Shown here: positions 1 to 64,000 of the stretch, piece by piece
Numbering within the stretch: position 1 is the first letter of the stretch
Layout of the letters: every line of letters starts with the position of its first letter
IMG/VR virus record: IMGVR_UViG_2643221865_000003
DNA length: 64,000 nt
DNA from: an uncultured virus (IMG/VR IMGVR_UViG_2643221865_000003)
Lineage: Duplodnaviria; Heunggongvirae; Uroviricota; Caudoviricetes
Direction: 5' to 3' (one strand)
The notes under the pieces: model-generated
Seen by the model: the letters and a program-made list of their open reading frames with translations, nothing else
Database searches by the model: none
Told to the model about the DNA's origin: nothing
Program-made: the position numbers and the translations under genes

Positions 1-2502
1 GTGTACCCACGAACCGTGAAGTTGGCCGCCAGCACCACCCTCGCAGTTCTCATCAGCGCCGCCTTTGCGGTCATCCCGGCAGCAGCACCAGACGCCTCCG
101 CCTCGACCGGCTGCAAACCTGTCGCCGTCATAGCGTTCCGCGGGTCTGGGGAGAAGAACCTCGTCGAGACTGTCACCTCGAACGCCGGGAAGGATCATCG
201 CTACGGCAAGACCAACCTCGTCACGAACGGCTGGGAGGGGTGGCGGCTGAAAGGGATGCTCGAGGAGTACGCCCCAATCACCTACAAAGACGGGTTCAAG
301 GCTGACTCCGTTCCCGTGATCGCGATCGCGCCGCCGGACTCCACCACCGATGTCGGGTACCCGGCAGTCGAAGCATGGACCGAGGTGTTCTCGAAGCTGA
401 ACGGATCAGCTGTCGCCGGAACCAACGCAGCTGTCAAGAAGATGACTGCGTTCAAGGCCAGCCAGCCCGCCGGATGCCCGTCCCCGCAGTTCATCGCGGT
501 CGGCTACTCACAGGGAGCGATGGCGGCACGGCTCCTCGCCCAGGCGAACCCGAAATCCGTCATCGGGGTTATCGACATCGGCGACCCATACCAAAAGCCT
601 GACTCCGCCGGCAACGAAGGGTCGAAGAAAGCCGGGAACGGCTTCATGCGGTGGAACTACCCGTTCCTGCAGTCGACCATCGACAAGTTCTACGGCGAGT
701 CCTTCGCCAAGGCGGCCATCTGTCATGACGGCGACGTCATCTGCGACTTCCGATGGGGCACGTCGTACAAGTTCGCGACAGGGGACTTCAAAGACCACGG
801 TTCGTACTACACCTCCGCCTACCCAAACGAAGCGAAGGACAAGGCGAAGCAGGTAGCCGACCTCGCCCACACATCGTGGAAGCGGACCACGACGACCACA
901 CCGCCGACCACCAGGCCCGCGGATGTCGTGTTCGTCATCGACACCACGGGATCCATGTCGGGATACATCGACCAGGCTGTCGCAACCGCAGCCAGCGTCG
1001 CTGCGTCAACGCTGGCCGCGGCGCCCGGCTCACGTGTCGGTCTGGTCCAGTTCCGAGACCACGGGGACGACATCGTCGCCCAAACAGTGGTGCCGCTGAC
1101 CACGAACTTCTCCTCATTGACGGCTGGACTCTCCACCCTCTACGCCGACGGCGGCGGCGACTGGCCTGAAGCCGTCTACTCAGGAATTGTGGAAGGAGCC
1201 CGCCAATCCTGGAAGGCTGGTGTCTCGCGCTCCATCATTCTGATCGGAGACGCCCCGCCCCATGACCCGGAGGACGTGACGGGCTACACGGCGGCTCAGG
1301 TCACAGCAATCTTGAAGGGCGGGCCGATCCCGGCAGCCAAGATGCTCGCCCGCAGCGCTCCGGTCGAAGATGACTCCCTGGGGCAGGGAACCCAAGACGG
1401 ACCCGATGCCGTACCACCGACAGCGGACGTTCCGGTTGACGCAGGCGACGCTCCAGCCGAGCCGCATGTGGATGACACAGGAGACCCAACTCCAGCAACA
1501 ACACGCTTGGCGCCCACCAGCCCGGTGGCCGCCGCAGAAGAGGCTGGAAGCTTCGACCCGATCGTCCTGTACGCAGCATCTGCCGTGCCGGAGCTCACCG
1601 AAGCTCTGACCCCCATCACCGACGCGACAGGCGGTCAGGTGTTCCCGATCGACGATCCCGATGGCCTCGACGGAGCGCTGGAGGAGGCGCTGGAGGACAC
1701 CACTGAGGCACCATCAGCTGCAGTGCGGGTCGGTGAACCGGCCATCGCAGGCTTGCAGACCGTCATCTCTGCTGTGGACTCCGCCACCTTCGACAACGCC
1801 GGAACCTTCGAGTTCGACTTGGACGGAGACGGGACGTTCGAGTTGACTCCATCGGAGCCGTCGTTCGCACACGCCTTCCCAACAGCTGGGACGTACACGG
1901 TGGGCGTCAAGGTCACCGACACTAAGGGTCGGGCAAGCGTGGCTCAGACGACTGTCGATGTCCTGCCTGAGTCCGCCACCGAACCGTTGCTGGACTTCAC
2001 TACTCCGACCCTGACAGTGAAAGCGAGCCCGGGAACTGTGGTCCAGGGCGCGTTCGCGCCAGTGACAGTCGAGGGCGGAGAGCCATCCGAGTACCTCCTC
2101 GTCCCGGAAGGGGACGACGTATGGACCACCGCTCCGACCTACACCGCGCCGGTTCCAGAGAACTGGGCAACTGCAGGCCTGGAGATCCCCGCAACCGTAC
2201 CCACCGGCTCATACAGCCTCGTCATCGGTTCGGAAACTTCCGGCTGGGGTCAAGGGACACTGCAGGTCACGGCGGCACCCGCCGGACCGACCACCCCGCC
2301 GACGACACCGCCCAGCGCCGGCCCCGCGGGGGCCGACGGCCCTACCCCGATAGCCGGGCCGTCCGGAAGCTCGGGAACTACGCAGCTTTCATCCACCGGT
2401 GCTGATCCGTCGGCCGCATTGCTGACCGCATCCCTGCTCGCTGTCGCAGGCTTGCTTCTCGCAGGGTTCGCTCGCCGCCGGAAAGTTGGCGGCGACCGGT
2501 AG
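1..2502 (+). CDS. Secreted, wall-anchored cutinase-family hydrolase with vWA and PKD domains
   Basis: Signal peptide; cutinase motifs GYSQGA and CHDGDVIC; vWA MIDAS DTTGSM, GGGDWPEA and IGDAPPH; PKD-like FDLDGDG..AGTYTVGVKVTD; C-terminal LSSTG, hydrophobic helix and RRRK sorting signal. Confidence 0.85.
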   Translation: MYPRTVKLAASTTLAVLISAAFAVIPAAAPDASASTGCKPVAVIAFRGSGEKNLVETVTSNAGKDHRYGKTNLVTNGWEGWRLKGMLEEYAPITYKDGFKADSVPVIAIAPPDSTTDVGYPAVEAWTEVFSKLNGSAVAGTNAAVKKMTAFKASQPAGCPSPQFIAVGYSQGAMAARLLAQANPKSVIGVIDIGDPYQKPDSAGNEGSKKAGNGFMRWNYPFLQSTIDKFYGESFAKAAICHDGDVICDFRWGTSYKFATGDFKDHGSYYTSAYPNEAKDKAKQVADLAHTSWKRTTTTTPPTTRPADVVFVIDTTGSMSGYIDQAVATAASVAASTLAAAPGSRVGLVQFRDHGDDIVAQTVVPLTTNFSSLTAGLSTLYADGGGDWPEAVYSGIVEGARQSWKAGVSRSIILIGDAPPHDPEDVTGYTAAQVTAILKGGPIPAAKMLARSAPVEDDSLGQGTQDGPDAVPPTADVPVDAGDAPAEPHVDDTGDPTPATTRLAPTSPVAAAEEAGSFDPIVLYAASAVPELTEALTPITDATGGQVFPIDDPDGLDGALEEALEDTTEAPSAAVRVGEPAIAGLQTVISAVDSATFDNAGTFEFDLDGDGTFELTPSEPSFAHAFPTAGTYTVGVKVTDTKGRASVAQTTVDVLPESATEPLLDFTTPTLTVKASPGTVVQGAFAPVTVEGGEPSEYLLVPEGDDVWTTAPTYTAPVPENWATAGLEIPATVPTGSYSLVIGSETSGWGQGTLQVTAAPAGPTTPPTTPPSAGPAGADGPTPIAGPSGSSGTTQLSSTGADPSAALLTASLLAVAGLLLAGFARRRKVGGDR

Positions 2503-2673
2503 CCCCGCGGTTAGCAGCCCCGTCAGGAGCCAGGAAATCGACGCGTGACCTTCTGGTGAGGAACGCTCACAGCTTGCTTCCAACGTTCGTACAGACGTCA
2601 CTCACTCCCGCCATGTAGCTTCGCCGATTGGGGTGAAGTAGCCTCGCGCCCTCTTCCCCTCACCTGAAAACCG

Positions 2674-3183
2674 TTGATGACTCTTAGCACTCCGATCGTC
2701 GCGAGCTCCGCGACGCTCTTCCTCGCTGCTGCCGCAGTTGTACTGTTCGCGGCTTCCCCTGCCTCTGCTCCTGGTTACAGCGCCGACTCAGCAGACCAGA
2801 ATCTCTCGAACGTGGTCGTCACCGAGTCGGACTACAGCACCATCAGCGACGGCACGACGCCGATCGACAACGAAACCAAGCGGTTCGTGCATCGGCACAA
2901 CGAGCAGTCAGCTGGCCGTGATCAGGTTGCGTTCCCGGCTGAGCCGACGGTTGCGCCGTCGACGTCCGAACCGGTTTCCGCCGAGCCCGTCGACGAGACG
3001 TCACCCACCGTGAAGCCGACCCCGCGCCCGGAACCCGCGAAGCCTTCCGAGCCGACCGGCGCGGTGGAGACGCCGGAGCCGGCCGCCCCTGAAGCGGAAC
3101 CTGACCCTTCGAAGCCCAACGTCGGCTCGTCAGCACCTGCCAACGACGACGAGGCCGTGGAGCCAGGCCCGACCGTCGGCTGA
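2674..3183 (+). CDS. Secreted Pro/Glu-rich hypothetical protein
   Basis: Hydrophobic signal peptide, low-complexity tail. Confidence 0.6.
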   Translation: MMTLSTPIVASSATLFLAAAAVVLFAASPASAPGYSADSADQNLSNVVVTESDYSTISDGTTPIDNETKRFVHRHNEQSAGRDQVAFPAEPTVAPSTSEPVSAEPVDETSPTVKPTPRPEPAKPSEPTGAVETPEPAAPEAEPDPSKPNVGSSAPANDDEAVEPGPTVG

Positions 3184-3191
3184 CGCTTCGT

Positions 3192-3434
3192 CTACCTGGT
3201 TCGGTCTCGCTTGGCCCTGACCATCGTGTAGATGGTGAGCGGCGCGATCCAGAGCAGGGCGAGCGCGGTGAGGATGATGGCGACCACCTGCATCGCCCCG
3301 GTCGCACCGTCGAGGTAGCTCAGGATCGCGACGGTCAGGCCGAGGGCGAGCAGTGCGGTCGCGGTCAGCCCCCACCGAGTCGGGATCATCCACCATTGAC
3401 GGTTCTGCTGTGGTGTGGTCATCGGCTTCACCAT
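3192..3434 (-). CDS. Small two-TM membrane protein
   Basis: Two hydrophobic segments, basic C-terminus; start uncertain. Confidence 0.6.
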   Translation of the reverse strand: MVKPMTTPQQNRQWWMIPTRWGLTATALLALGLTVAILSYLDGATGAMQVVAIILTALALLWIAPLTIYTMVRAKRDRTR

Positions 3435-3498
3435 AGGGCTTTCTGTGTTCGGATCTCGCTCTGGGGCTCGATGGCGTGTCTGTGCGCGCCTGCGGAGG

Positions 3499-4860
3499 TC
3501 ACGCCGCCTCGAGCATCTTCTGCTGGGCGAGCACCTGCTGCGCTGCGCGTTCCACCGCCACGGTCACTGGGTCGGTGATCTCCGCGTCGGGGCGGGCGTT
3601 GAACCGGCCGTAGAACTGCCGCACCTTCCCGTCGGTGGACAGTTCGATGTTGGCGAGTAGGCCGCCGGTCTCCTCGTTGGTGACGGCGAGCAGGTACGTG
3701 TGGCCGCTGATCGCCTGTGACCGGTACGACGCGATGCAGTGCTGCATCTGGTCACCCCAGTCGAGCAGCTGGTCGGTCTCCCGTGCCGCTTCGATGATGT
3801 GGCCGGCCGCACGGATCCCGTCGACAGCGTCGGTGACCGGGTGCGACGGGATCGGCAGGTTCATGTTCCTGAACCGGCGGACGGTTGACGCCAGGGCGTC
3901 GTGGAGTTCACGCCACGTCTTCGCCTGCGCCACAGCGGGTGGCGGTGTGGTGGTCCACGCTTCGGTGCCGGCAGCGTCGGTCAGCGTCTTGTACGAGTAG
4001 ACGGCGTCTTCGATCCAGCGGAACCCGTCCTTGGTGATTCCGGGGATCAGCATCAGCAGCCGTCGGCGGCGTTGCGGCGGGACGAGCGCGAACAGCTTCC
4101 CGAAGCTTGGTAGCTCACGCTCACCTCCCCACCCGAACTTGCGGACCTTCGCCCAGTCGGTCGGTGTGGCGACGGACGCTCGGAGGAACTCCACCAGCCA
4201 GTCCACCTCAACGTGCTTCGCTGCCTCGCGGGCGATCTGGACGTCGAACATGTTGGCTGCGGCCACGGCCTTCACCAGGTCTTTCCGGGTGCGGCGGACG
4301 CCGAACGTTGCAGTGGTGAACTCCGCGGCGGTCTTGGCCCGAAGTGCACGTGCCGGGATGTGTCGGTGGCGGGGACCGGTGAGGATCCCGTCCTGACCTG
4401 CCTTCGCCAGCTCCAGGAGGTACGGGTGGGCGACGGCACGGAACAGCTCAGACTTCTTCATCGTCTCGTGGCCCTCGGGGACACCAGTGGTGCGGTGCAG
4501 CATTCGTGTGGCGGCTTCCAACAGCTCCGGCGGGAAGGTCCTGTCGTTGTCCAGCAGATGCCGTGTCTGCTCCCACGATTCCGTCATCACCGACGGTTTG
4601 TTCCTGGTGGCGGCGCTGCGGCTGCGGATCCGCAGCAGACGTTCGCCGGACTTCGTCGGCTTCGCGGAGAAGAACGTCCGCGCGCCGTAGTACCAGTAGC
4701 TCACCTCGCGCCCATCCTTCAGGGGGCGGGTGCGAGTCTGCGACTCGGTGAACGTGACGGTGTCGAACTTCTCGATGATGATGCCGCGTTCGGGGATGAC
4801 GGTGTGGCGGTCCACCCAATGCTGGGCGGGCAGGGCGATGGTGGCGGGCGCGGTGGGCAT
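3499..4860 (-). CDS. PcfJ-like domain protein
   Basis: C-terminal LLDWGDQMQHCIASY..NIEL..VRQFYGRFN resembles PcfJ; SD AAGGAGG. Confidence 0.75.
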   Translation of the reverse strand: MPTAPATIALPAQHWVDRHTVIPERGIIIEKFDTVTFTESQTRTRPLKDGREVSYWYYGARTFFSAKPTKSGERLLRIRSRSAATRNKPSVMTESWEQTRHLLDNDRTFPPELLEAATRMLHRTTGVPEGHETMKKSELFRAVAHPYLLELAKAGQDGILTGPRHRHIPARALRAKTAAEFTTATFGVRRTRKDLVKAVAAANMFDVQIAREAAKHVEVDWLVEFLRASVATPTDWAKVRKFGWGGERELPSFGKLFALVPPQRRRRLLMLIPGITKDGFRWIEDAVYSYKTLTDAAGTEAWTTTPPPAVAQAKTWRELHDALASTVRRFRNMNLPIPSHPVTDAVDGIRAAGHIIEAARETDQLLDWGDQMQHCIASYRSQAISGHTYLLAVTNEETGGLLANIELSTDGKVRQFYGRFNARPDAEITDPVTVAVERAAQQVLAQQKMLEAA

Positions 4861-4882
4861 GGTGGAACCTCCTTGGTTCCTA

Positions 4883-4891
4883 CATGCGCGG
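4883..4891 (-). promoter_or_regulatory. Motif A (CCGCRCATG)
   Basis: CCGCGCATG just upstream of the SD of 3499..4860. Confidence 0.7.
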
Positions 4892-4925
4892 AATCACCAG
4901 CTCGTGAGGAAGGCGATAGCCAGGC

Positions 4926-5624
4926 TCAGGTGTTCGGCGGTTCCACCAGCAGCACCGGCCCAGCCTTCGGCGCCGGCCACACCTGCACGACGTACACCTC
5001 GTCGAGGTCGTCGCTGACACCGTCGTAGTGGAGTTCGCGGCCGCGGGCTGAGATCCGCACCCGGTAGTCACCGGGTCCGTTGATCGCTGCGCTGCGGATC
5101 TGCGCTGCATCTTCGAACGAGGTGATGTCGATGATCCCGAACTCGGAGTGGATGGATGCCTCCCCGACCCATTCGCCGTCCAGCATCGGCGGTTCCTCAC
5201 GGGTGGCTTCCACCCGGATGGGGACCAGTCCGGTGTTCAGCCCGGTGAACACCACCACCCCGGTGTCGGACAGCGCGAACAGACGGTTCTGGTAGTTGGT
5301 CGTGGTGAAGATGCTGCCGTCGCCGTCCGGGTGGGCTCCGTCGACGGAGAAGAACCCTTCGTGGATGCGGATGGTGGCCGCCGCCGTGAACGGCTCACCG
5401 CCCGTGTGCGTCTTCGGCGGTCTGACGCCGAGGTTCGCCCTGATCGCCGCCGCCCGCTCCGCGTCGGTCATCGGCGGGTGGAGTTCGTGTGCCCGGATCA
5501 GCGCCGCCCGCGCCGCCGCGGCATCTTCATCGTCCTGCAGAGGCTGGATGATCTGAGCGAACAGGTAACTGTCTCGGTCGCGGTCGTCTGTCACGACGGT
5601 CAGAGTATCGCGGGCTTCCCACAC
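4926..5624 (-). CDS. Hypothetical protein
   Basis: Protein-like ORF; start uncertain. Confidence 0.55.
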   Translation of the reverse strand: MWEARDTLTVVTDDRDRDSYLFAQIIQPLQDDEDAAAARAALIRAHELHPPMTDAERAAAIRANLGVRPPKTHTGGEPFTAAATIRIHEGFFSVDGAHPDGDGSIFTTTNYQNRLFALSDTGVVVFTGLNTGLVPIRVEATREEPPMLDGEWVGEASIHSEFGIIDITSFEDAAQIRSAAINGPGDYRVRISARGRELHYDGVSDDLDEVYVVQVWPAPKAGPVLLVEPPNT

Positions 5625-5807
5625 TGGATCTCGGATCCATTGGTCAATCGGGTCTGAGCGGCGTACTACTCGGTGCAGCCACTCAGCAGCAGCGGCTCAC
5701 ACCCTCCCGCCAAATTGGGTCGGTGAAGCGCTGGCCACAGCGCCGCCAGCTGCGTATGAGTAGTCGGGACCAAATCGGCCCCAGCACCGAAACGAAACGA
5801 GAACCCC

Positions 5808-6371
5808 ATGACCAACCCCTTCAACCCCAGCTTCGACGACATGCTGCGCGACCTCCTGTCGACGCTCGAGGCGACCGGCACCCACCCGGTCCCGGACGGC
5901 ATCACCGACCCGACGGACGCCGGCGGAAAGATCCTGTCGGCGATCGAGAGCCTCCGCTCGACCGCCGGCATCCGTCCCGGAGACTGGAAGGTCGCGAACC
6001 AGCACCGTCTCGGCGGGATCGTCGAAGCGTTCACCGTACTGCTCACCGCTGTCCCCGGCACCGTCCTCATGGACATGCCGACGTCGATGGTCGAGGACGA
6101 CGGGCCGTCCATCGGGTTCTTCGCCCTCCTCCCCTACGGGACGTTCGCACCGATCACCGTGATGTTCCTCGCCCAGCACCAGGCCGTCACCAACCCGTGC
6201 TCGCCGTTCACCGGCTTCGTGGAGGAGGAGATCCAGGTGACGCTGGCCGGGGTGCGCCCGGACGCCGAGACGCAGCAGGTGTGCGACCAGGTGGAGGAGT
6301 TCTTCATGGCGCAGCTCCGCCGCGGTCGCGGTGTGGCCGGGTACTACGGGATCGCCGACCAGCTGGTGTGA
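5808..6371 (+). CDS. Hypothetical protein
   Basis: Strong GC3 bias; followed by a hairpin; motif A variant CTGCGTATG at 5750. Confidence 0.75.
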   Translation: MTNPFNPSFDDMLRDLLSTLEATGTHPVPDGITDPTDAGGKILSAIESLRSTAGIRPGDWKVANQHRLGGIVEAFTVLLTAVPGTVLMDMPTSMVEDDGPSIGFFALLPYGTFAPITVMFLAQHQAVTNPCSPFTGFVEEEIQVTLAGVRPDAETQQVCDQVEEFFMAQLRRGRGVAGYYGIADQLV

Positions 6372-6381
6372 CCGAAGGCGT

Positions 6382-6412
6382 GGCCGGGGTGGGAGCGGAA
6401 CTCACCCCGGCC
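6382..6412. terminator. Hairpin between convergent genes
   Basis: GGCCGGGGTG..CACCCCGGCC 10-bp inverted repeat. Confidence 0.65.
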
Positions 6413-6431
6413 TGCCTGTTCAGCTGAAGGA

Positions 6432-6998
6432 CTACGGTGCGAGCAGCGCCGCGACAGCGTCAACCCGATCCTGCACTTCCTGTTCCGGTGTGCCGAAGCC
6501 GACTGCGGGGAGCATCGACAGCATGGTGATCCAGGCGTTCTGAAGTGACGGCGTAACGTCGACGCCGGCTTTCCAAAGCTGGCCGACCCGGACGGCGACG
6601 GAGTTGCTCCGCTCCCGGTACTTCCCGTGTTCCGCCACCTCTGCCGGCGACCATTCCCTTGCTGCGGACACCCGGTTCTCGGCGACGAGGATGAACAGGC
6701 ACACGTCGTACCCGTCGGACCGGATCGCGGAGAACGTCTGTGAGCTGCTGGTGTCCGCGGCGACGTTGCGGACCTTCACCTGCACACGCCGGCCATCCTC
6801 GGCGATGAGGTCGTAAGACTTCGCGGAGTTGTTCTCCAGCGTCCCGCCGTAGGCGATCGCAGCCGCGTATTCGGCGAGGTCACCGACGGGTGCGTTCTTC
6901 GTCCGGACGAGACCGCGCCGGCGGAGCTCGTCGAGGATCCCGGAGTACGTGTCGAGGAGCTCCCCGACGGTCAAGGTAGTGAGGTCGATGCTGGTCAC
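6432..6998 (-). CDS. DUF6998-like PD-(D/E)XK nuclease-fold protein
   Basis: GDLAEY..SYDLIAEDGRRVQVK motif; probably leaderless. Confidence 0.7.
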   Translation of the reverse strand: MTSIDLTTLTVGELLDTYSGILDELRRRGLVRTKNAPVGDLAEYAAAIAYGGTLENNSAKSYDLIAEDGRRVQVKVRNVAADTSSSQTFSAIRSDGYDVCLFILVAENRVSAAREWSPAEVAEHGKYRERSNSVAVRVGQLWKAGVDVTPSLQNAWITMLSMLPAVGFGTPEQEVQDRVDAVAALLAP

Positions 6999-7057
6999 CG
7001 GTCGATTGTGTCAGCACCGTGCGACGTAAACGGGCGGCGCCACCGAAGTGACAAAGT

Positions 7058-7066
7058 CCGCACATG
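7058..7066 (+). promoter_or_regulatory. Motif A
   Basis: GAAG-N10-CCGCACATG-TCGGT upstream of the TFTG paralog triplet. Confidence 0.7.
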
Positions 7067-7105
7067 TCGGTGGTGAATCCCAACCCCACCGTCGAAGGAG
7101 CCACC

Positions 7106-7618
7106 TTGGTCACATTCACCGGCATCGACGCCACCGTCGAGCTTCTCGCCCCGTTCCTCGGACAGCCCGTCGTCATCACCTCGAAGATTCCGGGCGACCG
7201 TGAACTCCAGGCCTTCGGTGTGTTCGGGTCCGCGGTCATCGATCCCATGCACCACCGCGGCATCAGTGCGGACATCACGTTCTCGGGCGGCGGCTCATTC
7301 AGCTGGCACCACTCCGCTGCAGTCACCGTCGACCTGCTCGACCAGACGGCTGACCTGATCCCTCCCGTAGCTCAGGTCGGCAGCCGGTCCGACAACGACA
7401 AGACCACCATCACCCTGTACACGGCGAACCGCGGCGACGTGATCGTCACGGAAGACGTGCACAACGACGACAACTACAGCGCGTACCCCGGGCATTACAC
7501 CCCACGACAGGCCCTCAGCGCCTACCTCGGCCGGGACCTCCTTCTCCGCGACATCGTCAACGGCGGGCAGCGCGTCGCCAACGGTGAAACGTGGGACATC
7601 TTCCACGTCACCCGCTAA
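7106..7618 (+). CDS. Hypothetical protein, TFTG paralog 1
   Basis: TTG start after GAAGGAG; N-terminus (M)VTFTG matches the next two genes. Confidence 0.75.
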   Translation: MVTFTGIDATVELLAPFLGQPVVITSKIPGDRELQAFGVFGSAVIDPMHHRGISADITFSGGGSFSWHHSAAVTVDLLDQTADLIPPVAQVGSRSDNDKTTITLYTANRGDVIVTEDVHNDDNYSAYPGHYTPRQALSAYLGRDLLLRDIVNGGQRVANGETWDIFHVTR

Positions 7619-7637
7619 CCACGAAGGACAACAACTC

Positions 7638-8399
7638 ATGATCACGTTCACCGGCACCACAGCCACCATCGAGCAGCTCGCTCCGCTCATCGGGCAGGTC
7701 CTCACCGTCAAAGTGACCGACGCGATTCAGGGCACCACGGTCGCAGCTGGCGTCGTCGCTTCGCTCGAACTGCGGGATCTCTCACCGCACCCCGAAGACA
7801 GGACCCAAGGCCGGATCTACTTCGCCGGCGGCGGCCACATCGGCTGGAAGCGCAGCAACGAGATCGTCATCACCCTGCCCGACGACATGACCTGGAAGCC
7901 AGCGCCTGCCGCCGAGAAGGACGAGCCGGACAACGACAAGATCACCTCCACCTTCTACGTCCGGTACACCACCGAGGGCACCATCGTCACCACCGACCCG
8001 ACGGCCACCGGTGTCACTTACAGCGACATGCCGTCACCGCTCAAGGCGCTGTCCCATCAGGTCGGCCGGAATCTGAAGCGCGGCGACATCGAGGACGGCG
8101 GCCAGCTCGTCACCCCCCACGCCACCTGGGAGGTCTGGCACGTCCCCACGAACGCCACCGCCCACACTGACAAGCCGGCCACCGCCGACAACACCATCAC
8201 GCTGTACGCCCAGTACACCGAGGAGGGCACCGTCGTCACCGCCGACCCCACAGAACCCGGCATCACCTACGAGCGGAACCTCGGCGCTGTGCGAGCCATC
8301 CGCAAGCACCTGAACGACCTCCCCGGCGACGACATCTACTCATCCGGCATGTACACGCTCCTCGGCGAAGAGTGGATGGTCTGGCACGTAACCGTCTGA
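7638..8399 (+). CDS. Hypothetical protein, TFTG paralog 2 with duplicated C-terminal domain
   Basis: MITFTG start after GAAGGA; two YTxEGTxVTxDPT repeats. Confidence 0.8.
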   Translation: MITFTGTTATIEQLAPLIGQVLTVKVTDAIQGTTVAAGVVASLELRDLSPHPEDRTQGRIYFAGGGHIGWKRSNEIVITLPDDMTWKPAPAAEKDEPDNDKITSTFYVRYTTEGTIVTTDPTATGVTYSDMPSPLKALSHQVGRNLKRGDIEDGGQLVTPHATWEVWHVPTNATAHTDKPATADNTITLYAQYTEEGTVVTADPTEPGITYERNLGAVRAIRKHLNDLPGDDIYSSGMYTLLGEEWMVWHVTV

Positions 8400-8444
8400 C
8401 CTGACCCGCCGCCACCCATCACAACTTCGAAGGAACAACACCTC

Positions 8445-8951
8445 ATGGTCACATTCACCGGCACCGCCGGCTCTCTCACCGAGCTGGCGCCGTTCCACGG
8501 TCAGCCTGTCTTCGTTGTCGTTCGCGGCCGCGAGTACGTCAAGCAGGCGTTCGGTACTGTCAAGTCGATGAACTTCAGCGACGCTGCAGATGGCTTCGCG
8601 CGCATCGGAATCATCAGCTTCACGAACGGTGAGGTCAGCTGGGAAGCCGGTCAGGAAGTGACCGTAGACCACATCGCCAACCTCGACGCCGTGGACACTT
8701 CACCGATCCCCGAGGTGGACATCGAGATCCCCGACACCCTCTACTCCCACTACGACGGCCGATGGTTCAACGTCACAATGAGCACCGACAGCACCGGCGG
8801 CCGATACCCCGGACGGGACGGCCTCGCGGAAGTGTTCAGCGAGTACATCGGCCGGGAGGTGCACATGTCCGACTTCGAGCGCGGCGAAGACACCGACTTC
8901 CTCAAGAGGACGTGGATCGCCTGGCACAAGAAGCCCCAGCCAGCCGAGTAG
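8445..8951 (+). CDS. Hypothetical protein, TFTG paralog 3
   Basis: MVTFTG start after GAAGGA. Confidence 0.8.
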   Translation: MVTFTGTAGSLTELAPFHGQPVFVVVRGREYVKQAFGTVKSMNFSDAADGFARIGIISFTNGEVSWEAGQEVTVDHIANLDAVDTSPIPEVDIEIPDTLYSHYDGRWFNVTMSTDSTGGRYPGRDGLAEVFSEYIGREVHMSDFERGEDTDFLKRTWIAWHKKPQPAE

Positions 8952-8952
8952 C

Positions 8953-9384
8953 GTGGAGCCCAGCATGAGCAGGACAGACGACCACGACGGCGGCGCCCAC
9001 CCGCGCCCCACACCCTGCGCGTCCTGCCCCTACAGAAGATCCGCCCCATCGGGTGTGTGGCATGGGGAGGAGTACGCGAAACTCCCCCGGTACGACGGTG
9101 AGACGTTCGAGCAGCCGATCGCAGCGTTCATGTGCCACCACGGGGCAGGGGACGTCTGCTCAGGATGGCTCGGCCATGCCGACCCGACACAGCTGCTCGC
9201 TGTCAGGCTCGGAATCATGCACGGGAACCTGCACCCGGACTGCGCCGACTACACCACCACTGTTCCGCTGTTCCCTACCGGCGCCGCGGCCGCCGAGCAT
9301 GGGCTGGCTGAGCTGCGGGAGCCCGGCGGTCGAGCGCAGGACACCATCGACAAGCTGGTGAAACTGCGTCAGCTGAAAGGCTGA
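8953..9384 (+). CDS. DUF6283-like Cys/His-rich protein
   Basis: PCASCPYRR..SGVW..EY.KLPRYD..FMCH..CSGW pattern; start may be 8965. Confidence 0.75.
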   Translation: MEPSMSRTDDHDGGAHPRPTPCASCPYRRSAPSGVWHGEEYAKLPRYDGETFEQPIAAFMCHHGAGDVCSGWLGHADPTQLLAVRLGIMHGNLHPDCADYTTTVPLFPTGAAAAEHGLAELREPGGRAQDTIDKLVKLRQLKG

Positions 9385-9473
9385 CTTCACTCTGCGGCAA
9401 CGGGCCTTTGCTGTCGCCGAAGGCCGAGGCGTACGATGGCGCCATCGCGGGGGAACACGCGCGGAGGCGCAGC

Positions 9474-9671
9474 ATGGATATCGGATTCTGGATCCTGGCA
9501 ATCATCATCCTCGCCTTGGTCGTACTGCTCGTCGTACGAATGGTGCGACGGCGGTCAGAGCCGCCATCAGAGGACCTGACCGGCGAGCGTCTCGCAAGAC
9601 AGCGAGCGTCAGAGGAGCACGAACGCGGCACGGCCGGGAACGGACCGGGGCAAGGCAGCGCCGACTTCTGA
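9474..9671 (+). CDS. Small membrane-anchored protein
   Basis: SD GGAGG; N-terminal TM helix then RRR. Confidence 0.65.
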   Translation: MDIGFWILAIIILALVVLLVVRMVRRRSEPPSEDLTGERLARQRASEEHERGTAGNGPGQGSADF

Positions 9672-9791
9672 GCTGATCCAGGCATCGAGAATGCCCGCAA
9701 CGCCATCAGGCCGCGCATCCCAGCTCCGTGTCGCTGCTGCCGGCAGTGCGCGCCGAGTAGGTTGGAGTCCGCGACGCGATCGGAGTGGACT

Positions 9792-10265
9792 GTGAATGCA
9801 ACTGAACCGGATGCCGGCGTGAACCCGGAAGACGAGTACGACGAGGTCGTCGAAACGGTCGACGACCGCGACTACGGGACACTTCAGGAAGCGTTCCAGC
9901 AGCACCGCCGCTCCTTCGCGAACCAGCAGTTCCTGGCGCCGATCGCAGAGAAGTTCGATGCGGCCGGCTACTCGGGGCGCTCCGCTTACATCAAGGTGTC
10001 ACGCCGCGACGGCGGGCCGGCGTTGGAGATCCACGCCGGCTACACGAACGGGTTCGCATCCGAGGATGAGATCGTCCGCATCTTCGGCGACGTCGAACGT
10101 TGGCACAGCGGCCGCGGGACCGGGCTCTGGGGTGTCACTCACCCTGACCATGGCTCCCCCAGGAACGGCACCGGCAGGTCGACGAAAGACAAACGGTACG
10201 GCGGCGAATGCCCGACATGCGGTGCTGTGCTTCCACTGTCCGGAACCTGCGACTTCTGCGGCTGA
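9792..10265 (+). CDS. Hypothetical protein with C-terminal Zn ribbon
   Basis: CPTC..GTCDFC; GTG start after GGAG. Confidence 0.7.
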   Translation: MNATEPDAGVNPEDEYDEVVETVDDRDYGTLQEAFQQHRRSFANQQFLAPIAEKFDAAGYSGRSAYIKVSRRDGGPALEIHAGYTNGFASEDEIVRIFGDVERWHSGRGTGLWGVTHPDHGSPRNGTGRSTKDKRYGGECPTCGAVLPLSGTCDFCG

Positions 10266-10273
10266 CCCGTTGG

Positions 10274-10636
10274 TCATGGCTCCTGGTACTGCGCCGCCAG
10301 GTCGGTGATGAAGCTGTCCCGCGGCATCTGCAGCTGCCTCCGGGTGGTGTTCCCGTTGTTGCTGACGACGAACACCTCCAACCCGAGGGCCACGAAAGCC
10401 ATCCGATACTGACTGACGGTCCGGATTGGAAGACCGCTCTGCTCCGCGAGTTCGGCAACGGTCAGGTCGGTGCGCCCGAACTGGTCAGCGCCGCCAGCTT
10501 CGGCTTCCGCGACGCGACGTCCAAGTTCCAGGTCGAGCTCGTGAAGATCTGCGACAGCGGAGACGTCGGGCCGGCCTGTGGCGGCGACACAGGCTTGAAG
10601 CCAATCCTCAGCGGTGGTGAACCGCGCCAAGGGCAT
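10274..10636 (-). CDS. Putative HTH protein
   Basis: [20 protein letters not shown]; apparent leaderless start. Confidence 0.55.
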
Positions 10637-10697
10637 ACCCAGAGTATGGACCGATCGCACGTGCGCCGCCAGTGACCTGGTCAGCCGTCCGGCGAGG

Positions 10698-10832
10698 TCA
10701 GTTCCCGGTGGCGTGCTCGCATCGGTGAGGGTCGCCGAACACGAGCGCTTCCTCGCAGGTCCGGCATGGGTTCGCGGACCGGCAGCAGCCGCAGTCCGGT
10801 GAACCCTCCAACAGCCGGCGCCACCACTTCAT
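10698..10832 (-). CDS. 44-aa Cys-rich peptide (not in ORF track)
   Basis: [26 protein letters not shown]..; TGATG-coupled to the upstream 20-aa ORF. Confidence 0.4.
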
Positions 10833-10894
10833 CAACTCAGCTCACCGCCATCGCTGGCACAGCCGTCCGGGGCTTCGAATGCAGGGTGGGGCAT
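10832..10894 (-). CDS. 20-aa leader-like ORF
   Basis: SD GAGGAG 5 nt before ATG; stop overlaps the next ATG. Confidence 0.3.
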   Translation of the reverse strand: MPHPAFEAPDGCASDGGELS

Positions 10895-11106
10895 GTCAAC
10901 TCCTCACTGAGTTGGTCCGCCCGCCGAGCGGGGCGGCCGCGGGTCTGAGGTGAACGTATCGACGGGCAACTGCGCCGGGAGAGCCCCGCTTGAGGGGACA
11001 GCGCCCAGCAAACAACTGGGAGTTGCGGTGAGGCGGTGGCCCCAGAACGCCCACAGTCACCCCTCTAGGTCTCAGCGCGACGGCGGCGGCCCGAAATCCC
11101 GGGGCG

Positions 11107-11115
11107 CCGCACATG
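11107..11115 (+). promoter_or_regulatory. Motif A
   Basis: GAAA-N10-CCGCACATG-AAGGT. Confidence 0.7.
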
Positions 11116-11184
11116 AAGGTGGCGACACCAAACCGTGACGTCGGGCGAAGGCCTGACGATCACGGCAACTGGAAGGATGACGCC

Positions 11185-11895
11185 ATGACCGCCGAGCAGC
11201 CACCCACAGTCCGCACGCCGCTGTACCGCCGCACGGTGTTCTGGCTGGTGATGGTGATCGCCGTCCTGGTCATCGCCCTCGCAGTCACGGCCGGTGTCGC
11301 CTTCCGGAGCCCCGGAGACACGGCGCCGACCGCCGGGACCCCTGCCGCTTCCGACCCGCCTGCATCCACGGCAGAGCCGACACAGGAACCGACTGACCCT
11401 CCAGCCACGAGCACACCGTCCCCGACTACCCGTGCGGTCGCGATCCCCGGCGACTGCCGGAACATCTACACGAAGGACTGGACGCCGGAGATGCACGGCG
11501 AGGTCCTGAACCCGGCATGGTCGCTGGAAGAACAGAACGCCAACACCGGCCGCGCCCACGACGAACAATTCGCCACCCTGCTTGATGCAACATCGGAGAT
11601 CACCTGTGCATGGCATGGACCTTACGGCGGAAACGACATGATGCTGCGAACCGACATCGCTCGTCTCACCGCGGAACAGTTCGACGGTGCTGTCGTGCAC
11701 GCCCAGGATCTCGGCTGGAACTGCTACGAAGAGCTCGGAGGCACCCGATGCGTCACCGAAACCGCCATGACAGCTGACGGGAACAACGGGTACTCATACT
11801 TCTTCCGGGACGGAATCTGGATCTCCACCAGATGGACAAACCTGCAACCTGACGGGTACACACACGACATCGTGAAGGCGCTGTTCGGAAACTGA
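11185..11895 (+). CDS. Membrane-anchored extracellular protein
   Basis: SD GAAGGA; TM helix, Pro/Thr linker, 4-Cys domain. Confidence 0.75.
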   Translation: MTAEQPPTVRTPLYRRTVFWLVMVIAVLVIALAVTAGVAFRSPGDTAPTAGTPAASDPPASTAEPTQEPTDPPATSTPSPTTRAVAIPGDCRNIYTKDWTPEMHGEVLNPAWSLEEQNANTGRAHDEQFATLLDATSEITCAWHGPYGGNDMMLRTDIARLTAEQFDGAVVHAQDLGWNCYEELGGTRCVTETAMTADGNNGYSYFFRDGIWISTRWTNLQPDGYTHDIVKALFGN

Positions 11896-11978
11896 TCAGA
11901 TGCCTACGGCGACATGATCCTCGCACCGGATCTGAACATCCGTCTCCGCCAGAAACCGGCAGGAGTATTCTCGGTGGC

Positions 11979-12506
11979 GTGACAGACGGTGAACAACCGA
12001 AATCCTTCTGGCTCCGTATCCCCTGGTGGGTGTGGGTCGGTGGGATAGTGGTCGTGTTCGTGATCGGTTCGATTACCAACGCGCTCAACGGGACGGCTGG
12101 GGCCGGCACCCCGACAGCCGCTGTGGCGACGTCGCCGACGCCGAGCCCAACGGTTGTGCCGGCGCAGTCACCGACGATAACGGAGTCAGCGACACCCCTG
12201 CCGTCTGCACCTGAACCGGCGCCCACAGCGGCGCCGCCGGCCGATCCGACGCAGACGACCACCGGTCTGACCGGTACCTTCGCGCAGTCAGCTTGCGACC
12301 AGGAGGGGCAACGCCTGTTCGAGTTCGGGTGGAACCCGGCGTTCATCTTCGGGCTGCTCGGGGAGAGCATCGACGGGGCGAACTACTTCATGAAGTTCAC
12401 CGCAGAGGTGACGAACGAGTCGAACGCCGAGCGGGAGGTGACGGTGGAGTGCACTGTTACCGGGACGAATGACGCACCGGTGATCGTGTCGTTCTTCGCC
12501 TACTGA
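11979..12506 (+). CDS. Membrane-anchored extracellular protein
   Basis: TM helix, PT linker, Cys pair; leaderless after TATTCT. Confidence 0.75.
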   Translation: MTDGEQPKSFWLRIPWWVWVGGIVVVFVIGSITNALNGTAGAGTPTAAVATSPTPSPTVVPAQSPTITESATPLPSAPEPAPTAAPPADPTQTTTGLTGTFAQSACDQEGQRLFEFGWNPAFIFGLLGESIDGANYFMKFTAEVTNESNAEREVTVECTVTGTNDAPVIVSFFAY

Positions 12507-12555
12507 CAATGTCGGGGCGCGGGTTGAGGTCAGGTGCAGGGGCAGGACAGGACAG

Positions 12556-13290
12556 CTAGATGACCGTGTCCGGGGCCAGGTCGTTCAGCTCTGCGAGCAG
12601 CTGCGCGTACGTCTTCGTGGCCATCTTCACTTGGTATGCGGGGCCAGGGAAGTCGTATCTCTGCCCGTAGGCGTGGACCGTCAGGACGCCTTCCGGCTGG
12701 CCTTCGGTGACGGATGCTTCCATCCGGTCGACCTTCCCGAGAGGGATCTGCGAAACGCTGATGTTGGGCCGCTTCGTTGCGTTGTCGGCGACGGCGTCCC
12801 ATTCGAGCCTGTCATCCCATAGTCGCACCTGCAGCTCCGGTTGGCCTCGGCGCTTCTTCTGCCACAAGAAACCGTGCAACATTTGGTGCCCGTCGGATCC
12901 GGTGACAGGCGTTGCGTTCTTCCACAGCAGAGCCGCCTCGAGAGGGCTGATCGGCTGAGGTGCGACCGCTTTCAGCAACGCCTGGTGCTCGGCGCTGGAG
13001 ACGGCGGCCAAGACCTTCCGTCCGTCACGGAACCGAACCTCGATCAGGGAGCCAGCTCTGTCCCGTGTTGAGAACACCACCCCAGCTGCAGCGCCGACAG
13101 GTCCCGCGACAAGGGCGCCGACAGCGGCTGAGCCCAGCGCTGAGTCGTACTGCTTGGACGTCGCGGTGTCGACAGTGTCAACGGCGACGACTGTGTACGC
13201 ATTCACCTGGACGATCCCGGTCGGCCCGGTGATTGCATACCGACCAAGGACGTAGTCGCCGGGTCGCATGTCCCCGCTCAGGATCTTCAC
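12556..13290 (-). CDS. Glycine-zipper hypothetical protein (paralog of 46152..46811)
   Basis: GALVAGPVGAAAG and EVRFRDGRK; SD GGAGG. Confidence 0.75.
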   Translation of the reverse strand: MKILSGDMRPGDYVLGRYAITGPTGIVQVNAYTVVAVDTVDTATSKQYDSALGSAAVGALVAGPVGAAAGVVFSTRDRAGSLIEVRFRDGRKVLAAVSSAEHQALLKAVAPQPISPLEAALLWKNATPVTGSDGHQMLHGFLWQKKRRGQPELQVRLWDDRLEWDAVADNATKRPNISVSQIPLGKVDRMEASVTEGQPEGVLTVHAYGQRYDFPGPAYQVKMATKTYAQLLAELNDLAPDTVI

Positions 13291-13356
13291 TGTCCGCTAC
13301 CTCCGTCGGCACGCTTGATGTTGTAGTGAGAGTATCGGCATCTGCGATCCCAGCTT

Positions 13357-13596
13357 CTAGGCGCGAACCCCGAACTCAGTCATGACCGTCTCGCCGTGCC
13401 CACGTTCGATGTACAGGGTGAGGATCGCTTTCGCTTCGTCGTCGTAGTTGATCGCTGCGTGCGCCTGCTCGAAGGTCAGGCCGTCGGCGGCGAGCATCCC
13501 GATGAGGTTGCTGGTGGCGGTTGTGGAGTAGGCGATCGGGGTTTTCCGTCCGGGGACGTGCCACTCGACAGCGCCGCGGCTCTTGCGGGCGCCCAT
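13357..13596 (-). CDS. Small hypothetical protein
   Basis: MGARKSRG start TGATG-coupled to the upstream gene. Confidence 0.65.
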   Translation of the reverse strand: MGARKSRGAVEWHVPGRKTPIAYSTTATSNLIGMLAADGLTFEQAHAAINYDDEAKAILTLYIERGHGETVMTEFGVRA

Positions 13597-14339
13597 CAGG
13601 CGTCCTGGCCGATGACTTCGTGTTCCAGCTTCGCGGGAACCATGATGAGGGTGTCGTCCTTGCCGCCGGTGGCGGTGGCCCCGTCTTCGAACGTCAGCAC
13701 GGTGTGGTCGGCGGTGATCGTGATCGACTCCGCCCGCCCGAGGACTGCACCGTCGAGGGTGGCGAACACCCGGCTGATGTGAGTACGGGACAGGGAGTGG
13801 AACGAGGTCGGCTTCACGTTGAAGAGGCGACGCTTCTTCCGGTGGGCGAGCGCGCTGGTGTCGCAGCGGTCGCAGGCGTTGTACGCCGGCATGTCCTCGA
13901 TGTCGGCGAGCGTCACCATGGTCGGGAGGAGCGGCTCGACCCATGACATCTGCAGGTTGGTGTTGAAGTGGGCGTCTGTGCGCCAGCGATCCTCGAACTG
14001 AGCCCACACTGCGGGGCGGTCGAGCTCCTTGCGCTGCGAAACGCAGTCGACGGAGTGGATGACTGCGGAGCTGTTGCTCTCGCCGGCGTGGATGTAGATG
14101 CGGCCGGCGGCGATGTTCTCGGCGATCTGGGCGGTGTCGGCTTCAGCGCGCTGCGAGATCCCATCCCAGTACGCCCGCGTCTCTGCGGTCTCCAGGGCGA
14201 ACGGGTCCTCCGGGACGGGCTGCACCTCGGTGAGCCCGGACTGGGCGCGGACGAGCCCCATCACCTGGATGAGGGAGTCGATGGTGGACGGGTCCAGCTC
14301 GGTGAGCTTGTTGGCGATGGTCGCGGTGTCGGCGTTCAT
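13596..14339 (-). CDS. Hypothetical protein with a possible HxxxC/CxxC metal site
   Basis: IHSVDC and ACDRCD; SD AAGGAAG. Confidence 0.7.
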   Translation of the reverse strand: MNADTATIANKLTELDPSTIDSLIQVMGLVRAQSGLTEVQPVPEDPFALETAETRAYWDGISQRAEADTAQIAENIAAGRIYIHAGESNSSAVIHSVDCVSQRKELDRPAVWAQFEDRWRTDAHFNTNLQMSWVEPLLPTMVTLADIEDMPAYNACDRCDTSALAHRKKRRLFNVKPTSFHSLSRTHISRVFATLDGAVLGRAESITITADHTVLTFEDGATATGGKDDTLIMVPAKLEHEVIGQDA

Positions 14340-14368
14340 GAACTTCCTTGCTTCTCGGTCATAGCTTT

Positions 14369-14377
14369 CATGCGCGG
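14369..14377 (-). promoter_or_regulatory. Motif A (divergent pair, left)
   Basis: AGAA-N10-CCGCGCATG. Confidence 0.7.
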
Positions 14378-14418
14378 AGCAGCGGGGTTCTGCACGGCTA
14401 CACAAAAACCTGCGAATA

Positions 14419-14427
14419 CCGCGCATG
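14419..14427 (+). promoter_or_regulatory. Motif A (divergent pair, right)
   Basis: AAAA-N10-CCGCGCATG-ATGGT. Confidence 0.7.
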
Positions 14428-14588
14428 ATGGTGTTGAGAGCCGCAGCGCCGGCTCCTCTCCGAGACGACCAGGCCCGCGCCGACGGTCGTTTACGAGGAC
14501 AAGGTCCTGAGTGGATTGCGCAGCAGCATCACCACGTCGACCGACTGCGGCGGGTGCGCGGGAACCCAGCCGAGATACGGATACGACC

Positions 14589-15407
14589 ATGGACAACGCC
14601 AACATCAAGAAGACCGCCCGCGCCTACGCCGCCGAGCACGGTGTCACCTACACTGCAGCACTCCGTGCTGTCTCCGCCGCCGACAGGGCCACATCTCCTG
14701 CCGACCGGTACTCGTTCAAGGCGTGGATCTCCGACAAGGCTTACGACCCGTTCATCGGCGACCTCGCCGAATGGGTGAACGCTGACCCGGAGTTCCCGAC
14801 CTCCCGCGACTACGCCACCGTGCACGCCTACTTCACGGCGAACGGTGACAGCGGCATCAGCCAGTTCCACGACGCCTGCGAGAAGTTCCGGTACTGGCTG
14901 GACACGCAGGGCACCGCAGTCGCTGCGCTGATCGCGCACGACTGGTGGAACCACGGCACCGGCCCCACCTGGTTCCAGAAGCTCCGCCTCGACCCGCAGT
15001 TCCCGGACACCGCCGACCACGACACCATCCTCGCGTTCGTGAAGGAGGCCGCCGCCGGCATCCCGGAACACCTCGACCGGTTCGAGCTGTTCTGGGAGTC
15101 CTGGTCGCAGAACACCACCACCCTGTCCGGGCTCCCCGGACGGTACACGATCTTCCCCGCCGACGACGCCGAACCCGGCGGGCCGTACATGCAGACCACC
15201 AGCCTTCCCGACGCCGGTGAGCGCGGGTACGTCCTCTACACGAGCCCGACCGACTTGGAATGGGCTGACCGGCACGTGGAGAGCGGCATCTGGTCGTTCC
15301 ACGAGACGCGCCCCGAGGTGCCGCCGATGTCGGCGGTGTTCGACGCGAGCCGGATCGACAACCCCGACTACGGTGAGATCGTGTTCTACATCGTGGATGC
15401 CGCATGA
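14589..15407 (+). CDS. Protein with tandem YozE/SAM-like domains
   Basis: F..W..GDLA..DPEFP..Y..V..Y and a second DPQFP repeat; N-terminal KKTARAYAAEHGVTYTAAL. Confidence 0.6.
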   Translation: MDNANIKKTARAYAAEHGVTYTAALRAVSAADRATSPADRYSFKAWISDKAYDPFIGDLAEWVNADPEFPTSRDYATVHAYFTANGDSGISQFHDACEKFRYWLDTQGTAVAALIAHDWWNHGTGPTWFQKLRLDPQFPDTADHDTILAFVKEAAAGIPEHLDRFELFWESWSQNTTTLSGLPGRYTIFPADDAEPGGPYMQTTSLPDAGERGYVLYTSPTDLEWADRHVESGIWSFHETRPEVPPMSAVFDASRIDNPDYGEIVFYIVDAA

Positions 15408-15856
15408 CCGAGCAGATCACGGCTCCCGCCCCGAGCCGTCACGTCACCCTCGTCAGCGTGATCGGGTACACCGTCCTGATCGGAGCCCTCACCGCAGCTG
15501 TTCTGTCGACGGTTCAAGTGATGGTGTCGTCGAGCAACCTGATGAACGGTTTCGCGAACTCGTTCATCGCTCTGCTGTACGCGGTCCCGGTCGGTCTGGT
15601 GACGGCGTTCGCCGCACTGATCACAGCTTTCTGCCTCCGCTCGGTGACGATCCGGCTGTCGAAGTCCCGGCTCGCTGGAAGCATCGCCGGCGCCGTTGGA
15701 GTGCTACTCATTGGTGTCGGCGTGACCCTGCTCTTCACCGTCGGCTACATGCTGCCGGTCGCCTGGATTGCTTTCGCGGGGACCGCGGTCGGAGCAACTG
15801 CGTTCTTCCTGTGGTCGCTCCGGTGCCTGGATAAGGTTGCTGCTCTGGCGGACTGA
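15404..15856 (+). CDS. 4-TM membrane protein
   Basis: Four hydrophobic helices; ATGA overlap. Confidence 0.7.
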   Translation: MTEQITAPAPSRHVTLVSVIGYTVLIGALTAAVLSTVQVMVSSSNLMNGFANSFIALLYAVPVGLVTAFAALITAFCLRSVTIRLSKSRLAGSIAGAVGVLLIGVGVTLLFTVGYMLPVAWIAFAGTAVGATAFFLWSLRCLDKVAALAD

Positions 15857-15890
15857 GAAGCTCCGGCTGGTGGCGCAGGAACCCTCGCTA

Positions 15891-15899
15891 CCGCGCATG
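15891..15899 (+). promoter_or_regulatory. Motif A
   Basis: GGAA-N9-CCGCGCATG-TTGGT. Confidence 0.7.
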
Positions 15900-15940
15900 T
15901 TGGTGGTGAAGAAGAAGTTCACCTCAGCCTTGGAGCATCA

Positions 15941-16276
15941 ATGCCCGCCAGAGTCCCCCGCACCGCCGCTATCGCTTTCGCAGCCGGAGCCGCCACAATC
16001 TTGGGTCTCTTCGTGGGCTGCGCCGTGATCAGCACCGTCGCCGACAACCTCGAAGCGGACCGGATGGCACCCATCGTCCGAGAGACCGCAGGTGAGGACT
16101 ACGGCATCGCCCGGACCGCCGCGGACGCACGCCAGCTGTGGACGGACTCCAACTTCATCGGGTCGCAGATCCGTGTCCACGGGAAGATCATGTGGGTCAG
16201 CGCCATCACCCTCGGCGCCGGCGACGAAGTCGCCCTCCTCGACGTCAACAACAAGGAACTCCCCCGCCGCCAGTAA
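15941..16276 (+). CDS. Small exported or membrane protein
   Basis: SD GGAG; N-terminal hydrophobic segment. Confidence 0.7.
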   Translation: MPARVPRTAAIAFAAGAATILGLFVGCAVISTVADNLEADRMAPIVRETAGEDYGIARTAADARQLWTDSNFIGSQIRVHGKIMWVSAITLGAGDEVALLDVNNKELPRRQ

Positions 16277-16322
16277 CGGGCCCCGATGGGATCGACCCCG
16301 GAAAGCTTGAGCGGCCCCGCCC

Positions 16323-16877
16323 TTGCTTGGCATTATGGTCCCCGAACGGCGGCCACCCACCTTGGTCAGCCGAAGCCGGGGGTTCACCTTGAAGGAGCGA
16401 TCTGTCGACGACCCGAAACGCACCTGGGATGAGTCGTTCCCGTTGTTCGTCGCGTGGGTTGCGGAGCATGGCCGGCTGCCGATGAAGACGGCGGAGCCCG
16501 GTGAGGAGCACCGCCACGCCACCTGGATGCAGTACCAACGTCGGCACCTGTCCCGCGGTACGTTGCTCCCCGATCATCAGGAGAAGCTCGACGAAGCCAC
16601 CCCGGGCTGGGAAGGACCTGCCGTGCCTGGCGTTCCGACCGCCGACCGGTATGAGCAGCTGTGGGGCGCCCGCCTTGATGAGCTGGCGACGTGGGTTGCG
16701 CAGCATGGCCGGTGGCCGAGCTCGTTGAGCAGCGACCCGGTCGAGGCGCATGCTGGCCGCTGGATCGGGGTGCAGCGCGGAGCGAAGGCAAGCACCGGCC
16801 GACGCTACAACGAGCGGTGCGTCCGACTGACCGCTGCGCTGCCCGGATGGGATGCGGAGAAGCTGAACCGGCGCTGA
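16323..16877 (+). CDS. Stand-alone HA-repeat protein (2 repeats)
   Basis: W..HGRLP..W.QYQR..LD..PGW pattern twice (PF03457-like); start uncertain. Confidence 0.75.
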   Translation: MLGIMVPERRPPTLVSRSRGFTLKERSVDDPKRTWDESFPLFVAWVAEHGRLPMKTAEPGEEHRHATWMQYQRRHLSRGTLLPDHQEKLDEATPGWEGPAVPGVPTADRYEQLWGARLDELATWVAQHGRWPSSLSSDPVEAHAGRWIGVQRGAKASTGRRYNERCVRLTAALPGWDAEKLNRR

Positions 16878-16898
16878 CCCAGCGTCCGGGCCCAGGCT

Positions 16899-17402
16899 TC
16901 AGAAGCAGGCTTCAGCCAACTCGATCGAGGTCGTCCCATGTTCGACGTATTCGGTCCCGCCGACGGTGTACCGGATCTGAACACTGGATGCCGTGCCACT
17001 CGTGTCGCCGGTCCGTTCGAGGACGAGGAGCAGGTTGCTGGTCGTGTCTTCCGGCAGCGTCGCCCCGGTCGCGTCCCGCCGCAGCGTCCACGCCTCCTCT
17101 GTCGGCGGGTACGCGGATGCTCCGATTCCTGACTGATCGATGATCGGCGCGATCGACGCTTCGGTCAGCTTCAGGTTGCTGGGGTCGACGAGGGTGACGT
17201 CGATCACTGTCGCTTCGACTCCGTCCGGAGCGGCGATGGTCTCCCCCACGACCATGCTGGTGTCCGGGACAGCGGGCACGCACACCTCGTTGTGCTCAGG
17301 GCCTTCGTATTCCAGTGGACCTGAGCCGGGGCTGGCGCTGCAGCCGGAGAGGGCGAGAAGGACGGCTGTGACAGCGGCCGCCTTTCCGCCAAGGTGAGTC
17401 AC
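16899..17402 (-). CDS. Lipoprotein
   Basis: Lipobox LSGC. Confidence 0.7.
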   Translation of the reverse strand: MTHLGGKAAAVTAVLLALSGCSASPGSGPLEYEGPEHNEVCVPAVPDTSMVVGETIAAPDGVEATVIDVTLVDPSNLKLTEASIAPIIDQSGIGASAYPPTEEAWTLRRDATGATLPEDTTSNLLLVLERTGDTSGTASSVQIRYTVGGTEYVEHGTTSIELAEACF

Positions 17403-17415
17403 TGCGGGCTCGCCG

Positions 17416-17613
17416 TCAGTTGTTCGTGACGTCGCCGTCGTCGTCCGCCAGGAGGAGCGTGATCTTGATCTCCTGCGCGCGGCGGTAGCTCTGCAGCGCC
17501 TGGGTGGCGACGAACATCAGGCGACCGAGGAGAACCAGCAGCGTGAGCGTCCCGAGCGTCAGCAGGACGAGGAACGCGATATACGGGATGGTGAACCAGT
17601 CGACGGTGTACAT
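17416..17613 (-). CDS. Small membrane protein
   Basis: TM helix; leaderless after TAGGTT. Confidence 0.7.
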   Translation of the reverse strand: MYTVDWFTIPYIAFLVLLTLGTLTLLVLLGRLMFVATQALQSYRRAQEIKITLLLADDDGDVTNN

Positions 17614-17636
17614 GCCCTGAACCTATGGGCATGGTG

Positions 17637-17975
17637 CTAGTCGCCGATGGCAACTCGCCGCGCCTGATTGCGCTTCACTCTGGGCCGCATGAACCACAGC
17701 ACGATGAGTGTGAGGACGCTCAAGGCGGCGGCGGCGAGCCCGTAGAACATGTGGATGCCGGCGAACGGGTCAGCTGAGTGGAACTGGTCGGATGTGCTGG
17801 CCGCGGTCATCGCCATCCACCCGAACAGCGGTGGGACAACGACAACAGCTGCGGCAGCCCACAGGTAGAACCATGGCCTGGACACGAACCGAGGATTCAA
17901 CACTCGGAGCACCGACCACAGGATCGCGAGGAAGACCGGCACGATCAGGGTTGGGATCAGCAGCAAGATGATCAT
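17637..17975 (-). CDS. 3-TM membrane protein
   Basis: SD GGAGG before MIILLLIP. Confidence 0.7.
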   Translation of the reverse strand: MIILLLIPTLIVPVFLAILWSVLRVLNPRFVSRPWFYLWAAAAVVVVPPLFGWMAMTAASTSDQFHSADPFAGIHMFYGLAAAALSVLTLIVLWFMRPRVKRNQARRVAIGD

Positions 17976-18016
17976 GGATGGCCCTCCCGCCGTTCCCGGA
18001 ATCGTATCGGGCGGAA

Positions 18017-18409
18017 CTAGAGCCCGTGCTCCCTGTTTCTCCTGGCGATCTCGTCGTGCCAGTACCGGTTGTTGTTGATCGACTCCCCACCGCGTGACGA
18101 ATGGTCGTAGGGGAATTGCTTCACGCGGGGGTGCTCGCTGAGCTCGATCACGTTCTTCGTGTTCGATTTCGCAGTCTGGGAGATCACCTCGTACGGCCCG
18201 TCCGGTGTCGGGTAGCCGCGCAGCTTCCAGGTGTCGCCTTCCACGTTCAGGTGGATGAAGGTGTCCTCCCGGATCCTGGGGATGTACACCAGGTAGAACT
18301 CCTTCCCTGCCATGGACGCAGTGGTTCCGCCCGGCGTCCGCCGTTTGGGTGCGCACGCATCGCAGCGGTCTTCCTCGAGCCCGTGAATGCATTCGGTCAT
18401 GTCCGCCAT
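18017..18409 (-). CDS. Hypothetical protein with N-terminal CxH..CxxC motif
   Basis: ECIHGLEEDRCDAC; start 18409 or 18400. Confidence 0.65.
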   Translation of the reverse strand: MADMTECIHGLEEDRCDACAPKRRTPGGTTASMAGKEFYLVYIPRIREDTFIHLNVEGDTWKLRGYPTPDGPYEVISQTAKSNTKNVIELSEHPRVKQFPYDHSSRGGESINNNRYWHDEIARRNREHGL

Positions 18410-18540
18410 AGTGCCACGATCTTCGGCGACGACGTCGGCCAACGACAGCCGAAGTTCGCAGCCAGCTTCCAGCCTCCGCGTCGGCGGTCGGGTCTAGGCT
18501 CCGATCACTGCTGTTCGACTTTCATCGAGGGGGCTGACCG

Positions 18541-19044
18541 TTGACAGATGCGCTGTATTTCACCATCACCGGAATGGACGCCGGAGGGCGCACCGTTCAG
18601 ATGTCTGCTCGTCCGTCGTCGGAGCCGCGCGGCATCATCCATGACGTATTCGAGTCGTTCGCTGCGCTGCACACCGAGACGGTGGCCATCCATGCGGTGA
18701 AGGCTGAGGACGGGTTCCCCGCCGCGGCCATCTTCGACGGCACCCATGTCGGGCTGCGGGCGTTCGACCAGGACCACCCCGGCGAATGGCTGCTGGTGGC
18801 GACGTTCGCGGAGCCGCCATTCTCCGACACCCCTGGCACATTCACCCCTGCTGGCGGGATCCTCTGGCAGGTAGTCACGCAGCTCGGCCGTCACGACGAG
18901 CAGGGGATCCTCCCCGATGTGTTCGACGGAGTTCGGGCCACTGCCAACCCCGCCCACCTGGTCGTGCCGCCACGGCTACACATCCCGGTCGCGGTCGATG
19001 ACGACGGGCAGCCCCTCGAAGGGGCCGGAGCGTCGATCGGCTGA
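18541..19044 (+). CDS. Hypothetical protein
   Basis: TTG start after GAGGGGG. Confidence 0.6.
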   Translation: MTDALYFTITGMDAGGRTVQMSARPSSEPRGIIHDVFESFAALHTETVAIHAVKAEDGFPAAAIFDGTHVGLRAFDQDHPGEWLLVATFAEPPFSDTPGTFTPAGGILWQVVTQLGRHDEQGILPDVFDGVRATANPAHLVVPPRLHIPVAVDDDGQPLEGAGASIG

Positions 19045-19079
19045 GCTGACGCCCAGCGACAGCGGGTAGCGTTGATCGG

Positions 19080-19571
19080 ATGGCCGACCCCGACATCCCC
19101 GACGCCCGACGCACCCGTGACGAGGCGATGGCCCGCCTGAACGACGTGTTCAGCCGACGCACCCGGCTGCTGTGGGTTCTGGTGTTCCGGAACCCTTTCG
19201 ACCCGGGAGAGCCGACGATCTCCGCGTCCACCGTCGGGCTAGGCGCGAACACGAAGTTCCGTGACGCCGCCCGGAAGAACACCGACGTCGACGTGGAGTT
19301 CTGGTTGCTTCTCGCCAGCCACCCGACAGCCCCGGAAGACGCCGCCGACACCGCCATCGAGTCAGTCGAGGATCCGGAAGCCGAATGGGTGCAGCTCCGC
19401 ACCCGACGTGCCGGGAAGACCGGGTACCGGGACACGGAGCAGTGGAAGCTGCTCACGACGTTGGAAGCCCGCGGCGATGACGGGGCCGACCCGGAGGCGA
19501 CTGGCCGTGACCGGTTCCGTCAGCTGGTGGCCAGCCTCACGCCGAGGACCCGGAACCGCCGGCCGTGGTGA
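19080..19571 (+). CDS. Hypothetical protein, DVDVEFWL family (paralog of 25032..25649)
   Basis: Shared blocks; leaderless after TAGCGT. Confidence 0.7.
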   Translation: MADPDIPDARRTRDEAMARLNDVFSRRTRLLWVLVFRNPFDPGEPTISASTVGLGANTKFRDAARKNTDVDVEFWLLLASHPTAPEDAADTAIESVEDPEAEWVQLRTRRAGKTGYRDTEQWKLLTTLEARGDDGADPEATGRDRFRQLVASLTPRTRNRRPW

Positions 19572-19599
19572 CGCGGTCCTTCTGACTGGGCCGGGATGG

Positions 19600-20490
19600 T
19601 CAAGCGCGGGACGCGAGCCATTCGGCTTTCCAGGCTTCATGCGCGGCTCGCTCCTCTTCTTCAGCGACTGCGCGTCCGCGCATCCATTCGTCGATGAACG
19701 CTTCGGAATCGGTGATCCGGTCGTGAGTCTCTACGCTTCCGGTTTGACGATCGACATTCCCGATCATCCCGGCTCGGCTTGCAAATGACCTCAGGTGAGC
19801 TGGCCAGTTCTTCTGCGGAACCCTTTTTGCCTTGAGTTCGTAGACCTGCTCCGGGTAGGTGTAGAAGGACGGGGTCGGCAGGGGTTCCGTGCTGATCCTG
19901 TTCAGCAGAAACCATGCCACCTCGAACCTATCCAGAAGATCGCGGAAGTTGGACCTCCTGGCGGACCAGGACGCCGCTTGGTCCGCCAGGCCGGTGTCAC
20001 GCTCCTCGAAGCTGTCTCCTCCGGCAGGGTCGACGTAAGCGGAGATGAGCTGGCCGAGCTTGTGGATCTCGGATGCTTCTTCTTTGTGCCGTCCAACCCA
20101 CTTGACGGCGGCCTTCCGCCTCGCGGCGGTGTAGTGGTATGGATCAATCCCGATGAACGGCTTCAGCTTCTTGGTGCCGAACGGTCCAGACAGAACGTAG
20201 TACTCGTGCTCGACGGACGAGGATGTTTCAGTGACGGTCACTGAGACGACATCGCGCATGTAGCTGTCGCCCTCCCAGTCCCACATTTCGACGAGGTCGT
20301 AGGAGACGGTGAAGGGGCCATCGGGCCACATAAGTGGGACGTTGTCCCCCTGGAAGTTGTGGCCCTCCATCTCTCCGAAAACGTTCCGCTTCAGTGGCGG
20401 TGCCGGTGTCGGCTCTTCGATGTAGGCGATCACCTTGTTGAGGTTCGGGGCGTCCCAGGGTTCGGGGGCCCTCGAAGGATCGGCGCTCAT
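19600..20490 (-). CDS. Hypothetical protein
   Basis: Protein-like ORF; SD GGAG. Confidence 0.7.
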   Translation of the reverse strand: MSADPSRAPEPWDAPNLNKVIAYIEEPTPAPPLKRNVFGEMEGHNFQGDNVPLMWPDGPFTVSYDLVEMWDWEGDSYMRDVVSVTVTETSSSVEHEYYVLSGPFGTKKLKPFIGIDPYHYTAARRKAAVKWVGRHKEEASEIHKLGQLISAYVDPAGGDSFEERDTGLADQAASWSARRSNFRDLLDRFEVAWFLLNRISTEPLPTPSFYTYPEQVYELKAKRVPQKNWPAHLRSFASRAGMIGNVDRQTGSVETHDRITDSEAFIDEWMRGRAVAEEEERAAHEAWKAEWLASRA

Positions 20491-20538
20491 GGTCATCTCC
20501 AGTTCTGTGCGGGAGGCCCGCGGCGTTGTCGGGTCCAA

Positions 20539-20547
20539 CATGCGCGG
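20539..20547 (-). promoter_or_regulatory. Motif A
   Basis: CCGCGCATG-TTGGA upstream of 20490. Confidence 0.65.
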
Positions 20548-20635
20548 ATGGCAACCCAATTGTCAATCGTCGAGCAGCAACGACGAAGCGCCCCGAACCG
20601 AAGTCCGAGGCGCTCCCCTTCTAGCCGATCCCGAT

Positions 20636-21121
20636 TCAGGCCGGGATCGGCTCCAGCTGCGCGAGCTCCGCTGCGGCGTCAGTGTCCCAGATGATCGCCC
20701 CGGCCTTCGTGTGGGCGACCATGAAGGTGCGCCCGTCGACGGTGATGATCGAGTTGACCAGGAGTGCGGTGGCATCCGTCTCGTCGAGAGTGAGGTCGTA
20801 CCGGAAGGCCGCCCAGTCGATGAATGCAGCCAGGTGCTCCTCGGTGGGGACGGGGTCGTCAACGATCTGCTTGGCCACGTTGATCCAGGAGAACAAGCCG
20901 GCCAGCACTGTGATGACTGCAGCGACCGCCAGCCAGATGCCGGGAGCGTCCTCGCCCGGGAGGAGGCAGAAGAAGAATCCGACGAGCCCGCCGGCGGATG
21001 CTGCCAACGGGCCGATGGCTCGACGTCCTGCGAACCGGGCTCCGCGGCTGAACTGCTTGCCTGTGTGCACGAACGGGGTGCCGGGGAGGTCGGGGTTGAT
21101 GGGGTCGGGGTGTGCGTTCAT
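20636..21121 (-). CDS. Two-TM membrane protein
   Basis: Two hydrophobic helices; start uncertain. Confidence 0.65.
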   Translation of the reverse strand: MNAHPDPINPDLPGTPFVHTGKQFSRGARFAGRRAIGPLAASAGGLVGFFFCLLPGEDAPGIWLAVAAVITVLAGLFSWINVAKQIVDDPVPTEEHLAAFIDWAAFRYDLTLDETDATALLVNSIITVDGRTFMVAHTKAGAIIWDTDAAAELAQLEPIPA

Positions 21122-21235
21122 ACCCAGACCATCGGGGTGGTCGGCGGTTGCGGTCAGGCCGGAAGGCTTGGAGGTTGCTGGGAGGAGACGGTGAGTCAAC
21201 TGGATCCGATCGGAAGGGTGCAAGGTCGTGGCCTT

Positions 21236-21244
21236 CATGCGCGG
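21236..21244 (-). promoter_or_regulatory. Motif A
   Basis: TGAA-N10-CCGCGCATG-AAGG. Confidence 0.65.
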
Positions 21245-21255
21245 ACCGGACCAGT

Positions 21256-21645
21256 TCAGCTGGTCGTCGCCGGCCGTCCGTCGTCTCGGACGTCGTCGAA
21301 CCAGTGCACCTTCCCGGTGGTCTCCGCCGCCAGGTCCACCAGCTCCGCCGTCCGCTTCGAGGCTTCAGCAGCGTCGACGAGTTGGGCGGCGGCGGTCAGG
21401 TCAGCGGGCAGTTCCAGCTCACTGCTGTTCCCGTCGTGATGCACGCCGGCCTCCGCGCGGAGGTGCCAGCCGGCGAGCTGCTCCAGCACCGTGGTTAGCG
21501 ACCACTGGGCCGCCGACAGTTGACCGAGCAGGTCCGTAACTTCAGCCGGATGCGGCACATGCTGTGTCGAGTCCGCCAAGGTGCGAGCATCCTCCGCCAG
21601 CTCAGCGGCTGCTTTCACCTGGCGGAACTCCTCGAACGTCGCCAT
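21256..21645 (-). CDS. Hypothetical helical protein
   Basis: Protein-like ORF; leaderless after CACACT. Confidence 0.7.
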   Translation of the reverse strand: MATFEEFRQVKAAAELAEDARTLADSTQHVPHPAEVTDLLGQLSAAQWSLTTVLEQLAGWHLRAEAGVHHDGNSSELELPADLTAAAQLVDAAEASKRTAELVDLAAETTGKVHWFDDVRDDGRPATTS

Positions 21646-21700
21646 GCTTCACAGTGTGGCACCGACAAGCGGCGGGCGACAGGGCCACCCGCCGCTGACG

Positions 21701-23878
21701 TCATTTGACGACCGCTGCCGTGGCCGCGCTCATCTTCGCCACCGGGGCGTACCCGACCTTGGAACCGGTCACCTTCACGGTGAGCTTCTTCCCGACGACC
21801 GCCGCGGTCGGCGTGAACGTGGAGTTTGTCGCACCGCTGACCGCTACCCCGGCGGCGTACCACTGGTACTTCAGTCCGACCGTCGCCGGCGACCAGGTGC
21901 CAGTCACCGCGGTCAGCACTCTCCCGACTTTCGCGGTGCCGGTGATCTTCGGAACCGGGGTGGCGGTCAGCTTCTTCGCAGCGGGGACAGTGATCGTCGT
22001 CGCGCTCGTCTTCAACACCGTCGTGTAGCCGGTCTTCGTTCCGGTGACCGCCACCAACAGTTTCTTCCCGATCTGGGCGGACGCCACCTTGTATGTGGAT
22101 GCGGTCGCCCCGGAGATGGCCGTACCGTTCGCGTACCACTGGTATCTCAACGTGACCGGCGCCGGAGCCCACCCGCCAGGAGACGCGGTCAGAATCCCGC
22201 CGAGCGCCACTGTGCCGGTGATCTTCGGGACCGCTGAGATCAACGTCCCCGGTTTCACGGGCAGGGTCGCCAAGCTCGTCTTCGTCACGGTGACGTACCC
22301 CGCTTTGGTCCCGGTCACCTTTACGGTGATCTTCTTACCGACCTGCGGCGGCATCGGCGTGTAGAACGGCGCGGACGCAGACGGGATCGCCACCCCATCG
22401 GCGTACCACCGGTACGCGAAACTGACCGGCGCGGGAGCCCATGTTCCAGCCGACGCGGACAGCCTGATTCCGACCTTCGCTGTGCCGGTTATCTTCGGCG
22501 CGGGTGTGGCCGTGAGCGGCAGTACCGCCGGTGCATACTCTGCCGTCCCAGCCGACGTGCCATCCGTCAGGAACACCTTCCCCTCCAGGTACCCCTGCGA
22601 CGCGACAAGAGCACGGTCGTTGGTGAGCGCGGCGGCGACAACCTCGGGAGCCCCGTTCACGAATCCCGAGCCGAGGTCTTTGACGAACACCGTCCCGGCG
22701 GCCGTCCCGTTCGACTTCCACAGCTGGGTGGCAGCGCCGATGTAGAGCACGTTCGTTCCTCCGCTGAATGGTGACGGCCCTCCGTACCGGGTGGGCACAG
22801 TCGCCAGGTCGATAGTTCCGGCTGCGGTTCCGTCGGTGGAGCGGATGATCTGCTGCTTGGGTACGTTCCCGTCAGAGGTGGCGAGGTACAGCCGCCCTTT
22901 CCACAGGTAGGAGCCGTTGAAGTACCAGCCGGCGCCGAGCGTCTCTTTAGTGCTGCCGTCCCATGCGTATGTGACGGTGCCCGTGTCGGTGCTCTGGGAG
23001 TAGACGAGCTTCCCGTTCACCCCTGCCATCGTCAGAGCGTTCTTCGAATCGGGCACCATGCTGGTGCCAGCGGTCGTCCCGTCAGTCACCCACAGGTTGT
23101 AGACGTGGCTGGCTTCTTCTTCATGGGTGATGGCAAGGAAGTACACCTTCCCGGCTACCTCCACAGGGTCCGCTCCTGGGATCGGTCCGGTGATGGGATC
23201 GCTGATGGTGTGGGTGCCTGCTGCAGTGCCGTCGGAGACGTACATCTTGGCGTTGGTCGGCGCCCACGGGGTGAAGTACGCACGGCCTCCCGCGGACGCG
23301 AAGCTGCTGGACGAGGAACCGTAGGCACCTTCGTAGACCTTGGTCGCGGATGTTCCGGCGGCGTTCGTCGCCCAGACGCCGCTCTTCCCCGTCGTGGTGT
23401 CGGTCGCTCCGAAGTACACGAGGCCGCCGGCTGCTCCCAGGATTCCGTACACCACCGATGTTGTCGAGCCGCTCACTCGTGTGGTCCCGGCGGCTGTGCC
23501 GTTGGTCCGCCATAACTCCTTCCTTGTGCCGTCCGACGCTGCGACGAAGTACGTGTACCCGCCGGCGTCGGTGAACCCGACGTCGCACTGGTCTCCATTG
23601 TTGGAGCACATGGATCCGCTGGCGCCGGGCGTGATGTCTTTCACCAGGCCGGTGCCGGCTGCTGTCCCGTCGGTCTTCCACAGCTCCATGCCGTAGGTGG
23701 CGGTGTGAGCTGCGAACAGGACTGTGTTGCCGGTGCTGTGCAGGTTCGAGTACGGGGTGATCCCATAGGACGAGTCAGCTCGCGCAGGTGCAGCCCCGAC
23801 GAAGATGGTGGCCATGGCGACGGCCGCCGCGACAACCGCTCCGACAATCCGACGTGATGCGGTCAGGCGTTCAGACAT
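21701..23878 (-). CDS. Secreted ELWxxDGT-repeat protein with three C-terminal Ig-like repeats
   Basis: Repeated ELW(K/R)TDGTAAGT; three P.ITGT.KVG..L..YQWYA.G repeats; signal peptide. Confidence 0.85.
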   Translation of the reverse strand: MSERLTASRRIVGAVVAAAVAMATIFVGAAPARADSSYGITPYSNLHSTGNTVLFAAHTATYGMELWKTDGTAAGTGLVKDITPGASGSMCSNNGDQCDVGFTDAGGYTYFVAASDGTRKELWRTNGTAAGTTRVSGSTTSVVYGILGAAGGLVYFGATDTTTGKSGVWATNAAGTSATKVYEGAYGSSSSSFASAGGRAYFTPWAPTNAKMYVSDGTAAGTHTISDPITGPIPGADPVEVAGKVYFLAITHEEEASHVYNLWVTDGTTAGTSMVPDSKNALTMAGVNGKLVYSQSTDTGTVTYAWDGSTKETLGAGWYFNGSYLWKGRLYLATSDGNVPKQQIIRSTDGTAAGTIDLATVPTRYGGPSPFSGGTNVLYIGAATQLWKSNGTAAGTVFVKDLGSGFVNGAPEVVAAALTNDRALVASQGYLEGKVFLTDGTSAGTAEYAPAVLPLTATPAPKITGTAKVGIRLSASAGTWAPAPVSFAYRWYADGVAIPSASAPFYTPMPPQVGKKITVKVTGTKAGYVTVTKTSLATLPVKPGTLISAVPKITGTVALGGILTASPGGWAPAPVTLRYQWYANGTAISGATASTYKVASAQIGKKLLVAVTGTKTGYTTVLKTSATTITVPAAKKLTATPVPKITGTAKVGRVLTAVTGTWSPATVGLKYQWYAAGVAVSGATNSTFTPTAAVVGKKLTVKVTGSKVGYAPVAKMSAATAAVVK

Positions 23879-24021
23879 GCGGGTGCTCCCCAGTTGTCGG
23901 CAGTCCACCTCGAGCCACTCGGGAACTGTTGCAGGCTGGGGTTGGTGCCGGTGCCCCAAACCGTATTGCGGTTCAAGCTGGTGTGTCTATGACCAGTTCG
24001 CGTGGTAGCTGCCGCCGGCGG

Positions 24022-24885
24022 CTACTCCCCCTTGGCCTCCCAAACCTCTTCACCGGTGGTGACGAGGGTGGCGACGCCTTCGCGGATGACGCGGTGGCAG
24101 CCGGCGGAGCTGACGGAGGTGATGGGTCCGGGGACGGCGGTGACGGGGATGTTGAGGGCGTCGGCGCACGCGGCGGTGGTCAGTGACCCGGAACGCATCC
24201 CGGCTTCGGTGATGACGAGCACGTCAGACGCGGCAGCGATGAGTCGGTTGCGGCTGAGGAAACGCCATTTGGTGGGCTGGGTTCCCGGCGGGAGTTCGCT
24301 GACGACAGCGCCGTGCTGGCCGATCCGGTGGATGAGCTGGTCGTGTCCGGCCGGGTAGGGGCGGTCGACACCACCGGCGAGCAACGCGATCGTCTTGCCG
24401 TCGGCGGCGAGGGCGGACCGGTGGGCCATCCCGTCCACTCCGTACGCTGCGCCGGAGACGATGGTGGCGCCGCGGCTGACGAGGTCGGCGGTGATCTCCT
24501 GCGTGGTGGTCTCCCCGTACATGGTGGCGGCGCGAGCGCCGATGACGCCGGCGCGGATGCCGTCGGTGAGGAGGGTGGGATCACCCTTCACGAACAGGAT
24601 GATCGGGGCGGTGTCGCGTAGCTTCCCAGCCCATGACGGCCAGCCGTCACCCTCGGGGGTGAGGACGGTGATGCGTTCACGTTCGATGACCTTAAGCGCG
24701 TAGTCGACCTCGGTCTCGGACGGCCTGCGGCCGGTGCCGGGGATGGAGGTGCCCGGCAGCTTCGCCAGAGCGTCGACCGGTCCGTGGTCTGCGATGAACC
24801 GTCCGACCTCAGCGTTCCCCGGCTCGACGATGAACGACAAGGCGATCCGGGCGGTGGTCGGGTCGGTCGTGGTGAAAGCAGTCAT
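24022..24885 (-). CDS. dprA: DNA-processing protein DprA
   Basis: VIGARAATMYG, IVSGAAYGVDGMAH, FLSRNRLIAA, EAGMRSGSL, VPGPITS; SD GGAG. Confidence 0.92.
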   Translation of the reverse strand: MTAFTTTDPTTARIALSFIVEPGNAEVGRFIADHGPVDALAKLPGTSIPGTGRRPSETEVDYALKVIERERITVLTPEGDGWPSWAGKLRDTAPIILFVKGDPTLLTDGIRAGVIGARAATMYGETTTQEITADLVSRGATIVSGAAYGVDGMAHRSALAADGKTIALLAGGVDRPYPAGHDQLIHRIGQHGAVVSELPPGTQPTKWRFLSRNRLIAAASDVLVITEAGMRSGSLTTAACADALNIPVTAVPGPITSVSSAGCHRVIREGVATLVTTGEEVWEAKGE

Positions 24886-24929
24886 GGTCGAACTCCAAAG
24901 CGTGAGGGTGTCGGTTCTTCTGACACCTA

Positions 24930-24938
24930 CATGCGCGG
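24930..24938 (-). promoter_or_regulatory. Motif A
   Basis: AGAA-N10-CCGCGCATG-TAGGT upstream of dprA. Confidence 0.7.
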
Positions 24939-25031
24939 AGAGCAGCCGTTCTGTGCGGTTGTGCACACACTCGATGTACGTCAGTGAGGATGCTCGCAAG
25001 GGGGTGTACCCGAGGCGTAAGGTCAGGGACC

Positions 25032-25649
25032 ATGGAGTATCTCGAACCGGCGACGCATTGGTTCGCAGCATGGCGGGATGCGCAGGGTTGGCCTCACATC
25101 GATGTGCCCGACGATCTCGACGGCCGCACCTGGTTCAAGAGAGTCGCTCGCGCTCACCCCGACGTGGATGTGGAGTTCTGGCTGGCGAAGTTCGATCTGT
25201 GGGTCCTCCGCCAGTCGTTCCAGCCGATCGGCTTGAAGCAGGTTCGCTTCCCGCTGTCGATCAAGTTCGACTCCGCCGTCGAGGACGACGACGACGGATT
25301 CGGTGGGTTCAAAACCGAAGAGGGCGAAGCTGCCGACTCGGTCATCGAGTCGATCCTGACGGGCGAAGGTCGGTTCATCAGGTTCCGGGTCCGGAAGGCA
25401 AACTACGGACGGTACACCGATGAGCCCGTGTGGAAGCTCTGGTCGGAGCTCCCCCGCGACGAGAGTCTCTGGACCGAGGACATCGGCGGCGAATGGACAT
25501 GGTTCGACGAGCGCAAGGCTTTCGAGGTTGCCCATGAAGCTGTGGGCGACGATCGACCGACGTTCCCGTTCATCGGCAGACCGGAGCGGACCTGGCCGGA
25601 CCTGCTCACTCAGCACGAGCTCAACCCGGACGTGCGAACGAACATGTGA
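25032..25649 (+). CDS. Hypothetical protein, DVDVEFWL family
   Basis: Paralog of 19080..19571; leaderless after TAAGGT. Confidence 0.7.
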   Translation: MEYLEPATHWFAAWRDAQGWPHIDVPDDLDGRTWFKRVARAHPDVDVEFWLAKFDLWVLRQSFQPIGLKQVRFPLSIKFDSAVEDDDDGFGGFKTEEGEAADSVIESILTGEGRFIRFRVRKANYGRYTDEPVWKLWSELPRDESLWTEDIGGEWTWFDERKAFEVAHEAVGDDRPTFPFIGRPERTWPDLLTQHELNPDVRTNM

Positions 25650-25689
25650 CCGCCAGTGGTCGTGTCCTCCAGCGGCCCGTTATGTCAAG

Positions 25690-25746
25690 ACCATTGCATG
25701 CGTGCAATGACTTTGGCCGAAACCATTGCGTGCATGCAATGACTTT
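25690..25746. promoter_or_regulatory. Tandem palindromic operators
   Basis: Two CATTGC-N6-GCAATG palindromes inside 25-bp direct repeats spaced 32 bp apart. Confidence 0.7.
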
Positions 25747-25793
25747 CCCGATTCGGCTTCCAGCGGCTTGCGACACCTCATAGGTTTGCCCGC

Positions 25794-26231
25794 ATGACCA
25801 CAGACTGGCCCGAATACCTTGCCCAGATCACCAACGGGGACACCCTCACCGAGATCTCGAAGCGCACCGGTGCGAACATCGCCAGCGTGCACCGGTGGCT
25901 GCACGGGAAGACCAACCCGACCCACACCCAGATCGCTGCCGTGTGCCGCGCATACAACGTCTCCCCGGCTGCCGCGTTCGTCACCCTCGGCGTCCTCGAA
26001 GAGGCCGACCTCGACCCGGGATTCTGGACGCAGGACGCACCGGTCCGCCTCGCCGACTTCGACACCGACGTGCTGCTGCGGGAGCTCGGCCGCCGCGTCC
26101 AACCCCGCCCTGAACCCAAACCGAAAGGCCACGCCCGCCCGAAGGTGAAGACGCTGCCGGACTACTCCGAGACGGACCTCACCAAGGAGATGATGCGGCG
26201 CGCACGCGAACGGGAGAACGCCAACTCCTGA
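25794..26231 (+). CDS. XRE-family HTH regulator
   Basis: TLTEISKRTGANIASVHRWLHGKTNP; leaderless after TAGGTT. Confidence 0.85.
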   Translation: MTTDWPEYLAQITNGDTLTEISKRTGANIASVHRWLHGKTNPTHTQIAAVCRAYNVSPAAAFVTLGVLEEADLDPGFWTQDAPVRLADFDTDVLLRELGRRVQPRPEPKPKGHARPKVKTLPDYSETDLTKEMMRRARERENANS

Positions 26232-26274
26232 CCGAGACCGGGCGCGGGCAATGCCCCCTCGGTAGGCTCATCTC

Positions 26275-26751
26275 ATGAGCACCGACCAGGCTCACCGGAA
26301 CGCCCGCACCGCCCAGGAGAAAGAAATCGCCTGGCGGGAACGATCCGCCCAGCTCGCAGAGTTCCTACGCGTCCACGGCCGGAAACCATCCCGCCGCTCC
26401 TACGACCCGATCGAAGTGCAGCTCGGCGAATGGCTCCACCATCAACGCCGCATCCAACGAACCACCGGCCTGCCCGACGAACGATGGCACACCCTCGACG
26501 ACAACGCACCCGGCTGGGAAGACACCGTCGACAAATGGCAGCTCCGACTGGAGATGCTGATCGAGTTCCTCGCCACCGAACACCGGTGGCCCCGGCAGTC
26601 GGAGAACACCGAACCGCTGGAACACACCCTCGGGAACTGGCTCGGGAGGCAACGCACCGCACTCCGCACCGGCGAGCTCAGAGAATCACGGCTCGCAACA
26701 CTGGACGAACGAGTGCCCGACTGGGAGACCGGGAACGGGCCGATCGGATGA
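26275..26751 (+). CDS. Stand-alone HA-repeat protein (2 repeats)
   Basis: HGRKP..LGEWLHHQR..PGW; LGNWLGRQR..GEL..LD. Confidence 0.8.
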   Translation: MSTDQAHRNARTAQEKEIAWRERSAQLAEFLRVHGRKPSRRSYDPIEVQLGEWLHHQRRIQRTTGLPDERWHTLDDNAPGWEDTVDKWQLRLEMLIEFLATEHRWPRQSENTEPLEHTLGNWLGRQRTALRTGELRESRLATLDERVPDWETGNGPIG

Positions 26752-26884
26752 ATGGCCGACGTCGGAGAACGCGGGCGGCGAGGCATCAGCGAAGCAAAGC
26801 CGACCCCGGGTTGATCCTTGCCTTCGCGTTCAGCGGTCGGCCACAATGACCTCAGGTGTTTCACTCCCAGCCTGAGGAGAAGAA

Positions 26885-27688
26885 GTGACCGAACTCGACG
26901 TACTCGACGACCAGCAGGTCGCGTCCCCCAGCAAGATCGAAGCGGATCTCGGTGTGGGCGGGCGCAGCCTCATCATCGCTTCCGGGATCGCCATCCCCTC
27001 ATGGGGCATCGACGACCCGAAACAGCACCGGGAACAATGCGTCGTCCACCTTCGAATACCAGCGGACCGAATCGAGCACGTCACCACTCACGTCGGTCTG
27101 GCCAGCATCGGCAACGACGACACCGGTTTCGGGATAGCTGTCGACAAGGCAGACGTTTCGATCAACCCGACCACCGGTGAGCTCGATTTGACCACTGAGC
27201 TTTCCTTGGCTGGCGACTCGGTCATGTGGAGGTTCTCCTACCAGGTGGTCGCCACTGTTGTCCGCACAGTGAACGAGATCACAGGAACGATCGGCTGGCC
27301 GAAAGACCGTCTCGACCCGGGCAGCACGTCGCCGTCGGCCGTCGCCCCGCATTTCCTCATCCAGCTGAACGACCGCGTCATGACGAAGATTGAGGGAGAG
27401 CCGGGCACCTTCGGCGGGGAGACCGAAACCCTGACCCCTATCGGCGTCGGAGAGATCACAGCTGTCAAGTACGGGTCGAAGAACATCCAAGCCACCTACC
27501 GGATCAACAACCCGCCGAAAGGCCGTGAGCTCCGGGTGACAGTGACCCCCATCGGTTTCCCCATTGGCGCTGGTGAGACGGTGGGCGCCGGTGCGGTTCC
27601 GGCTGGCACTGACGTGTTCACCTTGACGATCGATCAGCCGTCCAGGTCGAACGTCGACTTCAAAGTCGCATTCTCGAGGGTCCGATGA
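26885..27688 (+). CDS. Beta-rich hypothetical protein
   Basis: SD GAGGAG; related to the downstream gene. Confidence 0.8.
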   Translation: MTELDVLDDQQVASPSKIEADLGVGGRSLIIASGIAIPSWGIDDPKQHREQCVVHLRIPADRIEHVTTHVGLASIGNDDTGFGIAVDKADVSINPTTGELDLTTELSLAGDSVMWRFSYQVVATVVRTVNEITGTIGWPKDRLDPGSTSPSAVAPHFLIQLNDRVMTKIEGEPGTFGGETETLTPIGVGEITAVKYGSKNIQATYRINNPPKGRELRVTVTPIGFPIGAGETVGAGAVPAGTDVFTLTIDQPSRSNVDFKVAFSRVR

Positions 27689-28293
27689 GCAGCTGGGACA
27701 TCGAGTATGGGACCAGGTCACCGTGGGCTGTTTGGGAGGAGTATGCCATCGAACCGCCTGATGACCATGCTCAGCCCATCGTGAAGATCCCCGTGACAGG
27801 GCCGGCACCGTTCAACACGTTGGCGGTTGTTCGTGGCCGAGCAATTGTCGGAGACGGCTTCGTCTCCAACGACCGGCCGAAGCCAGAGCGACGGTTGGTG
27901 AGCACTCACCTGAAGATCCCGGACTACGACATGGAGCGGCCCTGGCAGGAGCAGCTGCAGCACTCCACCACAGCTTCCCTGTTCCACTTGTCGCAGACAG
28001 ACCAGACCGGCTCTACCGATGCCGGCGCACACTTCATCGCCGCAATCGACTCGATCGTGTTCGAACCTGTCATCAACGAAGACACCGGCCGTCTCAGCAT
28101 CAACATCGACACCAACAAGCTGGGCGACCAAGTCACCGCCATCCACTTCCTGGAGATGACCAGCTGGGTTCTCTACTTCGACCCGAAGACTGTCAAGCCG
28201 GGAACCCCGAAGCCACGTGAGCATCCGCCGGTAAGGACCGGACGCGGGGAAGGCACCGGCGGGCAGATCGGCCTCGACAACATCGGCGGCTGA
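27685..28293 (+). CDS. Beta-rich hypothetical protein (distant paralog of 26885)
   Basis: ATGA overlap; shared HL(R/K)IP and INxxTGxL blocks. Confidence 0.75.
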   Translation: MSSWDIEYGTRSPWAVWEEYAIEPPDDHAQPIVKIPVTGPAPFNTLAVVRGRAIVGDGFVSNDRPKPERRLVSTHLKIPDYDMERPWQEQLQHSTTASLFHLSQTDQTGSTDAGAHFIAAIDSIVFEPVINEDTGRLSINIDTNKLGDQVTAIHFLEMTSWVLYFDPKTVKPGTPKPREHPPVRTGRGEGTGGQIGLDNIGG

Positions 28294-28299
28294 TCCCGC

Positions 28300-29920
28300 G
28301 ACTGAGGTCGCGCCGGCGGTAGCCGCCCGCCGGACGGCGCCGACGTCGGAACCCAACCCGAGCGCAGCGAGGCAACCCCGGCGCGAAGCGACGGCCGGCG
28401 GTAGCCGTTCGCCGGAGGGCGGCTGGCTGGATTGGTGATGGGGTCGAGGCGAAATGGGTGTTAAAAGATTGAGGCTCGAAGGCTTCGCCTTCTCGCTCTC
28501 GTATTGATGAGCTCCTCGTTGGTCTTCATGTTCGTCGTCTCGTTCAAGTTGATCTTCTTGTTCGTCTCCTAGTTCGTGCGTGCTGGTGCACGGCGACGCG
28601 TAGCGTCGCTCGTGCGCATGCTGTCCGGAGCGGATGCGGAGGACAGCGTATGCGCGGCTCGGGCGTGGCTCGCCCTGGCGGGCTCGCCTGAGCTTCTGCT
28701 CGTTGGTCTGCTGGTGGGTCTTTACGTTCAGGCAGGTGTTCGTCGGTCTGTGGTTCGGTGTGTGGGACTTGAGCTCGGGCTTCGCCCTCGGCGTCCTGCG
28801 GACGCTGTCTCGGCCTGGCGGCCTCGGTTCGCTGCGCTCACGCATGCACCCTGCGGGTGCATGGCTCACCCCTGGCGGGGTTCGCCGGATCGCAACGTTG
28901 TTGCGATGGCTGCCGCCGGCGGCTTCGCTCTTCCGTGGTTCCAAGGGAGGGGGTCGTTGAGTGCAGGCGGGTAGTTCAGGCGTCATGTTGATCCGGGTGT
29001 TGCTCGTCCAGTTGGTCGGGGCGTTGTTCGTATCGGGTGTTGTTCGTGTCGTTCGTCGGGGCGTCAGTCGGATCGATGCCGTCAAGGGGTTCTGGGCGTT
29101 CACGCTTCACGGGGACCGTCACGGACTGAATGCTTCACCCTGCCGGGGGCGGCTTCGCATGGTTGGGTGGTGCTGTCTGGTGGCGGAACGATGGACGGGG
29201 CGGTGGCCTGCTCGATCATCTTCACGGTGGCGACGGACGCGTCTGTGGCTTGGTGGCGTATGCCCGCCCCCGGCAGGGAATGGCTGCGCAGCAGACATGC
29301 AGTGAGCTCGTTCTACGAGCGAACGATGCACCGCAGGTGCATCCCACGAGCGAGCGCCAGCGAGGGAGTACACACGGTGCCGCGAAGCGACATCGGGTGC
29401 ATCGACGGAAGCTGCACACGGCAGCGACCAGACGACGGGAGTCTGCACACGGCAGACGAGCCACCCACGCCCCGAAACCGGGACGGTGAGGCGGTGACGG
29501 GAACCTCCCTTCAGGAGGTACACGGAATCGAAGAACTGGAAGACGTCCGTAAAGGGCGCCTGACAGGTGTGAGACGCTTCACGCCGCAGGCGGGAAGGCC
29601 GACAAAACGAAGAGCAGGAGGATGGCACCGACCGAGAAGAACCTATAGGGGTTCAGAAGGGAGGTGGCGGCGGGCGCGGAGCCGGTTCCACAGCGGGCGA
29701 TTCCAGGAGCCGCTTGCGGGCTTGCTGAAAGTGGTTGCAAGCCGCTGGAATCCTTGCGTTGTTTTGACGTTTTCGCTGGTCGGTGGCCGTTTCCATTTGC
29801 GTGATTCCGCCGGATGCAAACGTGGCATTTGCCGGGATTCTCATTGTGACGAAATGCGGGGTGTTCGCTGCACGAAAAGTGGCCGCCGCACGCAACCCAG
29901 CTGTGACCGAAACGGCGGTT
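28300..29920. other. Hairpin-dense non-coding tract, candidate origin of replication or transfer
   Basis: Many short stems with GCA/GAA/GTA or ACACG loops; GAGCGCAGCG motifs; no credible CDS. Confidence 0.6.
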
Positions 29921-29922
29921 GT

Positions 29923-29931
29923 CGCCACATG
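29923..29931 (+). promoter_or_regulatory. Motif B (CGCCACATG)
   Basis: 10 nt before ATG 29942. Confidence 0.65.
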
Positions 29932-29941
29932 TCAAAGGGGC

Positions 29942-32359
29942 ATGTTCAACCTCAGCTCCACGATCCGCGCATGGAAGTTGACGCGCTCCGGAAGCCTCAA
30001 CGCGAACCCTCAGGTGTTCGTCCAAACTGCCGGTGTTTTCGCTTCCGGAGTTGTGCCGGGAACCGCGATCGTCGCGCACCGAGATGAGCGTGGACTGGCT
30101 CACTACATGTTGACGCCGGAGCACCAGAACGCAGCGTCGTTGGCGTCGCATCTGTCGAGGGCTGTCGCGGCCCGCGTCGACCCTGTCGACCACCTGCCAG
30201 ACCTCGGTTCCGTGGCGAAGGTTGTGTCGCTCCGCACCGGCCGCCGGCCGCAGCTGATCGCCCGCGATACACAGTTCGGTGCGGACCCGGCAGCGGTGTC
30301 CCGCGCTCTGTCGGTGTCGATGGCTGAAGGCGAATGGGTCGCTGCTGTGCTCCGCCGCCCGACGAACTCGGAACGCCGGTGGATGTTCGACTGGCTGGCC
30401 GGACAGTTCGGTCAGGCGAACCCGACGTACCACGCTCGCCGCGGCGAAGCGTTGCTGGTGTCGCTGTATGCCGGATCGGATTCCGTGGAGTCCGCCTCTC
30501 AGCTGCTCGCTGGGGTGACCGCTGCGATGCCCGGGTTCGACTTGGACGCCCGGCCGGTGGCACTGTCCCGCAGCCGCGACGCACTCCCGATGCTCGGCTT
30601 CTCCGTCGCCGCTGGTGTCGCCGCCTGGTTCCTCAGCCACGGTGTCGCCGACACCGCCCACCTGCCGGAGTTCACCGGGACCGCCGCCTGGGCTGCCGCC
30701 GGCGCTTCGCTGCTCGGAGCTCTGGGCCTGTCAACCGGACACATCCGTGGCCGGTACGCGAAGATGCGCGCTGGGCTGTCGGTGGGACGGTTCCCGAAGA
30801 TCCGGAAGAAGGCGCTGCGGCCGGCCCGAGCTCAGGAGCCGACCTTCCGTGACGGCGTTCAGGTGACCGGCAAGTCGAACGCCGGGTACGGACTCGTGAA
30901 CGACGCGTTCATGCTCGGCCAGGAACTGCCGGTGTCGCTGGCCGCCCCGCACGGCGGCACCGCATCCGGTGAGTCATCCACCGCAGTCCGTGAAGCGCCG
31001 GCGGTGATGAACCAGATCATCGGCCCGCGCATCGGACGCTCCGCCGGCAAATGGGTGGCACTGTCCGCGAAGGACCTGTGGCAGGGGATCATGTTCCTCG
31101 GTGTTCCCGGATCCGGTAAGTCCGTCGCCCTCCGCAACCTGTGGGCGTGGATGTGCATGGAGCGAGCACGACCCTCTGGCCGCGACGGGTACCCCGGCGC
31201 CCGCAACGTCGTCATCGCGTTGGAGACGAAAGGTGAAGGCGCCGCCGCGTACAAGCAGATGTCCCAGGAGGTCGGCGACAGTGTCGGCGTCTGCGACCTC
31301 GCCGATGACACCACCCCGGCGATCGACATGTTCCCCCGCATCGGCTCACTGGAGAACCAAGCCCGCACCATCACGAACGCGATGCGTTACGTCTGGGGCG
31401 ACAACAGCATCGGCCACCACTCGTTCAACATGCTCGCCCGTGTGTTCACCGCCGCTCTCGTCGTCGACCCGGCGATCGCAGCTCAGGCCGGCACCATCCG
31501 GGTGGGCGCCTCCCCGTTCTACTACGCCTACATTCTGCTCGGCGGCCACGGCGACGACCACGCCGTGAACCTCGCCGACGCGATCCGGTCGCAGGCGGAA
31601 CTGATCAAGGCTGTCGAAGGGTCCGACCTGGCTGTCGCCTGCAACGAACTGTCCACCATCTTCGGACCCGGCGTCACACCGAGCGCCCGGAAGACGATGA
31701 CGGAAGCTCCCCGGAACAAGGCAGCGCTCCTCCTCACCGCTGAAGGCTGGTGGTCCCGCCCGGCGAAGGTGTCCTGGGATCAGATCCTCCAGCAGGGCTG
31801 GGGCGTCATCGTGAACGTCGGCCCCACCCCCGGCGGTCAGCCGGTCGACAAGCAGCTGAAGGAAGACATGGTCGCCATGCTCATGTTCTCCCTGTACGAG
31901 GCCATCGGACGCAACTGCTCCAGCTGGGAGTCCGAAGGCCGCCGCGTCTCCGTGTTCTCCGACGAGCTCACCGAGGTCGCCGGGCAGTCGCCGGAGATCA
32001 TCGAGTGGATGAAGGACAAGGGTCGTTCGTTCGGCATCCAGCCGGTGTTCGCCACGCAGCGTGCCGGCCAGCTTGACCCCGCCGTCCGCGAGTCCGTCCT
32101 CGGCTTCGGCACCATCCTCGCGTACACGCAGGATGTCCCCGCTGTCATGCAGCAGCTCGTCGCTGACTTCTCCGCCGACGGCACCGAATGGTCCACCGCC
32201 GACGTCGCCAACCTTCCCCCGTTCGAAGCGATCGTCCGTTCGCGTGTGAACCGCGCCCGGCAGCCTGCGTTCACGGTGAAGCTCGCGAACTTCGAGGACA
32301 ACATGTCCGACTACAGCCGCGTCCAGTTGGAAGCTGACGCTGAGGACATCCTGCTGTGA
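29942..32359 (+). CDS. VirD4/TraD-like coupling-protein ATPase
   Basis: Two TM helices; Walker A GVPGSGKS; Walker B VSVFSDE; KGRSFGI..FATQ. Confidence 0.8.
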   Translation: MFNLSSTIRAWKLTRSGSLNANPQVFVQTAGVFASGVVPGTAIVAHRDERGLAHYMLTPEHQNAASLASHLSRAVAARVDPVDHLPDLGSVAKVVSLRTGRRPQLIARDTQFGADPAAVSRALSVSMAEGEWVAAVLRRPTNSERRWMFDWLAGQFGQANPTYHARRGEALLVSLYAGSDSVESASQLLAGVTAAMPGFDLDARPVALSRSRDALPMLGFSVAAGVAAWFLSHGVADTAHLPEFTGTAAWAAAGASLLGALGLSTGHIRGRYAKMRAGLSVGRFPKIRKKALRPARAQEPTFRDGVQVTGKSNAGYGLVNDAFMLGQELPVSLAAPHGGTASGESSTAVREAPAVMNQIIGPRIGRSAGKWVALSAKDLWQGIMFLGVPGSGKSVALRNLWAWMCMERARPSGRDGYPGARNVVIALETKGEGAAAYKQMSQEVGDSVGVCDLADDTTPAIDMFPRIGSLENQARTITNAMRYVWGDNSIGHHSFNMLARVFTAALVVDPAIAAQAGTIRVGASPFYYAYILLGGHGDDHAVNLADAIRSQAELIKAVEGSDLAVACNELSTIFGPGVTPSARKTMTEAPRNKAALLLTAEGWWSRPAKVSWDQILQQGWGVIVNVGPTPGGQPVDKQLKEDMVAMLMFSLYEAIGRNCSSWESEGRRVSVFSDELTEVAGQSPEIIEWMKDKGRSFGIQPVFATQRAGQLDPAVRESVLGFGTILAYTQDVPAVMQQLVADFSADGTEWSTADVANLPPFEAIVRSRVNRARQPAFTVKLANFEDNMSDYSRVQLEADAEDILL

Positions 32360-33909
32360 GCGAATACCAGTCGTGGGGTGACCTGCTCGAGGAGCACGGT
32401 GAAGACGCCCTCATCGAGACGTACCTGGACACCGCCCCCGCCGACATCGACGACTCCACCCCGGCGGAGAAGCTGGACACCGGCGACGGCGAACTCCCGG
32501 AGGCGGACGACGCCGACGACACGGTTCCGCACCAGACCCCCGGCCTGAACTACTCCCGCCGGCTGCACTTGGTGGAGGACTCCTTCACCGACTCGATCGA
32601 CGAGGCGAACATCAAAGTCCGGGTGGACCCGTTCTACCAGGACCTGTGGCCTGTCGGCTCCCGCGCCTCCTGGGTGGACGTGAAAGCAGCCCGCGACCAG
32701 GTCGCCGCCGGCATCGGACGTCTCCCCGCCCACCTGAAAGGGAACCCAGCTGACGCAGGCCGGAAGATCCTCCGGAAGCTGAACCCGTACCTGGACGTCA
32801 TCGCCGCCCTCGATCAATTTCGTGTGCTGACCGCCGGGCAGCTCGCCGCGGTCACCGGCAACCCCGCACTTGCCTCCGGCCGTTCCGCGCTCATGACTGA
32901 CCTGTTCACGGTCGGCGCGATCGAGGTCGGCATCTTCTCCAACGCCCTCTTCCACACCCGCGACACCCCGTCCCTCACCCTGTACCGTCCCGGGAGTTCA
33001 TCGTTCTTCGACAAGAAGATCAGCCCGGAGCTCACCTACGCCGAATGGCTGTCCGTCACCAGCGGGAAGACCGAGAAGATGGGCGGGCAAGGCCATGACC
33101 GTCACGCGGTCCTCAGCGCCGAGCTGGCGTTGCGTGTCGCCGAGCTCGGCTACAACGTCCAGAACGTCGTCGGCGAACGTCTCTCCTCCGCCGCGCTTCT
33201 CGGGTTCACCGGTCTCGGTTTCAAGCAGCCGGACAAGGCGAAGTTCACGAAGGCTGGCGACTTCACCATCCTCCGCGCGGACGGCGCCCGCGTCGTCGTG
33301 GAGGTCACCGCCACCATCGGCCGGGCCCTGCAGCAGAAGATCGAAACGTGGGCGCAGCTGCTCGCCGGCCGCCGCATGGACGAGTCCGGCCTCGCAGTCA
33401 TCTTCGTCATCGCCGAGCACGGGGCGACCGGGTCCGGGAAGGTTCGGAACGCCGTCTACAAGATGCTGCGCGACGCCTGCCGGAAGTACCCGGGTCCGAA
33501 CTTCGACCGCACCTGCAAGAGGTTCGGTGTCGCCGACTGGCGCGAATGGTTCCCCGCCTCCACACACCTGTCGGAAGACTTCTACAACCTGGTGTGCGAC
33601 CGGCCGACCGCGCCGGGCGCCGCCGACTTCGAACGCGCCGGGTTCCTGAACCCTGCCGACCTGCCGTTCAACCCGGAAGGTGACTGGGCTGACGCAGCGC
33701 TCGACAACGTCGCTATGCTCCGCGGCACACCCGTCTGGCTCCGCGGCCACCGGAACCCGGTTGACCTGCTCCCTGTCCTTCTCGAGAAGAGCGAATGGAA
33801 GACCATCCCGGTCCCGCCGCTGCACCGCCCCGACCTGACCGACGGGAGCAGCGTGTTCGGTGTCACCCCGATCGCGGAAGCGAAACCGCCGAAGCGGATG
33901 CGGGTGTAG
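32356..33909 (+). CDS. Replic_Relax-like (wHTH plus PD-(D/E)XK) protein
   Basis: LDQFRVLTAGQLA, HAVLSAE, GDF..DG..VVVEV..KI; GTGA overlap with the ATPase. Confidence 0.6.
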   Translation: MSEYQSWGDLLEEHGEDALIETYLDTAPADIDDSTPAEKLDTGDGELPEADDADDTVPHQTPGLNYSRRLHLVEDSFTDSIDEANIKVRVDPFYQDLWPVGSRASWVDVKAARDQVAAGIGRLPAHLKGNPADAGRKILRKLNPYLDVIAALDQFRVLTAGQLAAVTGNPALASGRSALMTDLFTVGAIEVGIFSNALFHTRDTPSLTLYRPGSSSFFDKKISPELTYAEWLSVTSGKTEKMGGQGHDRHAVLSAELALRVAELGYNVQNVVGERLSSAALLGFTGLGFKQPDKAKFTKAGDFTILRADGARVVVEVTATIGRALQQKIETWAQLLAGRRMDESGLAVIFVIAEHGATGSGKVRNAVYKMLRDACRKYPGPNFDRTCKRFGVADWREWFPASTHLSEDFYNLVCDRPTAPGAADFERAGFLNPADLPFNPEGDWADAALDNVAMLRGTPVWLRGHRNPVDLLPVLLEKSEWKTIPVPPLHRPDLTDGSSVFGVTPIAEAKPPKRMRV

Positions 33910-33938
33910 GCGAGGCGTTCAGGGAAATCCGGTGGCGT

Positions 33939-33947
33939 CCGCACATG
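33939..33947 (+). promoter_or_regulatory. Motif A
   Basis: GAAA-N11-CCGCACATG. Confidence 0.7.
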
Positions 33948-33988
33948 TGTTGGGCGAAGCAGATCAACCTTTCGAACGGACATCTCCC

Positions 33989-34543
33989 ATGCACGCCATC
34001 TTCTCCCCGACCGCCGGCATCGACCTCCTCACGGCTCACCTCCACAGCGAGATCGACTCGGCCCTCGCCGAGCTCGCCTTGTCGGACGACGCCGTGTTCA
34101 TGGAGTTGTTCATGTCTTTGACTGCTGTGGCGTTGATCGCTGCGACCCAGGTCGAGATCGAGAACGGGGCTGAGGGCGGCCAGTCGACTCAGGCGATGGA
34201 GTGGGCAGCGGAGCAGCTCCACGACGACATCCACGCCGGGTCTGAGGACCGGTACGTGATGGGAGGCCGTCTGTTCCCGTCCGGGACAAGCGACCACACC
34301 AGGGTCACCGAGTTCCTGGTTCACATGCACCTCACCCTCGACACGTGGATGGGGAACCCGCCCATACAGATGCCGCTCAGCTACGTGGTGACGGTGAAGG
34401 AGCGCACCCGGATGTTGCGGATCGCCGCCCACGTCACGAACTTCTATGCCGCCGCGCTCAGCCAGAGCCTGCAGCTAGATGCCGAGTCGATCCTCGTCTG
34501 GTTCCACAACACCAACTCGAACCTCTCCCGCGCTGCAGCCTGA
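33989..34543 (+). CDS. Hypothetical protein
   Basis: Protein-like from MHAIFS. Confidence 0.7.
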   Translation: MHAIFSPTAGIDLLTAHLHSEIDSALAELALSDDAVFMELFMSLTAVALIAATQVEIENGAEGGQSTQAMEWAAEQLHDDIHAGSEDRYVMGGRLFPSGTSDHTRVTEFLVHMHLTLDTWMGNPPIQMPLSYVVTVKERTRMLRIAAHVTNFYAAALSQSLQLDAESILVWFHNTNSNLSRAAA

Positions 34544-34630
34544 ACACCCTGCACGATTCTGTCTCGTCCCAGCTCGTCACCGGGCAGGAGCCTCTACCGC
34601 TGCCGACACTTTCGTGGGTGAATAGGCCGC

Positions 34631-35170
34631 ATGGCTGACTTCATCATCGCCACAGCATCCGCAGCCCATCTGAATGCGATCGCGGAGATGCTGGCGATCG
34701 GCGATCCAACCGCGTCGACGCTGGCGAAGTATGTGGTGCAGGACACAGCCCAGCGCCGCGGGTTGTCGATGGTGGCGGAACGTCCGGACGGCTCGATCAT
34801 CGGGATGGTGGTCGGGAAGATCCGCGCTTCCGACGACGAACCGGTCGATGTGACGACACTGGACGTGAAAGCGGAACGCGTCATCGAGACGGCTGATGCG
34901 GCTCGGGTGTGGGATGCGCTGTTCCAGCAGTACGCCGTGACCGCGGCCGAGCTCGGGTTCCAACGTGTCCTGTTCCGCACCGATGAGGCGACTGCGGCGA
35001 GGATGGTCGCGCTCGGGTGGACCTTGCTGGATTCCGGACTGTCGTGGAACGGCGCCGGCGGGCCGACGGACCTGCATACGGCTTCCCCGGAGGACGGGCA
35101 CCAACTGGTGGCGTACCCATGTGATCCGGAACGTTTCGGATGGCCAGGACCTCAGCCCTCTAGGGCGTGA
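34631..35170 (+). CDS. GNAT-like fold protein, copy 1
   Basis: VAERPDGSIIG..AAELGFQRVLF; duplicate of the next gene's N-terminus. Confidence 0.65.
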   Translation: MADFIIATASAAHLNAIAEMLAIGDPTASTLAKYVVQDTAQRRGLSMVAERPDGSIIGMVVGKIRASDDEPVDVTTLDVKAERVIETADAARVWDALFQQYAVTAAELGFQRVLFRTDEATAARMVALGWTLLDSGLSWNGAGGPTDLHTASPEDGHQLVAYPCDPERFGWPGPQPSRA

Positions 35171-35261
35171 AGGCACCGACGCTTCCCGCCTGGCTCCGGC
35201 TTGCCGCACCTAAGCGGCACGTCCTCTACCGCCGGCCCCGGTTTCGTGGGTGAATGGGCGC

Positions 35262-36491
35262 ATGGCCGATTTCATCATCGTCAAAGCGTCAGGTGTTCAC
35301 CTTGAAGGGTTGACGGAGGTGCTGGCGGAGGCTGGCGATAACGCACCGCAGATGGCGCATTTCCTAATCGAAGACACCGCGCACCGTCGTGGGTTGACGT
35401 TGATCGCTGAACGGCCTGACGGGTCGATCGCTGGGAGCGTCTCGGGCACTGTCCGGCAGACTCCGGACGGAGACCAGCCACGGGATGACCTGACGACATT
35501 GGATGTGCAGGACGTTCGGGTCACCGATCACGATGACCCGGAGGCTGTGTGGAACGCGTTGTTCCGGGAGTATGCCAAGGTCGCCACCGCCCGCGGCTAC
35601 CACCGTGTCCTGTTCTCAGCGCCCGCACCCGTTGTGGAGCAGCTGGCGAGCATCGGGTGGATGGCGTTGGAGGCTGGGCTGGCGTGGAACGGCGCCGGCG
35701 GCATGATGGACATCTTCGCTGCGTTCCCGGAGGACGGGCACCGGTTGGCGGTGTTCCCGTGCGACTTGGAACGGTTCGGTTGGGAGGTGACGTCTCCACC
35801 GTTGTTGGCTCACGGGGTCGCCCCGGAACTGTTCGCACGGTTGGCGAATGAGTCCCTCGCAGAGGAGGGCGGCTCGAAAGCGCGCGGGCTGGGCGAGCTG
35901 GACATCAACAACGTCGACCGTGGCCTGCTGATCCAAGGGAACGTGGACCTGGTGTCGATGCTGTTCGACGACCTTGCCGTCCTCGACGCCGTGACCGAAG
36001 GGGAATCCGCCACGTTCGACCAGGTGGATCAGGAGTCGTTGGACATCATCCCGCTGCTGCCGAAACGGTTCCTCGGCCAGTACGACCGGAGGTTCGCCCG
36101 TCAGTTCATCGCCGCAGCACTCGACGTCGGCGGCCGGTTCGCACGCCATTGGGATGGCCCGGCGTCCGTCGCTGAGGCATTGGCGGTCCGATTGACTCTG
36201 CTGGTCGCGAAAGCGTATGCCGATGACGTGAACGTGGTGCTCGACCCGGAGACCGGGTGGATAGAACAGATGATGGAGGAGCTGCTCGAAGACACCGACC
36301 ACATGTACCTGTACGAAGATGAGCTCCCACCGTCAGTGGTTCAGGAGTCTCTGGGTTTGAACAACCTGGCGTTCGACGAGTGGTTCGACCCGTTCACCGA
36401 CGAGATCACGTCGACGCCGTTCGCGGACGGTGAAGTGTTCGGCCGCGATGACGCAGGCTTCGACAACGAGGACGGAACCTGGCCGGTCTAG
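35262..36491 (+). CDS. GNAT-like domain fused to an acidic C-terminal domain
   Basis: MADFII start; clear homology to 34631..35170. Confidence 0.7.
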   Translation: MADFIIVKASGVHLEGLTEVLAEAGDNAPQMAHFLIEDTAHRRGLTLIAERPDGSIAGSVSGTVRQTPDGDQPRDDLTTLDVQDVRVTDHDDPEAVWNALFREYAKVATARGYHRVLFSAPAPVVEQLASIGWMALEAGLAWNGAGGMMDIFAAFPEDGHRLAVFPCDLERFGWEVTSPPLLAHGVAPELFARLANESLAEEGGSKARGLGELDINNVDRGLLIQGNVDLVSMLFDDLAVLDAVTEGESATFDQVDQESLDIIPLLPKRFLGQYDRRFARQFIAAALDVGGRFARHWDGPASVAEALAVRLTLLVAKAYADDVNVVLDPETGWIEQMMEELLEDTDHMYLYEDELPPSVVQESLGLNNLAFDEWFDPFTDEITSTPFADGEVFGRDDAGFDNEDGTWPV

Positions 36492-36506
36492 TGAGCATCG
36501 AGGCGG

Positions 36507-36896
36507 CTACGCAGCCCACTTCACGGGGACCGCGACATCGGTGAGCCGGAACGGGATGAATGCGGGCAGCAGTATCTCGAACGAGACGACATCCAGCACC
36601 ACGATCGCGGCCGATGCGAGCCTGGCAGCTTCACGCAACGCCAGCTCGTCAGAGGCCGCCCAGCTGAGGGATCTCACCGCGGCACTCGCTGCCTCCCGTG
36701 CGGCGTCTGCTTGCCTGGACCGGCCGATAGCGTCGATCGCCAAGATGATTGTCTGCTGTGCGGAGTCGAGGCCTTCCTCGAGACTGACAGTGGTGTTGAT
36801 CATCGACACGATGCTCGCGTCCCATTCCTTCAGAGAAAGGGTTGCCAGCGAAGTGATGAACGGGTTCACATACGCTGACATCGGTCCGAAATCCAT
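36507..36896 (-). CDS. Hypothetical Ala-rich helical protein
   Basis: Leaderless after TATGCT. Confidence 0.6.
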   Translation of the reverse strand: MDFGPMSAYVNPFITSLATLSLKEWDASIVSMINTTVSLEEGLDSAQQTIILAIDAIGRSRQADAAREAASAAVRSLSWAASDELALREAARLASAAIVVLDVVSFEILLPAFIPFRLTDVAVPVKWAA

Positions 36897-36923
36897 GCCC
36901 TGAGCATATGACCGGGGCGCAGT

Positions 36924-37184
36924 TCAGCCGCGGAACTCCCACCCGTACCGTGGGTCGTTGTCGATGACGACGGCGTGGAAGAAGCTGACGGACGCAGGCA
37001 ACTTGGTGGGTGGGGTGAGCATCGGGAGGACTGTGTCGTCGTCGATGCCGTAGCCGGCCGCGATCAGCAGCTCAGGGTCGTCGAGCAGCTGGACGATCGT
37101 GGCGTGGACGGCTTCCTCGGAGTTGACGGTGATCCGCAACTCGCGGGTCATGTACCCGACGTGGATCTCGTATCTGCCGCTCAT
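36924..37184 (-). CDS. Small hypothetical protein
   Basis: Motif B 10 nt upstream. Confidence 0.65.
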   Translation of the reverse strand: MSGRYEIHVGYMTRELRITVNSEEAVHATIVQLLDDPELLIAAGYGIDDDTVLPMLTPPTKLPASVSFFHAVVIDNDPRYGWEFRG

Positions 37185-37194
37185 GCCAGGTGGA

Positions 37195-37203
37195 CATGTG
37201 GCG
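37195..37203 (-). promoter_or_regulatory. Motif B
   Basis: CGCCACATG 10 nt before ATG 37184. Confidence 0.65.
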
Positions 37204-37280
37204 TGGCCCCTCGTCTGGGCGGTTCCCGGTGTCTGATCGGCCCGGTACGCTCAAGCGACTCGCCGATCTTGGAGGCTGCC

Positions 37281-37850
37281 GTGCGCCTGACCATCCCGCT
37301 CACCGTGCTGCTCACCGCTGCCGCTCTGACCCTGACCGGTTGCGCTCCGACGAGCACGGGCGCGGCGCCGACGAAGACCGCAGCGTCAGAGATCGCGGAG
37401 ACGCCGACGCCCACACCGACACCGACACCGACACCCGAGCGGATGACGACAGAAGAGGCTGCCGACTACTACCTGGACACGGTGTGCCCACAGAACCGCT
37501 TGATCGGCGACTCGAACTTGGCGCTCACCGATTACGACACCACCGGCAACTACGGACCGATTGCCGGCACCGCAGCGAAAGCAAGAGACGGAGCTCAGGC
37601 CGCCGCATTGCGTCTCGATGACAAAAACGTGCTGTGGCCGTCTGATGAGATCGCCGAGGACATCGTGAAGATCCGGGACGACTACTTCGCCACCATCAGC
37701 ACCTATGACGCCTGGTCGTTCGCGACCGACTTCACTGCAGTCGAGAACACCACCTGGCCTGACCGCACTGAGGTGAAGGCGGCAGCGCAGCGCGTCCGCG
37801 CTCGGCTCGGATTAGCTCCCGACATCGTCGAGAGCTGCACCGGCCACTGA
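37281..37850 (+). CDS. Lipoprotein with (TP)n linker
   Basis: SD GGAGG; lipobox LTGC. Confidence 0.8.
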   Translation: MRLTIPLTVLLTAAALTLTGCAPTSTGAAPTKTAASEIAETPTPTPTPTPTPERMTTEEAADYYLDTVCPQNRLIGDSNLALTDYDTTGNYGPIAGTAAKARDGAQAAALRLDDKNVLWPSDEIAEDIVKIRDDYFATISTYDAWSFATDFTAVENTTWPDRTEVKAAAQRVRARLGLAPDIVESCTGH

Positions 37851-37852
37851 GC

Positions 37853-38515
37853 TCAGCCTGCCAGGTGCGCCACCGGCCGAGCCTGGCTCACCGGCTCCGG
37901 CGCACAGAGCTTGTACGAGTCGGTGACAGTTGCCGGATGCTGATCCCAGCGCTGACGAAGCCGCGCTCGGGCCCTGGACAGGAGCACCGCGGCGTGGCCG
38001 GGGGTGACTCCGGTGGCTTCGGCGATCTCGGCTGTGGTCTTCTGCTCGACTTCGGCGAGCCAGATGATGGCTCGCATCCGGTCGGGCAGCAGGTTGAACG
38101 CGTCGATCGCGTGACGGCCGCGTTCGGTGGTGATCGCCAAGTCCGTCGGGTCGGGCAGCACGGGGTCGAGGACGCCGTCGTCGACGTCGGTTTCGAACTC
38201 AGCTGCTTCCCACATAATGCCGGTGGTCAGCACTTCGGTGAAGGTGGAGCCGATCCCTTTCCCGCGGGCGACGTGCTCAACGACTCGGGTGAACACGTTG
38301 GCGACGACATCGTCGGTGTACCCGATGTCGAGTGATCTCACGTCCAGCTCGCGACGGGCCGCGGCGACAGCCCACGGGTAGGAGCGGCGGAGCATCTCGT
38401 CGAGCGCGGACATGTTGCCGGCGCTGACTTGTGTGGTGAGCGCCTTGTCGCTCATGCGTGCGTAGAGCTGGTCTGTCCGGGGCGCGGACGGGTGGTGCTG
38501 CAAAACTTCCCCCAT
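37853..38515 (-). CDS. Sigma-70 family (ECF-like) RNA polymerase sigma factor
   Basis: Region 4 LPDRMRAIIWL..TAEIAEATGVTPGHAAVLLSRARARL; region 2-like DDVVANVF; start 38515 or 38455. Confidence 0.8.
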   Translation of the reverse strand: MGEVLQHHPSAPRTDQLYARMSDKALTTQVSAGNMSALDEMLRRSYPWAVAAARRELDVRSLDIGYTDDVVANVFTRVVEHVARGKGIGSTFTEVLTTGIMWEAAEFETDVDDGVLDPVLPDPTDLAITTERGRHAIDAFNLLPDRMRAIIWLAEVEQKTTAEIAEATGVTPGHAAVLLSRARARLRQRWDQHPATVTDSYKLCAPEPVSQARPVAHLAG

Positions 38516-38743
38516 TGAAAGCTGTGTGACTGCTGTGACGATTAGACATTAGTGATTGTCGGCGCGCCGTGAACCCCGGAAGGTACCCCCCAACCGCGGA
38601 GGTGCCGTCGGGCGACTGGCGGCATCCCCGGAATCTCGGGCATCCTGGCGAGAGCCGGTTGTCACGGTGTCACCCGAAAGCCCCCGCACTGGGGCGGGCT
38701 GACGATCACCTACAGGTGTCAGACGGAAGGAAACCGGCCCGGA

Positions 38744-38752
38744 CCGCGCATG
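38744..38752 (+). promoter_or_regulatory. Motif A
   Basis: GAAA-N10-CCGCGCATG-AAGGT. Confidence 0.7.
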
Positions 38753-38775
38753 AAGGTGGTGACCAAGGAGACCCT

Positions 38776-39366
38776 GTGACCGCCGACGTGCCCACCATCA
38801 CCAGCCCCGACGAAACCCACCTCGCCGGATTCATCCGCTTCTTCGCCGCGAACGGCCACGACGCAGCACTCGCCACGAGCATGTTCCGGAAGATGCTGGC
38901 CGGCGCTCATTCCCCCGGCGTTGTCGGGGTGGTCGCCGAGGGTTCCGACGGTGACATCATCGGATTCGCCAGCGCCTCCGTCTGCCTTGGCGGAATCGCC
39001 GACGGCAACGCTGTGGTCGACGACTCCACCCTCCGCATCGACGTCGTGGACGGGTACACACACGACCGGTTCCCTGACCTCGACCTCGCCGTCGCGTTGT
39101 TCGAGGGAATCGCCGCCGTCGCACGGAAGCGCGGATTCGCTCAGATCGTTGCGTCAGCCGACCAGATGACAGCGACCGCTCTCGGCGAGAACTGGACAGT
39201 CGCCACCAGCTGGCGATGGACTGGCGCCGACGACTTCCTCGTGACCCAGTTCCCGATGGCTTTCCTCCCCGCTGAAGACGACGGCCATGTCGTCGTCCAG
39301 GTGTTCCGCGACGTGCACGGCACCGGGTTCGACATCCCCGACACTCTGGCGGACATCACCAGCTGA
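38776..39366 (+). CDS. GNAT-like fold protein, copy 3 (distant)
   Basis: SD AAGGAG; VAEGSDGDIIG, ALF..ARKRGF, W.WTGA, EDDGH. Confidence 0.65.
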   Translation: MTADVPTITSPDETHLAGFIRFFAANGHDAALATSMFRKMLAGAHSPGVVGVVAEGSDGDIIGFASASVCLGGIADGNAVVDDSTLRIDVVDGYTHDRFPDLDLAVALFEGIAAVARKRGFAQIVASADQMTATALGENWTVATSWRWTGADDFLVTQFPMAFLPAEDDGHVVVQVFRDVHGTGFDIPDTLADITS

Positions 39367-39407
39367 GCTCAGGCGGTCAGTCGGAGCCTGGTCTTCGCCA
39401 AGCAACA

Positions 39408-39444
39408 AAGAACGCCCGGCAGGGATCCCCCGCCGGGCGTTCTT
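39408..39444. terminator. Bidirectional intrinsic terminator
   Basis: AAGAACGCCCGGC..GCCGGGCGTTCTT between convergent genes. Confidence 0.8.
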
Positions 39445-39462
39445 GCTGTCACCGTGGCGCGG

Positions 39463-40542
39463 TTACGCGTCCGGGTTCAGGTGGATCAGGTCAGCCTCGT
39501 CGACCTGCGGGATCTGGAACGCCCAGTCGGGGATGAACCCGCTGTCGGTCATCGTCTTCAGCAGGGCGGGGAACGTGTAGTCCGGGTCGATGGCGATCGA
39601 CTGGTCGGCGAACACGGCGGCGCGGGACGACTGGCCGAGCGCCCAGGCGCACCAGCCGGCCATGACCAGCGGGGCGGCGCGCTTCTGGGTGGGTGCGGAC
39701 GCGGCGAGGAGCAGCGCGACGTCGAGTGCATTCTTGAGTCGGTCCACGTCCGGTCGGTCTCCCATACCTGCGAGGGTGGCGCCGAGGGTGTCGTGGATGA
39801 CGGTGTGGTTCGCGACGTTCAGGAGTGCGTGTCGGGCGATCTTGTCGGACTCGTCGTCGCGGCCGCGTGCCCACTGGATCAGGGCGACGTCGCGCATGGT
39901 GGGGCTGTCGAAGATCAGCAGGAGTCGTGCCCGCTCCGTGGCGGTCAGGGCGTCCGCGGTGATCGCGTCCTCGAACAGGGTGAAGATGCTGTCGAGGTTC
40001 CCGAGGTCGGTGGACGGCTGGTCGACCAGGGCGGCGATCTCGTCACGGATGGTGGCGTCGACGTCGGGGAGCTTGGTCTCACCGAGGTACGTGGCGGTGG
40101 GCGCTTCGACGAGCTCGCTCACGGCGGACTCGCCGATCTCCGCCAGCGGGTGTCCGTCGGCGGGTGTGTCCTTGTCGACGAAGGACATCCACCGGGTCGG
40201 GGTGACCATCAGGAAGTCGCGGAGGGGCGGGCCGACCATGTCGGAGTACGCGGTGAGGTCGGCGGCCACCTGAAGGTGCGGTGCGTACCCGTCGACGTAG
40301 TCGTCGTTGGTGTAGATGACGGGGACGATGTGGGTGAGGTTGTCGACGCGGGTGACGATCTTCAGCATGTCGGTGACCCAGTTCGGGCGGTTCGTCGCTT
40401 CCAGGTCGAAGCGGATCCCACCGATGGTGCGGTTGCCGTTGAACGCGACGAAGACGATGCTGTCCGTCGGCGTGTATCCGAGCATGGTGGGGAGCAGGGC
40501 GAGGAAGTCGTTGCCGGACTTGGCTTTGATGACGTTGGTCAT
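39463..40542 (-). CDS. DUF4192 family protein
   Basis: DFLALLPTMLGYTPTDSIV..RFDL, MRD, GWCAWALG..A; SD AAGGAG. Confidence 0.85.
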   Translation of the reverse strand: MTNVIKAKSGNDFLALLPTMLGYTPTDSIVFVAFNGNRTIGGIRFDLEATNRPNWVTDMLKIVTRVDNLTHIVPVIYTNDDYVDGYAPHLQVAADLTAYSDMVGPPLRDFLMVTPTRWMSFVDKDTPADGHPLAEIGESAVSELVEAPTATYLGETKLPDVDATIRDEIAALVDQPSTDLGNLDSIFTLFEDAITADALTATERARLLLIFDSPTMRDVALIQWARGRDDESDKIARHALLNVANHTVIHDTLGATLAGMGDRPDVDRLKNALDVALLLAASAPTQKRAAPLVMAGWCAWALGQSSRAAVFADQSIAIDPDYTFPALLKTMTDSGFIPDWAFQIPQVDEADLIHLNPDA

Positions 40543-40572
40543 GAGGTGATTCTCCTTCTGGGTCGTCACCCA

Positions 40573-40581
40573 CATGTGCGG
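40573..40581 (-). promoter_or_regulatory. Motif A
   Basis: CCGCACATG-TGGGT. Confidence 0.7.
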
Positions 40582-40624
40582 AACAGCCGCAATCTGCGCT
40601 CCCGCATAGCCGATCTGATTCAGC

Positions 40625-41122
40625 TCAGAGTGCGAGAAGCTCCAGCACCAGCTCAGCACGCTCCGGCGGCAGAACCCCAGCGTTCGACGCCACCTTCTGC
40701 TTCGACAGCCACCGGCCGAGCTTGTCCTCAGCGGCACGCTCCGGCGGCAACGTCGACGACGGCAACCGATGCGTCAGCGGCTTCCTGCCTGTCGAGTCGA
40801 TGAACTCCCGCACAGCTTCCGCTTTCGACTCCCACCGGTGATCCCGGGGAGCGCACTCAACCCACAGATCACCCAGCGCAGACTTCAGGTACGCCCGACG
40901 CGGATCGGTGAGAGTTCCGTGCCGGTCAGCTTCACGCTGCTTCGACACCCACCTGCCCAACCGGTCCTCCGCCGCCAGATCAGCCGGCATGTCCCGGGCA
41001 GCACCCATCCGCGACAACGGCAGATGGCCGTGCTCGCCGAGGAACGCAGCGACCGAGTCAGCGGTCTCACGCCAACCAGCGCCGACCACCTGGTCGACGA
41101 AGGAATCAAAGGGGAAGTCCAT
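40625..41122 (-). CDS. Stand-alone HA-repeat protein (2 repeats)
   Basis: HGHLP..LGRWVSKQR; LGRWLSKQK; motif A variant TCGCGCATA 8 nt upstream. Confidence 0.8.
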   Translation of the reverse strand: MDFPFDSFVDQVVGAGWRETADSVAAFLGEHGHLPLSRMGAARDMPADLAAEDRLGRWVSKQREADRHGTLTDPRRAYLKSALGDLWVECAPRDHRWESKAEAVREFIDSTGRKPLTHRLPSSTLPPERAAEDKLGRWLSKQKVASNAGVLPPERAELVLELLAL

Positions 41123-41215
41123 ACATCTTCTATGCGCGAGGGAGGGTGCCGGCTGCTGATGCCAGCCGGGTGCAGAGGTCACGCATAGAACCGGTGGAAC
41201 GAATACCGGAGACCC

Positions 41216-42325
41216 ATGATGATAGACATCGACCAGATCCTTACCGACGCTGCAGAGGCGGTGACCGCCGAGATGCCCAAAGACACAAGTGCGCAATGGC
41301 GTTCCCGCTTGGACGCCTTCAAGGCGTGGAAGGAGGTCTCCGGGAAGTGGCCGTCCATGAACTCTGTCGATCTGGACGAACGCAGCTTCGCCCAATGGCG
41401 CAACAAGCAACTGCGACTTCCAGCTGGGTCTGACCGGCGTGCCACCCTCGACAACGAGGTGCCGGGCTGGGTCCGTTCGCAGTCCCGCTGGGATGAGGCG
41501 TTCGCTGCGCTGCTCGACTGGTCCGCCGACCATGACGGTGCCACCCCGCGCGTCGGCGCGTCAGGCGATGAAGGGCCCCACGCCACATTCCTCAGGCACA
41601 ACCGACTTCACCCGGACCGGGTGACCGCAGAGCAGCGTGCGCTTCTGGATGTGGCTTACCCAGGTTGGTGGAAGACGCAGCACGACAAGTGGATCGAGGA
41701 GCTCGACGGGTTCTGCGTCTGGTTCGACGAGAACGGCAAGACGTTCCCCCGCCGATCGGTGAAGGGGACAGAAGAGTTCCGCTGGAACCGCTGGCTGGAA
41801 GGGCTACGCCGCCGCACCAACGACCCGAAGAAGCTGGAACTCCTCGACGCCAGAGTTCCGGGATGGCGAGAGTCGGGAAGCGTCGCGGAAAGAATCACCA
41901 CCCCAGACCTGACATGGATGTTGGGGTTCAATGCGACATCCGACTGGGTCGACGAGCACGGAGCGCTCCCACGTTCCAACGGCGACGACACCGATGAGTC
42001 GTTGCACGGGAACTGGCTGAGACTCCAACGCCGCCTCGCTGATGGTGAATGCGCCGAACTCCTCGACGAGCGGCTCCCCGGATGGCGGACAGGCCGGGCC
42101 TCTTCCCCTCGCTGGCACATGTTCGTTGCGAACGTGGAAGCGACAGCTGCTTGGCTGGAACAGAACCCCGGCCGCACGCCGACATACTCCGAACCGAGTG
42201 TTGAAGGGCGCGCCGCGCACCAGTTCCTCACAAGGCTGAGGCACGCGTCGGACAACTACTCAGAGAAGGCCCTCGCCCTCGCCGATAAGCGATTGCCTGG
42301 ATGGCGGACCACGAGACAGAGCTGA
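41216..42325 (+). CDS. Stand-alone HA-repeat protein (5 repeats)
   Basis: Five units ending (L/A)D..PGW. Confidence 0.8.
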   Translation: MMIDIDQILTDAAEAVTAEMPKDTSAQWRSRLDAFKAWKEVSGKWPSMNSVDLDERSFAQWRNKQLRLPAGSDRRATLDNEVPGWVRSQSRWDEAFAALLDWSADHDGATPRVGASGDEGPHATFLRHNRLHPDRVTAEQRALLDVAYPGWWKTQHDKWIEELDGFCVWFDENGKTFPRRSVKGTEEFRWNRWLEGLRRRTNDPKKLELLDARVPGWRESGSVAERITTPDLTWMLGFNATSDWVDEHGALPRSNGDDTDESLHGNWLRLQRRLADGECAELLDERLPGWRTGRASSPRWHMFVANVEATAAWLEQNPGRTPTYSEPSVEGRAAHQFLTRLRHASDNYSEKALALADKRLPGWRTTRQS

Positions 42326-42400
42326 TCTCGGAGGAGCCGCGGGCCTCCAACCCGACGCTGAAACGCGCAGCCGGCCTGTTACGCCACGCATAGGACCCCT

Positions 42401-43075
42401 ATGCATGACACAACAACTACCGATCAGGCGTTCACCGACGCGCTGGACGCCCTTGCCGCTTTCGTGACTGACCACAGCCGCACCCCCAGCATCAAAGAGA
42501 CCTCAGACGGCGTCCGCGTCGGCGAGTGGCTCGCAACGCAGCGCGCCCAGTACCGCAACGGCCGGCTCACCGGCGAGCGTGCCACCGCGATCACCGCGAT
42601 CATCCCCGGAAGCCTCGACACCCTCGAAGACGCATGGCGGGCACGGGCTGCCGACCTAGAACGCTTCATCCAGGTCCGTCACCGCACACCACTCCGCAAC
42701 GGCCGCGGCGAAGCATCCCTCGCCATCTGGCTCATGAACCAGCAGACCGCAGAGAAGAAGGGCACCCTCCCGGCACCCAGATCCGAGCGCCTCGCCCAGA
42801 TCCTCAGCCAGTCCGGCGAGACCCTGGCGAAAGGTGCCTGGTCGACCACGCTCAGCAATCTGGAGGCGTTCGTCGCCGCCAACGGCAGGCTCCCCCGACG
42901 CGGCAGCTCAGACATCGTCGAGCGCCGCCTCGCCGATTGGGTCAACACCCAGCGCCACCGCCACAACACCGTGAAGAACCTCACCATCGACCGGATCAAC
43001 CGGCTCGCCGCCATCCCCGGATGGGCATGGTCAGCGAAGGAACCCAGCACCGTGCTGAACGCCGGACTGGCCTGA
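42401..43075 (+). CDS. Stand-alone HA-repeat protein (3 repeats)
   Basis: GEWLATQR, IWLMNQQ, DWVNTQR..IPGW; motif A variant CCACGCATA 8 nt upstream. Confidence 0.85.
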   Translation: MHDTTTTDQAFTDALDALAAFVTDHSRTPSIKETSDGVRVGEWLATQRAQYRNGRLTGERATAITAIIPGSLDTLEDAWRARAADLERFIQVRHRTPLRNGRGEASLAIWLMNQQTAEKKGTLPAPRSERLAQILSQSGETLAKGAWSTTLSNLEAFVAANGRLPRRGSSDIVERRLADWVNTQRHRHNTVKNLTIDRINRLAAIPGWAWSAKEPSTVLNAGLA

Positions 43076-43096
43076 AACTGCCGAAACACGTCACGG

Positions 43097-43105
43097 CCGC
43101 GCATG
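43097..43105 (+). promoter_or_regulatory. Motif A
   Basis: GAAA-N10-CCGCGCATG-TCGGT. Confidence 0.7.
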
Positions 43106-43131
43106 TCGGTTATGACTGAACGGATCCACCC

Positions 43132-44115
43132 ATGAACCCCTACACCACCGTCGAGGAGCGCTTGTCGCTGCTTCGAGTGTTCGTCGACCGTGAAGGTCAC
43201 GCTCGTGTCCCTGCCCGTCATGAGGAGTCGGGCCGCGGGCTGGGTAGATGGGTCGACAAGTGGCGTCGCGCGCATCTGAATGGCGCCCTGGACACTGACC
43301 TGGCTCGCACCCTGGAGGCTCTGCCCGGTTGGGTGTGGTCCGGCAATGAGTTCATGTACGAGCGCGGGCTGAACGCCCTCCGCGAGTACGTTGCTGTGGC
43401 CGGCCACTGCAACCTCAGGTCCGAGGAGATCCTCGGCGGTGTGGAGCTCGGCAAGTGGGTGCGGCGCCGCACCCTGGAGTTCGAGCGCGGCGAACTGTCC
43501 GATGACCGGCGTGCTGCGCTTGAAGAGATCCCCGGCTGGTTCTGGGACCGCCGCGACCGGCAGCTGTTCGCTGAACTTCGAGTGTGGGCGCGGTGGTCTG
43601 AAGCCCGGAACCTCCTCGTCCCCGCCCGGAACGAAGCGTTCCGCGGGTTCCCGATCGGGCATTGGCACCGGGACCTGGAGAAGAAGTCAGCTGCGGGGAA
43701 GCTCTCACCGTCGGCCGCCGCGATGGTCGAGAAGGCCGGCATCATCCTCGATGTCGACGCCGCCCATTTCGCGACGTTGCTCCGGGCGGTGAAGGAGCAT
43801 GCTGATCGGACCGGGTCGTTGGACATCCCGTGGGATGTCCGTGTCGACGGTGTGCTGCTCGCCCGGTGGTTCTACAGGCAGCAGGAGCTTGCCCGGTTCG
43901 GTGACCTTGACATGCCTCGCGTTCACGCGTTGGCGCGGGTGATCGAGGAAGGTACCGGTGAGGACGTCCCGGACCGGTTCTACTTGCTGGCGCAGTCCCG
44001 CCGGCTGGAGCATGAGTTTCGGCAGGCGCCTGCTGGACTCGTGTCTCCTCCTGCCCGGCGTGCGACCTGGGCCCGGATGCCGGTCCGCGAGCTGCACGAC
44101 GTCGTCATCGGCTGA
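43132..44115 (+). CDS. Stand-alone HA-repeat protein (4 repeats)
   Basis: EGHARVP..LGRWV..LEALPGWVW, a canonical HA pattern. Confidence 0.85.
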   Translation: MNPYTTVEERLSLLRVFVDREGHARVPARHEESGRGLGRWVDKWRRAHLNGALDTDLARTLEALPGWVWSGNEFMYERGLNALREYVAVAGHCNLRSEEILGGVELGKWVRRRTLEFERGELSDDRRAALEEIPGWFWDRRDRQLFAELRVWARWSEARNLLVPARNEAFRGFPIGHWHRDLEKKSAAGKLSPSAAAMVEKAGIILDVDAAHFATLLRAVKEHADRTGSLDIPWDVRVDGVLLARWFYRQQELARFGDLDMPRVHALARVIEEGTGEDVPDRFYLLAQSRRLEHEFRQAPAGLVSPPARRATWARMPVRELHDVVIG

Positions 44116-44121
44116 GCACTC

Positions 44122-45279
44122 CTACCCGACGGCGTCCCATCCGTTGACCCGTCGGACGTAGTCGGCGAACCCGGGGACGGAGAACTCGAGGATCCCGGCG
44201 GCGGGCGATGCGATGATCCCCTTCTTGATGATCCGGTCGCGTGCGGGCGCGAGCGCTTGCGTGGATTTCCCGAGCGAGTCGGCGACGTTCCCGGAGAATG
44301 CACGGTTGCCGGCTCCCATCTGGTGGACCATCGTGTCGACGTACTCACGCTCGCGGGGCGACAGGCGGGAGTACCGGATCTGGTACAGGCCGTTGTCGAG
44401 CTGTCGGCGTCCGGCCGCCACTCCTGCTTCAGCGTCGGCCAGTGTGATGGGGCTTCTGTCGGCGACTTTCCACGCTTCGCTGGCGAAGAGCTGCACCATG
44501 AACGGGTAGCCCTCGGACTTGTCGGCGATGAGCTCCGCGGCTGCTGGTTCCCAGATGACACCCTGACCGAAGGCCGGGGCGGTCACCGCTTCGATGCTGT
44601 CGGCTCGGGCCAGGAACCCGATGCTTTCGTAGCGGAACCTTTCGGCGTAGGTGTTCGCTTTCGCCATGTCGGCGGGGAGGTACGGCAGGCCGGCTCCGAT
44701 CAGGACGATCGGTTCGTCGCGGACGGCGCCGAGTGCCTGGATGAGGAGTGCCAGGTCTCGGACCAGGAACTCCTGGAGCTCGTCGACGATGAGCGCGACG
44801 CCGACGCTGTGGCTGCGGGCGGTCTTCCCGAGGGAGCGGAGGAACAGGACAAGGTCGTTGTACGGGTCGGTGATCGGTTTGCCGGATGCGACGGAGAACG
44901 ACACCCCGGCGGGCCCTGCGGTGAGTCGCATCCCGCCGATCTTCGCCAATGCTTTCGGCAGCGCTGCCCTGAGTCCGCTGTTGGGGAGCTGGTTGGTGCT
45001 GTCGGTGACGATGGTGCGGATCGCGTCGCCGGTGTCTGTGTTGCGTCGCACTTCGAAGTAGCCGGCCATCCACCCGCGGGCGCGGAGGATGTCGCGGACT
45101 TCGAACAGGAGGCTGGTCTTCCCGACGCCGCGGTATCCGGTGAATATCATCGGGTTCACTTCCCGGCCGCCGTCCACCTGGTCGGCGATGGACATGGCGA
45201 TGGCGGTCTGCTCGAACCGGCCGGGGAGATCGCCTGGTCTGGTGCCGGCGCCTGGGGTGTACGGGTTGATCAGGTCCAT
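44122..45279 (-). CDS. AAA_16/ORC-like P-loop ATPase with C-terminal wHTH
   Basis: NPYTPGAG..GR; Walker A GYRGVGKT; Walker B LIVDELQ; GYPF. Confidence 0.85.
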   Translation of the reverse strand: MDLINPYTPGAGTRPGDLPGRFEQTAIAMSIADQVDGGREVNPMIFTGYRGVGKTSLLFEVRDILRARGWMAGYFEVRRNTDTGDAIRTIVTDSTNQLPNSGLRAALPKALAKIGGMRLTAGPAGVSFSVASGKPITDPYNDLVLFLRSLGKTARSHSVGVALIVDELQEFLVRDLALLIQALGAVRDEPIVLIGAGLPYLPADMAKANTYAERFRYESIGFLARADSIEAVTAPAFGQGVIWEPAAAELIADKSEGYPFMVQLFASEAWKVADRSPITLADAEAGVAAGRRQLDNGLYQIRYSRLSPREREYVDTMVHQMGAGNRAFSGNVADSLGKSTQALAPARDRIIKKGIIASPAAGILEFSVPGFADYVRRVNGWDAVG

Positions 45280-45513
45280 CCTGCTCCGATGCTCAGTTTT
45301 GATATACGCTACTGGATCGCAACATGATGGTGTTGGCGATTTTCGCTCACCGAGACCGCGTAGCTGACCGTGAGATCCGTGGATTTCCGGGCATCTCAAC
45401 CACCTCCCCCGAAGTGGGGGTAGGGCTTAACCCTCTCGGAACGTCATTCCTGCGCATGAGAAGGGTGCAGGTCGCATCCGCCTCCTGCATCACTCAGCAG
45501 GAAGAAGCCCATC

Positions 45514-46089
45514 ATGACCGAGAACACCAACCGCAGCAACAACGTCGACACCCATTGGAACGCTGTCCGCGCCGCCGCGCTCACCGTCCAGGACTGGACC
45601 GAGTACACGTACAACTCCCAGAACCTCTGGCAGCTCGACTTCGAGGACGGCTGGCGCGACACGTACGCCGGGTTCGTCTCAGTCGCCCGTACTGTCGTCA
45701 TGGCATGGGCAGTGGATGAGTCCGGCCTCACGAAGGAGGAGCACACCGGGTGGGCGGCGTCGATGATGTGGGGCATCGCGGAGGACATCTCCGCGGGCGG
45801 GTTCACCCTCGCTGACGGCCGCCGTGTCGACCCGGGCTCCCAGAACGCCGACCGGGCAGCCCAGTTCGCAGCTCTCCTCGCCAACAACCTCGACGGCGCC
45901 AACGGTGTCGGCGGGTTCAAGCCGCTCCGTCACGCAGACTACGACGAAGCGCGGATGGAGACCATCGACATGGTGTGCGGAGTGGTGGCGCACTTGGTGA
46001 CGCTCGCCGAGCGGAAGTCCCCGGTGTACGACGCCGACTACGGGGTGCTGGACGCTGTCGTCGACGACGTCGACGAGATGCTCGCCTGA
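45514..46089 (+). CDS. Hypothetical protein
   Basis: Protein-like; motif A variant CTGCGCATG at 45450. Confidence 0.75.
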   Translation: MTENTNRSNNVDTHWNAVRAAALTVQDWTEYTYNSQNLWQLDFEDGWRDTYAGFVSVARTVVMAWAVDESGLTKEEHTGWAASMMWGIAEDISAGGFTLADGRRVDPGSQNADRAAQFAALLANNLDGANGVGGFKPLRHADYDEARMETIDMVCGVVAHLVTLAERKSPVYDADYGVLDAVVDDVDEMLA

Positions 46090-46151
46090 GGACGGCTCGG
46101 CCGACATCAGCAGGTGTTCGAATGACGGCGGGTTGCCAGTACTCTGACGCC

Positions 46152-46811
46152 ATGAAGGTTGTCGCTGGTCCGTTCCCCGCTACGGACGGATACTCCATCT
46201 CCGCTGGCGCGATGGCCTTGGTCGTGAAGACCTGGGCTCTCGACAGCAGCACGGTCGAGCGTGTCCAGTTTGTGGATTCCGGGAAGAGCTACAACTACGC
46301 GAAAGGCGGCGCCGGCGTTTTCGTCGGCGCCGCTGTAGCCGGCCCGGCGGGCGCGCTCGTCGGCGGGCTGCTTCCGAAGGCGTTCAAGGACTCAACGGTT
46401 CGCTTCGTGATCGAGTTCAAGGACGGACGTCAGGCGCACTGTGTTGGTTCCCCGAGAGAGTACGAGCGGGCGCTGAAGTACTCACTTCGTCCGCCGCACG
46501 ATGGATCGCCAGAGAAGTTCGTTCCGTCTGTGGCTGACAGAGATCGGCTCCGTGCTGAGCTCGATGCCGATGAAGCTGCGAAGAGGACTGAAAAGAGGAC
46601 TGAAAGGGACCGGCTTCGGGCGGAAGCGGCCGCAGGCAAGGCGTCGAAGAAGATCGACAAGGCCCAGCTCCGTGCAGACTCCGCTGCTCAGAAGTTGACC
46701 CCCGAGCAGAAGGCGGAGCGAAAGGCCCGCATGAAGGCCGTCATCGATCAGAACCTGCCGTTCAAAGAGGCAATGCGCCGCAGCGCGGAGATCGACGCGG
46801 AGTACCGCTGA
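46152..46811 (+). CDS. Glycine-zipper protein with charged coiled tail
   Basis: GAAVAGPAGALVGG, IEFKDGR; leaderless after TACTCT. Confidence 0.75.
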   Translation: MKVVAGPFPATDGYSISAGAMALVVKTWALDSSTVERVQFVDSGKSYNYAKGGAGVFVGAAVAGPAGALVGGLLPKAFKDSTVRFVIEFKDGRQAHCVGSPREYERALKYSLRPPHDGSPEKFVPSVADRDRLRAELDADEAAKRTEKRTERDRLRAEAAAGKASKKIDKAQLRADSAAQKLTPEQKAERKARMKAVIDQNLPFKEAMRRSAEIDAEYR

Positions 46812-46926
46812 GCCTGGACAGCCACCCCGATTACGCCTGGCAGCCGCCGGCACCGGAGGCGTCGTGACAGCCGGCCCGATCCGCCACGCATAGAGATAGG
46901 TTGCGGTTCTGCAAAACGTTCCGTGT

Positions 46927-46935
46927 CCGCACATG
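46927..46935 (+). promoter_or_regulatory. Motif A
   Basis: AAAA-N10-CCGCACATG; variant CCACGCATA at 46884. Confidence 0.7.
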
Positions 46936-46994
46936 AAGGGGGCACGACTGTACCCACAGTCGGACCAGCCCACCAACTTGTAGGAGCACCACCC

Positions 46995-47513
46995 TTGAAC
47001 CCGACCAGCACAACACCCGGAAACGTCCTGAACGACGCCAGCTACGCGTTGGAGGCGTGGGTGACGCAGGAGCAGCTGTTCGTGAACCACGACGTCACCG
47101 TCGACACGTTCCAGTACCTGTACTCCGGGTTCGTCACCCTCGGCGCGTTCTCGCTGTTCTCCTCCGCTTCGCTGGCTGTCACTGACGACGCCCAGGTGGC
47201 GTTCACTCTGGCCGGCAGCACCCTCGAGGCGATCCTCGACGACGTGTACACCGATGGTGACCCGGCCGACCTGGCTGTCGCCGCAGCTCACCAGTTCGGT
47301 GCTGCTGTCGCGGAGTTCATCACCCGCGCGGCCGCCGGCGCCGGCGACACCGCCGATCTGCAGATCCCCGCCACGTCGGAGGAGCGCGCTGTCGTCCTCG
47401 ACGAGGCCGCCCGTCTGGTGGAAGCGATCGTGTCGATCCACGCTGAGCTGACCGAACTGTCGCTCGACGAGATGCTGTACGAGTACCGTGCTGAGGCCGG
47501 GCTGCTAGCTTGA
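46995..47513 (+). CDS. Hypothetical protein
   Basis: TTG start after AGGAG. Confidence 0.7.
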   Translation: MNPTSTTPGNVLNDASYALEAWVTQEQLFVNHDVTVDTFQYLYSGFVTLGAFSLFSSASLAVTDDAQVAFTLAGSTLEAILDDVYTDGDPADLAVAAAHQFGAAVAEFITRAAAGAGDTADLQIPATSEERAVVLDEAARLVEAIVSIHAELTELSLDEMLYEYRAEAGLLA

Positions 47514-47517
47514 TTCC

Positions 47518-48213
47518 ATGGTGGGTGAACCGCCGCGGGAACTGAACCCGCGGTACGTGGAACAGCTTCTCGGCTTCGTCGAGAAGAACGGCCACGCCCG
47601 TGTCCCGTACAGGGTGCCGGGGTTGGGGCCGTGGGTTTCCGGTCGAAGGAAAGCGCGTCGGGCTGGACGCATGGATCCGCAGACAGTGAAATGGTTCGAG
47701 TCGGTACCTGGCTGGGAGTGGGAAGGAACCCTCCCCGCAGGCGTCGACGGTGAACGCCGGCAACATCTGGAAGCGTCACTTCGCACCGGTTGGGGCAGCG
47801 CCCGCGCGATGGAAGCGTTCGACGCTTTCGTTGCCCGTGAAGGGCATGCCCACATCCCGATCGACCATGTCGAAGGGGACTTCAAGCTGGGCCGCTGGGT
47901 GATGGTGCAACGAGATCAGTACCGCACCGGGCAGATGTCCGAGGAGCGCCGTGAGGTGCTGGAATCAGCTCCCGGATGGCGGTGGAATGGTCGCGTGAAC
48001 AGCCGGGAGGAGAAACTCCAGGCGTTGGACGCGTACGTCGGCCGTGTTGGTGACGCCAAGGTTCCGAATGCTCATGTCGAAGACGGTGTTGCGTTGGGAC
48101 AGTGGGTGGGAGCGCAACGCGTCGCCCACAAGGCAGGGAAGCTGCCGGCGGAGTTCGAAGCGAGGCTGGAGGCCTACCCGGGCTGGGAATGGCGTTCAAC
48201 TCGAACCCAGTGA
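47518..48213 (+). CDS. Stand-alone HA-repeat protein (3 repeats)
   Basis: NGHARVP, EGHAHIP, GDAKVP; LG.WV..QR; PGW.W three times. Confidence 0.9.
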   Translation: MVGEPPRELNPRYVEQLLGFVEKNGHARVPYRVPGLGPWVSGRRKARRAGRMDPQTVKWFESVPGWEWEGTLPAGVDGERRQHLEASLRTGWGSARAMEAFDAFVAREGHAHIPIDHVEGDFKLGRWVMVQRDQYRTGQMSEERREVLESAPGWRWNGRVNSREEKLQALDAYVGRVGDAKVPNAHVEDGVALGQWVGAQRVAHKAGKLPAEFEARLEAYPGWEWRSTRTQ

Positions 48214-48229
48214 GGATTTCTGTCCGCAT

Positions 48230-48238
48230 CCGCACATG
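48230..48238 (+). promoter_or_regulatory. Motif A
   Basis: CCGCACATG-ACGGT. Confidence 0.7.
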
Positions 48239-48290
48239 ACGGTTCCAGGTCGCATCTGTCCCGACGATGCCCTGTTAGGAGCTCCCCCTC

Positions 48291-49271
48291 ATGTACGGTG
48301 CCCGTACCGTCCTCATCGGCTGCGCAATCGCGGCCGGCGTGGTCGCACTATGGCCGCAGTCGGCGACCCCTGACGAGCCGGTGAAGAAGGACGAACCGGC
48401 CGTCTCCGCACCGGCTGAACCCGTCATCGGTGACGAGCCGGTCCTGGAACAGACGACAGCGTTCATCCCTCCGAAGCCGGAACCTGAAGTGGCGCCCCCG
48501 CCGCCCGTGAAGGTGAAGCCGGACCCGCCGAAGACCCACATTCCAGATCCTGACCCGTCAACCGACGACGGTGACGACCCGGCCGACCCTGACACCGACC
48601 CTGGCACCAACCCCGATGACGGTGACGAAGATCCGACCCCGGAAGACCCAGACGGCACAGACCCCGATGACACCGACCCGGACAACCCCGACGATCAGGA
48701 CCACTCCGCGGAGATCGTCCTGGCTGCTGAGACGGCAGTCGCCGACGGCCGTGTGCTCTACGCGGCCGGCGACGTCGACATTGCTGTCCGTGTCGACTTG
48801 CTCACAGCGATCGACGCAGTCGACTCCGAACTGCTGAACCCGTCACGGAACATCGACCTTCTCGCCGAGCTCACCGACACTCTCCTCGCTGCCATGCAGA
48901 CGGTCCGCGACTACGACCTGGCGAACACCGACATGTGCCTGCCGGATGGCGAAGACGAGCCAGTCGACGAGGTGCCCACCGGAGAGCCGGAAGGCCCTGC
49001 CGGGGACTCGGCCGCCGCAACCACCATCGTGATCGCAGACGAGTCCTCAGACCAACACACCGCGGTGACCACCGATCCGGACGCTGAGCCCGAGGACGAA
49101 GGCGAAACCTCTGACGGCGAAGACCTCTGCGAGCCAGACGAGGACACCGACGGAACAGCCGATCCCGACGACACCGAGATCACCATCACCCCGGTCCCCG
49201 ACGACCCCGACCTGGCCGACCCGGCGAACATCACCGCCATCCTCCGCGACCCGTTCGGCGACAGCGAGTAG
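48291..49271 (+). CDS. Exported Asp/Pro-rich protein
   Basis: SD AGGAG; signal anchor; DPD repeats. Confidence 0.75.
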   Translation: MYGARTVLIGCAIAAGVVALWPQSATPDEPVKKDEPAVSAPAEPVIGDEPVLEQTTAFIPPKPEPEVAPPPPVKVKPDPPKTHIPDPDPSTDDGDDPADPDTDPGTNPDDGDEDPTPEDPDGTDPDDTDPDNPDDQDHSAEIVLAAETAVADGRVLYAAGDVDIAVRVDLLTAIDAVDSELLNPSRNIDLLAELTDTLLAAMQTVRDYDLANTDMCLPDGEDEPVDEVPTGEPEGPAGDSAAATTIVIADESSDQHTAVTTDPDAEPEDEGETSDGEDLCEPDEDTDGTADPDDTEITITPVPDDPDLADPANITAILRDPFGDSE

Positions 49272-49322
49272 ACCCTCACACTGGGTGTCGCGGCACTCTG
49301 AGGCCGCTGCTACCTTCACGTC

Positions 49323-50057
49323 GTGACCCCGAACGAAGCCGCCATCACCCTCGGAGTCCGTCCCGGTGCCACCGAACCGGAGGTCCTCGACGCCTACCTG
49401 ACGGCTGTCACCCCGTCGCACCCGCACCTGTACGAACCCGGGTCACCGGAACGACGGACAGCGCAGCTCGCGTTCGCGCAGCTGACCGGAGCGCGTGACG
49501 TGCTCCTCGCCGAGACGCCCCGGCTTGTGCTGGCGCCGGCGCCGTCCGTTCAGCCACCCGACTACCAGCCGGCCGCCGGCGCTGTGACATCCACCCAGCC
49601 GACCATCGCTGCCGCACAGGCGTACATGGCAGTCCACCCGCTGCCGGAACCGCCACCACTGCCGCCAGCCCCGCGAGACCCTTCCCGCCTCATCGGGTTC
49701 ATCGTGCTGGGCGTGCTGGTCATCGCACTCATCATGGGTGTGGCCTTGGCCGTCAGCCGGGACAACGCCCAGCAGTCCTCCACGTCGTTCCCCTTCACGG
49801 ACGTCACCCCGGACGGTGAGCCATCCTGCGAGGATGACGTCAACGACTGCTGGGAGTGGAGGCTCAACTTCAACGACGACTGCAGCAGAGCCATGGTGCG
49901 TATCGGCTTCTCCGACACCGAGGACGGGGAAACGAAACGGACGACCATCCGGTGGATCACAGGCATCGAAGCCGACGAGACAGCGACCCTCCATGTCGAG
50001 AACAGCACCGGCTACCCGGAATGGGCCGGCATCGAAGACATCACCTGCGAGGACTGA
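49323..50057 (+). CDS. Membrane protein with degenerate N-terminal J-domain
   Basis: LGV.PGAT..EV..AY..HPH..AF..L..AR..L; TM helix; leaderless after TACCTT. Confidence 0.7.
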   Translation: MTPNEAAITLGVRPGATEPEVLDAYLTAVTPSHPHLYEPGSPERRTAQLAFAQLTGARDVLLAETPRLVLAPAPSVQPPDYQPAAGAVTSTQPTIAAAQAYMAVHPLPEPPPLPPAPRDPSRLIGFIVLGVLVIALIMGVALAVSRDNAQQSSTSFPFTDVTPDGEPSCEDDVNDCWEWRLNFNDDCSRAMVRIGFSDTEDGETKRTTIRWITGIEADETATLHVENSTGYPEWAGIEDITCED

Positions 50058-50058
50058 C

Positions 50059-50562
50059 GTGACCACCATTGAACAGTTCCGATACGCCATCCTGAGCCCC
50101 GCCGGCCGCAGCAACGTCGGCGTCACCATGACCGACGAAGACGCCACCTGGATCGCCGCGGACGGAGAACGCCTCCACGGTGCTTTCACAGCTTGGTCCT
50201 CCACCCGGCCCGCCGCCCTCGCGCAGGCGGTACCGGCGTTCGCTGCACCACCGCCGTCCACCCCGCCGGTGTTCAGGGCACCACCTCAGGCTGTCACCGC
50301 GCCACCTCCGGCGCCGGATCCGGTCAGCGCGTTCTGCATCTCCCTGGTCGGGTTGGTGCTGGCCGCAGTCCCGTTCCTCGCTCTCCCGCTGGGGATCGTC
50401 GGCGTTGTGGTGGCACGGAAGAGTTTGAGCCGAATGCCTGCCGGGGCGCCCCGCCGAGCTCTCGCCTCCTGGGCTTTCGGTCTCGGGGTCGCCGCAATCT
50501 CCATTACCAGCGCCCTCGTGCTGCTGGCGATCTCGGGAGCTATCAGTCAGAGCTTCTGGTGA
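50059..50562 (+). CDS. DUF4190-like membrane protein
   Basis: Pro-rich stretch then hydrophobic helices; start uncertain. Confidence 0.55.
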   Translation: MTTIEQFRYAILSPAGRSNVGVTMTDEDATWIAADGERLHGAFTAWSSTRPAALAQAVPAFAAPPPSTPPVFRAPPQAVTAPPPAPDPVSAFCISLVGLVLAAVPFLALPLGIVGVVVARKSLSRMPAGAPRRALASWAFGLGVAAISITSALVLLAISGAISQSFW

Positions 50563-50587
50563 GCTGACGCCACACACCTACAGGTGC

Positions 50588-51673
50588 ATGACCACCACAG
50601 CTTTCACAGCATCTGAGCACCCCCGCGGCCGCGACCTCGGCATCATCGTCGGCAACGGCACCTCCGGCAGCTTCGCCGAGAAGGAACAGCCCGCCGGCGC
50701 CCCAGTCAGCACCCTCGGTTTCGACCCGCACGACCCGAACATCGTCGGCTACCGGTTCCGCAGCGGCGACATCTACGACCTCGAATACCTCCTCGCCCGC
50801 GGCAACGCAGTCGCCGGCACCGACCACACAGACCTCACCGCGCTGATCGCCGACCTCCAGGTGAAGCACCCCGACAAGCCGTGGTTCGTCCCCGAGCCGA
50901 TCGCAGCGATCGACGACGAGATCACCAACCAGCTCGAATACGCCGAGCAGGCAGTCGGGTTCGCCTTCCGTGCCGACATGCACCCCTCCTACGACCTCGG
51001 CGACACCCTGGCCGCAGCGTTCCCCGAGGACGTCGCCGCGATCACAGCGGACGGCCTGTACCGCACCGACGCCCACGTCCTCACTCTCCTCGCTGACCGT
51101 CTCGGCTACGACATCGCCGATGAGACGTCCTACGACAGCGACGAGTTCCCGAAGATGGTGTTCGACAGGAACCCCGACGGAAGCGGCCTCGACATCGCCT
51201 CCCACCCCTACCTCAACCTCCCCTACTACGAAGGCGCCGACGGGGAGCCCATCACCGGCGACGCCGCCTGGGACGTCTGGTGGGCGGATGTGTCCAGGAA
51301 CCACGACCACAAGCCCTGGTTCGACGGGCTGAGGGCCCGGTTCAGCTCCGCGTACGGCGGAGGATGGGGTGACGACCACTTCGCAGAGCTGCTGGAGGAC
51401 TACGGCACCGAGTCCACGTTCCGGCGTCGAGGCGTCCCGCTCCCCACCCGCCACAACGTCTGGCAGCTCGAAGACGGACGCACCGTCGACGGCGCCGAGG
51501 CATTCGACGAGTGGTGCGACAAGGTGAACCTCGACGACGACCTGTTCAACACCATCGCTCGCAGCACCGACCACAACGGCGCGCACAACCTCCGGCTCGT
51601 CGAGAAGGAAGCCCGCCGACTCGGCATCGACCTGGACAAGATCGGAGCTGGGCTCCCGGCGTTCAAGGCCTGA
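50588..51673 (+). CDS. Acidic hypothetical protein with N-terminal EHPR..G.F.EK motif
   Basis: Strong GC3 bias; motif B variant CGCCACACA 11 nt upstream. Confidence 0.8.
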   Translation: MTTTAFTASEHPRGRDLGIIVGNGTSGSFAEKEQPAGAPVSTLGFDPHDPNIVGYRFRSGDIYDLEYLLARGNAVAGTDHTDLTALIADLQVKHPDKPWFVPEPIAAIDDEITNQLEYAEQAVGFAFRADMHPSYDLGDTLAAAFPEDVAAITADGLYRTDAHVLTLLADRLGYDIADETSYDSDEFPKMVFDRNPDGSGLDIASHPYLNLPYYEGADGEPITGDAAWDVWWADVSRNHDHKPWFDGLRARFSSAYGGGWGDDHFAELLEDYGTESTFRRRGVPLPTRHNVWQLEDGRTVDGAEAFDEWCDKVNLDDDLFNTIARSTDHNGAHNLRLVEKEARRLGIDLDKIGAGLPAFKA

Positions 51674-51696
51674 ACGCGGCCCGGTGGGAGCCCTGT

Positions 51697-51705
51697 CGCC
51701 ACATG
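51697..51705 (+). promoter_or_regulatory. Motif B
   Basis: CGCCACATGGCTCC upstream of the pilin-like gene. Confidence 0.65.
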
Positions 51706-51735
51706 GCTCCCTCCCGTAGGACAGGAGGTGCGACC

Positions 51736-54057
51736 ATGCCGTCACGGGTCATGGCTACAGTTCGACGCACCCGAGCAGCGATAGATCTCGCCTCGATCAT
51801 GGTCGGCGTCCTCGTCATCGCCATCGTCGCCGGCGCCCTCAGCGTCACCACCTTCGGGGTGATCCCTTGGGCTCAAAACGAAGCCGCGAAGGCGTACCTC
51901 ACAGAAGTGTCGGACGCGGAAAGCGCAGCGAAACTCCCCAACCCGACAATCCAGCAGTCCGGCCGCTACCTACCCAATGACCTGTTGGCTACCGCCGGCT
52001 TCCTGGATGAACGGGCCGGCGCAACAGTCGCGACCGACCTCGGCGGCACCTGCTTCGCCGCTGTCGCGAAATCGGACAGCGGCCCTGTGTACTGGGTGTC
52101 GGACCGGTCACCGAAACCGTTGCTGTACCTCGGAGATCACGACCCATGCACCGACCTGAGCGCGATGGTCGCCGCGGTCGGCGGCGCGCAAGGTCTCACG
52201 TCCGTTACCAACCTGCTGACCAACCCGTCATGGGAAGCGGTCACCCCGGGCACGGCGTTGCTCCGCTCGAACCTCACCCAGAGCCCGGCAGTCCAATCCG
52301 TTGCCGGCTGGTCCGTGTCGGCCGCTGGCGGGGCCGCGCAAGGCAGTGCCGGTGGGAAGATCGGACCGGCAGGAGCGTCGTACAAGGGCACGGTCGCCGC
52401 CACGAGCGGCTCAGCATCGATCGCGATAGCGGCGACAGCCCCGGGCGGTTTCATCCCGGCAGCCTCATACACAGCGTCGATTTACGGCACCGTCACCTGG
52501 AACGCTGTCACGTTCGCGTCCATCAGCTGGTTCGACGCCTCCGGCACACTCATAGGCACCACGTCTGGGTCGGCATCAGCCCAAACTGCAGGTGCGGTTG
52601 CGCGCCGTTCCGTGGCGGGTGTCGCACCGACCAACGCTGCGACAGCCACAGTCCAGTTCGTCACCGACTCATCCGCCCCACCGAAGGTGGGCGACACCGC
52701 CTCCGCATCCGCCGCACTCTTCGAACGGACCACCTCACTTCGCACGTACTTCGACGGCAGCACCGTCGACACGAACGGATGGGCTTTCGCATGGGACGGG
52801 CCTGCATCCGTGGCCATGGCAACCCCGGTGGAATCCCGGCGGAACCTCGCGTCGTACACCAACGGGCTCGGTTTCATGCCGGACGTCACCGGTGCCGGGT
52901 TCCGGAACAGTCGGGCACCCGCGAACGTCACCTACTCGATCGTCCCCACCCCAACCGACGCCGCCGCCCTCTCAGCACGGTCCTATGTTCGGAAGACCTG
53001 GAAAGCTGTCACGACCGGCGCCGGCAACGGATTCGCGCTCACCCAAGCCGACCCCGACTCAGCCTCACCCGGCACTGACACAGGGCTCCCCGTCGACGCC
53101 GGCCAGACGTACACGATCAGTTCGTACGTGAAAGCCAGCGCCACCGGCAAAGCAGCCCTCGTCCGGGTCAGGTTCTTCACCCCCGGCTCCGGGTGGGTTG
53201 GAGCAGCGACATCCGGGGCCAGCCTCTCCCTGTCAGCGAACGCGTGGGCGCGCCCACGACTCACCATCACCGCACCGACCGGCGCGACGATGGCGGCGAT
53301 CGTCGTCGACACCGGTGCCGGCACGACCAACTGGAAGGCCGGCGACACGTTCGACGCCACCCAGCTCCTCATCGAAGAAGGCTCCGCCCTCCAGTCGTAC
53401 TTCGACGGAACCACCGGCAGCGGAGGCGGAGCATCCCAGGAGTGGGTCGGCGAGGAGGGGAAGTCCCCGTCTCGAGCGATGTCGCCCCTGCCCGCCGGAG
53501 CGGAATCATCACTCTCCGGAAACGACAGGGTCGCAACGGTCGGCGGCACCGCCTGGAAGACCGACGGTGCACAGAGCATCCGGATCTCCGCCCTCGGTGA
53601 CGGAACAGCCACGTCAGTGACCGTCGCGGGGAGTGGAGCGGGACTCTCCGGCCATGGTGTGACATTGGAGCCGGGGAAGACCTACACGATGGTCGGCACC
53701 GCCCAGCTCAGCGTCACCCAGAAGGGAACGCTGGACTCTCGGGCCCGCTCGATCGTGTTCGCAGACTCCACAACCGGGGACGCCGGCATCCGCTCCGATC
53801 AGCTCCCGAACGTCGTCGGCGCAGGCGATCTGCGTCTCACCTTCACGGTGAGCCCCTCAGCGACCTGGGCGACCATCCGGTTGTTCAACGGCGCATCCGT
53901 GGGGAACGGAGACGTGTCATGGGACCACCTCGCATTGATCGAAGGCGAATACACCGGACCTGCGTTCAACGGCAACACCCCACGGACCGATCAGGTCCGG
54001 TACGACTGGGCAGGACCTGGCAACGCGAGCGCATCGACGATGCACCGGTACCGGTGA
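51736..54057 (+). CDS. Type IV pilin-like protein with large CBM-like C-terminal region
   Basis: Basic leader RRTRA, then AIDLASIMVGVLVIAIVAG..IPWAQ; repeated NL..NPS, YT.S.Y and YFDG units; SD AGGAGG. Confidence 0.65.
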   Translation: MPSRVMATVRRTRAAIDLASIMVGVLVIAIVAGALSVTTFGVIPWAQNEAAKAYLTEVSDAESAAKLPNPTIQQSGRYLPNDLLATAGFLDERAGATVATDLGGTCFAAVAKSDSGPVYWVSDRSPKPLLYLGDHDPCTDLSAMVAAVGGAQGLTSVTNLLTNPSWEAVTPGTALLRSNLTQSPAVQSVAGWSVSAAGGAAQGSAGGKIGPAGASYKGTVAATSGSASIAIAATAPGGFIPAASYTASIYGTVTWNAVTFASISWFDASGTLIGTTSGSASAQTAGAVARRSVAGVAPTNAATATVQFVTDSSAPPKVGDTASASAALFERTTSLRTYFDGSTVDTNGWAFAWDGPASVAMATPVESRRNLASYTNGLGFMPDVTGAGFRNSRAPANVTYSIVPTPTDAAALSARSYVRKTWKAVTTGAGNGFALTQADPDSASPGTDTGLPVDAGQTYTISSYVKASATGKAALVRVRFFTPGSGWVGAATSGASLSLSANAWARPRLTITAPTGATMAAIVVDTGAGTTNWKAGDTFDATQLLIEEGSALQSYFDGTTGSGGGASQEWVGEEGKSPSRAMSPLPAGAESSLSGNDRVATVGGTAWKTDGAQSIRISALGDGTATSVTVAGSGAGLSGHGVTLEPGKTYTMVGTAQLSVTQKGTLDSRARSIVFADSTTGDAGIRSDQLPNVVGAGDLRLTFTVSPSATWATIRLFNGASVGNGDVSWDHLALIEGEYTGPAFNGNTPRTDQVRYDWAGPGNASASTMHRYR

Positions 54058-54063
54058 AATGTT

Positions 54064-54072
54064 CGCCACATG
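54064..54072 (+). promoter_or_regulatory. Motif B
   Basis: 10 nt before ATG 54083. Confidence 0.65.
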
Positions 54073-54082
54073 CCCATAGAGC

Positions 54083-54823
54083 ATGACCAGTCCGTCGCCG
54101 ACACCCTCGCATGGCGCCACGATTCTGATCGGGCAGCTGACAGGGAACCACATCCGTTCCTGCGCTCCGGCTCTGCCGTTCGGGCAGTCAGTCCGCGGGA
54201 GCCGTGACCTGTTCTACGACCCCGTGTCCCGGTCGAACCTGCTGCTCGCCGGCCCCGCCCGGTCCGGGAAGTCGAACGCCGGCGATGTGCTCGCTGCGGT
54301 CGCCCGCGTCCAAGGAGCATCAGTTCTCGGGATCCGCGCCCAAGGGGTCGAGGATTCCCGATTCAGCTCATTCGCGAACGGGCTCGAGGACGCTGAGCGC
54401 ATCATCGTGAACCTGTACACGGAGCTGCGGAAGCGGATGGCGACACTGAAGAAGAAGGACCTCCGCTCCGTCGAATACCTTCCCGCCCGGCAGCAGCCGG
54501 AGCACATCTTCCTGTTCGTCGACGGGCTCGCAAAACTGCCGATGCAGACCAGCCTCCACGGGGAGGAGCTGAAGGAAGCCAGGTCGGAGTTCTACTCGTA
54601 CCTGAAACGCGCCATCGACCTGCTTTCCCGTGTCGGTGTGCTGGTCCGCATCCATGTGATCGTCGTCACCGACCGTCCGGTCGCGAAAGCACCGTGGAAC
54701 ACCGGGGTGCTGAAGATGCGCACCGCCGGAAAAGGCACATTCGATGACGGGTTCACCGTCCCGGAGTCCGTCGATGTGTGGCCTGCTCCGTCCGACCAGG
54801 AGCTCGTCGCGGAGCTCGTCTAG
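54083..54823 (+). CDS. Short FtsK/SpoIIIE-like P-loop domain protein
   Basis: NLLLAGPARSGKS; EL.KR; HIFLFVDG; GVLVRIHVIV. Confidence 0.7.
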   Translation: MTSPSPTPSHGATILIGQLTGNHIRSCAPALPFGQSVRGSRDLFYDPVSRSNLLLAGPARSGKSNAGDVLAAVARVQGASVLGIRAQGVEDSRFSSFANGLEDAERIIVNLYTELRKRMATLKKKDLRSVEYLPARQQPEHIFLFVDGLAKLPMQTSLHGEELKEARSEFYSYLKRAIDLLSRVGVLVRIHVIVVTDRPVAKAPWNTGVLKMRTAGKGTFDDGFTVPESVDVWPAPSDQELVAELV

Positions 54824-54868
54824 GGCGGTCACCTCGAACCCGGCTCTGCTCGTCGTTCTGAGAACGTT

Positions 54869-54877
54869 CCGCGCATG
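54869..54877 (+). promoter_or_regulatory. Motif A
   Basis: CCGCGCATG-AAGGT. Confidence 0.7.
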
Positions 54878-54928
54878 AAGGTGGGGAAGAAGGGCGCCAC
54901 GCCCACCCAGCCCAGACAAGGACCCCGA

Positions 54929-55453
54929 ATGTCAGTGAACCAAGCCGCCGCCCGCGTCGCCCGAGCCGAGAACAACCTCAAGGAGGCGACCGAGTTCTAC
55001 TCGATCCCCATGGAGGAGCGGCTTCAGCCGCTGCATCGGAAGGCTCGCCGCGCTCACCTCACGGTCGTCTTCGGGCTCGTGGCCATCGCCGTCGGTGTGG
55101 TGGTCATCCTGGTGAACAGCAGCGGATTGGGCATCTTCGTCTCAATCGCCGGCGTGCTCATTGCGGCCTTCGCAGGGGCGCATGCCGGTGACATCGGGGA
55201 TGAGATCTACTCCATTGACAGGGACTACCAAGGACGCATCCCGACGGTCGAAGAGGCCACAGCTCGTGTCGCCAGCGCCAAGGAGAAGCTGACGAAGGAG
55301 GTCGAGAAGAAGGAAGCCGCTGACGCTCAGGAGGCAGCGGCCGCCCAGGAAGCGGCTGACGAGCTGGAGTTCCGACGGGTCATCCGCCGCCGCGTGATCG
55401 AAGGTGACCTGTCCGAAGAGTCGATCTCCGCGCTACTCGCGAAGCTCGCCTGA
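54929..55453 (+). CDS. Two-TM coiled-coil protein
   Basis: SD AAGGA; TM hairpin. Confidence 0.75.
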   Translation: MSVNQAAARVARAENNLKEATEFYSIPMEERLQPLHRKARRAHLTVVFGLVAIAVGVVVILVNSSGLGIFVSIAGVLIAAFAGAHAGDIGDEIYSIDRDYQGRIPTVEEATARVASAKEKLTKEVEKKEAADAQEAAAAQEAADELEFRRVIRRRVIEGDLSEESISALLAKLA

Positions 55454-55468
55454 CGGTCACGCGGCAGT

Positions 55469-55477
55469 CCGCGCATG
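55469..55477 (+). promoter_or_regulatory. Motif A
   Basis: CCGCGCATG-TAGGT. Confidence 0.7.
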
Positions 55478-55543
55478 TAGGTGTCGTAGAAGCCGCCGTC
55501 GGCGGCATCCTGTAGAACAGGACCATCGATCGAAGGACCAGCC

Positions 55544-55882
55544 ATGCCTCAGCCTCTCACCGTGACCGACACCCTCCGTGACGTGCAGTTGGCCATCAGC
55601 GGCCGCCAAGCCGAAGCCCGCGCGGAGGTCTACGCTGTCCATCAGTACCTGACCGGACTGTGGGCCGGCGGGAACCTCACTCCCAGCCATTCACTTCCGC
55701 AGCTGGAGACGGCCGAAGCGCGCCTGAAGGTGCTCACGCACGTCCTCGACTTCGGCACCACCTACGAGATGCTCCAGGAGCTGCACCGGGTCGCGATGCA
55801 CAAACGCCACGACCCGGTCGGGTCGACCGCTGCAGCGTGGGAGGAAGTCTGGGCGACCCTCGGGGAGCTCGGCGTCGAGTGA
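55544..55882 (+). CDS. Hypothetical protein
   Basis: SD GAAGGA. Confidence 0.75.
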   Translation: MPQPLTVTDTLRDVQLAISGRQAEARAEVYAVHQYLTGLWAGGNLTPSHSLPQLETAEARLKVLTHVLDFGTTYEMLQELHRVAMHKRHDPVGSTAAAWEEVWATLGELGVE

Positions 55883-55916
55883 CCACCGCCGACCATCAGC
55901 GTCACCGCATCACGGC

Positions 55917-56528
55917 TCAGACGGGCTGGAGAACCCCGCCGGACTCACGCAGGTAGCACTTGCCGCACAGCGACTCGTACTCGACCGCCTGCCCGTCGAT
56001 TGCGACCTGGTCGCCGTCGAACACGTAGGCGCCGTCGATGCGTCGACCGTTGAACATCGCCTTCGAGCCGCACCTGCAGATCGTCTTCAGCTCCTCCAAC
56101 GAGTGGGCGATCTCCAGCAGGCGGAGAGAGCCGGGGAACGCCTGGGTGCGGAAGTCGGTTCGGATGCCGTACGCGAGCACAGGGACGCCGTCGAGCAGGG
56201 CAACCCGGAGGAGGTCGTCGACCTGGGCGCCGGTGAGGAACTGCGCTTCGTCGACGATGAGGGCGGCGACATCCTGGCCATGCTCGTAGAGCACCGCAGC
56301 TCGGCGAGACGCGAACGCCTGTCGGAGGCCATCGTCAGGGGCGACGGTGAAGTCGACAGGACGGGACACACCGAGGCGGGACACCACCCGGGTGTCACCC
56401 TTCGTGTCCACAGCCGGCTTCACGAGCAGCACACGCTGTCCGCGCTCCTCGTAGTTGTACGCCGCCTGCAGCAGCGCGGTGGTCTTGCCGGAGTTCATCG
56501 CCCCGTAGCGGTAGTAAAGCTTCGCCAT
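55917..56528 (-). CDS. tdk: Thymidine kinase
   Basis: YGAMNSGKTT, VDEAQF, YGIRTDF..FPGS, CRCG..C..C; SD AAGGAG. Confidence 0.97.
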   Translation of the reverse strand: MAKLYYRYGAMNSGKTTALLQAAYNYEERGQRVLLVKPAVDTKGDTRVVSRLGVSRPVDFTVAPDDGLRQAFASRRAAVLYEHGQDVAALIVDEAQFLTGAQVDDLLRVALLDGVPVLAYGIRTDFRTQAFPGSLRLLEIAHSLEELKTICRCGSKAMFNGRRIDGAYVFDGDQVAIDGQAVEYESLCGKCYLRESGGVLQPV

Positions 56529-56567
56529 CGGGACGCGCTCCTTCTTGTTGTCGATTCGAGGAGGAGC

Positions 56568-56576
56568 CATGTGGCG
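56568..56576 (-). promoter_or_regulatory. Motif B
   Basis: CGCCACATGGCTCC upstream of tdk. Confidence 0.65.
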
Positions 56577-56716
56577 GAGATCGGCGCCTCTTTACGAGAA
56601 CCGCCCCCTCCTGCGTAAAGAAGTCGCCGCTACGCCCGAACTCTTTCCGAGACGGCCGGCGGGTGCCCCCAGCACTGGAGATAGCGGGCGTCTGCGGCTC
56701 GCGATAGCTTCACGGG

Positions 56717-56917
56717 ATGGCCATCCTCGTCTTCCTCGCTCTCGCCGGCGTCGTCATCCTCGTCGTCGGAACGCTCGCAGGATGGGCAATCGCGGTGTCG
56801 ATCGGCGGACCCGTCGTCGACGTGACCCCTGAACCGAAGCCGGAGCCGATGGACCGCACCCCACGGTTCGCATCCCTGGCCGACCAGATGGCTGACGTCG
56901 AACGGAACCGCGACTAA
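56717..56917 (+). CDS. Small membrane protein
   Basis: TM helix; leaderless after TAGCTT. Confidence 0.65.
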   Translation: MAILVFLALAGVVILVVGTLAGWAIAVSIGGPVVDVTPEPKPEPMDRTPRFASLADQMADVERNRD

Positions 56918-56924
56918 CCCGGTG

Positions 56925-56933
56925 CGCCACATG
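56925..56933 (+). promoter_or_regulatory. Motif B
   Basis: Upstream of 56961. Confidence 0.65.
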
Positions 56934-56960
56934 CCATCAGGGCAACCCCGAGGAGCCCCG

Positions 56961-57257
56961 ATGACCGCGCAAACCCCCACCACAGAGCAGCTCGCTGAAC
57001 GTCTCGACTGGCTGGCTAACGCCCGCACCGAGTACCTCTCCCCTGAACTGCGGAAGATCATCGCCGCCGACGAGAACTACTCCCACTGGGCCCAGTCGGA
57101 GGCCGACAAGACTCTCCTCGGGGAGATCTCCGGAATGAAGTCCGCAGCCCGGGCTCTCCGCGGTGCTGACATGCTCGGTTGGCTGCCGTCGTGGCGATGG
57201 GATGACTGGGAGCCGATCAACGACGGTGCGGCGCGAGTCCCAGCCCGTAGCAGCTGA
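56961..57257 (+). CDS. Hypothetical protein
   Basis: SD GAGGAG. Confidence 0.7.
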   Translation: MTAQTPTTEQLAERLDWLANARTEYLSPELRKIIAADENYSHWAQSEADKTLLGEISGMKSAARALRGADMLGWLPSWRWDDWEPINDGAARVPARSS

Positions 57258-57285
57258 CGCCGCTACAGGGTTTCCGGTAGCCGGC

Positions 57286-57723
57286 TCAGCCTTCGGGCGA
57301 TTCAGCGACTGCGGCCGTCTCTTGCTTCGCCGGCGCCGAGGTGCGGCTCTCATCAGCGACCGGTTCGCTGCCGAACTCAGACATCCACTTCACGATGGCT
57401 GCGTGCCCGGCGAGGGCGTCCGCTTCGGATGAGTACCGACGGGTTTCATGGTCGAAAGGTGCGGTGAAGTCAGGAGTCTGGGTGGTGCCGTCCTCGGATG
57501 CGTCGGCGCTGGCGAACACCATCGTCTCGAAGATCAGCGGCGCTTTGTTCGGATCCCGTCCGTGGTCGATCCCGAGGAGAACCGTCGACACCGTCGCTTT
57601 CGCGCCGTTCGGGGTGACGACGTCGGTGATCGCAACCCGGAAGTTCTTCTCCCAGTCCCCGTCGAGCGCAGCCCACTGCTCGAGGGTGATGGCCTCGCCG
57701 CGGCGGTTGTAGAACAAGGACAT
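57286..57723 (-). CDS. Phage-type hypothetical protein
   Basis: VSTV.LGIDH..PLIFETMVF..RY.S..A.AGH; leaderless after TACGAT. Confidence 0.75.
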   Translation of the reverse strand: MSLFYNRRGEAITLEQWAALDGDWEKNFRVAITDVVTPNGAKATVSTVLLGIDHGRDPNKAPLIFETMVFASADASEDGTTQTPDFTAPFDHETRRYSSEADALAGHAAIVKWMSEFGSEPVADESRTSAPAKQETAAVAESPEG

Positions 57724-57761
57724 GCCCACGATCGTAGCGTGGGCGCCGGAAACGGTCAGGT

Positions 57762-57770
57762 CCGCGCATG
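57762..57770 (+). promoter_or_regulatory. Motif A
   Basis: GAAA-N9-CCGCGCATG heading the small-gene operon. Confidence 0.7.
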
Positions 57771-57854
57771 TAGGAGGCGAAGAACTGCCGCAACGGAGAA
57801 CCCCGTGGTGCGAACACGTCGCCCTGATCCGTTGCATGCAGGTGAGGAGCGTCG

Positions 57855-58025
57855 GTGATCAAGTCGTCGAAGGACTACGACCAGAAGAACCTGCACGCGA
57901 ACGGCTGCTCCTGCTGCAACACCAAGCAGGAACGCCGCACCGTGAAGAAGGCGACCAAGCGCAGGGAAGAGACCCGTTGGCGCCGCGAAACCCAAGACGA
58001 GAAACGAGGAGGCTCCGATGCCTGA
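57855..58025 (+). CDS. 56-aa basic CSCC protein (not in ORF track)
   Basis: SD GAGGAG; GTG start; overlaps the next ATG. Confidence 0.65.
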   Translation: MIKSSKDYDQKNLHANGCSCCNTKQERRTVKKATKRREETRWRRETQDEKRGGSDA

Positions 58026-58257
58026 GGCAGCTGAGATCAAGGTTGGTGATGTCGTCCGCGGATTCGGTTGGGGCTTCTTCGGCCGCGACAGCATCGACGA
58101 CAAGGAATGCATCCAGGTGGGTGTGCATAACGGCATCCGGTACGCCGTGTTCGCCACAAAGGAGTCCTTCTTCGTGTCCCCGATCACAGCTGTTTCCGGG
58201 CACGAACTGGATCGGCTAGAGGCCCTCCAGGCCGAAGCTGCGGAGGAGAGCCGATGA
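58018..58257 (+). CDS. Small hypothetical protein
   Basis: SD GGAGG; coupled. Confidence 0.75.
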   Translation: MPEAAEIKVGDVVRGFGWGFFGRDSIDDKECIQVGVHNGIRYAVFATKESFFVSPITAVSGHELDRLEALQAEAAEESR

Positions 58258-58778
58258 ACGCAACAGAGCGAACCGCTGAGCAGCAGCTCGCCGACGCCCG
58301 CGACTGGTTCCTCGCCAACCGGGAGGCGCTGTACCGGGCAACCCCGCACGTCGCCCGGCAGCTCGCCGAGGCCATCGACATGACCATCATCGACATCCCC
58401 GGAGTCTGCTCCCTCGACGAGCCCGAGGATGAGCTCCGCGGAGTCGTCGAGGATGCCGTCCGGAAGACGCTGGCGGAGTGGCACACCTTCGACGGAAGCC
58501 CCGCGCGCCTCACCTCGACCGGTGAGTTCACCGACGATGTCTGGGGCCGTGTCGAAGCCGCGCTTCCGACCATGGTTCACCGTCCGTCCGAGGTGCGCCC
58601 CACTAACCAGTCCGCCCAGCGGGAAGCGTTCGAGTCGCTGCAGCTGACCCGCACCGTCAACGGTGTCGACGTGCCGTTCGACGCGAACGACCCCGCCTAC
58701 TCGGTCGCGCTCGGAGTCGGGTACGCCATGTTCGACAAGGGGTACCGGGTGCGCCGCGCTGAGGAGGAGCGCCGATGA
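58254..58778 (+). CDS. Hypothetical protein
   Basis: ATGA overlap. Confidence 0.75.
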   Translation: MNATERTAEQQLADARDWFLANREALYRATPHVARQLAEAIDMTIIDIPGVCSLDEPEDELRGVVEDAVRKTLAEWHTFDGSPARLTSTGEFTDDVWGRVEAALPTMVHRPSEVRPTNQSAQREAFESLQLTRTVNGVDVPFDANDPAYSVALGVGYAMFDKGYRVRRAEEERR

Positions 58779-59131
58779 GGCACCTCCCCGAAGGCACATG
58801 CCTGCAGTGTGAACAGACCCGTGACGAAGTCCGCCGTGAGCACACCATCTGCGGCATCGAAGGCGGCTACGAATACCGCGAGCTCATCGAGCAGTGGGAC
58901 CGTCACCACTGGCGTGACTGGTCCGACGCCGAACTGCGAACCTTCGGCATCCGGGAGGAACGCTGGGCGGATATCCGCCGTCTCATCCTCGCCGACCTGG
59001 ACTGGGTCGCCGTGGAAGAGCGGTGCGCCCGCGACGGTCACACCCCACCAGACGATCTCGACGCGTCCGGTCGCTGCGCCACCTGCTTCAGCCTGATCCC
59101 TCAAATCGCGACCGCTGTGGAGGCACGATGA
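58775..59131 (+). CDS. Cys-rich hypothetical protein
   Basis: CLQC, CATC; ATGA overlap. Confidence 0.75.
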   Translation: MRHLPEGTCLQCEQTRDEVRREHTICGIEGGYEYRELIEQWDRHHWRDWSDAELRTFGIREERWADIRRLILADLDWVAVEERCARDGHTPPDDLDASGRCATCFSLIPQIATAVEAR

Positions 59132-59496
59132 CCGCCGACTGGAAGCCGATCACCTACCCGCCGCTGAACGGTGCGATGGACCTCTCGACCGCCGACTGGC
59201 AGGAGTGGCGGTCCTCCCGCCGCTGCCGTGACTGCGGCCGCCAAGGTGCTCCCGGCCTCGACTCCCGCGGTGGAACCAACACCGCCGGCGGCGGCACCGC
59301 GTACGGGGTCTGCGACGACTGCTCACCCCTCGACGGGTGCGACGAACGCTCCGCCCGACACCCCGAAGACATCCAGCCCGGCACGAAGCTCTCTCACTGG
59401 GGCGACCGGGTCACCGACACCGAACACGACCGGCTCCTGGCCCTCCAGGCCACCCGCCGCACCAACTACCTGAACACCACCGAAGGAACGAACTGA
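59128..59496 (+). CDS. Zn-finger-like hypothetical protein
   Basis: CRDC..CDDC; ATGA overlap. Confidence 0.7.
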   Translation: MTADWKPITYPPLNGAMDLSTADWQEWRSSRRCRDCGRQGAPGLDSRGGTNTAGGGTAYGVCDDCSPLDGCDERSARHPEDIQPGTKLSHWGDRVTDTEHDRLLALQATRRTNYLNTTEGTN

Positions 59497-60092
59497 TGGC
59501 CGACCAGACCGACACCGCCGCCGCCGAACTCGCGCACCTCCGCGGGATCGTCGCCGAGCTCACCGAATACTGGCTGCACGGCCCCGTCGGGAAGAACGAC
59601 TACTACGTCAACGGGTTCCCCGACCGACTCTCCCAGCTCGGAGAGTTCTTCTCCGAGGACGCCGAGAAGGTCAACCGCGACATCCTGACCCGCGCCGGTG
59701 CCGGTGTGCCGGTGAGCACACACCCGGACGCCGAGACGATCGTCACCTCGGCACAGAGGTACCTCCGCCAGTGTGGGTTCCTCCGCGCCGAACCGAACAA
59801 GTACGTGCTCACCGCCATCCTCTCCGGAGAGGAGTCTCCGTTCGACCAGGCCGTCTCCGCTGAGCTGACCGCCGAGTTTGACCGACGTGTCGGCGTCATC
59901 GTCGACGTGATCACGGAGAACGGCGGGAGAGGGCCCGCCGGAGGGATCATGCGCGAGACCGCCACCCGCCTCGGACTCGCCGACAACGAGACCGGCACCC
60001 TCTTCGACGAGGCGATCGCGAACAACCTGATTGGCGCTGAAGAACTGAGCGGCTGCATCATCGCCTACACCCTCGTGGACGACGCGCGATGA
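59496..60092 (+). CDS. Hypothetical protein
   Basis: TGATG overlap; SD GAAGGA. Confidence 0.75.
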   Translation: MADQTDTAAAELAHLRGIVAELTEYWLHGPVGKNDYYVNGFPDRLSQLGEFFSEDAEKVNRDILTRAGAGVPVSTHPDAETIVTSAQRYLRQCGFLRAEPNKYVLTAILSGEESPFDQAVSAELTAEFDRRVGVIVDVITENGGRGPAGGIMRETATRLGLADNETGTLFDEAIANNLIGAEELSGCIIAYTLVDDAR

Positions 60093-60313
60093 CCGCCGAG
60101 TGGATCCGCCGCAACTACCGCGTCCCGGTGAAACGCGGCCAGCGCGTCACCGTCGAAGGCCGGTGGGGCACTGTCGTGTCGTTCCCCGCCCAGTACATCG
60201 GTGTGAGGTTCGACGGTGAGAAGCGCACCTCCCGGTGCCACCCCACCTGGGAGGTCGACTACCACCCGCAGCGATCAGACCCGGCTAAGGCTGCCCCCGA
60301 GGTGCTCGCATGA
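60089..60313 (+). CDS. Phage-type small SH3-like protein
   Basis: IRRNYRVP..GQRV..G.WG.V..VRFDG..CHPTW. Confidence 0.75.
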   Translation: MTAEWIRRNYRVPVKRGQRVTVEGRWGTVVSFPAQYIGVRFDGEKRTSRCHPTWEVDYHPQRSDPAKAAPEVLA

Positions 60314-60549
60314 GCGCCCTGAAGACGGCCCACGGCGGTGACAACTTCTCCACCTGGACGATCAGCCACACCGGCGACGGCTACGACATCCTCGTCAGCT
60401 CAACGCTGGAGACGGAACGTCAACCCAACCCGGCCGGCTGGGGGCCGAAGACGATCGCCGAGGAGCACATCTCCGACCCGATCGGCCACCAAGCCATCGA
60501 CCGTGCCATCGCATTGGCCGCCGAGTACGAGAACAGGATGACCGCATGA
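60310..60549 (+). CDS. Small hypothetical protein
   Basis: ATGA overlap. Confidence 0.7.
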   Translation: MSALKTAHGGDNFSTWTISHTGDGYDILVSSTLETERQPNPAGWGPKTIAEEHISDPIGHQAIDRAIALAAEYENRMTA

Positions 60550-61127
60550 ACGCCGACCGCCGCCGCGCCAAGCTGACCACTGAGGCGTACAACGAGGTGA
60601 CCGACTCGGACTTCACCCCGGAATCCATGCAGGCTGCAGTGGAGAAGCTGTACGACGCCGCATACGCCGCCGGCCGCCGCGCCACCCTGAAGGAGGTTCG
60701 GGACGAGATCAGGACGATCCCCTGCTGGATCGCACCGACCGGCGCGAACGGGTTCGACGTCGACGGGAACGAACGCCAGATCGTCCTCGACTACCTCGAC
60801 GAAGCGATCACCCCCGGGTCCGTCGCCTCGAAGGTGCCGGCTCGGCGCAAGCCGGTGCGCATCCCCGCGGCGTCACCTGTCGAAGCGCCTAAGCCAGCCG
60901 AGGATCAAGGGCGCACCAAGGTGCTGCGCCGGCCGCCGATGTGGGGCCTCACCCTGATCGATCCGTCCGGGAAGTACGGCCAGCACAACGCGTTCGTCGA
61001 GTTCGGTGAGACCGCAGAGGAGGCGATGGCCAGCGCGATCGGCCGGTACCGACCTGCCGGCGGTGGGCACGCGGCCGCAGACCCGGCAAACCCGCCGTAC
61101 CTGATGTCGCCTGCCATCGACCGGTGA
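60546..61127 (+). CDS. Hypothetical protein
   Basis: ATGA overlap. Confidence 0.7.
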   Translation: MNADRRRAKLTTEAYNEVTDSDFTPESMQAAVEKLYDAAYAAGRRATLKEVRDEIRTIPCWIAPTGANGFDVDGNERQIVLDYLDEAITPGSVASKVPARRKPVRIPAASPVEAPKPAEDQGRTKVLRRPPMWGLTLIDPSGKYGQHNAFVEFGETAEEAMASAIGRYRPAGGGHAAADPANPPYLMSPAIDR

Positions 61128-61130
61128 GTG

Positions 61131-61139
61131 CGCCACATG
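61131..61139 (+). promoter_or_regulatory. Motif B
   Basis: Intergenic, upstream of 61196. Confidence 0.65.
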
Positions 61140-61195
61140 CCACAGCTGTGACTAAGAGCCCGACCCCTGATCACCCGATCCTGTAGGAGCACCCC

Positions 61196-61576
61196 GTGGG
61201 AACCACCCGCACCTTCCAGCACCACGACGACGTCGTCGCGCTGCACGGCATCCTGACCCGCGCGTGGGCGAAAGCGGAACCCGACCACACGGTGACGCAG
61301 AACCCTGCCGCGTACTCCGAGACGTTCCTCGATTTGGCCCGCGCCGCTGTCGACTCCGGGTACCGCCACCCCGACTCGAAGCAGGAGTGGGTGGTCTACA
61401 ACTGGGCGAACGGCACGCGCTACCTCGTTGACGGCGGGACGCAGGAGAACGCGGAGAAGGAAGCCGCCCTCTGTGACCACGACCACCAGGCTCAACCGGC
61501 GGAAACGGCGCGGCTCCTCAGCAATGCGTTCAACCACGGCCGCCACAAAGGCGTCCGCGAGGCCGGTGACCGATGA
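61196..61576 (+). CDS. Hypothetical protein
   Basis: SD AGGAG. Confidence 0.7.
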   Translation: MGTTRTFQHHDDVVALHGILTRAWAKAEPDHTVTQNPAAYSETFLDLARAAVDSGYRHPDSKQEWVVYNWANGTRYLVDGGTQENAEKEAALCDHDHQAQPAETARLLSNAFNHGRHKGVREAGDR

Positions 61577-61806
61577 GCGCCAGCATCTTCAGCCCAAGGC
61601 CGTTCCTCTCCGGCCGCTGCCGGGACCGGGAGCCGGTCAGCTTCGGCTGCGGCACCGCCAGGCTGAACGCCCGCATCCAATTCTACGAATGCGACCTCGA
61701 CGTCGACCACGACGGCGACCACTACGACAAGCGCGAGAAGCGCAGCTGGGAACGCTGGCCGGAAACCGCTGCCACCCCGACACTGGAGGACACGAACCAT
61801 GCCTAG
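61573..61806 (+). CDS. Small Cys/His protein
   Basis: C..HDGDH; ATGA overlap. Confidence 0.65.
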   Translation: MSASIFSPRPFLSGRCRDREPVSFGCGTARLNARIQFYECDLDVDHDGDHYDKREKRSWERWPETAATPTLEDTNHA

Positions 61807-62215
61807 CCCGCTCCCTGCGTACCGCACCGACCGCACCCACTTGTACCGGATTCGCGGGAACTGGACCACCGACGCCGGCATCCACCTGTCGGAGGATGCG
61901 CTTCTGTTCGACCACCTCCCCGTCGACCAGCTCGGACCCGACGACAACGTCGTGGTGAAGATCGACGTCACGAACAGCGGACGCCCCCGATTCGACTGGA
62001 ATGCGCCGGACAAGTCCTGGCTCGGCCGGACTCGCGACGCCGTCGCAACGAAGATCGCGATGTTCGCGTACCGGTTCATCGCCACACAGTTCTACCGGGA
62101 GAACGTCACCGCCGCGTTGACGTTCGGGCTGAAGGATGCCCGTGCCGACTACGAGAAGTCGATCCCGAAGGTGTCCGTCGACGACCTGTTCAATACGAAG
62201 CAGCCGCAGCCGTGA
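61799..62215 (+). CDS. Hypothetical protein
   Basis: SD GGAGG. Confidence 0.7.
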   Translation: MPSPLPAYRTDRTHLYRIRGNWTTDAGIHLSEDALLFDHLPVDQLGPDDNVVVKIDVTNSGRPRFDWNAPDKSWLGRTRDAVATKIAMFAYRFIATQFYRENVTAALTFGLKDARADYEKSIPKVSVDDLFNTKQPQP

Positions 62216-62523
62216 CCCTCTGGGCCACCGCGCTGATCATCGCGGCGTTCGTCCTCGGCGGAGCGTCCGTCGGCGTCGTAGTGGTGAACCACTTCCGCGG
62301 CGACGCGAAAGCCATCTCGGACGCTCAGGTGTGGGCGGTGTTCAACTGGGACTCCGGGGAGCTGTTCAACGTATCTCCGGCAACACAGCTGAACGCAGAG
62401 CGGGAGGCTCAGCTCGCCGGGCCCGGGCATGAGGCGTTCGAGATCGTGACCGCCGCGTACCTGCGGCGCGCGTACGCGCACGGCCGCGATGGTGCGCCCG
62501 ACCGCCACATGCCTCACGGCTGA
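62212..62523 (+). CDS. Membrane-anchored small protein
   Basis: N-terminal TM; GTGA overlap. Confidence 0.65.
   Translation: MTLWATALIIAAFVLGGASVGVVVVNHFRGDAKAISDAQVWAVFNWDSGELFNVSPATQLNAEREAQLAGPGHEAFEIVTAAYLRRAYAHGRDGAPDRHMPHG
62503..62511 (+). promoter_or_regulatory. Motif B
   Basis: 11 nt before ATG 62523, inside the end of the previous gene. Confidence 0.55.
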
Positions 62524-62726
62524 TGACATCCAAGAACCCTGTACTCGACGCGTTCCTCAACAACTGGGACGGCTCCGCCTCGGAGGTGTCTGAGGCGATC
62601 CACAATCTGGTCACCGACCCGGAGTCCGCTGACGGTCTCGGCTGGAGCAGAGACGAAGTCCGGAACGCGATCGCGAACCTCCGCCGCCTCGAAGCCACGG
62701 CAAGCGTCGATGCTGTCCTGGTCTGA
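62523..62726 (+). CDS. Small hypothetical protein
   Basis: TGATG overlap. Confidence 0.65.
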   Translation: MTSKNPVLDAFLNNWDGSASEVSEAIHNLVTDPESADGLGWSRDEVRNAIANLRRLEATASVDAVLV

Positions 62727-63132
62727 ACGACGGCTGATCCGTCGTGCCCGGAAGGCAGCGGAAGCTTCCCGATGGCTCCACGAAGCGAACCTGCAGGCCA
62801 TCCGCGCTGTCCATGAGGCAGAACGCAACGGCTCCTGCCCGTTGGCGTGCTGCTCTTCCTATGCGTACGCGGCGATGCTCGCCTGGGAGCAGGAGAAGCT
62901 CGGCGGGTACTACCTGTCCGGCACAGAGCAGGACGCGTTCGAAGCCGGATGGGACGCCCGCGGCCCCGGATGGCGGACCGGGACCCTCACCGTCGACTTC
63001 CAAGTCCTAGCCGGCCCCGCCTCCTACCAGGAGGCCGACGAGAAGATCAGGGCTCTGCTCGAGGAGGCCGGGTACACGATCGGGTCGTTCGGCATCTCCG
63101 GCCAGCTGCCGAAAACCGATCCGTCGGACTGA
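62710..63132 (+). CDS. Hypothetical protein
   Basis: Overlaps the previous gene; AFEAGWDA. Confidence 0.6.
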   Translation: MLSWSERRLIRRARKAAEASRWLHEANLQAIRAVHEAERNGSCPLACCSSYAYAAMLAWEQEKLGGYYLSGTEQDAFEAGWDARGPGWRTGTLTVDFQVLAGPASYQEADEKIRALLEEAGYTIGSFGISGQLPKTDPSD

Positions 63133-63148
63133 CCGAAAACCAGCCGAT

Positions 63149-63157
63149 CCGCACATG
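63149..63157 (+). promoter_or_regulatory. Motif A
   Basis: GAAA-N10-CCGCACATG. Confidence 0.7.
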
Positions 63158-63186
63158 TTCGTGGTGAAGAGGAAGGACCACAGACA

Positions 63187-63441
63187 GTGGCTAAGAACGC
63201 AGACCGGATCGTCAAGCACGCCGGGTACAACTACGCATCCATGACGGTGAACGCGTATCGCGCGCAGGGTTCCCAGACCGGTGAGATCAGAGCATTCGGT
63301 CGCACCAACGCTGCGGAGCGTCAGGATCTCGCCGACAAGATGGCGTCCGTCGTGGAGACGGCGACGATCACCGAAATCGAGAAGAGCGTCTGGCGGGTCG
63401 ACTTCGAGGTTACCCACAAGATCGTCCCGATCGCCGCCTAG
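63187..63441 (+). CDS. Small hypothetical protein
   Basis: SD GAAGGA. Confidence 0.7.
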   Translation: MAKNADRIVKHAGYNYASMTVNAYRAQGSQTGEIRAFGRTNAAERQDLADKMASVVETATITEIEKSVWRVDFEVTHKIVPIAA

Positions 63442-63453
63442 GAGAACAACCGC

Positions 63454-63690
63454 ATGCCAGAGCTCACTACCCCAGCCCAGACCATTGAACCCTCCCTCGG
63501 AATGGTCGTCACCTTCGACGATCCGTGGTCCAACCCGGAGAACCCCTCGCGCGTCGTCGTCACCTGCCTCGCCCGCACCAGCGAAGACCGAGTCGACGAC
63601 GACCTGTTCTGCTGGAAGGACATCCTCCGCACCGAATGGTCGCTGGCTCAGATCAACGCCGGCCGCCCAGAGATCGAACGGGCCGCGTGA
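63454..63690 (+). CDS. Small hypothetical protein
   Basis: SD AGGAG. Confidence 0.7.
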   Translation: MPELTTPAQTIEPSLGMVVTFDDPWSNPENPSRVVVTCLARTSEDRVDDDLFCWKDILRTEWSLAQINAGRPEIERAA

Positions 63691-64000
63691 CACCCCTGCG
63701 CCAGACGCCCCCACCGGAAACTGTTGCCGTCCTGAACTCGGACGACCTGTTCACACCTTTCGGGTTCCACCGCGGGAACATCATCACCGACACGTTCGCA
63801 GCTGAGTTCACCGGCGACGACCTCGACATCATCGAAGGCCAGACCCACGCCGTCCTCTACCGGGCCGTCTGCAACCTGCTGCTCCCCGAGGTCCGCAAAG
63901 CCGGCCACGACATCGACGTCATCTGGGCCGACACCGACAACAATCCCGTCCGTGCCACCACAGTCGACGGTGTTTACCTCAGCCGCCAGGACGCGAAGCC
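63687..64000 (+). CDS. Hypothetical protein (3'-partial)
   Basis: GTGA overlap; frame open to the window end. Confidence 0.65.
   Translation, partial: MTPLRQTPPPETVAVLNSDDLFTPFGFHRGNIITDTFAAEFTGDDLDIIEGQTHAVLYRAVCNLLLPEVRKAGHDIDVIWADTDNNPVRATTVDGVYLSRQDAK

What the first reader, a model, noticed from the sequence alone, without database searches (positions are those of the whole stretch)
4883..63157. Element-wide promoter-like motif A (AA-N10-CCGCRCATG-NN-GGT) marks a private regulon of 20 or more transcription units
Seen: exact CCGC[AG]CATG, co-oriented and just upstream of genes, at 4883(-), 7058, 11107, 14369(-), 14419, 15891, 20539(-), 21236(-), 24930(-), 33939, 38744, 40573(-), 43097, 46927, 48230, 54869, 55469, 57762 and 63149. 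Variants lie at 5750, 41131(-), 41179, 42384, 45450 and 46884. Most copies have an AA (GAAA/AGAA/AAAA) 9-11 nt upstream, and many are followed by NNGGT. Two CATA variants sit exactly 8 nt before SD-less ATGs (41122, 42401), which would put the A at -11 of a leaderless start. My rough base-composition estimate is 2-3 chance hits, about the two intragenic copies I saw. Inference: this is an extended -10 promoter read by a non-housekeeping, probably element-encoded sigma factor. It matches no sigmaA/SigH/SigF consensus I know, and the short spacing recalls sigma28/WhiG.
Basis: partly seen in the sequence, partly recalled or inferred. Interest (0 to 1): 0.85.

Follow-up and report, generated by a model that had tools for sequence, protein, structure and literature searches.

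The report
Private promoter code of actinobacterial megaplasmid
A 36-base signal repeated about 200 times on a 701-kb plasmid, and almost never on the host chromosome, is most likely the plasmid's own promoter, so this giant plasmid and its relatives seem to switch on their genes apart from the host, much as a phage does.

Summary
CCGCRCATG occurs 21 times in the window against 2.7 expected. It occurs 199 times on the 701-kb, lower-GC contig C5 that holds the window, about ten times denser than on the other contigs. The full motif is CARAA-N9-TCCGCRCATG-WA-GGTG-N-Y-R.

Sites are intergenic (172 of 199) and co-oriented with the next gene (188 of 199). The base 9 nt after CATG is a purine in 190 of 199 sites. 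In 46 of 196 sites it is the first base of a coding ATG or GTG. Four sites head tRNA genes. I read this as a promoter with +1 at that purine and the A of CAT at -11.

The box sits in the same register on related megaplasmids of Glaciihabitans and Curtobacterium, and in a chromosomal island of this host.

The reading factor is unresolved. C5 encodes two divergent ECF-like sigmas outside the regulon, one of them in the window. The Glaciihabitans plasmid has no detectable sigma.

The "CATA variants" belong to a second private motif. The sigma-28 idea is not supported. This scan noted the same box before on other DNA.

The parts
4874..4906 (-). Motif A site (core 4883-4891), inferred +1 at 4874; heads the PcfJ-like gene 3499-4860
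   Evidence: (26.3 bits; AAGGAGG then ATG 14 nt after +1)
7043..7075 (+). Motif A site (core 7058-7066), inferred +1 at 7075
   Evidence: 28.1 bits
11092..11124 (+). Motif A site (core 11107-11115), inferred +1 at 11124
   Evidence: 32.7 bits
14360..14392 (-). Motif A site (core 14369-14377), +1 at 14360; divergent partner of the 14419 site
   Evidence: 28.6 bits
14404..14436 (+). Motif A site (core 14419-14427), +1 at 14436
   Evidence: 31.9 bits
15876..15908 (+). Motif A site (core 15891-15899), +1 at 15908
   Evidence: 34.8 bits
20530..20562 (-). Motif A site (core 20539-20547), +1 at 20530
   Evidence: 28.4 bits
21227..21259 (-). Motif A site (core 21236-21244), +1 at 21227
   Evidence: 22.6 bits
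24921..24953 (-). Motif A site (core 24930-24938), +1 at 24921; heads the DprA-like gene 24022-24885
   Evidence: (34.4 bits)
33924..33956 (+). Motif A site (core 33939-33947), +1 at 33956
   Evidence: 24.4 bits
38729..38761 (+). Motif A site (core 38744-38752), +1 at 38761; divergent from the sigma-like gene
   Evidence: 32.2 bits
40564..40596 (-). Motif A site (core 40573-40581), +1 at 40564; heads the DUF4192 gene (GAAGGAGA then ATG 22 nt after +1)
   Evidence: 33.9 bits
43082..43114 (+). Motif A site (core 43097-43105), +1 at 43114; heads the HA-domain gene 43132-44115
   Evidence: 26.0 bits
46912..46944 (+). Motif A site (core 46927-46935), +1 at 46944
   Evidence: 29.5 bits
48215..48247 (+). 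Motif A site (core 48230-48238), +1 at 48247
   Evidence: 22.1 bits
54854..54886 (+). Motif A site (core 54869-54877), +1 at 54886
   Evidence: 26.8 bits
55454..55486 (+). Motif A site (core 55469-55477), +1 at 55486
   Evidence: 34.5 bits
57747..57779 (+). Motif A site (core 57762-57770), +1 at 57779
   Evidence: 36.5 bits
63134..63166 (+). Motif A site (core 63149-63157), +1 at 63166
   Evidence: 33.5 bits
41122..41155 (-). Motif B site (CAGCCGGC ... TCGCGCATA, then 8 nt, then ATG at 41122): second private motif, leaderless-type
41163..41196 (+). Motif B site (CAGCCGGG ... TCACGCATA)
42368..42401 (+). Motif B site (CAGCCGGC ... CCACGCATA, then 8 nt, then ATG at 42401); heads the HA-domain gene 42401-43075
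46868..46901 (+). Motif B site (CAGCCGGC ... CCACGCATA), 43 nt upstream of the motif A core at 46927
37853..38515 (-). Divergent ECF-type sigma-like gene (220 aa), a candidate reader of the motif. No motif A lies upstream of it; a TTCACG-N16-TAATGT housekeeping-like promoter was seen by eye upstream
   Evidence: (TIGR02937 44.6 bits, cut-off 42.9)
19638..19646 (-). Exact 9-mer inside a gene; weak flanks (16.8 bits); taken as a chance copy
29965..29973 (+). Exact 9-mer inside the coupling-protein-like gene; 8.1 bits; chance copy

Best explanation
Motif A (CARAA-N9-TCCGCRCATG-WA-GGTG-N-Y-R) is the core promoter of most transcription units of a 701-kb conjugative megaplasmid, the contig that holds the window. 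Transcription starts at the invariant purine 9 nt after the G of CATG. That places the invariant A of CAT at -11, the CCGCRC block at -17 to -12 (the zone of an extended -10), GGTG in the discriminator, and CARAA at -32 to -28. About a quarter of the transcripts are leaderless, because the +1 purine is the A or G of the start codon. The rest have 15-60 nt leaders with an ordinary Shine-Dalgarno site, and some are tRNA transcripts. The host's core RNA polymerase, the only one found in the genome, is directed to these sites by a specificity factor that is not the housekeeping sigma and that the mobile element supplies. The best candidates here are two paralogous, very divergent ECF-type sigmas: window 37853-38515 and C5:475959-476735. 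Both lie outside the regulon, behind housekeeping-like promoters. That would give a two-step, phage-like programme: host sigma, then element sigma, then about 180 element promoters. Shown by sequence: enrichment, replicon confinement, intergenic position, orientation, the fixed register to start codons, and conservation of box and register in related plasmids. Inferred: the start site, promoter function, and above all which protein reads it.
For: Enrichment: 21 against 2.7 expected in the window. 199 exact cores on C5 (0.284 per kb) against 0.008-0.063 per kb on the other ten contigs, spread along all of C5. Extended matrix at 20 bits or more: 184 sites on C5 against 2 on the other 3.84 Mb. 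The 14-mer CCGCRCATGNNGGT: 106 in this genome (all the places the truncated listing showed lie on C5, apart from one on C1), 0-5 in each of 40 relatives. Position: 172 of 199 cores lie outside called genes although 89% of C5 is coding, and for 188 of 199 the first downstream gene is co-oriented. No conservation beyond -16 to +22, so this is not a repeat element. Start site: position 17 is a purine in 190 of 199 exact-core sites and in 196 of 196 matrix sites; position 16 is a pyrimidine in 176 of 196. Positions 17-19 read ATG in 45 sites and GTG in 6, and 46 of 196 open a coding ORF of at least 40 codons exactly there. Among positions 12-23 the peak is at 17 (45 starts); the smaller counts at 12 (19) and 15 (11) are, by my reading, in-frame GTGs inside the motif. 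Calibration: on chromosome contig C6, 70 of 549 genes have TANNNT 6-7 nt before the start codon, so the host's leaderless promoters also put their A at -11. Transcription rather than translation: 4 of the 14 sites in the tRNA region have a tRNA gene as first downstream feature. Relatives: CCGCRCAT against its reversed control is 27 vs 6 (Glaciihabitans plasmid), 163 vs 39 and 160 vs 41 (two Curtobacterium megaplasmids). Coding starts exactly at position 17 number 10 of 27 and 43 of 163, against 0 of 66 on chromosome contig C6. Factor: RNA polymerase beta and beta-prime domains match only on C6. Four sigma-family genes lie on C5. The window's is a two-domain ECF-type protein by profile and by fold: pLDDT 85, and the four matches at E 0.001 or better are all ECF sigmas, with sigmaE, AlgU, SigW, SigK, BldN, SigL and SigH among the top 20. 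None of the three ECF-type genes has motif A upstream. Regulon content: motif A directly heads gyrA-gyrB, a DNA ligase, SbcC and SbcD, UvrD, a Pol III alpha fragment, PARP, Thg1, DprA and others.
Against: No RNA data: no RNA run holds this DNA, so no 5' end is mapped and expression is not shown. The link between a sigma and the motif is untested. The window's sigma has no close homologue anywhere: the best other hit among 1.84 billion representatives scores 75 bits at 36-40% identity. The Glaciihabitans plasmid and the chromosomal island carry the box in the same register yet show no sigma-like gene, either with my ECF profile or, for the plasmid, with TIGR02937 at E up to 1. So an element-encoded ECF sigma cannot be the universal reader, unless it is hidden or supplied in trans. 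The geometry is unusual for ECF promoters as I recall them: the AAC of the upstream element lies only 10 nt before CGC and 14 nt before CAT, not 16-17. A contiguous conserved block from -18 to -3 is longer than a sigma usually specifies, which fits a bound regulator as well. For a distant relative, pMP7017, the published plasmid-unique motif was read as a transcription-factor site over a canonical -10 (PMC10832533, passages read). On pMP7017 the box is enriched about 3-fold but shows no register to start codons (0 of 45). pACHL01 is not enriched (32 vs 23).
Confidence: 0.72

Rival explanations
1. The conserved block is an operator for an element-encoded global regulator (repressor or activator) that overlaps a weak promoter read by the host's housekeeping sigma. 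The regulator, not a sigma, gives the private specificity.
For: The conserved stretch is long and contiguous, -18 to -3. The Glaciihabitans plasmid and the chromosomal island have the box but no detectable sigma. The A at -11 is in the housekeeping position. The authors of the pMP7017 study read their plasmid-unique 34-bp motif over the -10 in this way (PMC10832533, passages).
Against: The -12 to -7 hexamer is CATGWA: C at -12 in 196 of 196 sites and T at -7 in only 44 of 196. The host's own leaderless promoters show TANNNT. The motif is strictly directional with no dyad symmetry. No candidate regulator conserved in all box-bearing elements was found: the proteins shared by C5, both relatives and the island are an integrase, a peptidase, a conjugation-linked 517-aa protein, surface-repeat (RCC1/BNR-type) proteins, a 299-aa protein beside the integrase, and an acidic 174-aa protein without a DNA-binding look.
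Confidence: 0.12
2. A host-encoded alternative sigma, conserved in these actinobacteria and with few or no chromosomal targets, reads the box. The plasmids have adopted it.
For: The box and its register are kept across plasmids of different genera, while the plasmid sigmas are not conserved or are absent.
Against: Outside the island C1:380-485 kb the chromosome has no site with an intact core and a good score. All seven chromosomal sites with an intact core at 16 bits or more lie at C1:386,905-478,988. So there is no self-regulated host sigma promoter of this kind and no host regulon.
Confidence: 0.08
3. The motif is a translation signal, a start-associated sequence with an AGGTG piece complementary to the 16S rRNA tail, and not a promoter.
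For: AGGTG at positions 10-14 resembles part of GGAGGTG. A quarter of sites have a start codon 2 nt after it.
Against: In 119 of 196 sites no coding start lies in or right after the motif. By the gene caller the next start is mostly 21-60 nt after CATG, and the window sites that I read have their own Shine-Dalgarno site. Four sites are followed first by tRNA genes. The purine at position 17 is kept where no start codon is there. An upstream element 10 nt before the core has no role in translation.
Confidence: 0.03
4. The motif is a structured RNA or DNA element (5' UTR element, terminator, recombination site) or the end of a small mobile repeat.
For: High copy number and near-invariance of the core.
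Against: No Rfam family matches in the window. Twelve window sites folded as RNA give z-scores from -2.13 to +0.76 with no shared structure. Flanks beyond 38 nt carry no information.
Confidence: 0.02

Closest known systems
SigN (ZpdN) regulon of Bacillus subtilis plasmid pBS32 (PMC6751061; abstract and passages read)
   Same: A sigma factor encoded on a large plasmid drives a regulon confined to that plasmid. No SigN promoters were found in the chromosome. The sigma gene itself is read from housekeeping promoters. The regulon includes a plasmid gyrase gene, as here.
   Different: SigN is proven by in vitro transcription and Rend-seq; here nothing is tested. That plasmid is a Firmicute plasmid with an AT-rich consensus, a far smaller regulon and positive autoregulation. 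Here there are about 196 sites on 701 kb, no motif before the sigma genes, the sequences are unrelated, and one relative with the box has no detectable sigma.
Plasmid-unique 34-bp motif over the -10 of 19 promoters of Bifidobacterium breve megaplasmid pMP7017 (PMC10832533; passages read)
   Same: pMP7017 is a distant relative of this replicon: it shares the 517-aa conjugation-linked protein at 24% identity. Its motif is also absent from host chromosomes, overlaps the -10, and heads about a quarter of the coding capacity.
   Different: A different, AT-rich sequence around a canonical TATACT -10, interpreted as a transcription-factor site. The CCGCRCAT box on pMP7017 is only about 3-fold enriched and shows no fixed register to starts.
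Leaderless housekeeping promoters of Actinobacteria (TANNNT 6-7 nt before the start codon)
   Same: Same geometry: A at -11, +1 at the first base of the start codon. Seen in this host's own chromosome for 70 of 549 genes.
   Different: The hexamer here is CATGWA with an invariant C at -12 and a further invariant CCGCR upstream. It is confined to mobile elements, and only 19 of 854 genes on the plasmid use TANNNT in that position.
ECF (group 4) sigma factors and their promoters
   Same: The window's candidate protein has the two-domain ECF fold and passes the superfamily profile. The upstream element contains an AAC-like word.
   Different: Spacing and -10 sequence do not fit the ECF pattern as I recall it (AAC, 16-17 nt, CGT). 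No anti-sigma partner and no autoregulation were seen.
Phage middle and late promoters read by phage-encoded sigmas (recalled, e.g. T4 gp55, SPO1 gp28 and gp34)
   Same: A nearly invariant, short, element-wide promoter read by host core polymerase with an element factor; a temporal cascade.
   Different: Here the element is a conjugative plasmid of 701 kb with rep/par genes, flagellar genes and 42 tRNAs, not a virus. No phage structural genes turned up in the Pfam scans that I ran, which were not a dedicated search and left the 54 proteins of C5:588-701 kb unscanned.

Membership tests
Bacterial sigma-70-family promoter (any sigma) | Fixed distance from the -10-type element to the transcription start, with a purine start | tested here: met
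   By inference only. Position 17 is a purine in 190 of 199 sites; 46 of 196 coding starts lie exactly there; the A at -11 matches the host's TANNNT promoters.
Bacterial sigma-70-family promoter (any sigma) | Mapped primary 5' ends and dependence on a sigma | not testable with these tools
   No RNA run holds the stretch.
Housekeeping (sigma A) leaderless promoter | -10 hexamer TANNNT (T at -12, A at -11, T at -7) and use on the chromosome | tested here: not met
   C at -12 in 196 of 196 sites, T at -7 in 44 of 196. Chromosome outside the C1 island: no intact-core site at 16 bits or more.
Sigma-28 / FliA / WhiG promoter (TAAA-N15-GCCGATAA, consensus recalled) | The consensus words at that spacing, and a FliA-type sigma serving them | tested here: not met
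   The motif has CARAA-N15-CATGWAGG, not GCCGATAA. The FliA/WhiG-like gene (113.7 bits, below its 189.6 cut-off) sits directly before the flagellin and FliD genes with no motif within 1.5 kb. TAAA-N14-16-NCCGAT has no match on the C5 loci.
ECF sigma factor (protein of window 37853-38515) | Two domains, sigma-2 and sigma-4, without regions 1 and 3 | tested here: met
   TIGR02937 scores 44.6 bits against a 42.9 cut-off over residues 37-189. Model pLDDT 85.3. The four Foldseek matches at E 0.001 or better are ECF sigmas over 169-187 aligned columns, E down to 1.1e-4. Pfam sees only region 4.
ECF sigma factor (protein of window 37853-38515) | Own promoter of the regulon type (autoregulation) and a neighbouring anti-sigma | tested here: not met
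   No motif A upstream within its run of same-strand genes. Neighbouring genes have no Pfam match. The anti-sigma was not searched by fold.
ECF-type promoter (AAC in -35, CGT-like -10, 16-17 nt apart; recalled) | The two words at that spacing | tested here: not met
   AAC-like word at positions -12 to -10; CGC at 1-3 (10 nt apart) and CAT at 5-7 (14 nt apart).
Plasmid-private sigma regulon (SigN type) | Promoters confined to the plasmid | tested here: met
   184 sites on C5 against 2 elsewhere at 20 bits. But the box is shared with a chromosomal island and related plasmids.
Plasmid-private sigma regulon (SigN type) | The plasmid's sigma is necessary and sufficient for those promoters | not testable with these tools
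   Needs in vitro transcription or genetics. Co-occurrence across relatives argues against one conserved ECF reader.
Start-associated sequences of Cluster K mycobacteriophages (recalled) | Sits immediately before translation starts of protein genes | tested here: not met
   Only 46 of 196 sites have a start at the motif's end. Four sites head tRNA genes.

The most novel reading that the evidence does not exclude
A whole family of actinobacterial conjugative megaplasmids and integrated elements runs an autonomous, phage-like transcription programme from a conserved CCGCRCAT box at -17 to -10. The conserved reader would be a promoter-specificity factor that present sigma profiles do not recognise, since some box-bearing members have no detectable sigma. 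It would be a new class of sigma or of polymerase-redirecting protein, and the variable upstream words (CARAA, CAGCCGGC, or none) would be read by exchangeable partner domains.
Probability: 0.25. Interest if true: 0.85.

Novelty: new variant of a known kind. Interest (0 to 1): 0.62.

Why it matters
If the reading is right, a plasmid one sixth the size of its host's genome keeps about two thirds of its genes behind a promoter the host does not use: 579 of 854 genes lie downstream of a motif within the same run of same-strand genes, which is an upper bound. These include its own gyrase, ligases, repair enzymes and part of a 42-tRNA set. That is how phages insulate their programmes, and it is documented for plasmids essentially only in pBS32.

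The box is nearly invariant and is shared with megaplasmids of culturable Curtobacterium and Glaciihabitans strains. This gives a direct handle to annotate transcription units and true start codons on these poorly annotated replicons. It also lets one ask what switches a megaplasmid on (transfer, stress, growth phase), and it offers an orthogonal promoter and factor pair for high-GC actinobacteria.

The mismatch between a conserved box and non-conserved or absent sigmas is an open question that can now be tested.

Tried and rejected
- RNA evidence: no RNA holder is listed for window 38000-47999, so no start sites could be read.
- Laying contigs of soil metagenome run X2 on window 33000-52999 showed short pieces at about 88-98% likeness, including the sigma gene's 5' part with the 38744 site, and the 46884/46927 sites. 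The printed tables were too partial for a footprint of conservation.
- Near-identical DNA: none in the plasmid or phage collections for window 29000-49000.
I therefore did not spend the genome or metagenome scans on patterns.
- Family-level count of TCCGCRCATGNNGGT: 66 in this genome, at most 3 in each of 400 other genomes of the same family. This does not show that the box family is absent there, because the relatives found later use CATAG or other flanks.
- Homologues of the window's sigma: the word-indexed search found only two weak relatives. The exhaustive search found no orthologue, best 75 bits. It matched two of five related plasmids only weakly. So a co-occurrence test of sigma against box failed.
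- Search for a hidden reader among proteins shared by C5, the Glaciihabitans plasmid and Curtobacterium pS16 (56 proteins) and the island (33 proteins). Pfam and NCBIfam on the unknown ones gave a HAD domain, NERD, PLD, prepilin peptidase, an FtsK-like ATPase or nothing. The two I read do not look like DNA-binding proteins.
- Single-subunit RNA polymerase (PF00940): no match, but the control genomes gave none either, so this is uninformative.
- CGCATA as a general variant: not enriched on C5 as a bare 6-mer (0.127 per kb against 0.10-0.14). Only with the CAGCCG word upstream is it private.
- Look-ups of this scan's notes by place and by sequence gave nothing.
- Not run: Pfam on the 54 proteins of at least 230 aa from C5:588-701 kb (listed).
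- Literature: searches found no paper describing this box. Journals outside the held library were not searched.

Full report
**What is there.** The window is G000:C5:318655-382654. C5 is a 701,121-bp contig of 65.2% G+C in a 4.54-Mb genome whose other contigs are mostly 68-69% (one 6-kb contig is 62.7%). Exact CCGCRCATG occurs 21 times in the window, against a mean of 2.71 in 100 shuffles with none reaching 21. The other two, 19638(-) and 29965(+), lie inside genes and have weak flanks. On the whole genome the 9-mer occurs 199 times on C5 (0.284 per kb) and at 0.008-0.063 per kb on the other contigs, apart from one 6-kb contig with none. It is found all along C5, in strand-coherent blocks.

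**The full motif.** Aligning the 199 copies shows a directional signal of about 38 nt and no information outside it. After iteration (196 sites on C5 at 15 bits or more) it reads as follows, numbering from the first C of the core.
- C(-15) A R A A(-11), then nine weakly conserved bases, then T(-1).
- CCGCRCATG at positions 0-8, each position kept in 189-196 of 196 sites.
- W A at 9-10, G G T G at 11-14, N at 15.
- Y at 16 (176 of 196) and R at 17 (196 of 196), followed by a purine-rich stretch.

At 20 bits the matrix finds 184 sites on C5 and 2 on the remaining 3.84 Mb.

**Position relative to genes.** I called genes with a codon-usage model trained on C5 (854 genes, 89% coding). Of the 199 exact cores, 172 lie outside genes. 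For 188 the first downstream gene is co-oriented. In the window all 19 supported sites are intergenic and face a gene. An upper bound of 579 of 854 genes lie downstream of a site within the same run of same-strand genes.

**Where transcription would start.** Position 17 is a purine in 190 of the 199 exact-core sites, of which about 20 are expected chance copies. Position 16 is a pyrimidine.
- Positions 17-19 read ATG in 45 sites and GTG in 6. In 46 of 196 sites a coding ORF of at least 40 codons opens exactly there, without room for a Shine-Dalgarno site.
- Among motif positions 12-23 the count of such starts peaks at 17 with 45. The lesser counts at 12 (19) and 15 (11) are, by my reading, in-frame GTGs inside GGTGGTG.
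- In the other sites the next gene mostly starts 21-60 nt after CATG. The window sites I read have their own AGGAGG-like site.

This is the pattern expected if position 17 is +1. The A of CAT is then at -11, the core spans -17 to -9, GGTG lies in the discriminator, and CARAA sits at -32 to -28.

The host gives its own calibration. On chromosome contig C6, 70 of 549 genes have TANNNT 6 or 7 nt before the start codon, the classical actinobacterial leaderless arrangement with A at -11. On C5 only 19 of 854 genes do.

Four of the 14 sites in the tRNA-rich end of C5 have a tRNA gene as their first downstream feature, 63-384 nt after the inferred start. This speaks for a transcription signal and against a translation signal.

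No Rfam family matches the window. Twelve window sites fold no better than shuffles, with z-scores from -2.13 to +0.76 and no common structure.

**What the replicon is.** C5 has a plasmid RepA and ParA, and a conjugation module. The window genes 29942-32359 and 32356-33909 correspond to a type IV coupling protein and its conserved 517-aa neighbour.

It also carries:
- Tad-like pilus genes, GyrA and GyrB, two NAD-dependent ligases and one ATP-dependent ligase;
- a Pol III alpha fragment, SbcCD, UvrD and PARP;
- RNA ligase, Thg1, Ro60 and a CCA-adding/poly(A) polymerase family enzyme;
- Wadjet, type I-E Cas genes and a full-looking flagellar cluster;
- 42 tRNAs plus a tmRNA.

Motif A directly heads gyrA-gyrB, a ligase, sbcC, sbcD, uvrD, the Pol III fragment, PARP, Thg1, DprA, DUF4192, PcfJ and others. 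It is missing before the sigma genes, Wadjet, TnpB, HipA, UmuC, the integrase, Cas3, ThyA and TK, which look like modules with host-type promoters.

**Relatives.** The 517-aa protein finds a family of actinobacterial megaplasmids:
- Glaciihabitans sp. INWT7 (149 kb, 50% identity);
- three Curtobacterium plasmids (546-608 kb, about 40%);
- Arthrobacter-group plasmids, including pACHL01;
- Bifidobacterium pMP7017 and a Euzebya plasmid;
- Agromyces contigs, one of 447,725 bp.

| Record | CCGCRCAT (both strands) | Reversed control | Coding start exactly at position 17 | Purine at position 17 |
|---|---|---|---|---|
| Glaciihabitans plasmid | 27 | 6 | 10 of 27 | 23 of 27 |
| Curtobacterium pS16 | 163 | 39 | 43 of 163 | 137 of 163 |
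| Curtobacterium D40 | 160 | 41 | not tested | not tested |
| pACHL01 | 32 | 23 | not tested | not tested |
| pMP7017 | 45 | 14 | 0 of 45 | 28 of 45 |
| Chromosome contig C6 (control) | 66 | not counted | 0 of 66 | 31 of 66 |

Counts are, except the 66 for C6, which like the register tests is. On the Glaciihabitans plasmid no coding start fell at any other position from 12 to 23; on pS16 at most 8 did.

The flanks differ between relatives: pS16 uses TCCGCGCATAG and the Glaciihabitans plasmid TGCCGCGCATG, and neither shows CARAA. pMP7017 gives no register signal and pACHL01 no enrichment.

In this host's chromosome, all seven intact-core sites at 16 bits or more lie at C1:386,905-478,988. That 105-kb stretch holds 24 boxes, of which 19 are outside coding sequence and 20 have the purine. 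It also has homologues of the plasmid's integrase and conjugation-linked genes. I read it as an integrated relative.

So the box is private to a family of mobile elements, not to this one replicon. This scan's earlier notes say the same for other genomes (e1-5675979, e1-5629262). I checked the claim independently on the plasmids above.

**Who reads it.** RNA polymerase beta and beta-prime domains match only on chromosome contig C6, so the host core enzyme must be used. C5 has four sigma-family genes.
- A canonical ECF of 174 aa.
- A FliA/WhiG-like protein directly before the flagellin and FliD genes, with no motif nearby.
- Two paralogous, very divergent ECF-like proteins, 29% identical to each other: window 37853-38515 and C5:475959-476735.

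The window's protein passes the ECF superfamily profile over its whole length (44.6 bits, cut-off 42.9). Its model (pLDDT 85.3) matches ECF sigma structures first: the four matches at E 0.001 or better are all ECF sigmas. None of the three ECF genes has motif A upstream. A TTCACG-N16-TAATGT word precedes the window's gene; I saw this by eye.

This fits a cascade from host sigma to element sigma to the regulon, as shown experimentally for SigN of pBS32 (PMC6751061, abstract and passages).

The assignment remains an inference, and there is evidence against a single conserved sigma.
- The window's protein has no orthologue in 1.84 billion representatives.
- The Curtobacterium plasmids have only distant ECF genes.
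- The Glaciihabitans plasmid and the C1 island have none detectable.

The authors of the pMP7017 transcriptome study proposed the last for their different, plasmid-unique 34-bp motif (PMC10832533, passages).

**A second motif.** The pattern CAGCCG-N10-12-CRCGCATA has 18 copies on C5 and none elsewhere in the genome. Four are in the window, in or beside the cluster of HA-domain genes; the one at 42368 directly heads such a gene (42401-43075). It shares the CGCRCAT core and register with motif A but has another upstream word. Two upstream words and two paralogous sigmas suggest a pairing, which is untested.

**Verdict.** The promoter reading is well supported by sequence logic but has no RNA evidence. 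It is a new variant of a known kind, a plasmid-private promoter regulon of the pBS32 SigN type, on an unusual scale and shared across a plasmid family. I found no paper describing the box.

Noticed in passing
C5:5,894-22,352 (loci L001, L002); also L008:5731-5818, L036:15464-15537 and 19044-19117, L037:3601-3673: The megaplasmid carries 42 tRNA genes, 38 of them with a tmRNA gene in one 17-kb minus-strand array, covering all 20 amino acids. RNA ligase, Thg1 and Ro60/TROVE lie beside the array; a CCA-adding/poly(A) polymerase family gene lies about 110 kb away. This is an RNA-maintenance kit like those of jumbo phages.
   Followed up: partly
window 41122-41155(-), 41163-41196(+), 42368-42401(+), 46868-46901(+); 18 copies on C5: A second replicon-private motif: CAGCCGGC, about 11 nt, then YCRCGCATA-GA, with a leaderless ATG 7-8 nt later. 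It has 0 copies on the other 3.84 Mb. In the window it lies in or beside the HA-domain gene cluster.
   Followed up: partly
G000:C1:380,000-485,000: A chromosomal island with 24 CCGCRCAT boxes (19 outside coding sequence) and homologues of the plasmid's integrase, 517-aa conjugation-linked protein and a 1374-aa protein. It is probably an integrated conjugative element using the same promoter box.
   Followed up: partly
C5:102,730-130,000 (L006:3427 to L007:11069): A complete-looking flagellar gene cluster on the plasmid (FliA-like sigma, flagellin, FliD, FliF, FliG, FliI, hook, MotAB, FliM, FliPR, FlhBA, FlgK). It is unusual cargo for a plasmid.
   Followed up: no
C5:204,024-212,081 and C5:534,575-542,300: Wadjet (JetABCD-like: DUF2397, DUF2398, SbcC-like, DUF2399) and a type I-E Cas gene set (Cas3, Cse1, Cas7, Cas5) are plasmid-borne. 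An HA-domain gene lies between cas3 and cse1. The JetA gene has a host-type TANNNT leaderless promoter.
   Followed up: no
window 29942-33909: The 805-aa and 517-aa genes are the coupling-protein gene and its conserved neighbour. This pair marks a family of actinobacterial megaplasmids (Glaciihabitans, Curtobacterium, Arthrobacter group, Bifidobacterium pMP7017, Euzebya) that MOB-suite typing, as given in PLSDB, calls non-mobilizable.
   Followed up: partly
window 16482-16877, 26275-26751, 41216-44115, 47809-48213: Many paralogous genes with the helicase-associated (HA) domain lie in the window, with more elsewhere on C5 and on the related plasmids. Their function is unknown.
   Followed up: no
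window 35733-51185 (pieces): A 2024 soil metagenome run (X2) holds short contigs 88-98% alike to parts of this stretch, including the sigma-like gene's 5' part, so a close relative of the element lives in soil.
   Followed up: partly
C5:170,389-175,220: Three DnaJ-domain genes and a UvrD-like helicase lie in one minus-strand block; elsewhere there are an Hsp70 with two dynamin-like GTPases (C5:303.8-310.9 kb), and a eukaryote-like PARP with WGR domain at C5:195,120-196,430.
   Followed up: no

Follow-up and report, generated by a model that had tools for sequence, protein, structure and literature searches.

The 64,000-nucleotide stretch analysed here (hereafter the window) corresponds to positions 318655-382654 of C5, a 701-kb megaplasmid contig, and encodes seven proteins built of HA repeats (Pfam PF03457). 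Together with three paralogs lying outside the window they form a set of ten HA-only genes that is restricted to the megaplasmid and is not found on the chromosome, and most of them belong to units headed by a fixed-spacing promoter-like box. This box, which is peculiar to the megaplasmid within this genome, is what is new in the present work. We infer from the sequences that the HA-only proteins bind DNA with target specificity, and the reading that we favor, with a probability of about 0.5, is that they serve the megaplasmid as DNA-binding accessory proteins, having paralog-specific targets and being expressed mostly from one promoter class.

Results

HA-repeat proteins of the megaplasmid

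All seven window ORFs matched PF03457 above its cut-off of 28.4 bits in an HMM search (42.1, 54.1, 60.8, 34.4, 99.4, 113.9, and 128.3 bits; E values of 1e-10 to 1e-37), as did the three paralogs outside the window (84.5-135.3 bits). Repeats were counted with an HMM built from the genome's own repeats at a threshold of i-E<0.01, which gave 19 clear repeats in the window (2+2+2+4+3+3+3); the addition of two degenerate ones brings the total to 21, in agreement with the seven ORFs and approximately 21 repeats of an earlier note made from the sequence alone. The repeat motif given there likewise agrees with the consensus of 29 local repeats, W8..L15..F18..G23..P26..E35..L38G39.W41..Q45R46..G52.L54..R58..L62..P67G68W69, and all 15 dipeptides that it listed after W[LV] are present in the repeats. 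Two subtypes, "HGRxP" and the more canonical "GHAxVP," occur side by side on C5. The calculated pI ranges from 6.0 to 10.4, with several paralogs being acidic to neutral (6.0-6.7), and the HA proteins are therefore not uniformly basic. The genes and their relevant neighbors are as follows (window coordinates unless C5 is indicated).

16335..16877 (+), HA-only protein, 180 aa, 2 repeats (E 3e-21, 2.9e-20), pI 9.5; PF03457 E 1.1e-10
26275..26751 (+), HA-only protein, 158 aa, 2 repeats (E 4.5e-22, 7.4e-19); PF03457 E 2e-14
37853..38515 (-), ECF-type sigma factor gene, 2 kb from the HA cluster; Sigma70_r4_2 E 9.4e-11
39408-39444, strong terminator-like hairpin with a 17-bp stem, after the DUF4192 gene
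39463..40737 (-), DUF4192 protein, directly downstream of the 40625(-) HA gene; PF13830 E 7.6e-26
40625..41122 (-), HA-only protein, trimmed to 165 aa, 2 repeats; PF03457 E 1.5e-16
41216..42325 (+), HA-only protein, 369 aa, 5 repeats (E 1.2e-15, 1e-5, 2e-3, 1.6e-16, and a marginal, degenerate fifth at 1.6, own HMM); PF03457 E 2.8e-8
42401..43075 (+), HA-only protein, 224 aa, 3 repeats, pI 10.3; PF03457 E 1.4e-28
43132..44115 (+), HA protein, 327 aa, 3 clear repeats, a degenerate unit (~aa 143-205) and a ~50-aa tail; PF03457 E 4.3e-33
46923..47513 (+), family-less 196-aa protein, first gene of the unit with 47518
47518..48213 (+), HA-only protein, 231 aa, 3 "GHAxVP"-subtype repeats, pI 9.3; PF03457 E 1.3e-37
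C5:316601-317287, C5:~424330-425013, and C5:537412-538302, further HA-only genes

The first gene starts at ATG 16335, while the ORF itself opens at TTG 16323. A Cro/C1-type HTH gene (25794-26231, HTH_26 match) ends 44 nt upstream of the HA gene at 26275. The HA content of all seven listed ORFs was borne out, but one of them, 40625-41533(-), is over-extended because its first ~137 codons lie antisense to a genuine HA repeat encoded by 41216(+), which scores E 1.2e-15. Its start is most likely M138 (41122), which would leave a protein of 165 aa with both repeats (aa 160-233 and 237-307 of the untrimmed ORF), and this gene and the DUF4192 gene probably form one transcription unit. The public annotation of 47518 gives a protein of 180 aa and would remove a repeat scoring E 2e-15, for which reason the 231-aa form is preferred. 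The gene preceding it by 4 nt in the same unit, 46923-47513, encodes a protein with no match in Pfam, PHROG, PADLOC, or NCBIfam.

A helicase domain is absent from all ten HA ORFs, Helicase_C and ResIII have no match across the whole window, and a Pfam scan of its 72 other ORFs found no helicase. Membership in PF03457 does not require attachment to a helicase, given that 80 of the top 150 proteins of the profile search are pure HA arrays with no non-HA part of ≥150 aa. The description of the proteins as lacking a helicase thus holds for the window, but less so for the replicon, on which one paralog lies directly behind cas3 (41 nt, within a type I-E operon) and seven of ten HA genes have their promoter-like box in common with cas3 and an SNF2 helicase gene.

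C5 encodes RepA_C and, at 65.2%, is lower in GC than the remaining large contigs (68-69%). All 24 PF03457 matches of the genome are on C5, and no HA gene was found on the other contigs. The cargo of C5 includes Wadjet, restriction enzymes, HipA, Fic, and cas genes, a 1665-aa methyltransferase-helicase (C5:150889-155886), and abundant RNA-repair and tRNA functions. A comparison of the contig ends revealed neither a direct nor an inverted repeat in common, and linearity is therefore unsupported. Mean repeat identity is 24.5% in comparisons across proteins and 31% among repeats of one protein (maximum, 46%), and the paralogs are 27-37% identical by BLASTP, values that indicate an old divergence and bear out the "diversified paralog set" of the earlier note. 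Inspection by eye revealed no peptide common to the ten N-termini.

A promoter-like box peculiar to the megaplasmid

A box of fixed spacing, gaCAGCCGGC-N6-gctCgCGCATAGA, recurs on C5. In the form CAGCCSS-N10-CRCGCATAG, it has 15 copies on C5, always spanning 26 nt, and none on the other 3.84 Mb of the genome. Four matches fall in the window, where 0.00 are expected, and all four precede HA units.

41130..41155 (-), box CAGCCGGC-N10-CGCGCATAG, heads 40625-41122(-)
41163..41188 (+), box, heads 41216(+), leader of 27 nt
42368..42393 (+), box, heads 42401(+), ATG 7 nt downstream
46868..46893 (+), box, heads the unit 46923-47513/47518-48213

The first two are divergently oriented about the palindrome CCGGCTG-N7-CAGCCGG, and the 40625-41122(-) message looks leaderless because its start codon lies only 7 nt past the box. 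No box of its own was found for 43132, even with up to 3 mismatches, and because it follows 42401 after a gap of 57 nt, the two genes are probably co-transcribed. Over the whole of C5, six boxes head units containing seven of the ten HA genes, and an HA gene stands first behind 4 of the 15 boxes, as compared with 10 HA genes among 779 genes (hypergeometric P = 1.8e-5). The remaining three HA genes, at 16335 (150 nt upstream searched), 26275, and C5:~424330, have no detectable box upstream. Elsewhere on C5, boxes head a unit in which cas3 precedes an HA gene, the gene for a 939-aa SNF2/Helicase_C protein, that for Pol III alpha, an RNR small-chain unit, a unit of HD and thymidylate synthase genes, and a DNA-methylase unit; fliM is also headed by the box, so that the set is not purely DNA-related. 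From these arrangements, we infer that the box is a promoter and that the genes behind it are co-expressed. A generic sigma-70 scan detected nothing at the boxes, and the ECF-type sigma factor encoded at 37853-38515(-) (TIGR02937, 44.6 bits versus a cut-off of 42.9) is a candidate for their cognate factor.

Fold and variable positions of the repeats

When the profile of the 29 repeats was compared with the PDB sequence set, the sole match was 2kta_A (E 2.8e-8). A single-repeat model (pLDDT 91.3) superposed on 2KTA with a Z score of 6.9 and an rmsd of 3.1 Å over 65 of 70 residues, while the next chain had a Z score of 4.1 and the remaining structural neighbors were weak and heterogeneous; Foldseek alone did not recover 2KTA. 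The AF2 model of the 47518 protein (pLDDT 87.8, pTM 0.55) contains three three-helix units, which are confident as domains (pLDDT >90), with the pTM leaving their relative orientation uncertain, and no structural match was found for the whole array. These models show each HA repeat as a three-helix module of ~70 residues with the 2KTA fold.

The earlier note singled out the two residues following W[LV], at positions 43 and 44, as hypervariable. Their variability is real, but in the 29 local repeats their entropies (3.55 and 3.51 bits) are matched by about eight other positions. Among 1,429 repeats family-wide, they belong to a stripe on helix 2, positions 40, 43, 44, 47, and 48, chosen post hoc after inspection of the data, which ranks 2, 8, 6, 5, and 7 of 71 in entropy (3.64-3.86 bits) and adjoins the near-invariant W41, Q45, and R46. 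The exposed positions of helices 1 and 3 fall below this stripe (≤3.5 bits), so that no other helical surface varies as much. Because the loop positions 29-33 and the N-terminal positions 4-7 are equally variable, the stripe may mark nothing more than the helical face with the greatest exposure, and a recognition code of two residues is only weakly supported.

Relatives in public data

The stand-alone architecture is not new and is common in public data. In addition to the pure arrays among the top profile matches, HA is the only Pfam family in 93 of 102 relatives of 47518 of similar length, and proteins annotated as "helicase associated domain-containing protein" (e.g., in Nocardia fusca, Gemmatimonadota, and Acidobacteria) have the same architecture; because of this abundance, the novelty that the earlier note ascribed to a stand-alone HA family was overstated. 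No characterized member was found in the literature searched. What distinguishes C5 from these cases is the presence of ten paralogs on one replicon with a private promoter-like box, while relatives in the same bacterial family have 0-2 stand-alone HA genes each, and in four relatives examined single HA-only genes were flanked by unrelated genes and no helicase was close by. Close orthologs were not found, the best identity being 44% at high coverage for 47518 and 32% for 42401.

Among the 120 best longer relatives, 91 contain Helicase_C. The commonest fused architecture is an Mrr-like nuclease with DEAD/ResIII, Helicase_C, and an HA array, as in proteins of Mycobacterium, Nocardia, and others, whose HA repeats are 35-42% identical to 47518; these are single enzymes of 1100-1500 aa, however, and their nuclease-helicase part is without a counterpart on the megaplasmid. 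The nuclease partners include Mrr_cat, Mrr_cat_2, and DUF559, and further fusion partners include excisionase-type HTH, ROS/MucR, and Holliday-junction-type endonuclease domains. Fusion of HA to TniQ target selectors has also been described (10.1101/2024.11.13.623437; 10.1101/2025.07.27.667033).

Discussion

The only solved example of PF03457, 2KTA from a putative helicase of Bacteroides vulgatus, shares with the C5 proteins the sequence family, the three-helix fold, and the occurrence in tandem copies, while the C5 proteins differ in having no attached helicase and in combining two subtypes side by side. The title of the paper on 2KTA, as it appears in the reference list of PMC12191111, says that the structure "indicates domain binding to DNA." In Streptomyces TtrA and in the tandem-HA TniQ of telomeric Tn7-like transposons, HA domains have been proposed to recognize DNA features (10.1101/2024.11.13.623437). 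The C5 proteins contain neither a helicase nor a TniQ domain. TtrA-type telomere-associated helicases join a helicase core to HA repeats and are encoded near linear-replicon ends, whereas the HA genes of C5 lie 316-538 kb into the 701-kb contig, and terminal repeats were not found. If the HA-only proteins are DNA-binding accessory proteins, each repeat would present helix 2 to nucleic acid, with W41, Q45, and R46 forming a constant anchor on DNA, while the stripe of positions 40, 43, 44, 47, and 48, which varies from repeat to repeat, is proposed to give each paralog its own target preference. Most HA genes would be transcribed from a plasmid-specific promoter class, mainly as leaderless messages, in a programme that also includes the DNA-replication, nucleotide-supply, helicase, and cas3 genes of the plasmid, and we propose, from this shared switch-on, that the HA proteins act on plasmid DNA at that time.

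An alternative that we regard as unlikely, while giving it some weight, is that the HA-only proteins are detached targeting subunits that dock in trans on Cas3, the SNF2 helicase, or the methyltransferase-helicase, that is, a split form of the nuclease-helicase-HA protein supplying alternative DNA-binding tails. The HA parts of such fusions are as close to 47518 as stand-alone ones are, one paralog is encoded immediately behind cas3, and the genes for Cas3 and the SNF2 protein have the box of the HA genes. On the other hand, tblastn searches with 70 non-HA N-terminal regions taken from HA fusions gave no match on C5, and of the nine regions that matched chromosomal genes seven hit one helicase (C6:~427-428.6 kb) at 23-40% identity. 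No SF2 helicase adjoins any of the seven window genes, nor is one near the HA-only genes of the four relatives, and a docking peptide common to the ten N-termini was not seen. The link with Cas3 is weakened further because Cas3 is not the type of helicase that carries HA in fused forms and because HA was not found in any of four related Cas3 loci; in the closest Cas3 relative found (63% identity, an Agromyces humi contig), other small ORFs occupy the cas3-cse1 gap. The same 0/70 result, together with a normal coding signal in all seven ORFs (GC3 of 0.70-0.83 versus GC2 of ~0.5) and intact frames, led us to reject an origin by decay of helicase-HA proteins, an outcome that the earlier note had itself considered. 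Despite the degenerate units in 41216 and 43132 and the partly spurious ORF 40625-41533, it is hardly credible that these are remnants or spurious ORFs, since the core residues are retained across the 29 repeats, no helicase remnants were found on C5, and dedicated promoter-like boxes are exactly spaced from start codons.

That the repeats are generic helical interaction modules, serving as protein- or RNA-binding scaffolds rather than as DNA readers, is improbable. Small three-helix bundles play many roles, and the weak structural neighbors besides 2KTA, the pI of several paralogs, and the wealth of RNA-repair and tRNA functions on the plasmid are in keeping with such scaffolds; the fusion partners of relatives, however, are overwhelmingly DNA enzymes or DNA-binding domains, and the most conserved polar residues, Gln and Arg, lie on one helix, as expected for nucleic-acid contact. 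It is very improbable, too, that the proteins act as decoys or shields, covering the sites read by the HA nuclease-helicases of recipients and thereby protecting the incoming plasmid in the manner of anti-restriction. The joining of HA arrays to restriction-type nucleases in fused relatives, and the numerous, plasmid-borne HA genes amid defence and counter-defence cargo, would suit this role, but helicases bearing HA are absent from the present host, none of the ten proteins matched PADLOC, and the co-regulated genes are those of replication and nucleotide supply rather than typical leading-region genes.

The accessory-protein reading can be extended, in a form that we consider decidedly doubtful, to ten paralogs acting as modular DNA readers, each of whose repeats would use the helix-2 stripe, held by W41, Q45, and R46, to read a short element, giving every protein its own address on the megaplasmid, and which, expressed from their private promoter, would guide or restrain the co-regulated enzymes. 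As a comparison of possible working and not of membership, TALE, PUF, and PPR proteins are also built of helical units in tandem, and the HA repeats may resemble them in keeping a frame within which a few variable residues, probably exposed, lie beside conserved anchors, whereas the HA repeats are just ~25-30% identical overall and a continuous solenoid is only hypothetical for the 47518 array, modelled at a pTM of 0.55. If this extension were true, Cas3, the SNF2 helicase, Pol III alpha, RNR, and thymidylate synthase would be steered at particular sites.

HA genes of the replicon

The earlier note had described seven proteins in the window that consist almost wholly of helicase-associated (HA) repeats; the finding is real, and the assignment to PF03457 is right. 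The ORFs, named by their starts as 16323, 26275, 40625(-), 41216, 42401, 43132, and 47518, score 42.1, 54.1, 60.8, 34.4, 99.4, 113.9, and 128.3 bits against a gathering score of 28.4 bits, and third-position GC of 0.70-0.83, compared with about 0.5 at second positions, indicates that all seven are coding. With an HMM made from the genome's own repeats in one iteration, clear repeats (i-E<0.01) number 2, 2, 2, 4, 3, 3, and 3 in the same order; 41216 has in addition a marginal fifth unit and 43132 a degenerate one, so that the earlier count of about 21 corresponds to 19 clear and 2 degenerate repeats. The repeat motif previously described is present, as are all fifteen dipeptides listed after W[LV]. 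One boundary was wrong: the frame 40625-41533(-) reads in antisense across a genuine HA repeat that belongs to 41216(+), and the most likely start is M138 (41122), giving a protein of 165 aa.

Across the whole genome, 24 of 24 PF03457 matches and 10 of 10 HA ORFs lie on C5, the contig that holds the window. Three of these genes are outside the window, and none is fused to a helicase:

C5:316601-317287, HA-only gene (c316)
C5 about 424330-425013, HA gene
C5:537412-538302, HA gene

No meaningful match was found to PHROG for the seven proteins tested or to PADLOC or NCBIfam for the ten. The paralogs are 27-37% identical, and synonymous sites are therefore saturated. Co-duplication of larger modules was rejected, because all-against-all BLAST of the genes within four positions of each HA gene revealed no neighbor in common between HA loci.

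The only PDB sequence matched by the repeat profile is 2kta_A (E 2.8e-8). A single-repeat model consists of three helices (pLDDT 91.3) and matches 2KTA with Z 6.9 and an rmsd of 3.1 Å over 65 residues, the next chain having Z 4.1; this match was recovered only by the exhaustive VIA-align search and missed by Foldseek, which found nothing in the PDB at E<=1e-3 with either the three-repeat or the single-repeat model. The three-repeat model of 47518 has a pLDDT of 87.8 but a pTM of 0.55, meaning that its domains are confident and their mutual arrangement is not.

Stand-alone HA arrays in other genomes

The HA domain family is very large: of 1.84 billion cluster representatives, a profile of the 29 local repeats matched 29,593 at E<=1e-3. 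The stand-alone HA-repeat protein is a known, widespread, and uncharacterized architecture, because 80 of the 150 best profile matches lack any non-HA stretch of at least 150 aa, and HA is the sole Pfam family in 93 of 102 relatives of 47518 of similar length, some of which already carry the name "helicase associated domain-containing protein." No functional study of any such protein was found in the literature searched; a preprint matching "helicase-associated domain" was set aside because it concerns HA2, an unrelated family. Among the 120 best longer relatives of 47518, Helicase_C is present in 91 by hand count, and the fused proteins, including Mycobacterium and Nocardia records, mostly combine an Mrr-like nuclease, DEAD/ResIII, and Helicase_C with an HA array. 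They are 35-42% identical to 47518, the same range as the stand-alone relatives.

No close orthologue was found, the best matches being 44% identical at high coverage for 47518 and 32% for 42401. Any HA match occurs in 4 of 40 related genomes, and the four resolved loci encode single HA-only proteins of 146-243 aa among unrelated neighbors; three weak matches in one genome (G008) were not recovered by gene caller and HMM. At one locus from the same bacterial family (G013:C1:3115000-3132000), some 4 kb separate a TniB gene from an HA-only gene of 236 aa, an arrangement that recalls the published TniQ-HA fusions.

C5 as a putative megaplasmid

C5 comprises 701,121 bp of a 4.54-Mb assembly and has a uniform GC content of about 65%, compared with 68-69% in the other large contigs. 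It encodes RepA_C, gyrase A/B, two Pol III alpha homologues, ribonucleotide reductase, and two NAD ligases, along with a flagellar cluster, Tad-like secretion genes, Wadjet, a type I-E cas operon, and 42 tRNAs plus tmRNA, 38 of the tRNAs in a single array. A phage origin had been suspected because of the cas genes, the tmRNA, and the array of tRNAs but was rejected: no capsid, terminase, or portal was found by Pfam among 151 large C5 proteins (of the 175 that lie outside the window and have 330 aa or more), and PHROG matches in the window are limited to Ig-like or Dit-like domains. Because of RepA_C and the cargo, the lower GC, the lack of these phage genes among the proteins scanned, and genome lengths of 3.2-3.8 Mb in seven members of the same genus, C5 is read as a putative megaplasmid. 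At the nucleotide level, the 39-49 kb stretch has no megablast match in the plasmid and phage collections.

The tRNA/tmRNA genes lie mostly at 5.9-22 kb and continue at 692-700.6 kb, the flagellar cluster is full (about 104-130 kb), the Tad-like clusters are two, and Wadjet is represented by JetABCD. C5 also has RNA-repair genes, and it encodes ThyA, PARP, RtcB, Ro60/TROVE, RNA ligase, Thg1, and CCA/polyA polymerase. Many giant Ig-like-repeat paralogs occur (SCAB-Ig/Ig_2 matches; repeats 30-54% identical), as does a family of large proteins in which a common N-terminal domain of about 150 aa (32-47% identity), which may be a secretion or anchoring module, precedes C-terminal parts of differing type, among them BNR/sortilin, RCC1, and DUF285. 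In the window, 49 of 72 non-HA ORFs scanned have no Pfam match at E<=1e-3.

Other features of the window and C5
Window 3499-4860 (-), PcfJ-like protein
Window 21701-23959 (-), giant Ig-like-repeat protein
Window 24022-25071 (-), DprA (DNA_processg_A, E 5e-65)
Window 51511-54057 (+), member of the 150-aa N-terminal domain family
Window 55917-56570 (-), thymidine kinase
C5:74086-78831, 226439-230833, 398069-400213, 482079-484763, 658219-660597, and 671450-674317, giant Ig-like-repeat proteins
C5:403278, 62307, 593541, 100241, 164678, 159107, and 134440, examples of at least 12 other genes of the 150-aa N-terminal domain family

One soil-metagenome run contained short contigs 92-98% identical to window 40000-40820 and 45800-47670, which places a relative of the element in soil; these pieces reach the ends of two HA genes. 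Eight of the 11 listed differences within 46923-47513, the family-less gene preceding 47518, fall at third codon positions.

A promoter-like box shared by HA genes

Comparison of the regions upstream of HA genes revealed a bipartite box with the consensus gaCAGCCGGC-N6-gctCgCGCATAGAacC. The pattern CAGCCSS-N10-CRCGCATAG has 15 sites on C5 and none on the other 3.84 Mb, and each of twenty C5 shuffles gave 0 or 1 match. Although the first regular expression had permitted 8-16 variable bases, the 26-nt span is identical in all 15 sites. The window contains four matches against 0.00 expected, with none added at three mismatches, and all four lie upstream of HA units:

41130-41155 (-), box
41163-41188 (+), box
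42368-42393 (+), box
46868-46893 (+), box

Six boxes head units that contain seven HA genes, and HA is the first gene at 4 of 15 boxes compared with 10 HA genes among 779 (P 1.8e-5).

Units behind the 15 boxes
c316
40625 (-)
41216 (+)
42401, then 43132 (+)
46923, then 47518 (+)
cas3, then HA gene
Small ORF, then DNA methylase
fliM
HD plus thymidylate synthase (ThyA)
287-aa ORF
939-aa SNF2/Helicase_C protein (C5:622515-625334)
Pol III alpha
1025-aa unknown protein
735-aa unknown protein
Two small ORFs, then RNR small chain

At 11 of the 15 boxes, CGCATAG is followed after 5-7 nt by a start codon that belongs to a real ORF, a spacing that may be taken as for leaderless messages. From these sequence features we infer that the box is a candidate promoter, and the nearby ECF sigma gene (37853-38515) would encode a candidate factor that reads it; a paralog of this sigma gene is located at C5:475959-476735. 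Generic predictions of promoters and terminators over 39-49.5 kb did not exceed those for shuffled sequence. The 32 exact metagenomic matches to CAGCCGGC-N9-CGCGCATAGA were taken as chance, because none of the 32 had the flanking consensus or an in-register start codon and none had a convincing HA gene close by, the sole signal being a 41-aa frame with E 3e-4.

Variable positions in helix 2

A repeat-based recognition code had been raised as a possibility in view of the two residues after W[LV]. In the 29 local repeats these are indeed variable (3.55 and 3.51 bits) but not uniquely so, about eight other positions being similar. The repeats also differ from those of TALE proteins, whose frame is near-identical, in sharing 24.5% identity between proteins, 31% within, and 46% at most. 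When 1,429 repeats from the best 150 proteins were aligned over 71 positions, W41 (97%), Q45 (72%), and R46 (93%) were conserved, and the W-V-x-x-Q-R segment was located in helix 2. Positions 40, 43, 44, 47, and 48 rank 2, 8, 6, 5, and 7 of 71 in entropy; they correspond to i, i+3, i+4, i+7, and i+8, that is, one helical face, and no exposed residue position in helix 1 or helix 3 is as variable as this stripe. The pattern would fit a recognition surface and would equally fit the most exposed face of the domain, the positions having been chosen after the data were seen.

Helicases and the cas3 neighbor

The window is without a helicase, as had been stated: no Helicase_C or ResIII match occurs in C5:318655-382654. 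Elsewhere on C5, a 1665-aa protein (C5:150889-155886) combines a methyltransferase with ResIII and Helicase_C and has no HA; no link between it and the HA genes was found.

One HA gene lies within the cas operon:

C5:534575-543631 (locus L001:6575-15631), type I-E cas operon with a 296-aa gene of four HA repeats between cas3 and cse1

This gene, at C5:537412, begins 41 nt past the stop of the Cas3 gene (Cas3_HD E 2e-33) and is followed by cse1, cse2, cas7, cas5, and cas6e in order. HA was found at none of four related Cas3 loci. The place behind cas3 resembles a slot for changing cargo more than the site of a conserved partnership; beside the closest Cas3 relative found (63% identical, on an Agromyces humi contig), the cas3-cse1 gap holds other small ORFs without HA. 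No Pfam match to Cas1 or Cas2 was seen for the operon. In a crude repeat scan, no CRISPR array was detected on C5, and a single candidate appeared on C4, another contig of the assembly, at about 683.5 kb.

Discussion

To our knowledge, the function ascribed to HA domains is based on one NMR structure and on inference from adjacent domains. The fusion partners, the conservation patterns, and the common box suggest that the HA proteins described here are most likely DNA-binding accessory proteins of the putative plasmid. They would be expressed alongside its replication, nucleotide-supply, and helicase genes, and helix 2 would set paralog-specific targets.

The strongest competitor of this interpretation is that HA-only proteins act in trans as the tails of a helicase or nuclease, partners to which HA arrays are fused elsewhere. 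A role as protein or RNA scaffolds carries less weight, and one as anti-restriction decoys less again. Gene decay, in which the HA proteins would be fragments of former helicases as the earlier note had allowed, is contradicted by the evidence: among the HA-fused proteins retrieved with the profile, 70 N-terminal regions outside HA were compared with the genome by tblastn, and none matched C5, so that the plasmid shows no trace of an HA-type helicase that has split or decayed; 7 of the 70 weakly matched a single chromosomal helicase.

In architecture these proteins are of a kind already known, and what is new here is the ten-fold expansion on one replicon together with a putative private promoter class. 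The locus offers a compact test bed: one cultivable-type genome contains ten diverged paralogs with 2-5 repeats each, four of which have precisely placed boxes. It bears on whether HA arrays bind DNA, whether paralogs differ in target, and whether the helix-2 stripe sets the difference. C5 itself appears to be a megaplasmid of unusual self-sufficiency, and the box would define a plasmid-private transcription program joining replication, nucleotide supply, cas3, and the HA proteins, which may be relevant to how plasmids of this size class control the expression of their genes.
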